This document shows positions 1-64,000 of a stretch of 64,000 nt of DNA, in pieces. Where the stretch lies: contig NW_025963813.1 in assembly GCF_023055435.1 (NCBI RefSeq), positions 5,518,001-5,582,000 of the forward strand. The letters are read 5' to 3'. A program made the position numbers and the translations under genes. Position 1 is the stretch's first letter, and every line of letters starts with the position of its first letter. The DNA is from Haliotis rufescens. Lineage: Eukaryota. The notes under the pieces were generated by a model that ran no database searches, was not told the DNA's origin, and saw only the letters and a program-made list of their open reading frames with translations.

Positions 1-1538
1 TGCGTGTTTTAAAGCAAAATGTTATGGGAAGGTCATTATTCCTTTCTTTAAATGAAACTTGATGTGAAGAGGGAAATGTTCAAGTTTGAATTCCTACTTT
101 TATAATCTCAAAGCCACATTATCTTCTATAATAAAACAAACTTCTTCTTTTTCTGTAACTAGCAAATCTTAAATTGCCGTTCAGGTAGCGCAACAATTAC
201 CAAAAATATCCAAACTGCTTTAATGAAAACGAACTTCATCTTATTTTCAAAAGAACTGATAATATCAATATTTATCATGATATGAACCCGGAAGTAGACA
301 CAGCTTTGTCTTGGCTAAACCGTCCTTAGTAGGCGTACGGATAAAAAACAAACGAGCAGGGTGTAACTGTGAGTTAGTGTTAGTGTGTGTGTCTGCGTTG
401 TGGTCTGGAACTGGGTCTGTGTTTGAGTGTGAAAGTCCGGGCCACATTTAACTTGGTAACTGGCCCAAACCATATTTTTATAGATTGTCGTAAAATCTCA
501 GCTTTCCACATCACATGTGGACATGATATACTAATCCATCAGACGAATACCTGATGTAACCACTATTTCCGCAGGAACATGTATGCGGTGGTGGTGGTAC
601 AACTAACGATCTATGACCCATGTATGACCCCCTTCCAGCCTTACCTGCCCACACCCACCAACAAAACTCCACCACCGGAGTTGAACATTCATCTGGCCTC
701 AAAGCACAATGATTTTCCTTCTTTGCTATCTGCAGTGACATGTCAACCCACATTAATTAATATCGTTCATAGGCTGTTCTTCTGTTGCATGACTAACCTG
801 TCACTTATAACTTACACCGCAAACTACCAGCCTGGGTCCAGCAGCTCGATTTCCAAGTAACCACTGTCAACAATGGTCAGTGGAAGTATCGAGCCTAAAC
901 ACACAGATCGACCTTTAAACTGGGGGTCAAATCATTGAAAGCTGGAGTCAATATCATGTACTCATTTGGGATCAAAGCAAATTATCAAGAAAATACAATG
1001 TCGAATCTCATGTCAAGCAAAACATATCTGGCCCAGACTCAACAAACCATCGAACAGAGCACTACATTCTCCTCTTTACCTTCCGGATCATGGTAAAACT
1101 TAAGGGACGTAACTGTGGTCTGAGGCCATCTGAGAGGGAATCTGCTTCCTTGAAGATTCATATTGCGCTGGATTCTTGAAAAGAACAAACAAATTTGGAC
1201 TTGTTTTTTTGTGTGGGCTTTTCTAGAAATCTTGTTGTTTTATTGGACATCTGCTCTACCTTATAAGGCCTTAATGTTATCATCACCCCATGGGTGCACT
1301 TTTTTAGTTTGAACTTTCGCACGGCTGTAATTATAAAGTAGGTGGGCGTTTAGAGGCCGTAATGACAGTATGATACTAAAAGGGCACTCCGTGCATTTTC
1401 GGACAGAAATTGTCCACTTGCTTGGTTCAACATGTTTATAGGTTTACTCATCTGCCTTCGAGCTTCCGGACCTTTGTGGACAATGATTCTAATGTGACAA
1501 TCACTGTGCAGGACATTGAAACGTAAGCAGTGGAACTA

Positions 1539-1712
1539 CAATTAACTACTTTTATAACAAACACGCTTATAACGAACTGACGGATATAAAGTATTGCCCT
1601 TAGGTCCCGGACTTTTGCTACATATATCCTGTATATGTGCTTATAATGAACTACGGTTATAACGAACTAAAATATGTGGTCTCTTTGAGTTCGTTATGAC
1701 CGTGGTTTACTG
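1539..1712. mobile_element. ~174-bp pogo/Tigger-like (Tc1/mariner) MITE present once per array unit (best preserved at 29284-29457)
   Basis: Imperfect TIRs TA|CAGTAAACTACTTTTATAACGAAC ... GTTCGTTATGACCGTGGTTTACTG, with internal TTATAACGAAC repeats. A related element lies at 53653. Confidence 0.7.
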
Positions 1713-1788
1713 TGGCTGATACTATCTTGAATTTGGTTGTACTTGAAGGAAATATAAGCCAAGAGAAAATTACAATATACATGGCAGT

Positions 1789-1794
1789 TTTATT
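1789..1794 (-). terminator. Polyadenylation signal AATAAA of the Gly/His gene (repeated in every unit)
   Basis: Plus-strand tttatt lies ~113 nt past the stop codon and is conserved in all copies. Confidence 0.7.
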
Positions 1795-1906
1795 TGTGCT
1801 CGTTGAGGAATATACAGCTTTGGTCGATGCAGCATGGCGAGTGGAATCGACAAACATGATATCAAATGTCCAGCATTTGATGTGAATATGATGATACTTG
1901 AATGTT

Positions 1907-2544
1907 TTAACCGTGGTGTCCGCCTCCATGACCACCACCTCCATGGCCACCTCCGTGACCGCCACCGTGGCCTCCTCCATGACCTCCACCGTGACCTCCT
2001 CCATGACCTCCTCCATGGCCGCCACCTCCGTGTCCTCCGCCATGACCTCCTTTGCCGCCACCGTGGCCGCCACCTCCATGGCCGCCTCCTCCGTGTCCTT
2101 TGCCACCTCCGTGGCCACCTCCTCCGTGTCCTTTGCCACCTCCGTGACCACCTCCATGACCACCTCCGTGACCACCACCATGACCTCCTCCATGGCCGCC
2201 GCCTCCATGACCACCACCGTGGCCTCCACCTCCATGACCACCACCACCATGGCCACCAAGGACGGAGCCAAGGAAGACTGTAAAGAATGTGAAGAAAAAA
2301 CAATGCATAAGTGGTCATAGATGACAGGATGCATACATACAAAATCCGTCTACCAATCCTAATAAATGTTTACATCATGGTAGAAACTATCCTGATCATA
2401 ACGTTGTCAGTATTATCGTAAAGCCATTTAAAACTCAGCAATAGCTCATAAAGTTGATTATTAGAAAGCTTGGGAATGCGAATTCGCATCAGATAAGGCA
2501 AACGTACCCAAGACTACAACAACTGCAACATTAAGAAGGCGCAT
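1907..2544 (-). CDS. Secreted Gly/His-rich protein, copy 1 (exons 2544-2508 and 2277-1907; 135 aa)
   Basis: Exon 1 ATG CGC CTT CTT AAT GTT GCA GTT GTT GTA GTC TTG G|gtacgt; 230-nt intron; acceptor ttttttcttcacattctttacag|TC. The phase-1 join gives MRLLNVAVVVVLVFLGSVLG-GHGGGGH...GGGHHG*. 37+371=408 nt. TATA upstream, AATAAA downstream. Confidence 0.93.
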
Positions 2545-2583
2545 CCTGCCAGTTACGTTTATCCACTTGAGAATAAACGATTT

Positions 2584-2739
2584 GAATGTCGCTATTGTGA
2601 TTCACCACACCTTATATACTTGTGGTTCAGGAAATCAGGATGTTGAATGTAAATGCCCTCATTGGAAGATTTCGAAAAGAAAATTCCAAGCGACTTTTTA
2701 CACCCTGAGAGCGTGAAGAGTGAATCTTTATTATGTAAT
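2584..2739 (-). promoter_or_regulatory. Core promoter of the Gly/His gene (repeated in every unit)
   Basis: Minus-strand TATATAAG at 2618-2611; Inr-like ACATTC with its A at 2587, 31 nt downstream of the TATA; CCAAT at 2665-2661 (~-78); bZIP-type TTATGTAA at 2731-2738. Confidence 0.7.
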
Positions 2740-4975
2740 ATCACATGGGACGGTGTCACCCGCCTCTCTATTTTATGCATATCTTCCTGCATAATTATAA
2801 AAATCAAGCTGTGTATTTGTGACCTAACCTGGCACCCAGTGGCTAGCTCACTGCTGGGAAGCATGATAGATTTAACTGTTCATCCAATGCAATTTCAAGC
2901 TACAGATGATTAGTGAGAAAAAAAATGAATGGAGAGAGAATTTATAAATGAATGACAAATGTTGAACTCCAGTATTTCGTTGAGTGCATGTATTGAGTCT
3001 AGTAGGCTGCCATTACTATGGGTCCAGGAGGTTTATCAACCTATGTCAAATGCGTGTTTTAAAGCAAAATGTTATGGGAAGGTCATTATTCCTTTCTTTA
3101 AATGAAACTTGATGTGAAGAGGGAAATGTTCAAGTTTGAGATATAATTTCAAAGTTTGAATTCCTACTTTTATAATCTCAAAGCCACATTATCTTCTATA
3201 ATAAAACAAACTTCTTCTTTTTCTGTAACTAGCAAATCTTAAATTGCCGTTCAGGTAGCGCAACAATTACCAAAAATATCCAAACTGCTTTAATGAAAAC
3301 GAACTTCATCTTATTTTCAAAAGAACTGATAATATCAATATTTATCATGATATGAACCCGGAAGTAGACACAGCTTTGTCTTGGCTAAACCGTCCTTAGT
3401 AGGCGTACGGATAAAAAACAAACGAGCAGGGTGTAACTGTGAGTTAGTGTTAGAGTGTGTGTCTGCGTTGTGGTCTGGAACTGGGTCTGTGTTTGAGTGT
3501 GAAAGTCCGGGCCACATTTAACTTGGTAACTGGCCCAAACCATATTTTTATAGATTGTCGTAAAATCTCAGCTTTCCACATCACATGTGGACATGATATA
3601 CTAATCCATCAGACGAATACCTGATGTAACCACTATTTCCGCAGGAACATGTATGCGGTGGTGGTGGTACAACTAACGATCTATGACCCATGTATGACCC
3701 CCTTCCAGCCTTACCTGCCCACACCCATCAACAAAACTCCACCACCGGAGTTGAACATTCATCTGGCCTCAAAGCACAATGATTTTCCTTCTTTGCTATC
3801 TGCAGTGACATGTCAACCCACATTAATTAATATCGTTCATAGGCTGTTCTTCTGTTGCATGACTAACCTGTCACTTATAACTTACACCGCAAACTACCAG
3901 CCTGGGTCCAGCAGCTCGATTTCCAAGTAACCACTGTCAACAATGGTCAGTGGAAGTATCGAGCCTAAACACACAGATCGACCTTTAAACTGGGGGTCAA
4001 ATCATGGAAAGCTGGAGTCAATATCATGTACTCATTTGGGATCAAAGCAAATTATCAAGAAAATACAATGTCGAATCTCATGTCAAGCAAAACATATCTG
4101 GCCCAGACTCAACAAACCATCGAACAGAGCACTACATTCTCCTCTTTACCTTCCGGATCATGGTAAAACTTAAGGGACGTAACTGTGGTCTGAGGCCATC
4201 TGAGAGGGAATCTGCTTCCTTGAAGATTCATATTGCGCTGGATTCTTGAAAAGAACAAACAAATTTGGACTTGTTTTTTTGTGTGGGCTTTTCTAGAAAT
4301 CTTGTTGTTTTATTGGACATCTGCTCTACCTTATAAGGCCTTAATGTTATCATCACCCCATGGGTGCACTTTTTTAGTTTGAACTTTCGCACGGCTGTAA
4401 TTATAAAGTAGGTGGGCGTTTAGAGGCCGTAATGACAGTATGATACTAAAAGGGGACTCCGTGCATTTTCGGACAGAAATTGTCCACTTGCTTGGTTCAA
4501 CATGTTTATAGGTTTACTCATCTGCCTTCGAGCTTCAGGACCTTTGTGGACAATGATTCTAATGTGACAATCACTGTGCAGGACATTGAAAAGTAAGCAG
4601 TGGAACTACAATTAACTACTTTTATAACAAACACGCTTATAACGAACTGACGGATATAAAGTATTGCCCTTAGGTCCCGGGCTTTTGCTACATATATCCT
4701 GTATATGTGCTTATAATGAACTACGGTTATAACGAACTAAAATATGTGGTCTCTTTGAGTTCGTTATGACCGTGGTTTACTGTGGCTGATACTATCTTGA
4801 ATTTGGTTGTACTTGAAGGAAATATAAGCCAAGAGAAAATTACAATATACATGGCAGTTTTATTTGTGCTCGTTGAGGAATATACAGCTTTGGTCGATGC
4901 AGAATGGCGAGTGGAATCGACAAACATGATATCAAATGTCCAGCATTTGATGTGAATATGATGATACTTGAATGT

Positions 4976-5580
4976 TTAACCGTGGTGTCCGCCTCCATGA
5001 CCACCACCTCCATGGCCACCTCCGTGACCGCCACCGTGGCCTCCTCCATGACCTCCACCGTGACCTCCTCCATGACCTCCTCCATGGCCGCCACCTCCGT
5101 GTCCTCCGCCATGACCTCCTTTGCCGCCACCGTGGCCGCCACCTCCATGGCCGCCTCCTCCGTGTCCTTTGCCACCTCCGTGACCACCTCCATGACCACC
5201 TCCGTGACCACCACCATGACCTCCTCCATGGCCGCCGCCTCCATGACCACCACCGTGGCCTCCACCTCCATGACCACCACCACCATGGCCACCAAGGACG
5301 GAGCCAAGGAAGACTGTAAAGAATGTGAAGAAAAAACAATGCATAAGTGGTCATAGATGACAGGATGCATACATACAAAATCCGTCTACCAATCCTAATA
5401 AATGTTTACATCATGGTAGAAACTATCCTGATCATAACGTTGTCAGTATTATCGTAAAGCCATTTAAAACTCAGCAATAGCTCATAAAGTTGATTATTAG
5501 AAAGCTTGGGAATGCGAATTCGCATCAGATAAGGCAAACGTACCCAAGACTACAACAACTGCAACATTAAGAAGGCGCAT
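4976..5580 (-). CDS. Secreted Gly/His-rich protein, copy 2 (exons 5580-5544, 5313-4976; 124 aa)
   Basis: Same splice signals as copy 1. An in-frame 33-bp deletion removes one GGGKGHGGGGH module. Confidence 0.92.
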
Positions 5581-8029
5581 CCTGCCAGTTACGTTTATCC
5601 ACTTGAGAATAAACGATTTGAATGTCGCTATTGTGATTCACCACACCTTATATACTTGTGGTTCAGGAAATCAGGATGTTGAATGTAAATGCCCTCATTG
5701 GAAGATTTCGAAAAGAAAATTCCAAGCGACTTTTTACACCCTGAGAGCGTGAAGAGTGAATCTTTATTATGTAATATCACATGGGACGGTGTCACCTGCC
5801 TCTCTATTTTATGCATATCTTCCTGCATAATTATAAAAATCAAGCTGTGTATTTGTGACCTAACCTGGCACCAAGTGGCTAGCTCACTGCTGGGAAGCAT
5901 GATAGATTTAACTGTTCATCCAATGCAATTTCAAGCTACAGATGATTAGTGAGAAAAAAAATGAATGGAGAGAGAATTTATAAATGAATGACAAATGTTG
6001 AACTCCAGTATTTCGTTGAGTGCATGTATTGAGTCTAGTAGGCTACCATTACTATGGGTCCAGGAGGTTCATCAACCTATGTCAAATGCGTGTTTTAAAG
6101 CAAAATGTTATGGGAAGGTCATTATTCCTTTCTTCATAATGAAACTTGATGTGAAGAGGGAAATGTTCAAGTTTGAGATATATTTTCAAAGTTTGAATTC
6201 CTACTTTTATAATCTCAAAGCCACATTATCTTCTATAATAAAACAAACTTCTTCTTTTTCTGTAACTAGCAAATCTTAAATTGCCGTTCAGGTAGCGCAA
6301 CAATTACCAAAAATATCCAAACTGCTTTAATGAAAACGAACTTCATCTTATTTTCAAAAGAACTGATAATATCAATATTTATCATGATATGAACCCGGAA
6401 GTAGACACAGCTTTGTCTTGGCTAAACCGTCCTTAGTAGGCGTATGGATAAAAAACAAACGAGCAGGGTGTAACTGTGAGTTAGTGTTAGAGTGTGTGTC
6501 TGCGTTGTGGTCTGGAACTGGGTCTGTGTTTGAGTGTGAAAGTCCGGGCCACATTTAACTTGGTAACTGGCCCAAACCATATTTTTATAGATTGTCGTAA
6601 AATCTCAGCTCTCCACATCACATGTGGACATGATATACTAATCCATCAGACGAATACCTGATGTAACCACTATTTCCCCAGGAACATGTATGCGGTGGTG
6701 GTGGTACAACTAACGATCTATGACCCATGTATGACCCCCTTCCAGCCTTACCTGCCCACACTCATCAACAAAACTCCACCACCGGAGTTGAACATTCATC
6801 TGGCCTCAAAGCACAATGATTTTCCTTCTTTGCTATCTGCAGTGACATGTCAACCCACATTAATTAATATCGTTCATAGGCTGTTCTTCTGTTGCATGAC
6901 TAACCTGTCACTTACAACTTACACCGCAAACTACCAGCCTGGGTCCAGCAGCTCGATTTCCAAATAACCACTGTCAACAATGGTCAGTGGAAGTATCGAG
7001 CCTAAACACACAGATCGACCTTTAAACTGGGGGTCAAATCATGGAAAGCTGGAGTCAATATCATGTACTCATTTGGGATCAAAACAAATTATCAAGAAAA
7101 TACAATGTCGAATCTCATGTCAAGCAAAACATATCTGGCCCAGACTCAACAAACCATCGAACAGAGCACTACGTTCTCCTCTTTACCTTCCGGGTCATGG
7201 TAAAACTTAAGGGACGTAACTGTGGTCTGAGGCCATCTGAGAGGGAATCTGCTTCCTTGAAGATTCATATTGCGCTGGATTCTTGAAAAGAACAAACAAA
7301 TTTGGACTTGTTTTTTTGTGTAGGCTTTTCTAGAAATCTTGTTGTTTTATTGGACATCTGCTCTACCTTATAAGGCCTTAATGTTATCGTCACCCCATGG
7401 GTGCATTGAGTCACACGTGTCACTTTTTTAGTTTGAACATTCGCACGGCTTTAATTATAAAGTAGGTGGGCGTTTAGAGGCCGTAATGACAGTATGATAC
7501 TAAAAGGGGACTCCGTGCATTTTCGGACAGAAATTGTCCACTTGCTTGGTTCAACATGTTTATAGGTTTACTCATCTGCCTTCGAGCTTCAGGACCTTTG
7601 TGGACAATGATTCTAATGTGACAATCACTGTGCAGGACATTGAAAAGTAAGCAGTGGAACTACAATTAACTACTTTTATAACGAACACGCTTATAACGAA
7701 CTGACGGATATAAAGTATTGCCCTTAGGTCCCGGGCTTTTGCTACATATATCCTGTATATGTGCTTATAATGAACTACGGTTATAACGAACTAAAATATG
7801 TGGTCTCTTTGAGTTCGTTATGACCGTGGTTTACTGTGGCTGATACTATCTTGAATTTGGTTGTACTTGAAGAAAATATAAGCCAAGAGAAAATTACAAT
7901 ATACATGGCAGTTTTATTTGTGCTCGTTGAGGAATATACAGCTTTGGTCGATGCAGCATGGCGAGTGGAATCGACAAACATGATATCAAATGTCCAGCAT
8001 TTGATGTGAATATGATGATACTTGAATGT

Positions 8030-8667
8030 TTAACCGTGGTGTCCGCCTCCATGACCACCACCTCCATGGCCACCTCCGTGACCGCCACCGTGGCCTCCTC
8101 CATGACCTCCACCGTGACCTCCTCCATGACCTCCTCCATGGCCGCCACCTCCGTGTCCTCCGCCATGACCTCCTTTGCCGCCACCGTGGCCGCCACCTCC
8201 ATGGCCGCCTCCTCCGTGTCCTTTGCCACCTCCGTGGCCACCTCCTCCGTGTCCTTTGCCACCTCCGTGACCACCTCCATGACCACCTCCGTGACCACCA
8301 CCATGACCTCCTCCATGGCCGCCGCCTCCATGACCACCACCGTGGCCTCCACCTCCATGACCACCACCACCATGGCCACCAAGGACGGAGCCAAGGAAGA
8401 CTGTAAAGAATGTGAAGAAAAAACAATGCATAAGTGGTCATAGATGACAGGATGCATACATACAAAATCCGTCTACCAATCCTAATAAATGTTTACATCA
8501 TGGTAGAAACTATCCTGATCATAACGTTGTCAGTATTATCGTAAAGCCATTTAAAACTCAGCAATAGCTCATAAAGTTGATTATTAGAAAGCTTGGGAAT
8601 GCGAATTCGCATCAGATAAGGCAGACGTACCCAAGACTACAACAACTGCAACATTAAGAAGGCGCAT
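8030..8667 (-). CDS. Secreted Gly/His-rich protein, copy 3 (exons 8667-8631, 8400-8030; 135 aa)
   Basis: Intact ATG, GT-AG intron and stop; protein identical to copy 1. Confidence 0.92.
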
Positions 8668-11117
8668 CCTGCCAGTTACGTTTATCCACTTGAGAATAAA
8701 CGATTTGAATGTCGCTATTGTGATTCACCACACCTTATATACTTGTGGTTCAGGAAATCAGGATGTTGAATGTAAATGCCCTCATTGGAAGATTTTCGAA
8801 AAGAAAATTCCAAGCGACTTTTTACACCCTGAGAGCGTGAAGAGTGAATCTTTATTATGTAATATCACATGGGACGGTGTCACCTGCCTCTCTATTTTAT
8901 GCATATCTTCCTGCATAATTATAAAAATCAAGCTGTGTATTTGTGACCTAACCTGGCACCCAGTGGCTAGCTCACTGCTGGGAAGCATGATAGATTTAAC
9001 TGTTCATCCAATGCAATTTCAAGCTACAGATGATTAGTGAGAAAAAAAATGAATGGAGAGAGAATTTATAAATGAATGACAAATGTTGAACTCCAGTATT
9101 TCGTTGAGTGCATGTATTGAGTCTAGTAGGCTGCCATTACTATGGGTCCAGGAGGTTTATCAACCTATGTCAAATGCGTGTTTTAAAGCAAAATGTTATG
9201 GGAAGGTCATTATTCCTTTCTTCATAATGAAACTTGATGTGAAGAGGGAAATGTTCAAGTTTGAGATATATTTTCAAAGTTTGAATTCCTACTTTTATAA
9301 TCTCAAAGCCACATTATCTTCTATAATAAAACAAACTTCTTCTTTTTCTGTAACTAGCAAATCTTAAATTGCCGTTCAGGTAGCGCAACAATTACCAAAA
9401 ATATCCAAACTGCTTTAATGAAAACGAACTTCATCTTATTTTCAAAAGAACTGATAATATCAATATTTATCATGATATGAACCCGGAAGTAGACACAGCT
9501 TTGTCTTGGCTAAACCGTCCTTAGTAGGCGTACGGATAAAAAACAAACGAGCAGGGTGTAACTGTGAGTTAGTGTTAGAGTGTGTGTCTGCGTTTTGGTC
9601 TGGAACTGGGTCTGTGTTTGAGTGTGAAAGTCCGGGCCACATTTAACTTGGTAACTGGCCCAAACCATATTTTTATAGATTGTCGTAAAATCTCAGCTCT
9701 CCACATCACATGTGGACATGATATACTAATCCATCAGACGAATACCTGATGTAACCACTATTTCCCCAGGAACATGTATGCGGTGGTGGTGGTACAACTA
9801 ACGATCTATGACCCATGTATGACCCCCTTCCAGCCTTACCTGCCCACACTCATCAACAAAACTCCACCACCGGAGTTGAACATTCATCTGGCCTCAAAGC
9901 ACAATGATTTTCCTTCTTTGCTATCTGCAGTGACATGTCAACCCACATTAATTAATATCGTTCATAGGCTGTTCTTCTGTTGCATGACTAACCTGTCAGT
10001 TACAACTTACACCGCAAACTACCAGCCTGGGTCCAGCAGCTCGATTTCCAAATAACCACTGTCAACAATGGTCAGTGGAAGTATCGAGCCTAAACACACA
10101 GATCGACCTTTAAACTGGGGGTCAAATCATGGAAAGCTGGAGTCAATATCATGTACTCATTTGGGATCAAAACAAATTATCAAGAAAATACAATGTCGAA
10201 TCTCATGTCAAGCAAAACATATCTGGCCCAGACTCAACAAACCATCGAACAGAGCACTACGTTCTCCTCTTTACCTTCCTGGTCATGGTAAAACTTAAGG
10301 GACGTAACTGTGGTCTGAGGCCATCTGAGAGGGAATCTGCTTCCTTGAAGATTCATATTGCGCTGGATTCTTGAAAAGAACAAACAAATTTGGACTTGTT
10401 TTTGTGTGTAGGCTTTTCTAGAAATCTTGTTGTTTTATTAGACATCTGCTCTACCTTATAAGGCCTTAATGTTATCGTCACCCCATGGGTGCATTGAGTC
10501 ACACGTGTCACTTTTTTAGTTTGATCATTCGCACGGCTTAAATTATAAAGTAGGTGGGCGTTTAGAGGCCGTAATGACAGTATGATACTAAAAGGGGACT
10601 CCGTGCATTTTCGGACAGAAATTGTCCACTTGCTTGGTTCAACATGTTTATAGGTTTACTCATCTGCCTTCGAGCTTCAGGACCTTTGTGGACAATGATT
10701 CTAATGTGACAATCACTGTGCAGGACATTGAAAAGTAAGCAGTGGAACTACAATTAACTACTTTTATAACAAACACGCTTATAACGAACTGACGGATATA
10801 AAGTATTGCCCTTAGGTCCCGGACTTTTGCTACATATATCCTGTATATGTGCTTATAATGAACTACGGTTATAACGAACTAAAATATGTGGTCTCTTTGA
10901 GTTCGTTATGACCGTGGTTTACTGTGGCTGATACTATCTTGAATTTGGTTGTACTTGAAGGAAATATAAGCCAAGAGAAAATTACAATATACATGGCAGT
11001 TTTATTTGTGCTCGTTGAGGAATATACAGCTTTGGTCGATGCAGCATGGCGAGTGGAATCGACAAACATGATATCAAATGTCCAGCATTTGATGTGAATA
11101 TGATGATACTTGAATGT

Positions 11118-11755
11118 TTAACCGTGGTGTCCGCCTCCATGACCACCACCTCCATGGCCACCTCCGTGACCGCCACCGTGGCCTCCTCCATGACCTCCAC
11201 CGTGACCTCCTCCATGACCTCCTCCATGGCCGCCACCTCCGTGTCCTCCGCCATGACCTCCTTTGCCGCCACCGTGGCCGCCACCTCCATGGCCACCTCC
11301 TCCGTGTCCTTTGCCACCTCCGTGGCCACCTCCTCCGTGTCCTTTGCCACCTCCGTGACCACCTCCATGACCACCTCCGTGACCACCACCATGACCTCCT
11401 CCATGGCCGCCGCCTCCATGACCACCACCGTGGCCTCCACCTCCATGACCACCACCACCATGGCCACCAAGGACGGAGCCAAGGAAGACTGTAAAGAATG
11501 TGAAGAAAAAACAATGCATAAGTGGTCATAGATGACAGGATGCATACATACAAAATCCGTCTACCAATCCTAATAAATGTTTACATCATGGTAGAAACTA
11601 TCCTGATCATAACGTTGTCAGTATTATCGTAAAGCCATTTAAAACTCAGCAATAGCTCATAAAGTTGATTATTAGAAAGCTTGGGAATGCGAATTCGCAT
11701 CAGATAAGGCAAACGTACCCAAGACTACAACAACTGCAACATTAAGAAGGCGCAT
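11118..11755 (-). CDS. Secreted Gly/His-rich protein, copy 4 (exons 11755-11719, 11488-11118; 135 aa)
   Basis: Intact; one synonymous GGC>GGT change versus copy 1. Confidence 0.92.
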
Positions 11756-14205
11756 CCTGCCAGTTACGTTTATCCACTTGAGAATAAACGATTTGAATGT
11801 CGCTATTGTGATTCACCACACCTTATATACTTGTGGTTCAGGAAATCAGGATGTTGAATGTAAATGCCCTCATTGGAATATTTTCGAAAAGAAAATTCCA
11901 AGCGACTTTTTACACCCTGAGAGCGTGAAGAGTGAATCTTTATTATGTAATATCACATGGGACGGTGTCACCTGCCTCTCTATTTTATGCATATCTTCCT
12001 GCATAATTATAAAAATCAAGCTGTGTATTTGTGACCTAACCTGGCACCCAGTGGCTAGCTCACTGCTGGGAAGCACGATAGATTTAACTGTTCATCCAAT
12101 GCAATTTCAAGCTACAGATGATTAGTGAGAAAAAAAATGAATGGAGAGAGAATTTATAAATGAATGACAAATGTTGAACTCCAGTATTTCGTTGAGTGCA
12201 TGTATTGAGTCTAGTAGGCTGCCATTACTATGGGTCCAGGAGGTTTATCAACCTATGTCAAATGCGTGTTTTAAAGCAAAATGTTATGGGAAGGTCATTA
12301 TTCCTTTCTTCATAATGAAACTTGATGTGAAGAGGGAAATGTTCAAGTTTGAGATATATTTTCAAAGTTTGAATTCCTACTTTTATAATCTCAAAGCCAC
12401 ATTATCTTCTATAATAAAACAAACTTCTTCTTTTTCTGTAACTAGCAAATCTTAAATTGCCGTTCAGGTAGCGCAACAATTACCAAAAATATCCAAACTG
12501 CTTTAATGAAAACGAACTTCATCTTATTTTCAAAAGAACTGATAATATCAATATTTATCATGATATGAACCCGGAAGTAGACACAGCTTTGTCTTGGCTA
12601 AACCGTCCTTAGTAGGCGTATGGATAAAAAACAAACGAGCAGGGTGTAACTGTGAGTTAGTGTTAGAGTGTGTGTCTGCGTTGTGGTCTGGAACTGGGTC
12701 TGTGTTTGAGTGTGAAAGTCCGGGCCACATTTAACTTGGTAACTGGCCCAAACCATATTTTTATAGATTGTCGTAAAATCTCAGCTCTCCACATCACATG
12801 TGGACAGGATATACTAATCCATCAGACGAATACCTGATGTAACCACTATTTCCCCAGGAACATGTATGCGGTGGTGGTGGTACAACTAACGATCTATGAC
12901 CCATGTATGACCCCCTTCCAGCCTTACCTGCCCACACTCATCAACAAAACTCCACCACCGGAGTTGAACATTCATCTGGCCTCAAAGCACAATGATTTTC
13001 CTTCTTTGCTATCTGCAGTGACATGTCAACCCACATTAATTAATATCGTTCATAGGCTGTTCTTCTGTTGCATGACTAACCTGTCAGTTACAACTTACAC
13101 CGCAAACTACCAGCCTGGGTCCAGCAGCTCGATTTCCAAATAACCACTGTCAACAATGGTCAGTGGAAGTATCGAGCCTAAACACACAGATCGACCTTTA
13201 AACTGGGGGTCAAATCATGGAAAGCTGGAGTCAATATCATGTACTCATTTGGGATCAAAACAAATTATCAAGAAAATACAATGTCGAATCTCATGTCAAG
13301 CAAAACATATCTGGCCCAGACTCAACAAACCATCGAACAGAGCACTACGTTCTCCTCTTTACCTTCCGGGTCATGGTAAAACTTAAGGGACGTAACTGTG
13401 GTCTGAGGCCATCTGAGAGGGAATCTGCTTCCTTGAAGATTCATATTGCGCTGGATTCTTGAAAAGAACAAACAAATTTGGACTTGTTTTTTTGTGTAGG
13501 CTTTTCTAGAAATCTTGTTGTTATATTAGACATCTGCTCTACCTTATAAGGCCTTAATGTTATCATCACCCCATGGGTGCATTGAGTCACACGTGTCACT
13601 TTTTTAGTTTGAACATTCGCACGGCTTTAATTATAAAGTAGGTGGGCGTTTAGAGGCCGTAATGACAGTATGATACTAAAAGGGGACTCCGTGCATTTTC
13701 GGACAGAAATTGTCCACTTGCTTGGTTCAACATGTTTATAGGTTTACTCATCTGCCTTCGAGCTTCAGGACCTTTGTGGACAATGATTCTAATGTGACAA
13801 TCACTGTGCAGGACATTGAAAAGTAAGCAGTGGAACTACAATTAACTACTTTTATAACAAACAGGCTTATAACGAACTGACGGATATAAAGTATTGCCCT
13901 TAGGTCCCGGGCTTTTGCTACATATATCCTGTATATGTGCTTATAATGAATTACGGTTATAACGAACTAAAATATGTGGTCTCTTTGAGTTTGTTATGAC
14001 CGTGGTTTACTGTGGCTGATACTATCTTGAATTTGGTTGTACTTGAAGAAAATATAAGCCAAGAGAAAATTACAATATACATGGCAGTTTTATTTGTGCT
14101 CGTTGAGGAATATACAGCTTTGGTCGATGCAGCATGGCGAGTGGAATCGACAAACATGATATCAAATGTCCAGCATTTGATGTGAATATGATGATACTTG
14201 AATGT

Positions 14206-14843
14206 TTAACCGTGGTGTCCGCCTCCATGACCACCACCTCCATGGCCACCTCCGTGACCGCCACCGTGGCCTCCTCCATGACCTCCACCGTGACCTCCTC
14301 CATGACCTCCTCCATGGCCGCCACCTCCGTGTCCTCCGCCATGACCTCCTTTGCCGCCACCGTGGCCGCCACCTCCATGGCCACCTCCTCCGTGTCCTTT
14401 GCCACCTCCGTGGCCACCTCCTCCGTGTCCTTTGCCACCTCCGTGACCACCTCCATGACCACCTCCGTGACCACCACCATGACCTCCTCCATGGCCGCCG
14501 CCTCCATGACCACCACCGTGGCCTCCACCTCCATGACCACCACCACCATGGCCACCAAGGACGGAGCCAAGGAAGACTGTAAAGAATGTGAAGAAAAAAC
14601 AATGCATAAGTGGTCATAGATGACAGGATGCATACATACTAAATCCGTCTACCAATCCTAATAAATGTTTACATCATGGTAGAAACTATCCTGATCATAA
14701 CGTTGTCAGTATTATCGTAAAGCCATTTAAAACTCAGCAATAGCTCATAAAGTTGATTATTAGAAAGCTTGGGAATGCGAATTCGCATCAGATAAGGCAA
14801 ACGTACCCAAGACTACAACAACTGCAACATTAAGAAGGCGCAT
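14206..14843 (-). CDS. Secreted Gly/His-rich protein, copy 5 (exons 14843-14807, 14576-14206; 135 aa)
   Basis: Intact ATG, splice sites and stop. Confidence 0.92.
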
Positions 14844-17294
14844 CCTGCCAGTTACGTTTATCCACTTGAGAATAAACGATTTGAATGTCGCTATTGTGAT
14901 TCACCACACCTTATATACTTGTGGTTCAGGAAATCAGGATGTTGAATGTAAATGCCCTCATTGGAAGATTTCGAAAAGAAAATTCCAAGCGACTTTTTAC
15001 ACCCTGAGAGCGTGAAGAGTGAATCTTTATTATGTAATATCACATGGGACGGTGTCACCTGCCTCTCTATTTTATGCATATCTTCCTGCATAATTATAAA
15101 AATCAAGCTGTGTATTTGTGACCTAACCTGGCACCCAGTGGCTAGCTCACTGCTGGGAAGCATGATAGATTTAACTGTTCATCCAATGCAATTTCAAGCT
15201 ACAGATGATTAGTGAGAAAAAAAATGAATGGAGAGAGAATTTATAAATGAATGACAAATGTTGAACTCCAGTATTTCGTTGAGTGCATGTATTGAGTCTA
15301 GTAGGCTACCATTACTATGGGTCCAGGAGGTTTATCAACCTATGTCAAATGCGTGTTTTAAAGCAAAATGTTATGGGAAGGTCATTATTCCTTTCTTCAT
15401 AATGAAACTTGATGTGAAGAGGGAAATGTTCAAGTTTGAGATATATTTTCAAAGTTTGAATTCCTACTTTTATAATCTCAAAGCCACATTATCTTCTATA
15501 ATAAAACAAACTTCTTCTTTTTCTGTAACTAGCAAATCTTAAATTGCCGTTCAGGTAGCGCAACAATTACCAAAAATATCCAAACTGCTTTAATGAAAAC
15601 GAACTTCATCTTATTTTCAAAAGAACTGATAATATCAATATTTATCATGATATGAACCCGGAAGTAGACACAGCTTTGTCTTGGCTAAACCGTCCTTAGT
15701 AGGCGTACGGATAAAAAAACAAACGAGCAGGGTGTAACTGTGAGTTAGTGTTAGAGTGTGTGTCTGCGTTTTGGTCTGGAACTGGGTCTGTGTTTGAGTG
15801 TGAAAGTCCGGGCCACATTTAACTTGGTAACTGGCCCAAACCATATTTTTATAGATTGTCGTAAAATCTCAGCTCTCCACATCACATGTGGACATGATAT
15901 ACTAATCCATCAGACGAATACCTGATGTAACCACTATTTCCCCAGGAACATGTATGCGGTGGTGGTGGTACAACTAACGATCTATGACCCATGTATGACC
16001 CCCTTCCAGCCTTACCTGCCCACACCCATCAACAAAACTCCACCACCGGAGTTGAACATTCATCTGGCCTCAAAGCACAATGATTTTCCTTCTTTGCTAT
16101 CTGCAGTGACATGTCAACCCACATTAATTAATATCGTTCATAGGCTGTTCTTCTGTTGCATGACTAACCTGTCACTTACAACTTACACCGCAAACTACCA
16201 GCCTGGATCCAGCAGCTCGATTTCCAAGTAACCACTGTCAACAATGGTCAGTGGAAGTATCGAGCCTAAACACACAGATCGACCTTTAAACTGGGGGTCA
16301 AATCATGGAAAGCTGGAGTCAATATCATGTACTCATTTGGGATCAAAACAAATTATCAAGAAAATACAATGTCGAATCTCATGTCAAGCAAAACATATCT
16401 GGCCCAGACTCAACAAACCATTCGAACAGAGCACTACGTTCTCCTCTTTACCTTCCGGGTCATGGTAAAACTTAAGGGACGTAACTGTGGTCTGAGGCCA
16501 TCTGAGAGGGAATCTGCTTCCTTGAAGATTCATATTGCGCTGGATTCTTGAAAAGAACAAACAAATTTGGACTTGTTTTTTTGTGTGGGCTTTTCTAGAA
16601 ATCTTGTTGTTTTATTGGACATCTGCTCTACCTTATAAGGCCTTAATGTTATCATCACCCCATGGGTGCATTGAGTCACACGTGTCACTTTTTTAGTTTG
16701 ACCATTCGCACGGCTGTAATTATAAAGTAGGTGGGCGTTTAGAGGCCGTAATGACAGTATGATACTAAAAGGGGACTCCGTGCATTTTCGGACAGAAATT
16801 GTCCACTTGCTTGGTTCAACATGTTTATAGGTTTACTCATCTGCCTTCGAGCTTCAGGACCTTTGTGGACAATGATTCTAATGTGACAATCACTGTGCAG
16901 GACATTGAAAAGTAAGCAGTGGAACTACAATTAACTACTTTTATAACAAACACGCTTATAACGAACTGACGGATATAAAGTATTGCCCTTAGGTCCCGGA
17001 CTTTTGCTACATATATCCTGTATATGTGCTTATAATGAACTACGGTTATAACGAACTAAAATATGTGGTCTCTTTGAGTTCGTTATGACCGTGGTTTACT
17101 GTGGCTGATACTATCTTGAATTTGGTTGTACTTGAAGAAAATATAAGCCAAGAGAAAATTACAATATACATGGCAGTTTTATTTGTGCTCGTTGAGGAAT
17201 ATACAGCTTTGGTCGATGCAGCATGGCGAGTGGAATCGACAAACATGATATCAAATGTCCAGCATTTGATGTGAATATGATGATACTTGAATGT

Positions 17295-17932
17295 TTAACC
17301 GTGGTGTCCGCCTCCATGACCACCACCTCCATGGCCACCTCCGTGACCGCCACCGTGGCCTCCTCCATGACCTCCACCGTGACCTCCTCCATGACCTCCT
17401 CCATGGCCGCCACCTCCGTGTCCTCCGCCATGACCTCCTTTGCCGCCACCGTGGCCGCCACCTCCATGGCCACCTCCTCCGTGTCCTTTGCCACCTCCGT
17501 GGCCACCTCCTCCGTGTCCTTTGCCACCTCCGTGACCACCTCCATGACCACCTCCGTGACCACCACCATGACCTCCTCCATGGCCGCCGCCTCCATGACC
17601 ACCACCGTGGCCTCCACCTCCATGACCACCACCACCATGGCCACCAAGGACGGAGCCAAGGAAGACTGTAAAGAATGTGAAGAAAAAACAATGCATAAGT
17701 GGTCATAGATGACAGGATGCATACATACAAAATCCGTCTACCAATCCTAATAAATGTTTACATCATGGTAGAAACTATCCTGATCATAACGTTGTCAGTA
17801 TTATCGTAAAGCCATTTAAAACTCAGCAATAGCTCATAAAGTTGATTATTAGAAAGCTTGGGAATGCGAATTCGCATCAGATAAGGCAAACGTACCCAAG
17901 ACTACAACAACTGCAACATTAAGAAGGCGCAT
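17295..17932 (-). CDS. Secreted Gly/His-rich protein, copy 6 (exons 17932-17896, 17665-17295; 135 aa)
   Basis: Intact ATG, splice sites and stop. Confidence 0.92.
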
Positions 17933-20382
17933 CCTGCCAGTTACGTTTATCCACTTGAGAATAAACGATTTGAATGTCGCTATTGTGATTCACCACACCT
18001 TATATACTTGTGGTTCAGGAAATCAGGATGTTGAATGTAAATGCCCTCATTGGAATATTTTCGAAAAGAAAATTCCAAGCGACTTTTTACACCCTGAGAG
18101 CGTGAAGAGTGAATCTTTATTATGTAATATCACATGGGACGGTGTCACCTGCCTCTCTATTTTATGCATATCTTCCTGCATAATTATAAAAATCAAGCTG
18201 TGTATTTGTGACCTAACCTGGCACCCAGTGGCTAGCTCACTGCTGGGAAGCACGATAGATTTAACTGTTCATCCAATGCAATTTCAAGCTACAGATGATT
18301 AGTGAGAAAAAAAATGAATGGAGAGAGAATTTATAAATGAATGACAAATGTTGAACTCCAGTATTTCGTTGAGTGCATGTATTGAGTCTAGTAGGCTGCC
18401 ATTACTATGGGTCCAGGAGGTTTATCAACCTATGTCAAATGCGTGTTTTAAAGCAAAATGTTATGGGAAGGTCATTATTCCTTTCTTCATAATGAAACTT
18501 GATGTGAAGAGGGAAATGTTCAAGTTTGAGATATATTTTCAAAGTTTGAATTCCTACTTTTATAATCTCAAAGCCACATTATCTTCTATAATAAAACAAA
18601 CTTCTTCTTTTTCTGTAACTAGCAAATCTTAAATTGCCGTTCAGGTAGCGCAACAATTACCAAAAATATCCAAACTGCTTTAATGAAAACGAACTTCATC
18701 TTATTTTCAAAAGAACTGATAATATCAATATTTATCATGATATGAACCCGGAAGTAGACACAGCTTTGTCTTGGCTAAACCGTCCTTAGTAGGCGTATGG
18801 ATAAAAAACAAACGAGCAGGGTGTAACTGTGAGTTAGTGTTAGAGTGTGTGTCTGCGTTGTGGTCTGGAACTGGGTCTGTGTTTGAGTGTGAAAGTCCGG
18901 GCCACATTTAACTTGGTAACTGGCCCAAACCATATTTTTATAGATTGTCGTAAAATCTCAGCTCTCCACATCACATGTGGACAGGATATACTAATCCATC
19001 AGACGAATACCTGATGTAACCACTATTTCCCCAGGAACATGTATGCGGTGGTGGTGGTACAACTAACGATCTATGACCCATGTATGACCCCCTTCCAGCC
19101 TTACCTGCCCACACTCATCAACAAAACTCCACCACCGGAGTTGAACATTCATCTGGCCTCAAAGCACAATGATTTTCCTTCTTTGCTATCTGCAGTGACA
19201 TGTCAACCCACATTAATTAATATCGTTCATAGGCTGTTCTTCTGTTGCATGACTAACCTGTCAGTTACAACTTACACCGCAAACTACCAGCCTGGGTCCA
19301 GCAGCTCGATTTCCAAATAACCACTGTCAACAATGGTCAGTGGAAGTATCGAGCCTAAACACACAGATCGACCTTTAAACTGGGGGTCAAATCATGGAAA
19401 GCTGGAGTCAATATCATGTACTCATTTGGGATCAAAACAAATTATCAAGAAAATACAATGTCGAATCTCATGTCAAGCAAAACATATCTGGCCCAGACTC
19501 AACAAACCATCGAACAGAGCACTACGTTCTCCTCTTTACCTTCCGGGTCATGGTAAAACTTAAGGGACGTAACTGTGGTCTGAGGCCATCTGAGAGGGAA
19601 TCTGCTTCCTTGAAGATTCATATTGCGCTGGATTCTTGAAAAGAACAAACAAATTTGGACTTGTTTTTTTGTGTAGGCTTTTCTAGAAATCTTGTTGTTA
19701 TATTAGACATCTGCTCTACCTTATAAGGCCTTAATGTTATCATCACCCCATGGGTGCATTGAGTCACACGTGTCACTTTTTTAGTTTGAACATTCGCACG
19801 GCTTTAATTATAAAGTAGGTGGGCGTTTAGAGGCCGTAATGACAGTATGATACTAAAAGGGGACTCCGTGCATTTTCGGACAGAAATTGTCCACTTGCTT
19901 GGTTCAACATGTTTATAGGTTTACTCATCTGCCTTCGAGCTTCAGGACCTTTGTGGACAATGATTCTAATGTGACAATCACTGTGCAGGACATTGAAAAG
20001 TAAGCAGTGGAACTACAATTAACTACTTTTATAACAAACAGGCTTATAACGAACTGACGGATATAAAGTATTGCCCTTAGGTCCCGGGCTTTTGCTACAT
20101 ATATCCTGTATATGTGCTTATAATGAATTACGGTTATAACGAACTAAAATATGTGGTCTCTTTGAGTTTGTTATGACCGTGGTTTACTGTGGCTGATACT
20201 ATCTTGAATTTGGTTGTACTTGAAGAAAATATAAGCCAAGAGAAAATTACAATATACATGGCAGTTTTATTTGTGCTCGTTGAGGAATATACAGCTTTGG
20301 TCGATGCAGCATGGCGAGTGGAATCGACAAACATGATATCAAATGTCCAGCATTTGATGTGAATATGATGATACTTGAATGT

Positions 20383-21020
20383 TTAACCGTGGTGTCCGCC
20401 TCCATGACCACCACCTCCATGGCCACCTCCGTGACCGCCACCGTGGCCTCCTCCATGACCTCCACCGTGACCTCCTCCATGACCTCCTCCATGGCCGCCA
20501 CCTCCGTGTCCTCCGCCATGACCTCCTTTGCCGCCACCGTGGCCGCCACCTCCATGGCCACCTCCTCCGTGTCCTTTGCCACCTCCGTGGCCACCTCCTC
20601 CGTGTCCTTTGCCACCTCCGTGACCACCTCCATGACCACCTCCGTGACCACCACCATGACCTCCTCCATGGCCGCCGCCTCCATGACCACCACCGTGGCC
20701 TCCACCTCCATGACCACCACCACCATGGCCACCAAGGACGGAGCCAAGGAAGACTGTAAAGAATGTGAAGAAAAAACAATGCATAAGTGGTCATAGATGA
20801 CAGGATGCATACATACTAAATCCGTCTACCAATCCTAATAAATGTTTACATCATGGTAGAAACTATCCTGATCATAACGTTGTCAGTATTATCGTAAAGC
20901 CATTTAAAACTCAGCAATAGCTCATAAAGTTGATTATTAGAAAGCTTGGGAATGCGAATTCGCATCAGATAAGGCAAACGTACCCAAGACTACAACAACT
21001 GCAACATTAAGAAGGCGCAT
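20383..21020 (-). CDS. Secreted Gly/His-rich protein, copy 7 (exons 21020-20984, 20753-20383; 135 aa)
   Basis: Intact ATG, splice sites and stop. Confidence 0.92.
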
Positions 21021-23471
21021 CCTGCCAGTTACGTTTATCCACTTGAGAATAAACGATTTGAATGTCGCTATTGTGATTCACCACACCTTATATACTTGTG
21101 GTTCAGGAAATCAGGATGTTGAATGTAAATGCCCTCATTGGAAGATTTCGAAAAGAAAATTCCAAGCGACTTTTTACACCCTGAGAGCGTGAAGAGTGAA
21201 TCTTTATTATGTAATATCACATGGGACGGTGTCACCTGCCTCTCTATTTTATGCATATCTTCCTGCATAATTATAAAAATCAAGCTGTGTATTTGTGACC
21301 TAACCTGGCACCCAGTGGCTAGCTCACTGCTGGGAAGCATGATAGATTTAACTGTTCATCCAATGCAATTTCAAGCTACAGATGATTAGTGAGAAAAAAA
21401 ATGAATGGAGAGAGAATTTATAAATGAATGACAAATGTTGAACTCCAGTATTTCGTTGAGTGCATGTATTGAGTCTAGTAGGCTACCATTACTATGGGTC
21501 CAGGAGGTTTATCAACCTATGTCAAATGCGTGTTTTAAAGCAAAATGTTATGGGAAGGTCATTATTCCTTTCTTCATAATGAAACTTGATGTGAAGAGGG
21601 AAATGTTCAAGTTTGAGATATATTTTCAAAGTTTGAATTCCTACTTTTATAATCTCAAAGCCACATTATCTTCTATAATAAAACAAACTTCTTCTTTTTC
21701 TGTAACTAGCAAATCTTAAATTGCCGTTCAGGTAGCGCAACAATTACCAAAAATATCCAAACTGCTTTAATGAAAACGAACTTCATCTTATTTTCAAAAG
21801 AACTGATAATATCAATATTTATCATGATATGAACCCGGAAGTAGACACAGCTTTGTCTTGGCTAAACCGTCCTTAGTAGGCGTACGGATAAAAAAACAAA
21901 CGAGCAGGGTGTAACTGTGAGTTAGTGTTAGAGTGTGTGTCTGCGTTTTGGTCTGGAACTGGGTCTGTGTTTGAGTGTGAAAGTCCGGGCCACATTTAAC
22001 TTGGTAACTGGCCCAAACCATATTTTTATAGATTGTCGTAAAATCTCAGCTCTCCACATCACATGTGGACATGATATACTAATCCATCAGACGAATACCT
22101 GATGTAACCACTATTTCCCCAGGAACATGTATGCGGTGGTGGTGGTACAACTAACGATCTATGACCCATGTATGACCCCCTTCCAGCCTTACCTGCCCAC
22201 ACCCATCAACAAAACTCCACCACCGGAGTTGAACATTCATCTGGCCTCAAAGCACAATGATTTTCCTTCTTTGCTATCTGCAGTGACATGTCAACCCACA
22301 TTAATTAATATCGTTCATAGGCTGTTCTTCTGTTGCATGACTAACCTGTCACTTACAACTTACACCGCAAACTACCAGCCTGGATCCAGCAGCTCGATTT
22401 CCAAGTAACCACTGTCAACAATGGTCAGTGGAAGTATCGAGCCTAAACACACAGATCGACCTTTAAACTGGGGGTCAAATCATGGAAAGCTGGAGTCAAT
22501 ATCATGTACTCATTTGGGATCAAAACAAATTATCAAGAAAATACAATGTCGAATCTCATGTCAAGCAAAACATATCTGGCCCAGACTCAACAAACCATTC
22601 GAACAGAGCACTACGTTCTCCTCTTTACCTTCCGGGTCATGGTAAAACTTAAGGGACGTAACTGTGGTCTGAGGCCATCTGAGAGGGAATCTGCTTCCTT
22701 GAAGATTCATATTGCGCTGGATTCTTGAAAAGAACAAACAAATTTGGACTTGTTTTTTTGTGTGGGCTTTTCTAGAAATCTTGTTGTTTTATTGGACATC
22801 TGCTCTACCTTATAAGGCCTTAATGTTATCATCACCCCATGGGTGCATTGAGTCACACGTGTCACTTTTTTAGTTTGACCATTCGCACGGCTGTAATTAT
22901 AAAGTAGGTGGGCGTTTAGAGGCCGTAATGACAGTATGATACTAAAAGGGGACTCCGTGCATTTTCGGACAGAAATTGTCCACTTGCTTGGTTCAACATG
23001 TTTATAGGTTTACTCATCTGCCTTCGAGCTTCAGGACCTTTGTGGACAATGATTCTAATGTGACAATCACTGTGCAGGACATTGAAAAGTAAGCAGTGGA
23101 ACTACAATTAACTACTTTTATAACAAACACGCTTATAACGAACTGACGGATATAAAGTATTGCCCTTAGGTCCCGGACTTTTGCTACATATATCCTGTAT
23201 ATGTGCTTATAATGAACTACGGTTATAACGAACTAAAATATGTGGTCTCTTTGAGTTCGTTATGACCGTGGTTTACTGTGGCTGATACTATCTTGAATTT
23301 GGTTGTACTTGAAGAAAATATAAGCCAAGAGAAAATTACAATATACATGGCAGTTTTATTTGTGCTCGTTGAGGAATATACAGCTTTGGTCGATGCAGCA
23401 TGGCGAGTGGAATCGACAAACATGATATCAAATGTCCAGCATTTGATGTGAATATGATGATACTTGAATGT

Positions 23472-24109
23472 TTAACCGTGGTGTCCGCCTCCATGACCAC
23501 CACCTCCATGGCCACCTCCGTGACCACCACCGTGGCCTCCTCCATGACCTCCACCGTGACCTCCTCCATGACCTCCTCCATGGCCGCCACCTCCGTGTCC
23601 TCCGCCATGACCTCCTTTGCCGCCACCGTGGCCGCCACCTCCATGGCCGCCTCCTCCGTGTCCTTTGCCACCTCCGTGGCCACCTCCTCCGTGTCCTTTG
23701 CCACCTCCGTGACCACCTCCATGACCACCTCCGTGACCACCACCATGACCTCCTCCATGGCCGCCGCCTCCATGACCACCACCGTGGCCTCCACCTCCAT
23801 GACCACCACCACCATGGCCACCAAGGACGGAGCCAAGGAAGACTGTAAAGAATGTGAGGAAAAAACAATGCATAAGTGGTCATAGATGACAGGATGCATA
23901 CATACAAAATCCGTCTACCAATCCTAATAAATGTTTACAACATGGTAGAAACTATCCTGATCATAACGTTGTCAGTATTATCGTAAAGCCATTTAAAACT
24001 CAGCAATAGCTCATAAAGTTGATTATTAGAAAGCTTGGGAATGCGAATTCGCATCAGATAAGGCAAACGTACCCAAGACTACAACAACTGCAACATTAAG
24101 AAGGCGCAT
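23472..24109 (-). CDS. Secreted Gly/His-rich protein, copy 8 (exons 24109-24073, 23842-23472; 135 aa)
   Basis: Intact. The F>L change seen in the ORF track lies in the intron's pyrimidine tract; coding changes are synonymous. Confidence 0.92.
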
Positions 24110-26561
24110 CCTGCCAGTTACGTTTATCCACTTGAGAATAAACGATTTGAATGTCGCTATTGTGATTCACCACACCTTATATACTTGTGGTTCAGGAAAT
24201 CAGGATGTTGAATGTAAATGCCCTCATTGGAAGATTTTCGAAAAGAAAATTCCAAGCGACTTTTTACACCCTGAGAGCGTGAAGAGTGAATCTTTATTAT
24301 GTAATATCACATGGGACGGTGTCACCTGCCTCTCTATTTTATGCATATCTTTCTGCATAATTATAAAAATCAAGCTGTTTATTTGTGACCTAACCTGGCA
24401 CCCAGTGGCTAGCTCACTGCTGGGAAGCATGATAGATTTAACTGTTCATCCAATGCAATTCAAGCTACAGATGATTAGTGAGAAAAAAAATGAATGGAGA
24501 GGGAATTTATAAATGAATGACAAATGTTGAACTCCAGTATTTCGTTGAGTGCATGTATTGAGTCTAGTAGGCTACCATTACTATGGGTCCAGGAGGTTTA
24601 TCAACCTATGTCAAATGCGTGTTTTAAAGCAAAATGTTATGGGAAGGTCATTATTCCTTTCTTCATAATGAAACTTGATGTGAAGAGGGAAATGTTCAAG
24701 TTTGAGATATAATTTCAAAGTTTGAATTCCTACTTTTATAATCTCAAAGCCACATTATCTTCTATAATAAAACAAACTTCTTCTTTTCCTGTAACTAGCA
24801 AATCTTAAATTGCCGTTCAGGTAGCGCAACAAATACCAAAAATATCCAAACTGCTTTAATGAAAACGAACTTCATCTTATTTTCAAAAGAACTGATAATA
24901 TCAATATTTATCATGATATGAACCCGGAAGTAGACAAAGCTTTGTCTTGGCTACACCGTCCTCAGTAGGCGTAGGGATAAAAAACAAACGAGCAGGGTGT
25001 AACTGTGAGTTAGTGTTAGTGTGTGTGTCTGCGTTTTGGTCTGGAACTGGGTCTGTGTTTGAGTGTGAAAGTCCGGGCCACATTTAACTTGGTAACTGGC
25101 CCAAACCATATTTTTATAGATTGTCGTAAAATCTCAACTCTCCACATCACATGTGGACATGATATACTAATCCATCAGACGAATACCTGATGTAACCACT
25201 ATTTCCCCAGGAACATGTATGCGGTGGTGGTGGTACAACTCACGATCTATGACCCATGTATGACCCCCTTCCAGCCTTACCTGCCCACACCCACCAAAAA
25301 AAACTCCACCACCGGAGTTGAACATTCATCTGGCCTCAAAGCACAATGATTTTCCTTCTTTGCTATCTGCAGTGACATGTCAACCCACATTAATTAATAT
25401 CGTTCATAGGCTGTTCTTCTGTTGGATGACTAACCTGTCACTTATAACTTACACCGCAAACTACCAGCCTGGATCCAGCAGCTCGATTTCCAAATAACCA
25501 CTGTCAACAATGGTCAGTGGAAGTATCGAGCCTAAACACACAGATCGACCTTTAAACTGGGGGTCAAATCATGGAAAGCTGGAGTCAATATAATGTACTC
25601 ATTTGGGATCAAAACAAATTATCAAGAAAATACAATGTCGAATCTCATGTCAAGCAAAACATATCTGGCCCAGACTCAACAAACCATTCGAACAGAGCAC
25701 TACATTCTCCTCTTTACCTTCCGGATCATGGTAAAACTTAAGGGACGTAACTGTGGTCTGAGGCCATCTGAGAGGGAATCTGCTTCCTTGAAGATTCATA
25801 TTGCGCTGGATTCTTGAAAAGAACAAACAAATTTGGACTTGTTTTTTTGTGCGGGCTTTTCTAGAAATCTTGTTGTTTTATTGGACATCTGCTCTACCTT
25901 ATAAGGCCTTAATGTTATCATCACCCCATGGGTGCATTGAGTCACACGTGTCACTTTTTTAGTTTGACCATTCGCACGGCTGTAATTATAAAGTAGGTTG
26001 GCGTTTAGAGGCCGTAATGACAGTATGATACTAAAAGGGGACTCCGTGCATTTTCGGACAGAAATTGTCCACTTGCTTGGTTCAACATGTTTATAGGTTT
26101 TCTCATCTGCCTTCGAGCTTCAGGACCTTTGTGGACAATGATTCTAATGTGACAATCACTGTGCAGGACATTGAAAAGTAAGCAGTGGAACTACAATGAA
26201 CTACTTTTATAACAAACACGCTTATAACGAACTGACGGATTTAATATATTGACCTTAGGTCCCGGGCTTTTGCTACATATATCCTGTATATGTGCTTATA
26301 ATGAACTACGGTTATAACGAACTAAAATATGTGGTCTCTTTGAGTTCGTTATGACCGTGGTTTACTGTGGCTGATACTATCTTGAATTTGGTTGTACTTG
26401 AAGAAAATATAAGCCAAGAGAAAATTACAATATACATGGCAGTTTTATTTGTGCTCGTTGAGGAATATACAGCTTTGGTCGATGCAGCATGGCGAGTTGA
26501 ATCGACAAACATGATATCAAAATTCCAACATTTGATGTGAATATGATGATACTTGAATGTT

Positions 26562-27199
26562 TTAACCGTGGTGTCCGCCTCCATGACCACCACCTCCATG
26601 GCCACCTCCGTGACCGCCACCGTGGCCTCCTCCATGACCTCCACCGTGACCTCCTCCATGACCTCCTCCATGGCCGCCACCTCCGTGTCCTCCGCCATGA
26701 CCTCCTTTGCCGCCACCGTGGCCGCCACCTCCATGGCCACCTCCTCCGTGTCCTTTGCCACCTCCGTGGCCACCTCCTCCGTGTCCTTTGCCACCTCCGT
26801 GACCACCTCCATGACCACCTCCGTGACCACCACCATGACCTCCTCCATGGCCGCCGCCTCCATGACCACCACCGTGGCCTCCACCTCCATGACCACCACC
26901 ACCATGGCCACCAAGGACGGAGCCAAGGAAGACTGTAAAGAATGTGAAGAAAAAACAATGCATAAGTGGTCATAGATGACAGGATGCATACATACAAAAT
27001 CCGTCTACCAATCCTAATAAATGTTTACATCATGGTAGAAACTATCCTGATCATAACGTTGTCAGTATTTTCGTAAAGCCATTTAAAACTCAGCAATAGC
27101 TCATAAAGTTGATTATTAGAAAGCTTGGGAATGCGAATTCGCATCAGATAAGGCAAACGTACCCAAGACTACAACAACTGCAACATTAAGAAGGCGCAT
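26562..27199 (-). CDS. Secreted Gly/His-rich protein, copy 9 (exons 27199-27163, 26932-26562; 135 aa)
   Basis: Intact ATG, splice sites and stop. Confidence 0.92.
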
Positions 27200-29651
27200 C
27201 CTGCCAGTTACGTTTATCCACTTGAGAATAAACGATTTGAATGTCGCTATTGTGATTCACCACACCTTATATACTTGTGGTTCAGGAAATCAGGATGTTG
27301 AATGTAAATGCCCTCATTGGAAGATTTTCGAAAAGAAAATTCCAAGCGACTTTTTAAACCCTCAGACCGTGAAGAATTAATCTTTATTATGTAATATCAC
27401 ATGGGACGGTGTCACCTGCCTCTCTATTTTATGCATATCTTCCTGCATAATTATAAAAATCAAGCTGTGTATTTGTGACCTAACCTGGCACCCAGTGGCT
27501 AGCTCACTGCTGGGAAGCATGATAGATTTAACTGTTCATCCAATGCAATTTCAAACTACAGATGATTAGTGAGAAAAAAAATGAATGGAGAGAGAATTTA
27601 TAAATGAATGACAAATGTTGAACTCCAGTATTTCGTTGAGTGCATGTATTGAGTCTAGTAGGCTACCATTACTATGGGTCCAGAAGGTTTATCAACCTAT
27701 GTCAAATGCGTGTTTTAAAGCAAAATGTTATGGGAAGGTCATTATTCCTTTCTTCATAATGAAACTTGATGTGAAGAGGGAAATGTTCAAGTTTGAGATA
27801 TATTTTCAAAGTTTGAATTCCTACTTTTATAATCTCAAAGCCACATTATCTTCTATAATAAAACAAACTTCTTCTTTTTCTGTAACTAGCAAATCTTAAA
27901 TTGCCGTTCAGGTAGCGCAACAATTACCAAAAATATCCAAACTGCTTTAATGAAAACGAACTTCATCTTATTTTCAAAAGAACTGATAATATTAATATTT
28001 ATCATGATATGAACCCGGAAGTAGACACAGCTTTGTCTTGGCTACACCGTCCTTAGTAGGCGTAGGGATAAAAAACAAACGAGCAGGGTGTAACTGTGAG
28101 TTAGTGTTAGAGTGTGTGTCTGCGTTTTGGTCTGGAACTGGGTCTGTGTTTGAGTGTGAAAGTCCGGGCCACATTTAACTTGGTAACTGGCCCAGACCAT
28201 ATTTTTATAGATTGTCGTAAAATCTCAGCTCTCCACATCACATGTGGACATGATATACTAATCCATCAGACGAATACCTGATGTAACCACTATTTCCGCA
28301 GGAACATGTATGCGGTGGTGGTGGTACAACTAACGATCTATGACCCATGTATGACCCCCTTCCAGCCTTACCTGCCCACACCCACCAACAAAACTCCACC
28401 ACCGGAGTTGAACATTCATCTGGCCTCAAAGCACAATGATTTTCCTTCTTTGCTATCTGCAGTGACATGTCAACCCACATTAATTAATATCGTTCATAGG
28501 CTGTTCTCCCGTTGCATGACTAACCTGTCACTTATAACTTACACCGCAAACTACCAGCCTGGGTCCAGCAGCTCGATTTCCAAGTAACCACTGTCAACAA
28601 TGGTCAGTGGAAGTATCGAGCCTAAACACACAGATCGACCTTTAAACTGGGGGTCAAATCATGGAAAGCTGGAGTCAATATCATGTACTCATTTGGGATC
28701 AAAACAAATTATCAAGAAAATACAATGTCGAATCTCATGTCAAGCAAAACATATCTGGCCCAGACTCAACAAACCATTCGAACAGAGCACTACATTCTCC
28801 TCTTTACCTTCCGGATCATGGTAAAACTTAAGGGACGTAACTGTGGTCTGAGGCCATCTGAGAGGGAATCTGCTTCCTTGAAGATTCATATTGCGCTGGA
28901 TTCTTGAAAAGAACAAACAGATTTGGACTTGTTTTTGTGTGTGGGCTTTTCTAGAAATCTTGTTGTATTATTGGACATCTGCTCTACCTTATACGGCCTT
29001 AATGTTATCATCACCCCATGGGTGCATTGAGTCACATGTGTCACCTTTTTAGTTTGAATATTCGCACGGCTGTAATCATAAAGTAGGTTGGCGTTTAGAG
29101 GCCGTAATGACAGTATAATACTAAAAGGGGACTCCGTGCATTTTCGGACAGAAGTTGTCCACTTGCTTGGTTCAACATGTTTATAGGTTTACTCATCTGC
29201 CTTCGAGCTTCCGGACCTTTGTGGACAATGCTTCTAATGTGACAAACACTGTGCAGGACATTGAAAAGTAAGCAGTGGAACTACAGTAAACTACTTTTAT
29301 AACGAACACGCTTATAACGAACTGACGGATATAAAGTATTGCCCTTAGGTCCCGGGCATTTGCTACATATATCCTGTATATGTGCTTATAATGAACTACG
29401 GTTATAACGAACTAAAATATGTGGTCTCTTTGAGTTCGTTATGACCGTGGTTTACTGTGGCTGATACTATCTTGAATTTGGTTGTACTTGAAGAAAATAT
29501 AAGCCAAGAGAAAATTACAATATACATGGCAGTTTTATTTGTGCTCGTTGAGGAATATACAGCTTTGGTCGATGCAGCATGGCGAGTGGAATCGACAAAC
29601 ATGAAATTAAATGTCCAGCATTTGATGTGAATATGATGATACTTGAATGTT

Positions 29652-30301
29652 TTAACCGTGGTGTCCGCCTCCATGACCACCACCTCCATGGCCACCTCCG
29701 TGACCGCCACCGTGGCCTCCTCCATGACCTCCACCGTGACCTCCTCCATGACCTCCTCCATGACCTCCTCCATGGCCGCCACCTCCGTGTCCTCCGCCAT
29801 GACCTCCTTTGCCGCCACCGTGGCCGCCACCTCCATGGCCACCTCCTCCGTGTCCTTTGCCACCTCCGTGGCCACCTCCTCCGTGTCCTTTGCCACCTCC
29901 GTGACCACCTCCATGACCACCTCCGTGACCACCACCATGACCTCCTCCATGGCCGCCGCCTCCATGACCACTACCGTGGCCTCCACCTCCATGACCACCA
30001 CCACCATGGCCACCAAGGACGGAGCCAAGGCAGACTGTAAAGAACGTGAAGAAAAAACAATGCATAAGTGGTCATAGATGACAGGATGCATACATACAAA
30101 ATCCGTCTACCAATCCTAATAAATGTTTACATCATGGTAGAAACTATCCTGATCATAACGTTGTCAGAATTATCATAAAGCCATTTAAAACTCAGCAATG
30201 GCTCATAAAGTTGATTATTAGAAAGCTTGGGAATGCGAGTTCGCATCAGATAAGGCAAACGTACCCAAGACTACAACAACTGCAACATTAAGAAGGCGCA
30301 T
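29652..30301 (-). CDS. Secreted Gly/His-rich protein, copy 10 (exons 30301-30265, 30034-29652; 139 aa, most divergent)
   Basis: In-frame 12-bp GGGH insertion, one Gly>Ser change and Phe>Cys in the signal peptide; splice sites intact. Confidence 0.9.
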
Positions 30302-32783
30302 CCTGCCAGTTACGTTTATCCACTTGAGAATAAACGATTTGAATGTCGCTATTGTGATTCACCACACCTTATATACTTGTGGTTCAGGAAATCAGGATGT
30401 TGAATGTAAATGCCCTCATTGGAAGATTTTCGAAAAGAAAATTCCAAGCGACTTTTTACACCCTGAGAGCGTGAAGAGTGAATCTTTATTATGTAATATC
30501 ACATGGGACGGTGTCACCTGCCTCTCTATTTTATGCATATCTTCCTGCATAATTATAAAAATCAAGCTGTGTATTTGTGACCTAACCTGGCACCCAGTGG
30601 CTAGCTCACTGCTGGGAAGCATGATAGATTTAACTGTTCATCCAATGCAATTTCAAGCTACAGATGATTAGTGAGAAAAAAAATGAATGGAGAGAGAATT
30701 TATAAATGAATGACAAATGTTGAACTCCAGTATTTCGTTGAGTGCATGTATTGAGTCTAGTAGGCTGCCATTACTATGGGTCCAGGAGGTTTATCAACCT
30801 ATGTCAAATGCGTGTTTTAAAGCAAAATGTTATGGGAAGGTCATTATTCCTTTCTTCATAATGAAACTTGATGTGAAGAGGGAAATGTTCAAGTTCAGAT
30901 ATATTTTCAAAGTTTGAATTCCTACTTTTATAATCTCAAAGCCACATTATCTTCTATAATAAAACAAACTTCTTCTTTTTCTGTAACTAGCAAATCTTAA
31001 ATTGCCGTTCAGGTAGTGCAACAATTACCAAAAATATCCAAACTGCTTTAATGAAAACGAACTTCATCTTATTTTCAAAAGAACTGATAATATCAATATT
31101 TATCATGATATGAACCCGGAAGTTGACACAGCTTTGTCTTGGCTACACCGTCCTTAGTAGGCGTAGGGATAAAAAACAAACGAGCAGGGTGTAACTGTGA
31201 GTTAGTGTTAGTGTGTGTGTCTGCGTTTTGGTCTGGAACTGGGTCTGTGTTTGAGTGTGAAAGTCCGGGCCACATTTAACTTGGTAACTGGCCCAAACCA
31301 TATTTTAATAGATTGTCGTAAAATCTCAGCTCTCCACATCACACGTGGACATGATATACTAATCCATCAGACGAATACCTGATGTAACCACTATTTCCGC
31401 AGGAACATGTATGCCGTGGTCGTGGTACAACTAACGATCTATGTCCCATGTATGACCCCCTTCCAGCCTTACCTGCCCACACCCACCAACAAAACTCCAC
31501 CACCGGAGTTGAACATTCATCTGGCCTCAAAGCACAATGATTTTCCTTCTTTGCTATCTGCAGTGACATGTCAACCCACATTAATTAATATCGTTCATAC
31601 GCTGTTCTCCTGTTGCATGACTAACCTGTCACTTATAACTTACACCGCAAACTACCAGCCTGGATCCAGCAGCTCGATTTTCAAGTAACCACTGTCAACA
31701 ATGGTCAGTGGAAGTATCGAGCCTAAACACACAGATCGACCTTTAAACTGGGGGTCAAATCATGGAAAGCTGGAGTCAATATCATGTACTCATTTGGGAT
31801 CAAAACAAATTATCAAGAAAATACAATGTCGAATCTCATGTCAAGCAAAACATATCTGGCCCAGACTCAACAAACCATTCGAACAGAGCACTACATTCTC
31901 CTCTTTACCTTCCGGATCATGGTAAAACTTAAGGGACGTAACTGTGGTCTGAGGCCATCTGAGAGGGAATCTGCTTCCTTGAAGATTCATATTGCGCTGG
32001 ATTCTTGAAAAGAACAAACAGATTTGGACTTGTTTTTGTGTGTGGGCTTTTCTAGAAATCTTGTTGTTTTATTGGACATCTGCTCTACCTTATACGGCCT
32101 TAATGTTATCATCACCCCATGGGTGCATTGAGTCACACGTGTCACCTTTTTAGTTTGAATATTCGCACGGCTGTAATCATAAAGTAGGTTGGCGTTTAGA
32201 GGCCGTAATGACAGTATGATACTAAAAGGGGACTCCGTGCATTTTCGGACAGAAATTGTCCACTTGCTTGGTTCAACATGTTTATAGGTTTTCTCATCTG
32301 CCTTCGAGCTTCCGGGCCTTTGTGGACAATGATTCTAATGTGACAATCACTCTGCAGGACATTGAAAGGTAAGCAGTGGAACTACAGTAAGCTATTGGAT
32401 TCTTGAAACGAAGAAACAGATTTGGACTTTTTTTTGTGTGGGCTTTTCTAGAAAGCCTGTTGTATTATTAAAGATCTCCTCTACCGTATAAGTCCTTAAT
32501 GTTATCATCATAAGATAGAGAGATCGAGTGAGAGAGAATAATATAGTGTAAAATCGTTATAGCAGATTAGGGAAGATAGATACTAGTTACTGTACTTTAT
32601 CGGAGTCAGTATATCGAGCGCTCACTGCGTTATCAGCTGATCAAGGTTCATACCTCAAACACAGCTGGCAAACATCCCTCTGTCATTTTCACGTAAACAT
32701 GCTCCGTATCCCAGCTTCTCTACTACTTGTTGTGTTCCTGAGGTGAGTTCGTCCGCTGGGCTTGAACGTTGGGCAGTTTGGTG

Positions 32784-32919
32784 NNNNNNNNNNNNNNNNN
32801 NNNNNNNNNNNNNNNNNNNNNNNNNNNNNNNNNNNNNNNNNNNNNNNNNNNNNNNNNNNNNNNNNNNNNNNNNNNNNNNNNNNNNNNNNNNNNNNNNNNN
32901 NNNNNNNNNNNNNNNNNNN
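32784..32919. other. Assembly gap (136 N)
   Basis: Run of N. The sequence at 32395-32510 is a degraded re-read of part of the array spacer. Confidence 0.99.
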
Positions 32920-33554
32920 GTATCGAAGTGTAACAATATCGTATCGCACAATGCCGGGGTGCTTCGTTGAATCATCAATTCCTTGGTCAACATGTTCCCG
33001 TTTAGTTTTTTTGATACTATTAATTGTACTTGTATTCTTTTCAGTCACCAATGTCATGGCGTCAGGGATGAGAAAACAGACTCATTCAGGTAGGACTCGC
33101 TATACACGTTCTGACTCAACGTGACTTCTGTTGACGTGTTCTGTCTACCTATAATGAATGAGTGTGTAGGTTTGAACAGTGTGTCAACTTGATATTGGAG
33201 GAACGCCCTAAACGATGCCGATTTTAGACGGTTTGTCTAGATATGGCAAAATACCACTATGATATTTATCACGAAAGGGTGTGAGTGAGTGAATATGGTT
33301 TTACGCCGCTTTAGCAATATTCCAGCAAAATCACGACACCATATTGTACTTATGTGGGACACCCACCTTGGACGTCGGCGTTACGATAATAAGGAGTGAG
33401 TGAGTATGGTCTTACGCTGCTTTCAGCAAAATGTTAGCAATATCGGAGGTTAGACATCGCAACCCAAATACACACCCTTGACTAGCATTGGGGGTGATGT
33501 AAACTTCATATACTTATCGAGATATCGCCATGGTCGACTCGATGATGAGTTTGA

Positions 33555-33630
33555 CAGCCGCCATGTTGTCTTTCAACGTCTGCTTTGTCACGTGATCATC
33601 GAATGGCGAGGAAAATTTAGTATTGGCTGA
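33555..33630. promoter_or_regulatory. Candidate (possibly bidirectional) promoter with YY1, CLEAR/E-box and CCAAT motifs
   Basis: GCCGCCATGTT (YY1-type), GTCACGTGAT (TFEB/MiT CLEAR-like) and ATTGG cluster within ~70 bp, upstream of a lysosomal-type protease gene. Confidence 0.45.
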
Positions 33631-33929
33631 ATACATCTCGTGTCGACACGTCCCCAAAGATTCATTTGTTGATAATAATATTATATGCACAACAGTAAAT
33701 ATTATTTGGTAATTGTGTCATCTGATCCGTTACTGATATACATAAGACTATGTCTCGGGGTGGTAGAAGTGTGACTTCAAGCTTGAACCTGACAGTGGTA
33801 TGTGACTTTAACGCTGTTTTTAACACTAGTTGGGTAAAGGAGCCAACATAACAAGGTCGAACGGTTGGCTCGTAGGGAGTTACAGTTGGAACTGTTCCTC
33901 AGTGGCCTTTGCTTGTCCTTAGAGTCAAT

Positions 33930-34277
33930 ACCGCCTCCGTGGTCTAGTGGTAGAGCGTCCGCCCGGAGAGCGGAAGGTCCGGGGTTCGATCCCCGGGCGC
34001 GTCATACCAAAAGACGTTAAAAGATGGTACTTGTTGTTACCCTGTCTGACGCTCGGCATTAAGGGGCTAAAACAAGGACTGGTCGGCTCGGAGTCAGTAT
34101 ACTGTGTCTGAGTGGGGTATTCATGTTAAACTGCGGCATGGTATCTCAGTGTGCTAGCACTATAAATCGGCATCAGTCCGGACTAGTACAAGCAGCCACA
34201 CAAACACACACACGTACATGCACGTCGCAATATAAGTGGACGCGACGTTAAACCCAATTTCACCTCACCTCACCTTA
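33930..34277 (+). mobile_element. tRNA-derived SINE, family A, full length with (CACCT)n tail
   Basis: A box GGTCTAGTGG, B box GGTTCGATCCC, CACCT tail, and a 12-bp target-site duplication CCTTAGAGTCAA (33917-33928 and 34278-34289). Confidence 0.9.
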
Positions 34278-34558
34278 CCTTAGAGTCAAATAAAATGGAC
34301 CGACGGGTCATGTTCTGGTACTTGTTTATTTGTTTGCGTGTCATCGGGCGCTACTGGAGTGGATCATTCCGGACTAGTACAAGCAGCCACACAAACACAC
34401 ACACGTACATGCACGTCGCAATATAAGTGGACGCGACGTCAAACCCAATTTCACCTCACCTCACCTTACCTTAGAGTCAAATAAAATGGACCGACGGGTC
34501 ATGTTCTGGTACTTGTTTATTTGTTTGCGTGTCATCGGGCGCTACTGGAGTGGATCAT
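34177..34558. repeat. 191-bp local tandem duplication (SINE 3' end plus cathepsin 5' coding segment)
   Basis: 34177-34367 is repeated almost exactly at 34368-34558. Confidence 0.92.
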
Positions 34559-34664
34559 TGTTCATAGTTTGAGTCATTGGAATATTACTGACTGCAAACT
34601 TACACGACGTTACTTTCCCCATGCCGGGACTGGACTCCTTTTCCTTAAATTTTTATTCTTCCAG

Positions 34665-34914
34665 TGATTGGGTGAAGGAACACGGGAAGGTGTACCCGTC
34701 ATGGCAGGACGCTGTCTACAGAGAGAAGGTCTACCATCAGAACCTGCTGGAGATTGAAGACCTCAATCAGAAACACAGGTCGGAGTTAGTAACCAGAAGC
34801 TGTGTCTTGTGATAACTGATAATTGCTTATAGTTCATTTACTGAAACACTTTGAAAAACGCATATACGAATGTTTGTTTGATTTGGCAAAATGGCCACAA
34901 AAATAATATAAGTT

Positions 34915-34970
<56 letters not shown>

Positions 34971-37900
34971 ACACACACAGAGGTTATCTTGTGCACAGGT
35001 TTATGTTTTAAAACTTACCATTAACTCAAATGTATTCAGCTTTCGTACTACTGTGTAGGGGGCGCTTTGGTGGCCAAGTGGCTAAAGCGTTCGCTCGTCA
35101 CTCCGAAGACCCGTGTTCGATTCCCCGAAAGGGTAAAATGTGCGAAGTCGATATCTGGTGCCCCCGCCGTGATATTGCTGGAATATTGCTAAAAGCGACA
35201 TAAAAAAACATACTTACTCTCTCATTCACTTCTTTTTTTCTTCTTTTTTTTGACATCATTTATTCATGTTAATTATCAACGATTTTACATGGCCCTGCAC
35301 ATTGCCACGTGGACTGGCATACCAGGGTTTATATTTGGGTTTGAGTTGCTTAGAGCAATAATACTCATCTAATTATTCAGTACACATTTAATTTTTTCTG
35401 CAAGATAAACATTGTTATACTGTAGTACTTTGTATTGTATTTCTAGTTCTCTTTTAAATATTCTAAAAAGGCAGTCGGTTTCAGTTACTTTACATCTGTA
35501 CACAATATACTTTGCTAGCAGTAGTAAATAATTCATCAAAGTACACTCCTCTGTGCTCTCATTCACTTCTATGTAAACTTGTGACCTCTCCTTTTCCTGG
35601 GGCGGTCGAGTAGCCTAGTGATTAAATCGTTCGCTCGTCACGTCGAAGACCCGGGTTCGAATCCCGACATTTTTACAATGTGTGAAGCCCATTTCTGGTG
35701 TCCCCCGCCGTGATATTGCTGGAATATTGCTAAAAGCGGCGTAAAACCAAACTCACTAACTAACTCACTCACTGACTCTCCTTTTCCTAAATGTTGCTTC
35801 GAGCTTTTGAAACGCTGTAGTGATATCGCCAGTAGTGCTGACTGTGGAGTCAACTCATTGTTTTTATGTTACTATGTTTCAGGGGTCGGACTGAGTTCAG
35901 AGCTAACCAGTTCGCTGACCTCACCCCGCAGGAGTTCCAAGAGACAGTTCTGATGCCCAGACGCTCTGGGGTGGACTTCCCGCAAGACAGGTAAATATGG
36001 ATTCGTTTAGCCTGAGTTCCAGTCACAATAGCAATTCCCCGGATAAGGAGCATGTTTGAGTCAAATAACTACACTCCGAGGGCACCATACCAATGTGTAA
36101 ACCGCCTGCCTGAGACGCCGCGATAACACCTGAAAGATGTTCACTCACTCACTCTGAATGAATTTCAGTAAAACAGAGCAAGAAGCAACGACGTCTTAGA
36201 TTACATCAATTCACTCACTCACTCTTAGGCATATGTAAAACATCATGGTAGGTCACGGGTGGACCAGTCCAGACCAGTGAGGTAGCCGTGGCAGAAACCT
36301 ATACGGTCGAGGACTCGAATCCATGGTCGCCCTGATTATGTTTCTCGGTTTGTCAGAACCATATCCGTGCGCGTGGGTTTCACCAAAGTGTTTAACGTCT
36401 TGGAACGGTCTGGAAACTTCGGGCTTTCCTCCCACATTAAGCACACTCGCTGTGATATACCCGGTAAACTGTTTAAAGCGGCGTTAAACCCAACTCACCC
36501 ACTCATTCGACTGACCGGGTTAACAAACCTTGTCGCACACAATTAACACGTTTCATAGGACTGCAAATGTGCCCGAACCAGTGTTTTCAGAGCAAAGACG
36601 AGCGTAGCACCCAAACAAAACATTGCTTTCCGACAGTCGTAGTGCTAAGGTCGCTTTGTACAGCTGGGCCCTGGATTTGATAGTCACTGCACCTCTACTT
36701 GCAGCTATCTCGATATTGGTCACGTCGACTCTCTCCCAGACTCGTTTGATTGGACAACACAAGGCAAAGTGACGTCAGTCAAGGATCAAGGTAGCTAGAA
36801 CAACGAAACCTACATGTCAGCACGGTCACCACAGACCAACGAGAGAAATTATGTCACTCTATCTGTTATACATATGATCGCGCCATGGCATAATGATCAC
36901 AAATGGTTTGTGTGCCGTTTTCCATCATGTTCCATGGGTGACCCAGTCGTCTAAGGCGCTATGATTCGCTGTGCAGAGTTGCGTCCCTTGGGCGCGACAG
37001 AAACCTATGATTGTGGGTTCGAATCCCGGTTCGCCCTGATTATGTTTCTAGGTTTGTCAGCACCATACCTGTGCTCGTGGGTTTCCTCGAAGTGGTAAAC
37101 GTCTGAGACCGGCATCACTTCGGTCTTTCCTCCCACATTAAGCTTACACGCAGCGATATAAGTGTAATACTGTTAAAAGCGGCTTCAAACCCAACTCGCT
37201 CACTCACTCACTGTCGTGCATCGTCGTACTCGAGCGGTGTGATTCTTACACTCTTGGGCATTTCAAATATTTTCAAGCTCGATACCGATTTCAACCTCAC
37301 AATAAATTCCTCTATAACAAGTGTAAGATATTTTACAACCCAATTATTCCGACAATTGTAACATATGATTAATGGGATTTGACAATCGATTTCTTACTAT
37401 GCATTTCTCCATTGTCCAGGTTCCGTGGGTACCTGCTGGGCTTTCAGGTATGTCAAACATTTGAATCCTGTTGTACCAAACTCATGTTGACCAATAAATA
37501 GTTCGATTTATCCGGGGTTCGATACATCCTGTTTTTAATGAGACTGTAGAATTAACACATTCAGTCCGTGCTTGTTTATACGATCACTGGTTCCCGTCTC
37601 TTTCCCTCTCCAGCACTGTGGGGAACATCGAGGGGCAGTGGGCCATGCAGGGGAAGCCCCTCACCAACCTGTCCGTCGAGCAGATCGTGGACTGTGACGG
37701 CACCATGGACCAAGAGCAGTAGGAACTCACTCCATCTACTTCAATACAGTTGATGTCTTGATCCTGAAACATATGGTTGACCTTGCTGTTTGTCTTACTG
37801 ACCCTTTAACTGTATGTAAGGACCGCCTCCGTGGTCCAGTGGATCAAGTGTCTACCTGTAGAGAAGGTCGGTGGTTCGATCCATGTCAAAAGACGTTAAA

Positions 37901-40900
37901 AGGCGCAAGAGGCGTCTAACGGGATCGGGTGGTCAGGCTCGCTGACTTGGTTAATGCATGTCATCGTATTCCAATTGCATGGATCGAAGCTCATGATGTC
38001 AGTCACTGGATTGTCTGGTCCAGACTCGATTATTTGCAGACCGCCGTCATACAGCTGAAACATTGCTGAGTGCGGAGTTTAACACCAAACAAACAATAAG
38101 TGAATGCATGTCGCTATCCAAGTGAAATAATCTTGAACGCGACAGTGAAGCCCCATCAACTTCTCCATAAACTTTGTACAAAGAGATCTTAAAGCTAAGG
38201 TGATCGTAACTCCAATACCCTAACATAGGCCTACGACTGTCGTAGCGCTAAGGTTGTTTTGTACAACGGCACCCAGGACCATGTTTCTCAATGCCATCAT
38301 CTAAGTTTGCTTTGAAGGACAGCTCAGTGTCCACTCTTTCATTGGTATTGGGTACTGTGTGTGTTGTTTCAGTGTATTTAGCGATGGTGATTGGCAATGT
38401 CTCCTATGTTGACAGGAAGAAAGCGGACTGTGGAGTGTTCGGTGGATGGCCATATTTGGCCTACCAATACATCCAGAGTGTGGTAGGTAGACCCACAGTG
38501 AGACAATGTGTATGAAATCTATAGAACAAGTGAGGAATGTTTCACAGTCATACACTATTTGCCTGTTGGTTGCCCGATGGTTGCCCGACTTCATATCACA
38601 GGCGGTTAGGATACTGCTAACTACAGGGCGCTGACTGTAGGCTGAGTTCTCTGATTAGAGACCGCCGTCATATAGTGGTGCTGAGAGTATGTTGGTATGA
38701 ATAGTAAATCAAGTCAAACACCGTTGTGTGAGGGGCACGCCAGAAACCCACGCCAGAATCACGGTTCGCCACGATGTTTCTAGGTTTGTCAGCACCATAC
38801 CCGTGTTCTTGGGTTTCACCGAAGTGGTAAACGTCTGAGACATGCATCACTCCGGACTTTCCTCCCACATTAAGCTGACACAACGTGATATAACTGGAAT
38901 ACTGTTAAAAGCGGCGTTAAACCCAACTCACTCATTCACTCACTTAAACATGTGTAAATGTCTCATCGATTACCATCAACGTCCAGGGCGGCCTGGAGAC
39001 GTGGTCCAACTACAGCTACTGTTCGGGGATCGGAGGGGGGCCGGGCTCCTGCTTCCCCTGCAAGGCCCCGGGGTACAACAAGACGTACTGCGGACCCCCA
39101 GTCCCTTGGTGTTTGAAGAATGAGAGTTGTGCCGCGAAGATCAACCCGCAGAGATTTGTGCCTGACTTGAAGGTCACTGGCTGGAAGGCTGTCAGCAAGG
39201 TAGGAGCGGGAGGCTTAAAATAAACTACTTAAAGAAGGCAAGAACACGCCATGACAGATTAACCAGTGTAAGAAAGAAATGAGTGTTCACAAACTTCTTT
39301 TGAGTAGTATATATTGTATATACTCTCGCGGTCAGTAAGGCATTCTATAAGGGAAGTGTCGCCCCCACACAGCCATCCCTATCCCCAACGCCCCACAAAT
39401 AATGAATAATTACTAAAAGGGGGCATCGCGATTATGCGGCATTTTTGACAAATTCTCTCACATTTTAAAGGCGTTTGTACACATTTTGGACAGGACAACA
39501 ACGCGGCATCATTTGCCTGACATCACGACAGTGTTCCACAAGGCTACCCAACCGCCCCAAGGCCATAAGAAGAATTTACTCCTTTTATCAATACACATGA
39601 ACGTTGAAATATAACCTCGTCTTTGGATGTCGTCTTTTGAAAAAAGAAGTACAATCCCTTGGGGTGGAACATGGTCTTTTTAAGCAGCTTTGGCGGCGTT
39701 GAGTAGGTGGATGGGTGACCAGGCAGCTCCTGACAGTTTCTAGGGCTTCGGTCTAGTGACTATGTTCGAAGTATGCCTCTGTTCACCCAGGAGTGAATGG
39801 GTACCCGGTAGGATAAATAAAGAGGTCGACATGTGTGCACGATAGTTAGGGGGTAGTTCTGAAAACTTAATGGATCACTTCAAGCGATTTTTAGGTCAGA
39901 GATGGTCGCAATGCAGATGTTTGCTTCAAGTGGTTCTCGTGCTTTTCCATTGGATCCAATAATATACAAGGCTTTAGAATTCTCAAATTTAAATGTACCA
40001 ATCATTACACCACGAACCCATGGGGGATCTGGTTTAGAGTAGTTCCCAAGCAACCCATGCGATTAAATGGATCGGTGATTTGCTTGATGGTTTGGTGGAT
40101 TGGGTGCCATCTTACCCGAAAACGTGGAACCATTCTAACTATATCAAAACTGGGTCCGTTTCATAAGGCGACCTTCTTGCTACGATTATCGCTAGTCTAA
40201 ATCATAGCATGAGAGTCATATATCTGGATTATTGCTGAGTTTGGCTTCAAGCAAGAAACAAAAACAAAATTATCATGAAAATATTTGTTTTCACGAGCGG
40301 TGCAGAGAAGCACCATGGGGCACTTCAACAAAGCGGTCTCAGTACTGTAACTCAAGTTGTCAAAAGTTTATGTTAAATTATATTAGTTACGATCGTCCTT
40401 GCGCTAAGATCGCTTTTTGGAACAGGTCCTGGACGATACAAGACAAAGACGACCGAACAACATACAAAACACCACCTTTATTTTGGGGGCTCACATTTTC
40501 CACCTGTCTGTCATCTGTGCCACAATGTCTTATTGTAACTTTAAGGGTTAATAAGACTACCTTGTTCTTCCAAGTCGACCAACGTGAAATGAAAAAAACA
40601 CACGTAGGTTTGTATTTAGGCCCGCTTTATAAAGCAAACGTAAGCCCAGTCGTTTAAGGCACCGCAATGTGCTGTGCAGAATTGCGTCCTTTTCATCATG
40701 GTTTCGAAACCTGGTTCTCCCTGATTATGTTTCCCCGACATTAAGCTGACACGTGATATAACTGGAGTACTGTTTAATGCGGTGTCAAACCCAACTCACA
40801 CACCCACTCGAAGTTCGACCGGCTCTGAAGTAGTTACGTCATCCAAGGATGTTCCACTGTTAGTTTGACGTAGCTTGGTAGTGGTCGATTTTGTTCCGCG

Positions 40901-41246
40901 ATTTTGATTGGACCATGCATAAACTTGCTAGTCCAGGCTAAATGTAACTCCATAATTCCAGCCAAGCTCGGCAAGGGTAGAAATTGGATTTTTATGGTCA
41001 ATTATCTCCCTTGCCTTGGGAAGATGATGACGATGATAATACACTGTATCGTCGAGGATGGGTAGTTATGGGTCTTATTACTACATTCAGAACGAGACCG
41101 AGATGGCGGCCTCTCTGGTGAAGTATGGACCTCTGTCTGTAGCCATGGACGCCAGCCGTCTCCAGTTTTACCACCGCGGGGTGTATAACCCCATCGACTG
41201 CAGCAAGACCGCTCTCGACCACGGTCAGTCTCTATGTGTGTGCGTG

Positions 41247-41278
<32 letters not shown>

Positions 41279-42351
41279 TTTGTGTGTGTGTGTGTGAGGG
41301 AGGAGGAGAGAGTCTGTGCGTGTGTGTGAGTTTGTGAGTGCGTGTGAATGTGTGTTTGCGTATGTTTGTGTGTGCATGAATATCTGTTATATCACTGATA
41401 TGTTAATGCGGTGGTTGTACATGTGAGGTGAGGTTACAATGGGGTTTACCGTCGCGCTCAAGATTATTTCACTCAATCTGCGACGTCCGTGCACGTGTTT
41501 GAGTGGCTGCTTGTATTAGTCGTTTATAGTGCTTTCCCACTGAAATACCATGCCGCACCTTAACACGGATACCCAAATCTAACACAGAAAGCTGACTCCG
41601 AGCCGACGAGTCCTTGTTTTAGCCCCTTAATGCCGAGCGCCAGACAGAGTTACACCAAGTACCATCTTTAAACGTCTTTTGGTATGACACGGCCAGGGTA
41701 TCGAACCACCAACCTTCCAGTCTCCGTAAAGACTATCCACTCTCCGGAGGCCGTTTTGTGCTTGAGATATACGTTGTCGACCCAATCAGGGTCTCTGTGT
41801 CAAGAGGTTGCTTCAGGAGAACCTTCCATCAGGAAATGAGCTTCGAGGCACGAATGAGCATTTAGACCAGCACATCCGATATCTCTATTTCAAAAAAGAG
41901 AAGTAAAACCGACAAGTTCCGATTGTAGAAAAATAAGGCCACTTTATAATATTGCATTTTATTCATTCTGTCGTTGCTGAACACCGTTGCCGTCGGGCGG
42001 CGAAGGTCGCTCAGAATTCTCCTGACGCGGCCTTCTGTGGAGTTGTCATCATATCTAAACGCAGAGAGTTATCGTATCGGAGAAAAAAATGTGATTTGTA
42101 TATTGCGATTACAAAATTATCATTACAGGAATGTAAGTGGTCATTGTGAACTTATTAGAGTATATTTCTTTCCAGCTATTTTAGTGGTCGGGTTCGGATC
42201 AGAGAAGGAGATTTTCAAGACACACGAATACTGGAAAGTAAAGAACTCGTGGGGGTTGAAGTGGGGAGAAGGCGGCTACTTTAAGATACAGCGTGGGGAA
42301 GGGATGTGTGGCATCAACACCCAGGTCACCACAGCACAGCTAGCCACCTAA
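34665..42351 (+). CDS. Papain-family (C1A) cathepsin L-like cysteine protease; exons 34665-34778, 35883-35990, 36705-36790, 37420-37447, 37614-37718, 38416-38482, 38987-39199, 41091-41223, 42176-42351; 5' coding exon unresolved (probably ends at 34508)
   Basis: All introns are GT-AG with consistent phases. I29-type propeptide with ERFNIN-like DxxxRxxxYxxNxxxIxxxN and NQFADLT. Mature region LPDSFDW..VKDQGSVGTCWAFS (catalytic Cys), LSVEQIVDC, GPLSVAMDA, LDHAILVVGFG (His), YWKVKNSWG (Asn). AATAAA at 42435. Confidence 0.93.
34917..34979. repeat. (CA)n microsatellite
   Basis: About 30 CA units in a cathepsin intron. Confidence 0.95.
35057..35230 (+). mobile_element. Short tRNA-derived SINE, family C
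   Basis: TGGCCAAGTGG ... GTTCGATTCCC, followed by the shared 3' end GATATTGCTGGAATATTGCTAAAAGCG. Confidence 0.75.
35599..35777 (+). mobile_element. Short tRNA-derived SINE, family C (other copies at 52222-52388 +; fragments ~33280-33380, ~42725-42860, ~43050-43190 -)
   Basis: TAGCCTAGTG A box, GGTTCGAATCCC B box and (CACT)n tail. Confidence 0.8.
36257..36510 (+). mobile_element. SINE family B, diverged copy
   Basis: Aligns by eye with 36936-37211 and 58236-58515. Confidence 0.75.
36936..37211 (+). mobile_element. SINE family B with (CACT)n tail (other copies ~38733-38945, 40645-40810, 49720-49910, 54530-54722, 60865-61131)
   Basis: tRNA-like head CAGTCGTCTAAGGCGC ... GGGTTCGAATCCC, conserved body TTTCTAGGTTTGTCAGCACCATAC, and CACT tail. 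Confidence 0.85.
37822..38097 (+). mobile_element. Composite of a family A SINE head joined to a family D repeat body
   Basis: ACCGCCTCCGTGGTCCAGTGG..GGTTCGATCC followed by GGGATCGGGTGGTCAGGCTCGCTGAC..TCTGGTCCAGACTCGATTATT..(AAAC)n. Confidence 0.7.
41235..41375. repeat. (GT)n/(GTGC)n compound microsatellite
   Basis: Seen directly. Confidence 0.9.
41423..41752 (-). mobile_element. SINE family A copy
   Basis: Reverse complement of 33930-34277, including the AGGTG tail. Confidence 0.8.
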
Positions 42352-43621
42352 CTGGCGTCTAGTGGTGTGGGAATAAGCCACTGAAATCACTGATGACTAT
42401 TTGGAGGGGAAGCAGCTCCATCTTCAATATGGTGAATAAATACAAGTAACTACTGATCGGCGTCACTGTGTTATTATTAGTCTGTCTCACAGTACCTGAG
42501 CCAATCATGTTCCTTCCCGCCCAGCCCTGACTGTAATGCTATCGCCGTAAATAAAGTCTAGATTTTCCACAGGTTCTGTCCCCATCTCAATGGGAATCAA
42601 TTTAAATATAGTACGTTGCTTGATTCTATCAAAATTATATTTTTCAGAGACTTGTGACAATGTGTATGTGTGTGTCAATGTGTGTCTTTGTGTTCCGATT
42701 TCTTTTTCTTCAACAAGTGTAAATGAATGGTGTTTTATGCCGCTTTAAACAATATCCCAGCTGGGGAAGCAAAGAATGGGCTATTACATTCATGCTGGGA
42801 CTCAAACCCGGGTTTTCGTCGTTGTTGTTGAACGTTTTTAAAACTGAGCTAACCCACCTAAAACAATGCTGATTGGAAGAATATGCGTGTGAACAACAAA
42901 GTATTTGAATGCTTTATTTTCAGTATTATAAGTCGAGAGGTAGATAGTTCGATTTCATCAATGCTCAAAGTGTACAAACAACACAGGGACAGACCGAGCA
43001 GCCACACAAACAGCCGGCAGTTTACAAAAACAAATATCGCATGACACCGGGTATTAAGTAATGTGTGAGCAATATTGCATCATTGTCACGGCGGGAAAAC
43101 CTGTAATGTGCTTCCAGTATGAACGTTTTATTCAGGTTGACAACCAAACCCGGACTTGTTGTGTGACGGTGAACGCTTCAACCACTACACAACCATGGGG
43201 GTCACCTTTCACAAGTATTACAAAGACGAGTTAGAGAATGCTACTTGGGATGAAAGATACGCACTCTGGTCCACTCGGCTTATTCCGTTACTTTCGTAAT
43301 ATCTTTGACAGCAATGTCGTTTGGATCTTCGTGGATCTTCGTGGATTCAATTCAGTCTTCGCAAGATCCGCATGTAGTTCGTATAAAATGACAGCCATTT
43401 TTGAAAATTCTTTGCTTAACCGAAACTAGGTGTTGCTTTGACTTGAAGACAAAATAAATCGGCATCAATTTGTATTGCGATGAAAAGTATCGCGGCTGCT
43501 GTTTCGCTTTGTCATGTCATAGAAACGTGCGCGAAACTAGTTTCAATGTGGATTCCTGACATTCCTGATTCATTTGGGCGGAGTCGAGCAGAGATACGTA
43601 GATTAACCGGATGCCAAGGTC

Positions 43622-46265
43622 CTATGCGCAAACACAGTGCGTGCTGGGACAAAAGCGGGGACAGAGCTGTTGGCACCAGGTGTTCATGCCGGGAACACGG
43701 GCGAAAGAGTCCGCAGCAACACACTTAGAGGAATCGCCAGACGTCGGAACGGTTCGTGTAGTTGGACGTAAGGTTGTCGTTGTCGTAGTTGTTGTTGTTG
43801 TTGTTGATGTCGTGCTGTATGTGGAAGGTTGTGGCGTCGTTGGCGTGGGTGCGTCTGTGGCGTATATGTTGACGTCTGCGCAGTTGACAAACCACTCTTG
43901 GGGTCCACATCCAACGCATCCATCTTCCGCTTCCGGGTCACGACCCCAGTCTTTGCCTAATCGAAAACAGGAATTGTAACTTCGAAGTGGCGCAACAACA
44001 CAGATAGTATATGACTATACAATACTGCTATTAATAGCAAAGTTACACGTTAGCGATTGTGTTGGGAAGGAATTTGTTTGGCGAACGGATTAGGACAAAG
44101 TAGAAAGTGCGAGAGAGGGTACGTGTGATCGTGATAATAATTGTTGTCACAACGCAGAGCGCTCATGATTGATACCTTCAAACACACACTTGGACAACAC
44201 CCATCTCTCATTCACAATTTCTCTCTTCCTGGGATGACAATCTCAATAAGATCAAATCTTTTTTTTCTGGAACGATAACCCTGCGCGTACATATCTGGCA
44301 TTTGAAGGTAGCGTCAAGTGAACCCTTAACAAACATTGACCGCTCAATCCAGATGGAGGATGCTAAGGTTCTTGAGCCAATCAGATGTCAGCTTTCTAAA
44401 ACGTTTCGGATTCATTTCTTAACCACCTGGATTCGGAAATTTCAATTTGTTTGTTCGTTCGTTCGTTCGTTTGATATTTAACGCCGCACTATAGCACTAT
44501 TTCAGCCATATGACGGCGGTCTGCAAATAATCGAGTCTGGACCAGACAATCCAGTGATTGACATGATGAGCTTCGTTCCACGCAATTGGGATACGATAAC
44601 ATGCATCAACCAAGTCAGCGAGCCTGACAACTCGATCCCGTTAGTAGCCTGTAGGGGGTTGCCGAAGACGTATTCTACCCCGGATCTCCACGGGTCGTAC
44701 AAATAAAAACCCACACAGAACACAAAGGTCTTATTTTTCTATAAACGGAATTTGGTGTTCTTTTTTGCTCAGTCTTACTGATAATTTAGAGGCCTTCGCA
44801 CTTGCCGACTGTTTAGAACGTTCACCTGACGCGACCTTCTTTGGAGGTGACCTAACATCTTCACCTTTGACTAAACCTATGGTTACGGGACAAATAATGG
44901 ACACAACACCTCTTCAAGTCGATTGCACGACAACGGGACGTAACTCGGCACCGCGTCTTGATCACGATATATGCATGTATTGTGTATTGACTTTTAAACC
45001 GTTTTAACGGTTTTCCTTTTTTTGTCTGATCTGCTTTTTCGTGGAATAAGTTCTTACTTTTCAAAAATGAAATACTATAGTGATTACTTGCGGTTTTAAA
45101 AAATATAATCTATATCATGAAATAGATTGGTCAATCATCTCATTTCCATTTCTCACTTTGCTCTTCATACCATACCATACCATACCATACCATACCATTG
45201 CCAGGATATTTGTGCAAACAACATACCCTGATACAAGCAGTGTATCAACCCACCTGTGACGTATCTCCATTGAAACAGGCACGTGTTGCACGTGACTCCC
45301 GGGGGTAGTGAAACTTGAAGAACGTAATCGCTGTTTCCTGCGCCTGGAAAGAACCTTTCCTTGCCTCCTTCTCCGCTACCGAGCATGCGCACTGGCATCA
45401 AGAACCGGTTCAGACAATCCTGTACTCCATAACCGGATGTGCTGGGATCTGGGCAGAGTCTGAACTCGAAGTACCCCTTGTGATAAGTCGTCAGACGGAC
45501 TGTCGCCGTTATGTCGCTACCGACACGGTAGGAGCGAACAATGATGCCGTTGGCGTACTTACCGCCAACCTCGTTGTCACGTATGATGCTGTCGTAGGCG
45601 TCTCCACAAATACCACAGCGACCGCCATTCATCTGGTGCTGTCTCTGGAAGTAGAATGACGGTATCAAGCCTACAACTGAATTGAAGTAGCGTTGGAGAA
45701 TAATACCATTCACGAAGGTAAGTTTAATTTTGTCATTAATTTAATCTGCTTAATATTTTACATTCAGAAACCGAAACAATAGAACCGCCACCCACATATT
45801 GGGCTCGAACTGGTATGCCATTTTAAATCCATACTACATCCTTTAAATACCTGCTACAGCTATTGCTACAGTAACTGTAGACAACTGTTAATACCACTAC
45901 TGTTGAGGCTGCTCAACTATTGCTCAAATTGTTCTTCTGATACTACTACACTACTACTGCTGCTGCTGCTGCTACTACCACTGCTACTGTTGCTACTACT
46001 ACTACTACTACTATTGCTGCTGCTAACCACCTCCGAGGTCTAGTGGTAGAGCGTCTGCCCGGAAAGTGGAAGGTCGGGGGTTAGGTTCCCGGCAGTGTCA
46101 CAACAAAAGACGTTACAAGATGGTGCATTTTGTTGCCCTGCCTGGTGCTCGAAGTTGGGGGAATAAAACAAGGACTGGTCGGACCGGAGTCAGTATACTG
46201 ATTCTGTGTGGAGTATCCATGGCAAGCACTATAAAACCGGTATTAGTCCGGACTGGTACATGCAG

Positions 46266-46317
<52 letters not shown>

Positions 46318-49300
46318 ATGCACGTCGCTATATAAGTGCAATAATCTCAAATGCGACTTTAAACCCTATTTCTCCTCACCTCAGCAACTACGACCACTAC
46401 TCCTATTATTACGCTTGCTACTACTGATACTGCTACTGCAGCAACACGTACTACAGCTGCAACTACTGCTTCAACCATACTCAACTGCAAAAGATACGCA
46501 AGTCAAGTGTTTTGTGGCTCAAACGAATCAAGGTTCAACCTTTCCCACACCGACGTAATGAGCGTTGTGCTAAGTACTGTGTCTTACAGGCCGACGGGTG
46601 GGGAGGAGGCAGCGTCGTGGTGTGGGGAGACTTCAGTTATCATCACAGGGCCACTCTACATGTGTTCCGTCAGCGTGTGACGTCAACCTCAACTCCAGGT
46701 CTTTCAGCAGGACAAGGCTCGTCCCTATACAGAATGCTTCAATGTGGACATCCTCAGAGTGAATAACATTCCTGTGATGCCCTGGCCGTCTTTGTCTTTG
46801 AGCATGTCTGGGACGATATTTGCAAGGGAGCCACATACACTTCAGGAACTGGAACCCGTTTTGGTGCAAGGAATAGAACGGGATTCCTCAAGCCTTCTTC
46901 CAAAGACATGTCAACTTAAAGAGACGGTGCTGTGCGGAACAATCGCAGCTAATGGCAGCCACACACTGTTCTGTTTGTGGGGTACCCTGTTTTCGGGGGA
47001 ATTTTTCAATAAACACGGATGGTTGTCATCAAACAATCAACGCCCATTTGTTGTCAAATAATTTCTCTGTTATCATTTCTTAATATTATCTACATATCGT
47101 TTATGGTCCAAACGTTGTCCGCATTTTATGTACAACTTGCGTTTCTTTTGCGGTTGAGTATATTACTACTTCTTGTACTAATTCTTCTGCTACATGAACA
47201 GCTACCGACAACGCCATGGTATGACTGCAATACTGTTCAAAGCGCCATGTGACCAAACTCACTCATTTACTCTACTACCAATACCACTCTGCTTATCACT
47301 ACAATCACCACCACAACCACTACAACTACTTGTTTCTTACCCAAGTCCGTCACAATGCTTTGTTTGTTTGCTGTTTAACGCCACTCTCAGCAATATTCCA
47401 GCTAAATGACGTAGGTCTGTAAATAATCGAGTCTGGACCAGACAATCCAGTGATTTTAATCATGAGCATCGATTCACGCAATTGGAAAACGATGACATGC
47501 ATCAATCAAGTCAGCGAACCAGACGACCTGATCCCGCCAGCCGTCTCTAACGACAAGCAGAGTTGACTTTTACGGCAAGTATGGGTTGCTGAAGACCTAT
47601 TCTACCCCCGGATCTTCACGGTTCGTTCCACAAAGCGATCGTAGCGATAAGGTGAACTCTCATACCTTAACATACATATACGACAGGTGCAGCGCTATGG
47701 TCACGTTGTGGAACGGGGTTCAGAAACAAATTACAAAAGCCTTTTGGGGCCATCTGCGTTAGTTTTTCTTCTTGAAATTTCAAGATCTTAAGTTGAATTT
47801 TTATGATGATATTTTGAAATTTCAAGATACTAAGTTGACATTTCAAGATACTAAGTTGAAATTTCACATACATAAGAGATCATAAAATCATAGATTGAGT
47901 TAAAATTTCAAGATAATGCGCTGCCACGGAATATATTTAAATAGTGTTCATGATTTGTTAGTTCATTACTCTGGTGTACGGAAGCCTATGAGTGCCTTTT
48001 GGTTTTCAACTAAGTATCTTGAAATTTAAAGATGGTATGATGAAATTTCAAGATACATACTAAGTTGTTTTTGTTTGTTTTTCTTGAAATTTCAAGATAA
48101 TAAGGTGAAATTCTGAAACGTATTTATCTTCAAATTGAACGTATTTATCAACTTAGTACCTTGCAATTTCAACATGGCATCTTGAAATTTCAAGAATTTT
48201 TTTTATAACAAGTGGCCCTAAAAGGCTTCCGTACTGATAACAAGTAGGAGTGGTGACAAACTGTCAGCAATATTTCAACATAGCATAATAGTTTTCCGTA
48301 ACAAATAGCCGGAGACCCACAGTAATATCGCTTCAATATTACTATTCATGCCCCACCGTTACAATCTACGTCTTCTTTAGTTGGGCGACACTGCACATTA
48401 CATTTCTATCGTTCAAAGGAAAGGTGTTCACTGAATACCCGTGTGATCTGGTGCATTCGTCAAGGAGGCAGGCGTGATGTCACGTAGCTAGAAAATCACC
48501 CTTTCGAGAAGAAGGTCAAATATTTATTAAGAATATTCACCTTGGAATTCTAAGAAGAGGATGAAGATGCGTTATTGCTTCATTCAGACGTCTTGTCCCT
48601 ATGTACGACCTTCATGTACACCGCCGATGAACTGTGTGCCTGCTTTGTCGGATGCGCTGCGTAGTACCACGACTTGTTTACACAGAGTAGGCCGAAATAA
48701 TAACCCCCGTCTTATGGATGGGGTTGTATGTATTCTAGGGGTTACACTAATCTCGTGAATGTAACTTGTTTCCGTGTATTCGCAGTTCTGGGCTTTTCAG
48801 TAACACGCACTTATGAACACGCATAATATTTATAGATATAAATAGATGTATGCTCTAGTTCGAATAAGCGCCTTGGCACTCCTTACTTGTGTTTTCAAGT
48901 CACGGGCACCGACTTGGTATCTCTGTAATGTTAAGGTTTATTATACACTGTCGGGCAAAAGAAAGTATACACAAATGTTGAATGGTGGCTAAACATGAAG
49001 CAAACAAGAAATGGTTATTCGATGGTGATGTATTTGATACCGATATCACTGATGGGTTTTGAACCTTAAATTGGCAGTGTTTCGGCGACTGTTTTCAGCT
49101 AAGTACAGTTTTCATGACGGTTGTAATTGTTTTGTCAAATCCGCTTTTCAAGGGTATGCTTTCTTTTGCCCGGCAGTTTATAAACTTTTGGCACTCAATG
49201 ATAACCAGTCTTATACAAAGATCTCAGTTTAAGAATAAAAACATTACACAAGTTAGATCTAGATCCAGACCGGCCCGGGACAGGAGCCCCTGATCGCTGA

Positions 49301-50182
49301 GCGGAGTTCCCCTTTAAAAGCGCCGTAAATCCCAAATCATTCGCTCTATATTCGTATGCTCTTGAAGTTTATGAGAATCACTGGACATTTTCTTCATTCG
49401 TGTCTATGCTACTACATCGTTGCTCATGCAATTATCACGAACGCTTAGCTTTTGAAAAATGAATTTTTGATAGAAACAAACAACTCCATTTAAACTGACA
49501 AGGAGCTCACAGATGGGAGATTCAGAACCTAGCGCTCTCCAGACAGATGCTCCATGAGGCCACAGAGGCGGTTTCATGATATGGAACCTGTATATATTTT
49601 ACTCCTATCAAGTCGTTTAACTTTGTTTAACTATTTCTTATGTTTTATGTTGTATAGCGATCTAAACATTAATGATAATCTGATAGCACACTGTCTCACT
49701 TTCACACATGGCAATAATCAGGGCCCTGTCACCGTCGCTGTACGGAATTGCGTCCCTTAGTCGAGTAAAAAAAATTTTTTTCATGGGTTCGAATCCCAGA
49801 TTATCCCTGATTACGTTTTAAGGTTTGTCAGTACCACATCGTTCGCATTGTTTTCTCCAAAGCAGTAAATTGTTTAAAGCGGCGTTAAACCTAATTCACA
49901 CTCTCACTCCTGATCGAGACTGGACGGTAGTACACCTATAAATTCAAGAAAAACTACACCCACAACAAATACGGGTCGATTGCAAGAACTCACCTGTTTC
50001 CCGCCACAGTTGAGTTCCATATCGTTGTAGTTCACAGGAGTACCGAAACCCACACGCCACATGCTGGAACGCTGAGGGGGCTCAAGGAGGTACCCGTGGG
50101 ACGCAACTACCCCTACCAGACCCAACAACACGAGAACCCTGGGCAGAACCGCGCTCCGAGCTCCACTCATCGTCGTCATCAT
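43622..50182 (-). CDS. Secreted AA15-type lytic polysaccharide monooxygenase (chitin-binding type-4 domain) with Thr-rich linker and C-terminal six-Cys module; exons 50182-49994, 45644-45254, 43956-43622; 304 aa
   Basis: Signal peptide ends VAS, followed by HGYLLEPPQRSS (His1 of the histidine brace); NCGG, CGICGD, TYHKGYFEFRLC (second His), CLFQWRY, CGPQEWFVNCAD; tail CVAA..GMNTWCQQLCPRFCPSTHCVCA*. GT-AG introns of phase 0 and 1; 189+391+335=915 nt. Confidence 0.94.
44447..44697 (-). mobile_element. SINE-like family D repeat (other copies ~47360-47625 -, 54122-54377 -, 61305-61535 +, 61945-62045 +, 62205-62380 -, 40015-40230 +)
   Basis: Recurrent ~250-bp element GACCCGTG..GGGGTAGAATA..GACTCGATTATTTACAGACCGCCGTCATA..GCGGCGTTAAAC-(AAAC)n. 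Confidence 0.8.
45166..45198. repeat. (CATAC)n microsatellite
   Basis: Six pentamer units in LPMO intron 2. Confidence 0.9.
46026..46385 (+). mobile_element. SINE family A with expanded internal (CA)n, inserted in a (CTA/CTG)n tract
   Basis: Matches 33930-34277; flanked on both sides by CTA/CTG low-complexity sequence. Confidence 0.85.
46478..47160 (+). mobile_element. Internally deleted Tc1-family DNA transposon with transposase relic
   Basis: TIRs TACTCAAYCGCAAAAGAWACGCAAGT-like at both ends. Broken frames retain Tc1 motifs GGGSVVVWG, FQQDKARP and PWPS..EHVW. Confidence 0.88.
47732..48233. mobile_element. Non-autonomous DNA element with TIRs and reiterated palindrome TCTTGAAATTTCAAGA
   Basis: TACAAAAGCCTTTTGGGGCCA at left, TGGCCCTAAAAGGCTTCCGTA at right, and a third TIR-like copy at ~47977. 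Confidence 0.65.
48946..49178. mobile_element. Tc1/mariner-type MITE
   Basis: TIRs CACTGTCGGGCAAAAGAAAGTATAC / GTATGCTTTCTTTTGCCCGGCAGTT, flanked by TA. Confidence 0.8.
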
Positions 50183-50225
50183 TGAACAAGTCTTCTCTCA
50201 GTGTTCAAGTCTACTACGGCCTATA

Positions 50226-50232
50226 TTTTATA
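50226..50232 (-). promoter_or_regulatory. TATA box of the LPMO gene
   Basis: Minus-strand TATAAAA ~45-50 nt upstream of the ATG. Confidence 0.6.
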
Positions 50233-51388
50233 TCACACGAGGATGTTTACATTATCACAAAGTAAATATATGTTATACTTGTGTGTATCCCTATAGAGAT
50301 GTTGGCGTTTGAAGTGAAAGCATTCTTTTCATCTCGATGCAATGCTGACAGAGGCAATCAGCGTGGTTTACTCGTGCTGATTCAATAAATACACACACGA
50401 GATTTTCACTGAGTATTAATGGATTATGATCTTATAGAAATTACAGAAATTAGTTTTCATATAACTAGTGTCCTTTCAAATGAAATATTAATGGAAAAAC
50501 GTTTGCAAATGTGTATGATAGATGGAGATAGTAATTTCGGTTATAAGATAAGATTGCCTTAAAAAATACGAAAGTTACCTAGCATCTTTTGACTCTTTTA
50601 TCGACTTTTTTTTATCAGATTCGGCAAATGAAAAAGACGAATATGAGGACAGCTATAACACAATGTGGTGAATGCCCGAAAATTCCATAGCTGACACAAT
50701 GTGTAAATAGTGGTCGAGGAATGATTGAGTCCTAAACTGATGAAGAGTCAGGTGAGGTCGTGAGGTGAAATTGGGTTCAACGTGGCGTTTAATATTCCTG
50801 CTCTTATATAGCGATAAACTGTTAACGGATTTTGGTATGACGCGGCCAGGGATCGAACCACCGATCTTTCGCTCTCCAGGCAGCCTCTTTATCCACTACA
50901 TCAGGACCAGGAGCTAGGGGTGGAGGGGATGATTAACTGATAGCAGTCCCGTGATTTGGGCGGGGTTGGTTAAACGGATCGTCTGGAAGCTTACAGCGTT
51001 AAAAGAAAGTAATAAGGGGTAGACACCATTTGTCAAATCTGGTTTGCCGCAGCTCATATCGGATAAGTGGTTATGTAAAATAACTAGACTTTGTTTAGAA
51101 AACAACTTGTCCATCTGGATTATCACGAGTATCGGGCTAACAGATAAGTGGCCGTGTCTGTCACTGATATCGAAGGAGTAACGGTAACTCGACTACAGAT
51201 GGGCTAAACCGGTAAACAAGGAAAAGTAGATAATAGCAATTTCCGGTCAGAGGGGGTCTGAGTTCGAATCTGGTCTGGAGTGTCAAGCTGATGTTGCCTT
51301 CGAGATGCGAGGACTATTTGGCGCCTCCCACATGAACAGGGTTTCTAGGCCTGTAGTGGCTCACTGCGATGAGCGAGTTGTATATAAT

Positions 51389-52078
51389 GAGACTGTCCAA
51401 CACATTGTCAGTGGATGCCCAGCTTTGGCACAAACACAGCAACTTAAACGACATGATGGTGTAGCTTGATCATTTTATAACCGTCTTCGCCATGCTTGTG
51501 GTTTTGTCACAGAGGTCCACCCATGGTACGACCCGGAATATGTGGAGGGCTTCATGGAAAATGGTAAATACAAAATTCTTTTGAATAGGCCCATTTACAG
51601 CCTTAGACGTATCCAGGCCAACAAACCTGATCTTGTCCTTTTTGATAAATCCAATGAAATCATTTATATCATTGAATTTTCTGTCCCGTTTGACACTTAT
51701 GTGATTGACAAGATTGAGGAAAAACATGGCAAATATGCGGACCTCGCTTTCGAAATGTCACGCTTGCATCCCAAGTACCAAGTTGTCCGACTCCCCATTG
51801 TTCTCGGTGCCTTAAGTTTGCTATCTCCCAATCTGTTGACTGACATTGGGAGAGTACCCGGGTTTGCTGCAAGGAATGCAGCCCCTCTGTCAATCTGGGT
51901 AATGCAGAAGGCTGCTGTGTTGGGGAGTCTTTACATTCTCAGAAAAGTTCTAGGTGGGTTTGACTAGGCAGCACTTCCTTGGAGAAGTCCCATTCGCTGT
52001 CTGGGCTGCGTGAGGATCACCCAAACCCTCTTTGCTGCATTTTTTAAATTTTAATCTGTAAATAATAATAATAATATA
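51389..52078 (+). mobile_element. 5'-truncated non-LTR retrotransposon with restriction-like endonuclease (R4/Dong-like)
   Basis: ETVQHIVSGCPAL (end of CCHC finger), KRHD, NKPDLVL..IIEFSVP..KHGKYADL, PIVLGAL, then a 3' UTR ending in (TAA)n. An in-frame stop follows RHDGVA. Confidence 0.88.
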
Positions 52079-52955
52079 AACCTTTCATGAGTGACCACAT
52101 AAGCGCAAAATTACAGAACATTGTGATTTGCCAAAAATAGTATTTCAACTGAGGAACAGAAATGTGGTCCACTTTGCATATATAAACAAATATTAGTATA
52201 CTAAATGGTATATAATGTTACCGAGGCGGTGAGATAGCCTTGTGGTAAAAGCGTTCGCTCGTCAAACCGCGAAGACCCGGGTTCTATTCCCCATATTGGT
52301 ACAATGTTCGGAGCCCATTTCTGGTGTCCCCGCTGTTATATTGCGGGAATATTGTTAATGGCGGCGTAAAACCATATTCATTCACTCATGATGCTACTTA
52401 TTTAATAGCGTACAATATCGTGCGAATGTTGAAAACACACAATCACATTCTGATCCCTGTCACGTCAACCTCATCTCAGGCACACAACTCAGGCGTCTGC
52501 AGGAGGTGGTGTCCTCAATACTCCAGCTCGTGCCTTTGAATATTGTTTGCCTCGTGAGGGCACATATAAATATGCCGTATATAAAGACAATCTTAATGTT
52601 GGGATCGTCAGTCTTCAGAGATGGGAAACAAAACGTCAGCTGGTGTGGACATACCGTCCCAGGGGGTAATCGTGGATAATGACAATTTATAACTTTTATA
52701 CCCTCTTGTATAATTAATATTTATTCTTTTTTATCCATTTATATCCATTTATATCCATTTATACCATGTATCCATTTTGAACTTATATATGTGCTAATAA
52801 CTTCAATATCCATTAAAAACTTTAAAATCCGTTAATACCTTTAATATCAGTTATAATTGTTTACTTCTATACCATTTATATCCGTTTATACCATTATTAT
52901 TCATACAAACCTGTTTTAGACGTTTTTACCTTCCAAATCCATTTATACCTTCAAG

Positions 52956-53229
52956 GGGGCACGGATGTCCCAGTCGCGATTTGCTGTGCAGAGTTGAATC
53001 CCTTGGGCATGCCAGAAACTTATGATTGTGGGTTCGAATCCCGGTTCGCCCCAATTAGGTTTCTAGGTTTGTCAGCCCCATACCCGTGCTCGTGGGTTTC
53101 ACCGAACTGGTAAACGTCTGAGACCTGCATCACTTCGGGCAGTCCTCCCACATTAAGCTGACACGCCGCGATATAACTGGAAAACTGTTAAAAGCGGCGT
53201 TGAACCCAACTCACTCACTCACTCACTCA
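52956..53229 (+). mobile_element. SINE family B inserted in (ATCCATTT)n low-complexity DNA
   Basis: Matches 58236-58515. Confidence 0.85.
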
Positions 53230-53652
53230 TAAAACCTTTAATATCCATTAAAAGAATACATTTTATATCCATTGTGATACGCTGATAGGTCTCGATAGGT
53301 CTTTTATATTTGTAATGTCCTTGATACTCCTTATAATGTTTTCAAAGTGTCGTGTCTAAATTCCATTAATATGTTTTGAAATAATCTATAAAGTAATATA
53401 TCGATATACATAAACCGCAACCGTTTATCTTTCTCATCCGCCTATCATCCTCTAAGATGGTCCCTGGGACCTTCAGGACCACACAATCAGGTCACGTGAA
53501 CTATTCGTTCTCGCCACCCACAAACGGACCCCTGGAAGGACCTCCACAGACGGATGACGTCACAAATGGCAGCAGGAATCACAATCTGAGGGTCAGGGAC
53601 ACGCCCCTTCAACAGACAAAGGTAATCATAAAAATAAGAATACATTCAAGCA

Positions 53653-53860
53653 CAGTAAGCTACGTTTATAACGAACATGCTTATAACGAACTGACGGATA
53701 TAACGAACTGGTTTTATGGCCCCAGTCGTGTGCTGTATATCTTATTATATAAAATGTGTGGATATAACGAACACGCTTATAAAGAGATAACGGTTATAGC
53801 GAAGTCACTTTGTGGTCCCGTGTGTACTTTGTCAACGACAATATTTATAACGAACTGTTC
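53653..53860 (+). mobile_element. End of a pogo/Tigger-like element related to the array MITE
   Basis: CAGTAAGCTACGTTTATAACGAACATGCTTATAACGAACTGACGGATATAA is nearly the same as the MITE start in each array unit. Confidence 0.65.
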
Positions 53861-55500
53861 ATCTCTGCTGCTGCTGCTGCTGCTGCTGTTCATGTGTCAG
53901 CCAATTAAAACATCTGCGGACACGCGCGGCTGTTCAAAGTGGCAGCTAACACATTGAAGGCAAGCGATTAACCGGATTCCTCAAATTACTACCTCAAATA
54001 ACAATAGTAAAACAGTGGCCGAATCCGCGAAACCAAGGTGTTTTAAAGCCGAACGGATCAATAAATTACAAAGGGAGGCAACTCGAGTTGTCACTGGTCA
54101 GAAGCATGGCGTAATTTGAGTTTGGTTGGTTGGTTTGTTGGTTTGTTGTTTAACGCCGCACTCATCAGTATTCCAGCTGTATGACGGCGGTCTGTAAATA
54201 ATCGAGTCTGGACCAGACAGTCCAGTACTTGACATCATGAGCATCGATCCACGCTATTAGGATCGATGACATGCGTCAACCAAGTCAGCGAGTCTGACCA
54301 CCCGACCCGGTTGGTCGCCTTTTACGACAAGCATGGGCTGCTGAAGACCTATTCTACCCCGGAATTTTCACGGGTCCGTAAACTGAGGGCAAATCTTTTT
54401 TCTTTTCTTTTTCTTTTCTTTTTTTTCCGAAACAAAAATGTTAAACGTCCATTGAATTCCGCCACAATAAACGGAAACTTAAACTTTGAATTAATACTGA
54501 TAAAGCATATCACCGTGGTTCACTAAGCAAAGTTCGAATCCCGCTTCACCCTGATTATGTTTCTAGGTTTGCCTGTACCATACCCGTGGCTGTGGGTAAT
54601 TACAGTGGTAAACGTCACAGATCTGCATTACTTCGGGCTTTCCTTCTTCATCAAGAAGACACACCATGACACAACTGAAATACTGATCAAAGCTACCTTA
54701 ACCCAAATGAATCACTCACTCGTATTGTTCGTTACAATTCAGTGAGTAAGAAAGTTGGCTTTAGAGCAATCAAACAACGACAACACCCTTGATCTTTCTG
54801 TCAATATTGACAGTGCAGACACCTTGAACTAGTGACCTCGTCATTTACCGGTGGTCACGATCACAGACAGCTGTCCTGCGCATACCGTCCCCGTGTGGTG
54901 TGGTGTGGTGTGGTGTGGTGTGGTGAAATGCGTTAACGTCGCTTTAAAATATATCACTTTTGTAGCGGCGAGATTCAGGGGCTGCTTGTTATAGTTTGGA
55001 CCGGTTTTATAATGCTATCCCAATAAGTTATCATGCCGCAGTTTAACATGAATACATGCATACTCAGACAAATTTTAGTATACTGACTCCGAGCCGGCCA
55101 GTCGTGCGTCTGTCAAGGAAACAACACATTTCTTACCTTGTATATGGTAGCCGAGAGCAGATATCGCTTTCTTGTCTTCAATTACTTGTATCTCGTTTCA
55201 TATCTGGTTACTAAATAGGCAATTTTTCACCATGTACCGCCTGATAGGCAATTTAAATATTTCATATACGCCTTTGGTAAATTACAAGTTTCTTACCAAA
55301 ACAAATTCATTATTATCTCGAAACTGAACACAAATTCGGTTCTGCGAACTTAACACAGGGCCTTGATAATAATTGTACTGTTCATGTCAACAGCGACTTT
55401 CGGATATAACGTTTTTCCAGTTCAATCCTTTCTTTTTCAGCTGTTGTAATTCTTTGCATCCGAATCTGATTGGTTATCACAACAGTCAGTGTAAATTATG

Positions 55501-56073
55501 CATAGGAACGTACATCCTCCCGAGGCAAGGAAGTTAACTGATTGTAAAAGTTCAGTTTCCACCCTTGTCGAGCTAAGATGGGATTTCTGGGCTCGATCGT
55601 AGCGCCACCAGTGGCTATTACGAGTTATGTCCCTTCTATGTCCCTCCTACTGACCAATCAGGTCTCACCTCGCATATCACTTGCATTTGCTTCAAACAAA
55701 ATGCGCCCAGTCAAGACGATCTGATCGATAATAAAGATCTTGATTGCAATAAAACGGCTTTACCTCGCGACGTGCTTCAAATCACTTAAGCACCTTGATT
55801 AAAAACACGAAAAGATTTGGGAAATATCTGTTGACGCCCAGTTGACGGTACACATACTCTGCAAATCCCGCAATCGAACGAATTAGGCATAACAGTTGCC
55901 ATGTTGTTTATGAACCGGATGTCGATATCGTAATGGGATTTTGATTGGATTATGCACAGACTCGTTAGTCCAGTTAAAATACAACTCCATAATTCCAGCC
56001 TAGTTCGGCAAGGGTGGAAACTGAACTTTTAAAGTCAGTTTACTCGCTTGCTTCGGGAAGACGATGAACCTAT
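55501..56073. mobile_element. MITE-like element with long imperfect TIRs (partial copy at ~40850-41030)
   Basis: AAAAGTTCAGTTTCCACCCTTGTCGAGCTA at left is inverted as TAGTTCGGCAAGGGTGGAAACTGAACTTTT at right. Confidence 0.65.
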
Positions 56074-56924
56074 AGACAATAACTAATGAACACAGCTCTT
56101 ACTACGAGTAGCTTGAAAATGATCGACAGAAACAAGTGGAAAAGGACAATTTCCAGGAGAGAAAATATGACCCAAGTTCGAGTGTGAAATATTGCTAAGG
56201 ACAAATTAACAATGTTGAAACAAGCAATAGCAATATGTAAATTAGATTAAGCAATGAAAAAAATACTTTGAAATGTATTTGAATAAACAAGACATTAATC
56301 AATATATGCAAATTTATTTGTGTTCACATAAAGAGAAAAATATGACAAATTGTTATCATTGCAAAAATGTATCTGAGAATCCTGCTGTATGTGCATTGTG
56401 AGGCGACTGCTGTGTCACCTTGTGTTTTTCACAAGTTGAAAGATGTCAAAATGTTTGAGAGACCCTTCAGGGAAAACTGTTTGCCTAAAACAGAACTACA
56501 GATACATTTTAGCCTTTCCATTGCTTTGAAAGAACTTTGCAAGTTGGACAACTACTATATACATACTATTGTGAAAAAAAAACGAGAAAATAATTAGGAT
56601 CTAAGACTGTGAAGGCTGGTCAATGTATAGAAATGATAATTCTCTCTACAGAGAAAATGAAATAAAACATAATTCCTATGATATCATATCTGTGAAACTT
56701 CGTGCTTGTTACCCTGTGGCTAAAATTAGAAGAATTGACGTCACTCTGCATGTATGTTCATGCTGCCTGCCCACTGCAGGATTATCTCGTGCAAATCACC
56801 CGGTTGTTTTTTTCATTTCACTTGTCGGTCAGGAAAATCTGCATCAAGTCGATGCTTTAGTGTCCGTCGTAAGATATCGATATGTGTATGAATTATGTAC
56901 CCTGTGATTATGTGTAATATCGAT

Positions 56925-57188
56925 CGTAATCGTAGCTCGTGTGTGTGTTTGTGTTCGCGTTTGTAAGAAGGCGGTTGTCCAACAAGGGCTGTATTTCTCT
57001 GTCCATACTTTCAGTTTCAAAGTGATCCATGGCTGACAAGTTGCGAGTAAGAGTGAGTGTGGACACTGTCGCACTATGTGACATGTATGTGTGGTATGTT
57101 GTATGTGTGTGCACTGCCCAATTGTGGGCCGCATTGTCCGGACTGATTTTGAATTTATTGCTGACATATGTTTGGTTCGTGTTTCCAT
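56925..57188. repeat. ~264-bp block duplicated at ~59470-59733; flanking 56680-56905 partly repeated at 57185-57360 and 57785-57830
   Basis: Near-identical sequence, also visible as matching spurious ORFs 56908-57114 and 59402-59659. Confidence 0.85.
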
Positions 57189-58235
57189 GACATCATGTCT
57201 GTGAAACTTCGTGCTTGTCACCCTGTGGCTAAAATTAGAAGTAGTGACGTCACTCTGCATTCATGTTCATGCTGCTGCCCACTGCAGGATTATCTCGTGC
57301 AAATCACCCGGGTGTTTTTTTCATTTCACTTGTGGGTCAGGAAAACCTGCATCAAGTATCATGCACCTGTTGTCAGTTTCTGCACGCTGTGGAGGCAAAA
57401 TGAATTTAGGAGTGGACAGGCTTCAACCAAGGTCAGTAATAAATTTGATAGAAAATAACCTATATGGCGGCAGCAGATTGATTTGTGTGTGTGATGACAA
57501 GTTTTGCAGAGGCGGATCCGGGAATTTGAAAAGGAAGGGGGGGGGGGGGGGGGGGGGGGTGTATGGGTGTCACCAACACACAACCGAGGGCACAGTTAAC
57601 GTGAATGGTGTCTGAAAATGGAGGGGTACACCCCTCCCCGCAATTCCCCATCTTTGTCAGTGTCTTGTAGTGGAGAGTGGGGAACAGATTTAATGACTTC
57701 ACGCGTGTTAAGTACAAAAGGCCAATCAGTCGTTGACTTTTTTCTCGTCTCACATGAACTATTGGGTGTGCTTACTGACTTTGGTGTCCGTCGTAAGATA
57801 TCGATAGGGGTATGAATTATGTACCCTGTGTGTGAGCCTGTGTATAACGAGCTGTCACGGTACATCACACCATATGCCCCTAGGGATCGGTTGACAACGA
57901 ATTTATCTCAACGGCATTCACTCGGAATATCAAAATGTCACCGAGTAAACAGTTTCACCGAGTAAAGCGCTTTGATTCAGCCATGCTGACAGCTAGGTAC
58001 TTCCCTTTAGCCAAAGCATTCGGATAAAAATCGGTTCCTAACCTTAGGTAAATTGCTGATGTCTCCTACGTATCGTTGACTCAACGATACTTATGCGAGA
58101 TCAGCAGGTTACCTAAGGTGTGTTACGACTGATTTCTCAGCGGGAACCATGAGCAGGCTACATGGAAATCGGAAGCTAGTATTGTAATGTAAGGGGAGGT
58201 AATACTTTATATCGGGATCACTCATAACCATAAGA

Positions 58236-58515
58236 GTGAGTGAGTGAGTTGGGTTTAACGCCGCTTTTAACAGTATGCCAGTTATATCGCGGCGTGTCAG
58301 CTTAATGTGGGAGGAAAGCCCGAAGAGATGCAGGTCTCAGACGTTTACCACTTCGGTGAAACCCACGAGCACGGGTATAGTGCTGACAAACCTAGAAACA
58401 TAATCGGGGCGAACCGGGATTCGAACCCACAATCATAGGTTTCTGGCGTGCCCAAAGGACGCAACTCTGCACAGCGAATCGCGGCGCCTTAGACGACTGG
58501 TCCACCCGTGCCCCC
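58236..58515 (-). mobile_element. SINE family B, full length and apparently young
   Basis: Complete head and tail with a 13-bp TSD CATAACCATAAGA (58223-58235 and 58516-58528). Confidence 0.92.
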
Positions 58516-61500
58516 CATAACCATAAGAAATAAACACATAACCGGTATAACCTGCAAGGTATGATAAACCAGTATGGCCAGATTTTAAATAAATGGAATG
58601 AGCTAGCCCAAGGAGAACCACGGTTTGTACACACGAGAGCTGTATTTTATGATTATACAAGACAGATATAAATTACAATGTCCCTCTGACCTAGAAACTG
58701 AGAGACTAGCCAGGTTTGTGCTAAATTACAAGTGTTTGAGTAGAGGCGGGGACACTGACGATGTACAGCAGCAGCCGCCACATGGACATCACCGACACAC
58801 AGTCTGATCAGGTACAGCGTGATCTATGTTATTGACTGCGTGTGTGCTTACTTGCGTGTGTGTAGATACAATACGATACAATCCTTTTCCGTTGTTTGAC
58901 AAGGGCATGGGTTACACTGACGTCATGTATTCGCAACATATTTAATATTATCCAGTTATTCGTTACCGTAACTATGCTAGGTCCATGAGTTGCAAGTCGA
59001 GTTGCTTTTGTAATTTAAGCACTACTGATCTTTACATATTCTGCATGACAGTATAACGAGATAAGGCAAAATAACAGTTTCCCTTACACGGGCGTCTCTA
59101 TTTTTAGGAAAAATACATACCTATATTTATCACAAATGACAGTATGTCAAATTCAGATAGACATAATCTTTTCGTGTTCTAATAACCTTTCGGTGAACTT
59201 TATGTGTCGGGTCTTTTGGTGTTATCTTTTTTAATTATTAGTGTTCAGCTGTCTTCATTTTCCCACTCGCATGACACACACCACAAACTGACCTTGAACT
59301 ATTCCGAATTTCCCGAGCTATCCTGGGATTGAAAATGTCTCACATGAGACGTCCAAGCTCTGCGCGCGTCACACTGAACTGCAGACATGGAGTTGACAGA
59401 CCTAGGTGACATTGCCGTAAGTGACAACAATGTTTGATAAGAGCATCACAGATAACAACCGTGGTAGGCCGTAATCGTAGCTCGTGTGTGTGTTTGTGTT
59501 CGCGTTTGTAAGAAGGCGGTTGTCCAACAAGGGCTGTATTTCTCTGTCCATACTTTCAGTTTCAAAGTGATCCATGGCTGACAAGTTGCGAGTAAGAGTG
59601 AGTGTGGACACTGTCGCGCTTTGTGACATGTATGTGTGGTATGTTGTATGTGTGTGCACTGCACAGTTGTGGACCGCATTGTCCGGACTGATTTTGAATT
59701 TATTGCTGACATATTTTTGGTTCGTGTTTCCATGCTAAGTGTTTACATATTCATTTAGGACACGCCATCCCGGCTGATATTTTCTACCGTCGGATTAGCT
59801 GCGGTTTCCACCTGCGGTTCTTTATTTAACCAGGTTTCTAATTTGTCACAACTAGGGCTACGGATCGGCCAGTTAGAGATGTGTGCCAATGTGTGCGGCG
59901 ATTTACAGCTCCGATTGGCTAAAAATCATAAAGGATTTTGAAATCCGGTATAACAATCTCTTTCTTAATCATTCACCTCAAAACACGTATACGAGATCGC
60001 AATAAGGCGAAGTTTGAAAAAGAATGATTAGATCGAAAACAAAACGTGAAGCTGTTTCGTCTCGGGTTTTTTTCAAAACCAGTACCAACTTTTGTTTTTG
60101 ACATAAAATCTTTATTTAAAGTAATGCCTTGGATTAACTGAAGCCTGGGCGCAATAAAGTTCGATTCAGTCTCTTTGAGTATTCTCTAACATACTGGGAA
60201 CACGCGTTATTATGTTTGAACTGTTGTTAAAAGCGAGAGTGGGGAGGCTCTGCTCTACATCCTGAAGCCCATGTTCGGTGTCTAGACATTGTAATAAGTG
60301 TCATGTAATAAACTCCGTCGCAGTGGTGACTCAGCATAACACCACTGCCACAGGCTAATTTGCATATCACGTGACCGGACTTTTCTCTTGTTTGTAAACA
60401 AACGCGCTTTTTCAGAAATCAGTATAGAACAGACTAATGCAAGTATTTGGGGGCGCTTCACATATTGTTTTGCATAACTATATAGATATGCTACTACAAC
60501 TGCGACAGTGAGTTGCATGACAATATATATTTATGCATCAAAGTGACCGTGTCGCTAGCTCTCCGTTGGGCTTCGATGACAGCACGTGGAGCCGTACAAC
60601 CAATGTAAACATAGGATAACTACGCAAAAACAAGTAGATTTTTACGTATTTGCATACTTTCTCAATGAAAGTTAACCATTCTTTGACATTTGTTTATGAA
60701 AATGTGTAGACTTGTCAAACATGAAACGGATGAAAAGCATATGCAATATCTTGAATGGACTGTGAAAGATGTGACGAATCGTCACATGGCGCTGGCCTGT
60801 GGCAGAGGTACTATGCTAGCTGGCTGCCGGCCGCATGGAACTCTGGGTAGGAGAGTGCTGTTGGCCCAGTTGTCTCAGGTGCCGCAAGTCGTTGTGCAGA
60901 GTTGCGTCCCTTGGGTACGCCAGAAACCTATTATTGTGTGATCGAATACCGGTTCACCCTGGTTATGTTTCTAGGTTTGTCAGCACCATATCCGTGCTCG
61001 TGTGTTTCACCAAAGTGGTAAACGTGCGAGACATGCATCACTTGGGGCTTACCTCCCACATTAAGCTGACATGCCGTTACAGAACTGGTATTCTGTTAAA
61101 AGCGGCGTTAATCCCAACTCACTCACTCACTCTGTGTCGTTAGGATAATCATGAACTGTTACACTGATATATACTACTCAAAGAATGGCACGACAGACTA
61201 ACTACAGTAATATGAAAGACAAAGGCTTTCTTTAACTACTTTTGAGAAGTATACATAGGCACTCAAAGTATTGTTTGAACGACTTGAATCACCTTTGCTT
61301 GGCCGGGTTCGAACAGGTCTTCAGCATCCCATGCTTGTCGAAAGAGGCGACTACCGGGATCGGGTGGTCAGGCTCGTTGAATTGGTTGATACATGGCGTA
61401 TACCATTTGCGTAGATCGATGCTCATGATGTCAATCACTAGAGTGTCTTATCCAGACTCGATTATTTACAGACCGCCGTCATATGGCTGGAATATTGCTG

Positions 61501-62939
61501 TGTGCGGCGTTAAACGACGAGCAAACAAAGAAACAACACCTTTGCAAGGCCTGCCGATTTATATGAACCTGGGTCCCCTTTTAGCTTCTAACTTATTCAT
61601 ATACGCACGCCTGTTTGTTGTTTTCACAGGAAACGGAACTAGTTGAAGAGTGCTTCCTTCTGGGAAGGATTGAGGGAAGGGAAATTGACAGTCTAGGCGT
61701 TGCCCTCCGTGTTACTGAGGTAGCGCCCTCTAACAGCGGTATTTACGACGGTAAGCGATATGACCTTACAAGGGATAGAAATCGGCTATCAGCGACAGAA
61801 CCAAATGCGTGTAAATTAATTAGAAAACATGAACGTATATAGTATCAGACTTCATGAAAGCGCGATGTGAGTTAGGCCTAAGACGTCGACCACTGTGATA
61901 AACTCAATCAGAAACGATACGGTTTTGAGAGGCCACTCTCGAGGGTTCTCATGATATCAATCACTGGATTGTCTGGTCCAGACACGATTATGTACAGACC
62001 GCCGTCATATAGCTGGAACATTGCTGAGTGCGGCGTTAAACAACACGCCACCACCACCAACAACAACCGCAGGGTTCCGTTTCGCAGATGATGCGCTGGG
62101 ATCATAAACGACGATCGGGTCCTTGCAGCTTGGGGACGCAACTCTGCATAGCGAAATGCAGTGCCTCAGACTATCGGTCATGATGAGCACCCTGGCATTA
62201 AATGTGTGTGTGTTTGTGTGTTGATTAACGCCACTCTCAGCAATATTCCAGGTATATGACGGTGGTCTTGGTCAGACAATCTGGTGATTGACATCATGAG
62301 TATCGATCTTCACATTCAACTAAATGGCGAAGTATGACCACTCAATCCCCAATGTAGTCAGTTCTTACGACAAACATGAGCTACTAAACTGATTATAGGA
62401 TATTTCTGAAACACCTGTTGACGAGAAACCCTTTTTCATATTACTGGTACAAAACGTGAGTGAGATCTAATTCCAGATCAGTGATTGGCTGCTACAGGAT
62501 GATGACCTGAGGTCAGATTATGACGGAGTACTTTCCTGGTTGTTATTCATTGATATGTTTCTTGTGCTTCATCTGAATTCACCTTTATCTGTGTCGAAAC
62601 TTTATGGTTTTAGAGCTTTTAATATTTATTTTGATCTTATCTTGTTTGCATTAATATCATCGCCATTATAATCCACAGATAAAGCGTGTGTTTGTTGAGG
62701 GTCGCACTGGGTTTGAGTAGCAGTAAGCCGGATGACGTCACACTGTATTATACGCTTCTCCGATCATGAGAATAGACAAAATATGATCCTAAAATGGTGC
62801 TTTAATACCAATTATCTTACAACGAGTTGTTTCAAACCTTCGCTCGTTAGATACGGTTTGAAACAACTCGTTCCATGGATCTTTACACAGGACCGTGCTC
62901 GTTCTAAGATATACCCCAGATTAAGATCATAGTGAGTGA

Positions 62940-63198
62940 GTGGACCAGCTGAAACAGTTGCGTCCCTTGGGCACGCCAGAAACCTATGATTATGGGTTCG
63001 AATCCCGGTTCGCCCCAAGTATGTTTCTAGGTTTGTCAGCACCATACCCGTGCTCGTGGGTTTCACCGAAGTGGTAAACGTCTGAGACCTGCATCACTTC
63101 GGGCTTTCCTCCCACATTAAGCTGACACGCCGTGATATAACTGGAATACTGTTAAAAGCGACGTTAAACCAAACTCACTCACTCACTCACTCACTCAC
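62940..63198 (+). mobile_element. SINE family B copy
   Basis: Body and (CACT)n tail match 58236-58515. Confidence 0.85.
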
Positions 63199-63424
63199 TG
63201 TGTTAATCTGACTGACAATGAAACCGCATTTCCTAAGCAGGCGTCTTCTATTCATGTCATCAAATTAATTAATCATTCATGTGAAATGTTGTTAAACTAC
63301 CGACTTAATTTCAGGACACAGTTCAGCAAGTTTGGGTAAGAATTCCAACGAACCATATATACTCTTAATAACTGGTATTGATACCACATTAAACGCAGAT
63401 ATATCAGTCTATATGGAGACTACT

Positions 63425-64000
63425 TAATACTAACATTGGTAGTTTTACACCTGTATTGTGTGAAATACTAACATTAACAGCGCGAGTTATGCCCGTTTTC
63501 TGTAAAATACTAACAGTGGTAACGTGTTACAAGAACTATGTATATCACTTTATTCAGGTGAGTTACATACATATCAAATGTAAAATACTAACAGTGGTAG
63601 CGTAAATTATTGACCTGTATTATGTTGTAAAATACTAGCATTGGTTGCGTAAGTTACACATCTGTATTCTGTAAAATACTAACATATAATATAATATAAA
63701 TAATAGCGCGAGTCATATCCTTGTATATTGTAAAATACTAACATTGGCAGCGTGAGTAATATCCATATCAACTGTAAAATACTAACATTGGTTGCGTGAA
63801 TTATACACCAGGCCCTGTATTCTGTAAAATACTAACATTAACAGCGTGAGTTATGTACATGTATATTGTGAAATACTAACATTCGTAGAGTGTAGCAAGA
63901 ACTATGTCACTTAATACAGGTAAGTAATATAAACTGTATTCTGTAAAATACTAAGGGTGTTGTAAGCGATACACATGTATGAGTTATACGCAAATATACT
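63425..64000. repeat. Degenerate ~45-50-bp minisatellite
   Basis: Recurrent CTGTATTCTGTAAAATACTAACATTGGT..GCGTGAGTTAT motif running off the window end. Confidence 0.85.

Follow-up and report, generated by a model that had tools for sequence, protein, structure and literature searches.

Tandemly amplified genes for a putative secreted glycine/histidine polymer in the red abalone Haliotis rufescens

The window analysed here is a stretch of 64,000 nucleotides of the red abalone Haliotis rufescens (contig NW_025963813.1, positions 5,518,001 to 5,582,000), in which ten intact copies of one small predicted gene are found, all on the minus strand. A lysin exon of this genome is identical to PDB 1LIS, which agrees with H. 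rufescens or a very close relative as the source. Copy 1 (1907..2544) is composed of exon 1 at 2544-2508, an intron at 2507-2278 and exon 2 at 2277-1907 (stop included), and encodes a product of 135 aa. Products of the same length are encoded by copy 3 (8030..8667; exon 1 8667-8631, exon 2 8400-8030), copy 4 (11118..11755; 11755-11719 and 11488-11118), copy 5 (14206..14843; 14843-14807 and 14576-14206), copy 6 (17295..17932; 17932-17896 and 17665-17295), copy 7 (20383..21020; 21020-20984 and 20753-20383), copy 8 (23472..24109; 24109-24073 and 23842-23472) and copy 9 (26562..27199; 27199-27163 and 26932-26562). Copy 2 (4976..5580; 5580-5544 and 5313-4976) carries an in-frame deletion and encodes 124 aa (G78 H24 K2), and copy 10 (29652..30301; 30301-30265 and 30034-29652) carries an in-frame insertion and encodes 139 aa, with one Ser. 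The length changes are in frame only, as an earlier note on this DNA had claimed.

The self-BLAST of one unit against the window and 100 kb of its left flank delimited an array of head-to-tail units of 3088 bp from window position -58486 to +32386, that is, about 91 kb and 29 units, designated type A; its portion in the window occupies positions 1..32386 (minus strand), with the left end 58.5 kb beyond the window, the right end at 32386 and the first unit cut midway by the window edge. The gene copies are intact in 29 of 29 units, and the previous figure of at least ten intact genes, although reproduced in full, was an undercount. An N run is located at 32784-32919. A gene for a copper-dependent LPMO is found 13 kb away from the array, and no relevant match came from scanning the window for Rfam families and tRNAs. 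The mean substitution divergence among the type A units is 0.86%, the edge units being the most divergent, and recent block duplications of 2 and 3 units, with a divergence of only 0-0.2%, are visible among units that also carry private variants. The decay is seen at the edges only, as an orphan exon 1 and one acceptor changed from AG to AT. The orphan exon 1 at C47:215939 was considered as a divergent paralogue and rejected, because no plausible exon 2 follows downstream.

The genome-wide pattern counts in the assembly gave 105 exon-1 sites and 104 exon-2 starts. A sister type B has a 2.77-kb unit and 75 copies by these counts, and its gene is about 82% identical to that of type A. The whole A and B units are homologous, at roughly 80% where alignable, and the type A gene model fits all but one of the 24 type B copies read; the intron length in type B varies from 230 to 242 nt, yet the spliced frame is kept. 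Types A and B together make 104 complete genes (29 A and 75 B, from pattern counts with 24 B copies read), and a third Gly/His/Lys array, type C, with at least 66 units, is known elsewhere in the genome from pattern hits alone. The tandem amplification proposed in the earlier note is real and is accompanied by concerted evolution among the 29 units, with about 0.86% divergence inside the type A array versus about 18% between the A and B genes. Unequal crossing-over, as judged from this pattern, keeps the copies near-identical, with blocks still being added. The arrays of types B and C reach contig ends, which suggests that the assembler struggled there and would fit an inflated copy number; however, the private variants and the block-duplication structure are unlikely as an assembly artefact.

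The predicted gene consists of a 37-nt exon 1 and a second exon separated by a 230-nt GT-AG intron with a phase-1 junction, and is closed by a TAA stop; in the window copies, the donor is GTACGT and the intron ends with a pyrimidine tract and a CAG acceptor. The earlier note had already proposed this hidden exon with its in-phase splice and had placed the start of the open-reading-frame track (MHCFFF) in the intron, and both proposals were borne out: copy 1 joins 2508 to 2277, and the MHCFFF start falls within the intronic pyrimidine tract. All ten window copies have a TATA box at -74, a purine at -3 of the ATG, the TAA stop and an AATAAA signal 112-113 nt past it, so the claim that TATA, ATG, GT-AG, stop and AATAAA are kept throughout holds as well. 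The promoter of copy 1 (2545..2900, minus strand), which recurs in each unit, contains the TATA element TATATAAG at -74 and a CCAAT-like box near -120, and its blocks, reaching about -350, are 86-91% conserved between the gene types. The 3' UTR of copy 1 (1789..1906, minus strand, AATAAA 113 nt past the stop) is 91% conserved between A and B, above the spacer, and ranks with the promoter as the best-conserved portion of the unit in this comparison. Each unit is complete from the promoter to the poly(A) signal. The visual inspection of the conserved promoter gave no convincing metal-response or NF-kB-type motifs.

The leader of 20 aa comprises MR, a 13-residue hydrophobic core and GSVLG, with small residues at -1/-3 by inspection, and from this predicted signal peptide the product is inferred to be secreted. 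The mature type A chain has about 115 aa (G86 H26 K3; about 8.9 kDa), and these values, as described previously, apply to eight of the ten window copies. Its composition is Gly 74.8%, His 22.6% and about 3% Lys, and type B is pure Gly and His (80.6% and 19.4%), with mature masses of about 8,875 Da in type A and about 6,765 Da in type B, or 58 Da less were the C-terminal Gly used for amidation. The His residues are spaced every 4-5 residues, giving 24 HGGG and 22 GGH motifs in the mature type A chain, and the Gly runs are 3-5 long, or 6 around one Lys; the consensus is without D, E, Y and A, and the chain has no aromatic or acidic residue at all. The dibasic processing sites are absent, the three Lys of type A being all single, and the lack of any Lys in type B, with its 75 copies, weakens the accompanying proposal that processing is directed by Lys. 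There are 0-3 tryptic sites per chain. The chain is predicted to be structureless and disordered by AlphaFold2 (pLDDT 44.8, no secondary structure), and its computed charge falls from +28.7 at pH 4.5 to +2.8 at pH 8.1.

The repeat is open in all six frames, a property overlooked in the earlier note, and the open frame alone therefore proves nothing. The coding frame is considered as fixed by the comparison of types A and B, the codon usage and the simulation of drift, rather than by openness. Thus, exon 1 is identical between the types at 36 of 37 positions, the one difference being synonymous, whereas the intron is only about 82% identical, and the coding codons comprise 69 identical, 40 with synonymous and 2 with non-synonymous differences. 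Under a simulated neutral drift of 10%, about 26 residues other than Gly and His were expected and none was observed. At the third codon position the usage varies (GGT/GGA/GGC, CAT/CAC), with GGG absent, so that regularity is much higher in the protein than in the DNA. An antisense Ser/Thr/Met-rich open reading frame and two alternative sense frames were rejected, since types A and B conserve neither their starts nor their frames. As far as the sequence comparison tells, strong purifying selection acts on the composition, and the array genes are real, selected and dosage-amplified.

The search for homologous proteins with the exon-2 peptide passed 0 of 8000 scored candidates, and neither a Pfam match nor, even at E=10, a PDB sequence match was obtained for it; these tools are HMMER-based and are made blind to such a composition by their composition correction, so that the blanks say nothing about novelty. 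The ESM Atlas search with the same peptide gave no usable match, and the unspliced open reading frames of both types had no exact entry in the protein collection searched. In the literature, neither an abalone or mollusc Gly/His protein of such kind nor a Haliotis tool hardened by Cu or Zn was found, and the published abalone shell proteomes report no such protein, which, with 0-3 tryptic sites, would evade them. The Gly/His polymer genes of the red abalone seem to be undescribed.

The chain probably serves in a material or in defence, as a polymer that binds metal and switches with pH. The preferred reading, whose probability comes close to an even chance and stays just below it, is that of a bulk-secreted, histidine-based, pH-/metal-switchable disordered polymer serving as the His component of a protein-based material. 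A secretory epithelium would make the chain in bulk, and selection on a gene in more than 100 copies implies that the animal needs large amounts of it. At the acid pH of the granule the chain would be a soluble polycation of about +25 to +29, and at the pH of sea water or haemolymph the charge would be nearly lost (about +3, and about 0 in the Lys-free type B). The freed imidazoles may then coordinate Cu2+ or Zn2+, upon which the chain would condense or cross-link as the His component of a jaw, radula, periostracum or adhesive secretion, like the polychaete jaw Gly/His proteins. Among the latter, phase separation is induced by Cu in the Glycera protein MTP (Gly 49, His 40 mol%), and fibrils are induced by Zn in Nvjp-1 (PMC9999432). 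Against the material reading, Asp, Glu, Tyr and Ala are missing from the chain and its Gly residues come in runs of 3-5, unlike in MTP and Nvjp-1; slippage of the 12/15-nt periodic repeat could have helped to produce the in-frame indels and the pure composition; more than 100 copies seem too many for something as small as a jaw; and the shell proteomes and the literature on Haliotis tools are silent, as noted above.

An antimicrobial or antifungal effector, acting by Zn/Cu starvation through chelation or as a membrane-active polycation at acidified infection sites, is an unlikely explanation of the secreted chain, albeit one with an appreciable probability. The beetle antifungals holotricin-3 and tenecin-3 are comparable to the Gly/His chain, and the strongly pH-dependent charge and the secretion expected from the signal peptide would suit such a role. 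The composition and small size match those of the plant peptide shepherin I, whose antifungal activity and fibrils are Zn-dependent (PMC10698721), and the mosquito salivary Gly-His-rich peptides, for which zinc chelation was proposed (PMC2644710). However, 115 aa exceeds the typical members, the dibasic sites are absent, the 75-copy type B has no Lys, and the conserved promoter has no clear immune-type motif on visual inspection. Moreover, the identical 100-copy arrays suit a bulk supply, not the diversification common in mollusc defence peptides.

It is quite unlikely that the genes encode an extracellular metal handler, i.e., a carrier, store or detoxifier of Cu/Zn, supplying, for example, copper for haemocyanin, or a histidine buffer for the protons set free in shell calcification, with an amplification resembling that of the metallothionein/CUP1 genes. 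Cu(II) binding in the prion octarepeat centres on HGGG, GGH at an N-terminus is the classic site for Cu/Ni, the pKa of His is near the physiological pH, and metal tolerance is known to arise through tandem amplification of genes for metal-binding proteins. The 24 HGGG and 22 GGH motifs of the mature chain agree with such a function, and the neighbouring copper-dependent LPMO gene is suggestive only. However, the conserved promoter shows no metal-response element on visual inspection, nothing ties the gene to haemolymph or extrapallial fluid, and the known mollusc carriers, namely the mussel His-rich glycoproteins, are larger and folded.

It is improbable that the gene has a single exon and starts within the proposed intron, at an in-frame ATG (MHCFFF in type A and MYCCFF in type B); the mature chain would then be the same. 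This ATG and its open frame are retained in both types, and the resulting leader is hydrophobic, with the same ..LG/GH end. However, the TATA box, the CCAAT-like box and the conserved blocks are all located upstream of exon 1 and not of the intronic ATG, and the exon 1 ATG is in a good context and would be the first reached by scanning ribosomes. The near-identity of exon 1 against the diverged intron, and the GT donor, pyrimidine tract, AG acceptor and phase kept in 104 copies, argue for the splice, and the alternative leader is without a positive n-region and differs non-synonymously between A and B in 2 of 10 codons. The remaining explanation, a non-functional satellite or dead array with frames open for want of stops, or a copy number inflated by the assembly, is very improbable: six open frames and the slippage of the 12/15-nt periodic repeat, which naturally yields in-frame indels and could aid a pure composition, would suit it, but the 40 synonymous versus 2 non-synonymous differences, the lack of foreign residues where about 26 are expected, the promoter, signal exon, splice sites, stop and poly(A) signal conserved across 104 copies, the unconserved starts and frames of the rival readings and the restriction of decay to the edges all speak against it.

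A bolder reading, which is possible but rather doubtful, is that these more than 100 genes (more than 170 with the third array) encode a nearly pure polymer of two residues, Gly and His, from which a major but so far unrecognised secretion of the abalone is made and which would act as a pH-/metal-switched matrix or metal sponge. If true, no simpler natural material protein based on histidine would be known, and none before it in a mollusc with a histone-like gene dosage; proteomics would have missed it through its 0-3 tryptic sites, and annotation through low-complexity masking and the 37-nt exon 1. Metal-hardened jaws, squid beaks and several host-defence peptides all work through disordered proteins rich in Gly and His, which are also models for bio-inspired coacervates and self-healing polymers, and a chain consisting essentially of (GGGH)n would reduce this chemistry to its minimum. 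A highly amplified gene family can evade standard annotation, homology search and tryptic proteomics, and its tissue and role, if found, would add a new component to the shell, mouthpart, mucus or immune biology of a farmed and conservation-relevant abalone.

The Gly/His analogues named in the earlier note are apt in composition, although homology is not assessable for such sequences. One of the closest known systems is MTP of Glycera dibranchiata, which likewise has a signal peptide, disorder, Gly/His tri- and tetrapeptide repeats and little Lys; it binds Cu and phase-separates upon its addition. However, its mass is 30 kDa, its runs of Gly or His never exceed 2, and Asp, Glu and Ala are present (PMC9999432). 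The abalone chain, in contrast, has a mass of 6.8-8.9 kDa with 75-81 mol% Gly and 19-23 mol% His, lacks acidic residues, contains Gly runs of 3-5 and belongs to a different phylum, with homology not assessable and gene amplification not reported for MTP. Nvjp-1 of Nereis virens is also secreted and Gly/His-rich (36/27 mol%), with GGH and GH repeats and an assembly triggered by pH and Zn (PMC9999432), but has 32-40 kDa and about 9% Asp, 6% Glu and 7% Tyr, none of which occur in the abalone chain. The Gly/His antimicrobial peptides, such as shepherin I and the mosquito salivary ones, are small, secreted and built almost only of Gly and His, with a Zn/Cu-dependent activity or proposed Zn chelation (PMC10698721, PMC2644710), but have about 28-85 aa, are encoded by single or few genes of plants or insects and are often released by processing. 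The squid beak His-rich proteins, whose coacervation is driven by pH, and Hydra spinalin are secreted Gly/His-rich disordered precursors of hard materials, but contain aromatic residues (GHGxY repeats) or further domains, in contrast to the aromatic-free abalone chain.

As to the gene dosage, tandem arrays amplified in this way are represented by the sea-urchin histone repeats, the fish antifreeze protein arrays and yeast CUP1. As in the abalone arrays, their units of a few kb, each a complete small gene, are repeated head to tail from dozens to over 100 times and homogenised by unequal crossing-over; they differ in that the abalone product is a secreted polymer of two or three residues, for which high expression is inferred only. 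The Cu(II) site of the prion octarepeat (HGGGW) has a Trp, Pro and Gln context and a folded domain that the abalone chain lacks, and the HGGGW unit itself is absent from the latter; the HGGG core of this site, however, is repeated 24 times in the 115-residue chain.

The array of the window, here type A, consists within the window of ten head-to-tail repeats with a unit of 3,088 bp, as found by comparison of the units, and each of the ten contains one compact two-exon gene on the minus strand. The ATG stands in a good context, with a purine at -3; exon 1 (37 nt) is followed by a 230-nt intron with the donor GTACGT and a long pyrimidine tract and CAG at its 3' end, and exon 2, joined in phase 1, is open to a TAA stop. 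In all ten copies TATATAAG is found 74 nt upstream of the ATG, and AATAAA 112-113 nt downstream of the stop. The product comprises a 20-residue leader (MR, a 13-residue hydrophobic core and GSVLG), called a signal peptide by inspection, and 115 further residues (86 Gly, 26 His and 3 Lys), in which a His recurs at intervals of 4-5 residues. The splice junction proposed in the earlier note (2508/2277) matches the exon boundaries of copy 1 exactly, and the ORF-track start MHCFFF, which it had taken to be intronic, sits within the pyrimidine tract of the intron; on re-check, the TATA, ATG, GT-AG, stop and AATAAA were kept in 10/10 copies, as had been stated. The protein is 135 aa long in eight of the ten copies, 124 aa in one and 139 aa in another, and all length changes are therefore in frame, in agreement with the claim that coding indels are in frame only.

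The start of the window (G000:C35:5518001-5582000) falls in the middle of a unit, and the type A array as assembled (window plus 100 kb of left flank) extends from window position -58486, to the left of the window start, to +32386, with 29 units over about 91 kb. Thus, the "at least 10" intact genes of the earlier note, ten of which lie in the window, belong to a much larger array, in which none of the 29 genes is disrupted and the 135-aa protein is identical in 19 of them. AATAAA is absent after the stop in one copy of the 29, at window position -3596 (fetched locus L001), outside the window. The units differ by 0.86% on average, with the divergence growing with distance, and the two units at the right edge are the most divergent (1.5-1.8%), while one 3-unit and one 2-unit block were recently duplicated, their partners differing by 0-0.2%. 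Judged from the sequence, this pattern of divergence together with the block duplications is that left by unequal crossing-over still in progress. A run of 136 N (window 32784-32919) lies about 400 bp to the right of the array and is followed by a tRNA-Ser(GGA)-like sequence found by ARAGORN (window 33932-34003, plus strand) and, just past it, by a twice repeated 191-bp unit with a 98% match (window 34172-34559); the tRNA-like sequence and this repeat may be a SINE or another repeat at the array border.

By pattern search, the exon-1 sequence was found at 105 sites in the 1.33-Gb assembly (29 on C35, the contig of the window, 39 on C47 and 37 on C246), with zero matches there for the reversed exon-1 control pattern, and the exon-2 start (..L-G-G-H-G-G-G) at 104 sites genome-wide. 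The sister arrays, here type B, are located at G000:C47:372006-475393 (plus strand) and G000:C246:6042482-6146994 (minus strand), with the loci L011-L014 and L018-L021 on them, and consist of a 2.77-kb unit, present in about 75 copies and homologous to the window unit over its whole length, with an identity of ~82% across the gene and, outside it, of roughly 80% in the alignable parts. In the 24 of these 75 copies that were read, the exon-1 peptide is as in type A, the donor is GTAAGT, and the intron is 230, 232, 236, 238, 240 or 242 nt long (e.g. L012:6983-7218), with a variable GT/TG dinucleotide repeat and no effect on the spliced frame. The mature chain is of Gly and His only, typically G75 H18, and contains no Lys, so that cleavage at Lys, as put forward in the earlier note, is not a feature of the family; the C-terminus GHGGGHHG is common to both types. 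Signs of decay were met only marginally to the arrays, in one edge copy and one lone exon 1. The edge copy (C246:6042221-6042521, minus strand, locus L018), with its acceptor AG changed to AT and a shortened chain with one Asn, is likely a pseudogene by its sequence, and the orphan exon 1 (C47:215900-215939, minus strand, locus L015), separated from the type B array by ~156 kb, is a relic that still has its GTAAGT donor intact but no recognisable exon 2 downstream. Both type B arrays reach contig ends, so that the breaks in the assembly fall within the arrays; the two may be parts of a single array that the assembler divided, or may represent two haplotypes. A third set, with different codons and a ~3.05-kb spacing, was revealed by at least 66 matches of the coding motif H-G-G-G-K-G-H-G-G, including 35 at C35:41104574-41214026 (41.10-41.21 Mb, plus strand), up to the contig end, and 31 from C45:1685 onward (plus strand); the exon-1 pattern was not matched there, and the set, known from motif matches alone, probably represents one more array of Gly/His/Lys genes. 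The same search gave a solitary match at C35:40528940 (minus strand).

All six frames are open over the repeat, and therefore an open frame alone carries no weight, and slippage of a 12- or 15-nt period is expected to give in-frame indels. The signal peptide, however, is reachable through canonical, conserved splice signals from the Gly/His frame only, and exon 1 shows one synonymous difference in 37 nt between the types, whereas the intron is ~82% identical and variable in length. Alignment of the type A and type B coding sequences, arbitrary within the repeat, pairs 69 codons without a difference, 40 with a synonymous one and 2 with an amino-acid change; the composition argument is independent of this alignment. 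In a simulation, random substitution of 10% gave an expectation of ~26 residues other than Gly or His, frequently with a stop as well, whereas the chain has none in type B and three Lys only in type A. For Gly (86 codons in type A, 75 in type B), GGT, GGA and GGC occur side by side and GGG is absent, and for His both CAT and CAC are used, so that the regularity of the protein goes far beyond that of the DNA. Between the types, conservation within the unit is highest in the promoter (86-91%), where the TATA and a CCAAT-like box lie, and in the 3' UTR (91%). Taken together, the members of the arrays are very probably functional protein-coding genes under purifying selection. A single-exon model remains, in which an in-frame intronic ATG, conserved in both types, would start another hydrophobic leader on an unspliced mRNA, but where the promoter lies and how well exon 1 is conserved both speak against such a start, and the mature chain is identical under both models. 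The antisense Ser/Thr/Met-rich frame and the alternative sense frames were rejected as genes, their start or frame differing between types A and B. In exon 2 of every window copy (e.g. 8030-8400, minus strand), GGG is not used as a Gly codon, which limits G runs to two bases, and this avoidance perhaps serves to prevent G-quadruplexes or slippage.

About 13 kb to the right of the array there is an LPMO-like gene (Pfam LPMO_10, E 4e-11; window 45165-50182, minus strand), whose upstream exon (49904-50182) encodes a signal peptide and then HGY.., in keeping with the N-terminal His of a copper "histidine brace". At window 41058-42351 (plus strand) lie two exons of a cathepsin-like cysteine protease of the papain family (Peptidase_C1, E 1e-15). 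On another contig, several Egg_lysin-family exons were found within ~300 kb (G000:C556:27479767-27778965, minus strand, loci L022-L025), one of them identical in 47/47 aligned residues to the sperm lysin of PDB 1LIS/2LIS, the former being that of red abalone, with 3LYN far less similar; the best-scoring exon has three in-frame stops. By sequence, these exons look like a cluster of paralogues of lysin, a protein with a fast evolution between species, and the identity to 1LIS therefore assigns the assembly to Haliotis rufescens or a very close relative.

The calculated mass of the mature chain is 8,875 Da in type A and 6,765 Da in type B, with a calculated net charge of about +29 and +18, respectively, at pH 4.5 and of about +3 and 0 at pH 8.1; HGGG occurs 24 times and GGH 22 times in the type A chain. 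AlphaFold2 predicted zero secondary structure at a mean pLDDT of 44.8, which fits, as expected, a disordered chain. The final residue is Gly in both types and would allow C-terminal amidation. Because His would be the only functional side chain, the chain would have to act through imidazole chemistry, that is, protonation near pH 6-6.5 and coordination of Cu, Zn or Ni, and more than a hundred homogenised copies suggest that it is produced in bulk. By analogy, the chain may tentatively be regarded as the precursor, switched by pH and metals, of a protein material or a secretion, a reading favoured because the polychaete jaw proteins are the closest characterised ones by composition. Two serious alternatives are less probable: a Zn/Cu-sequestering or pH-activated antimicrobial, an action proposed for shepherin I and the insect salivary Gly-His peptides, and, with a somewhat lower probability, an extracellular polymer for metal transport, detoxification or proton buffering.

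Searches of Pfam, PDB sequences and the ESM Atlas and large-database HMMER searches gave no match, these methods being blind to such sequences, and no such abalone or mollusc protein was found described in the literature, including the abalone shell proteomes and a survey of Gly-rich material proteins; a chain with 0-3 tryptic sites would escape the proteomics of the shell studies. Among the jaw proteins, Glycera MTP (Gly 49, His 40 mol%) binds Cu and undergoes phase separation upon it, and the assembly of Nereis Nvjp-1 (Gly 36, His 27 mol%) is triggered by pH and Zn (PMC9999432). Predicted secretion and Gly/His dominance are features that the abalone chain has in common with the jaw proteins as well as with the Gly/His antimicrobials. 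It is assigned to no named family, because its Gly runs exceed the two residues that are the maximum in MTP, and because the acidic, aromatic and Ala residues found in MTP and Nvjp-1 are absent from it.
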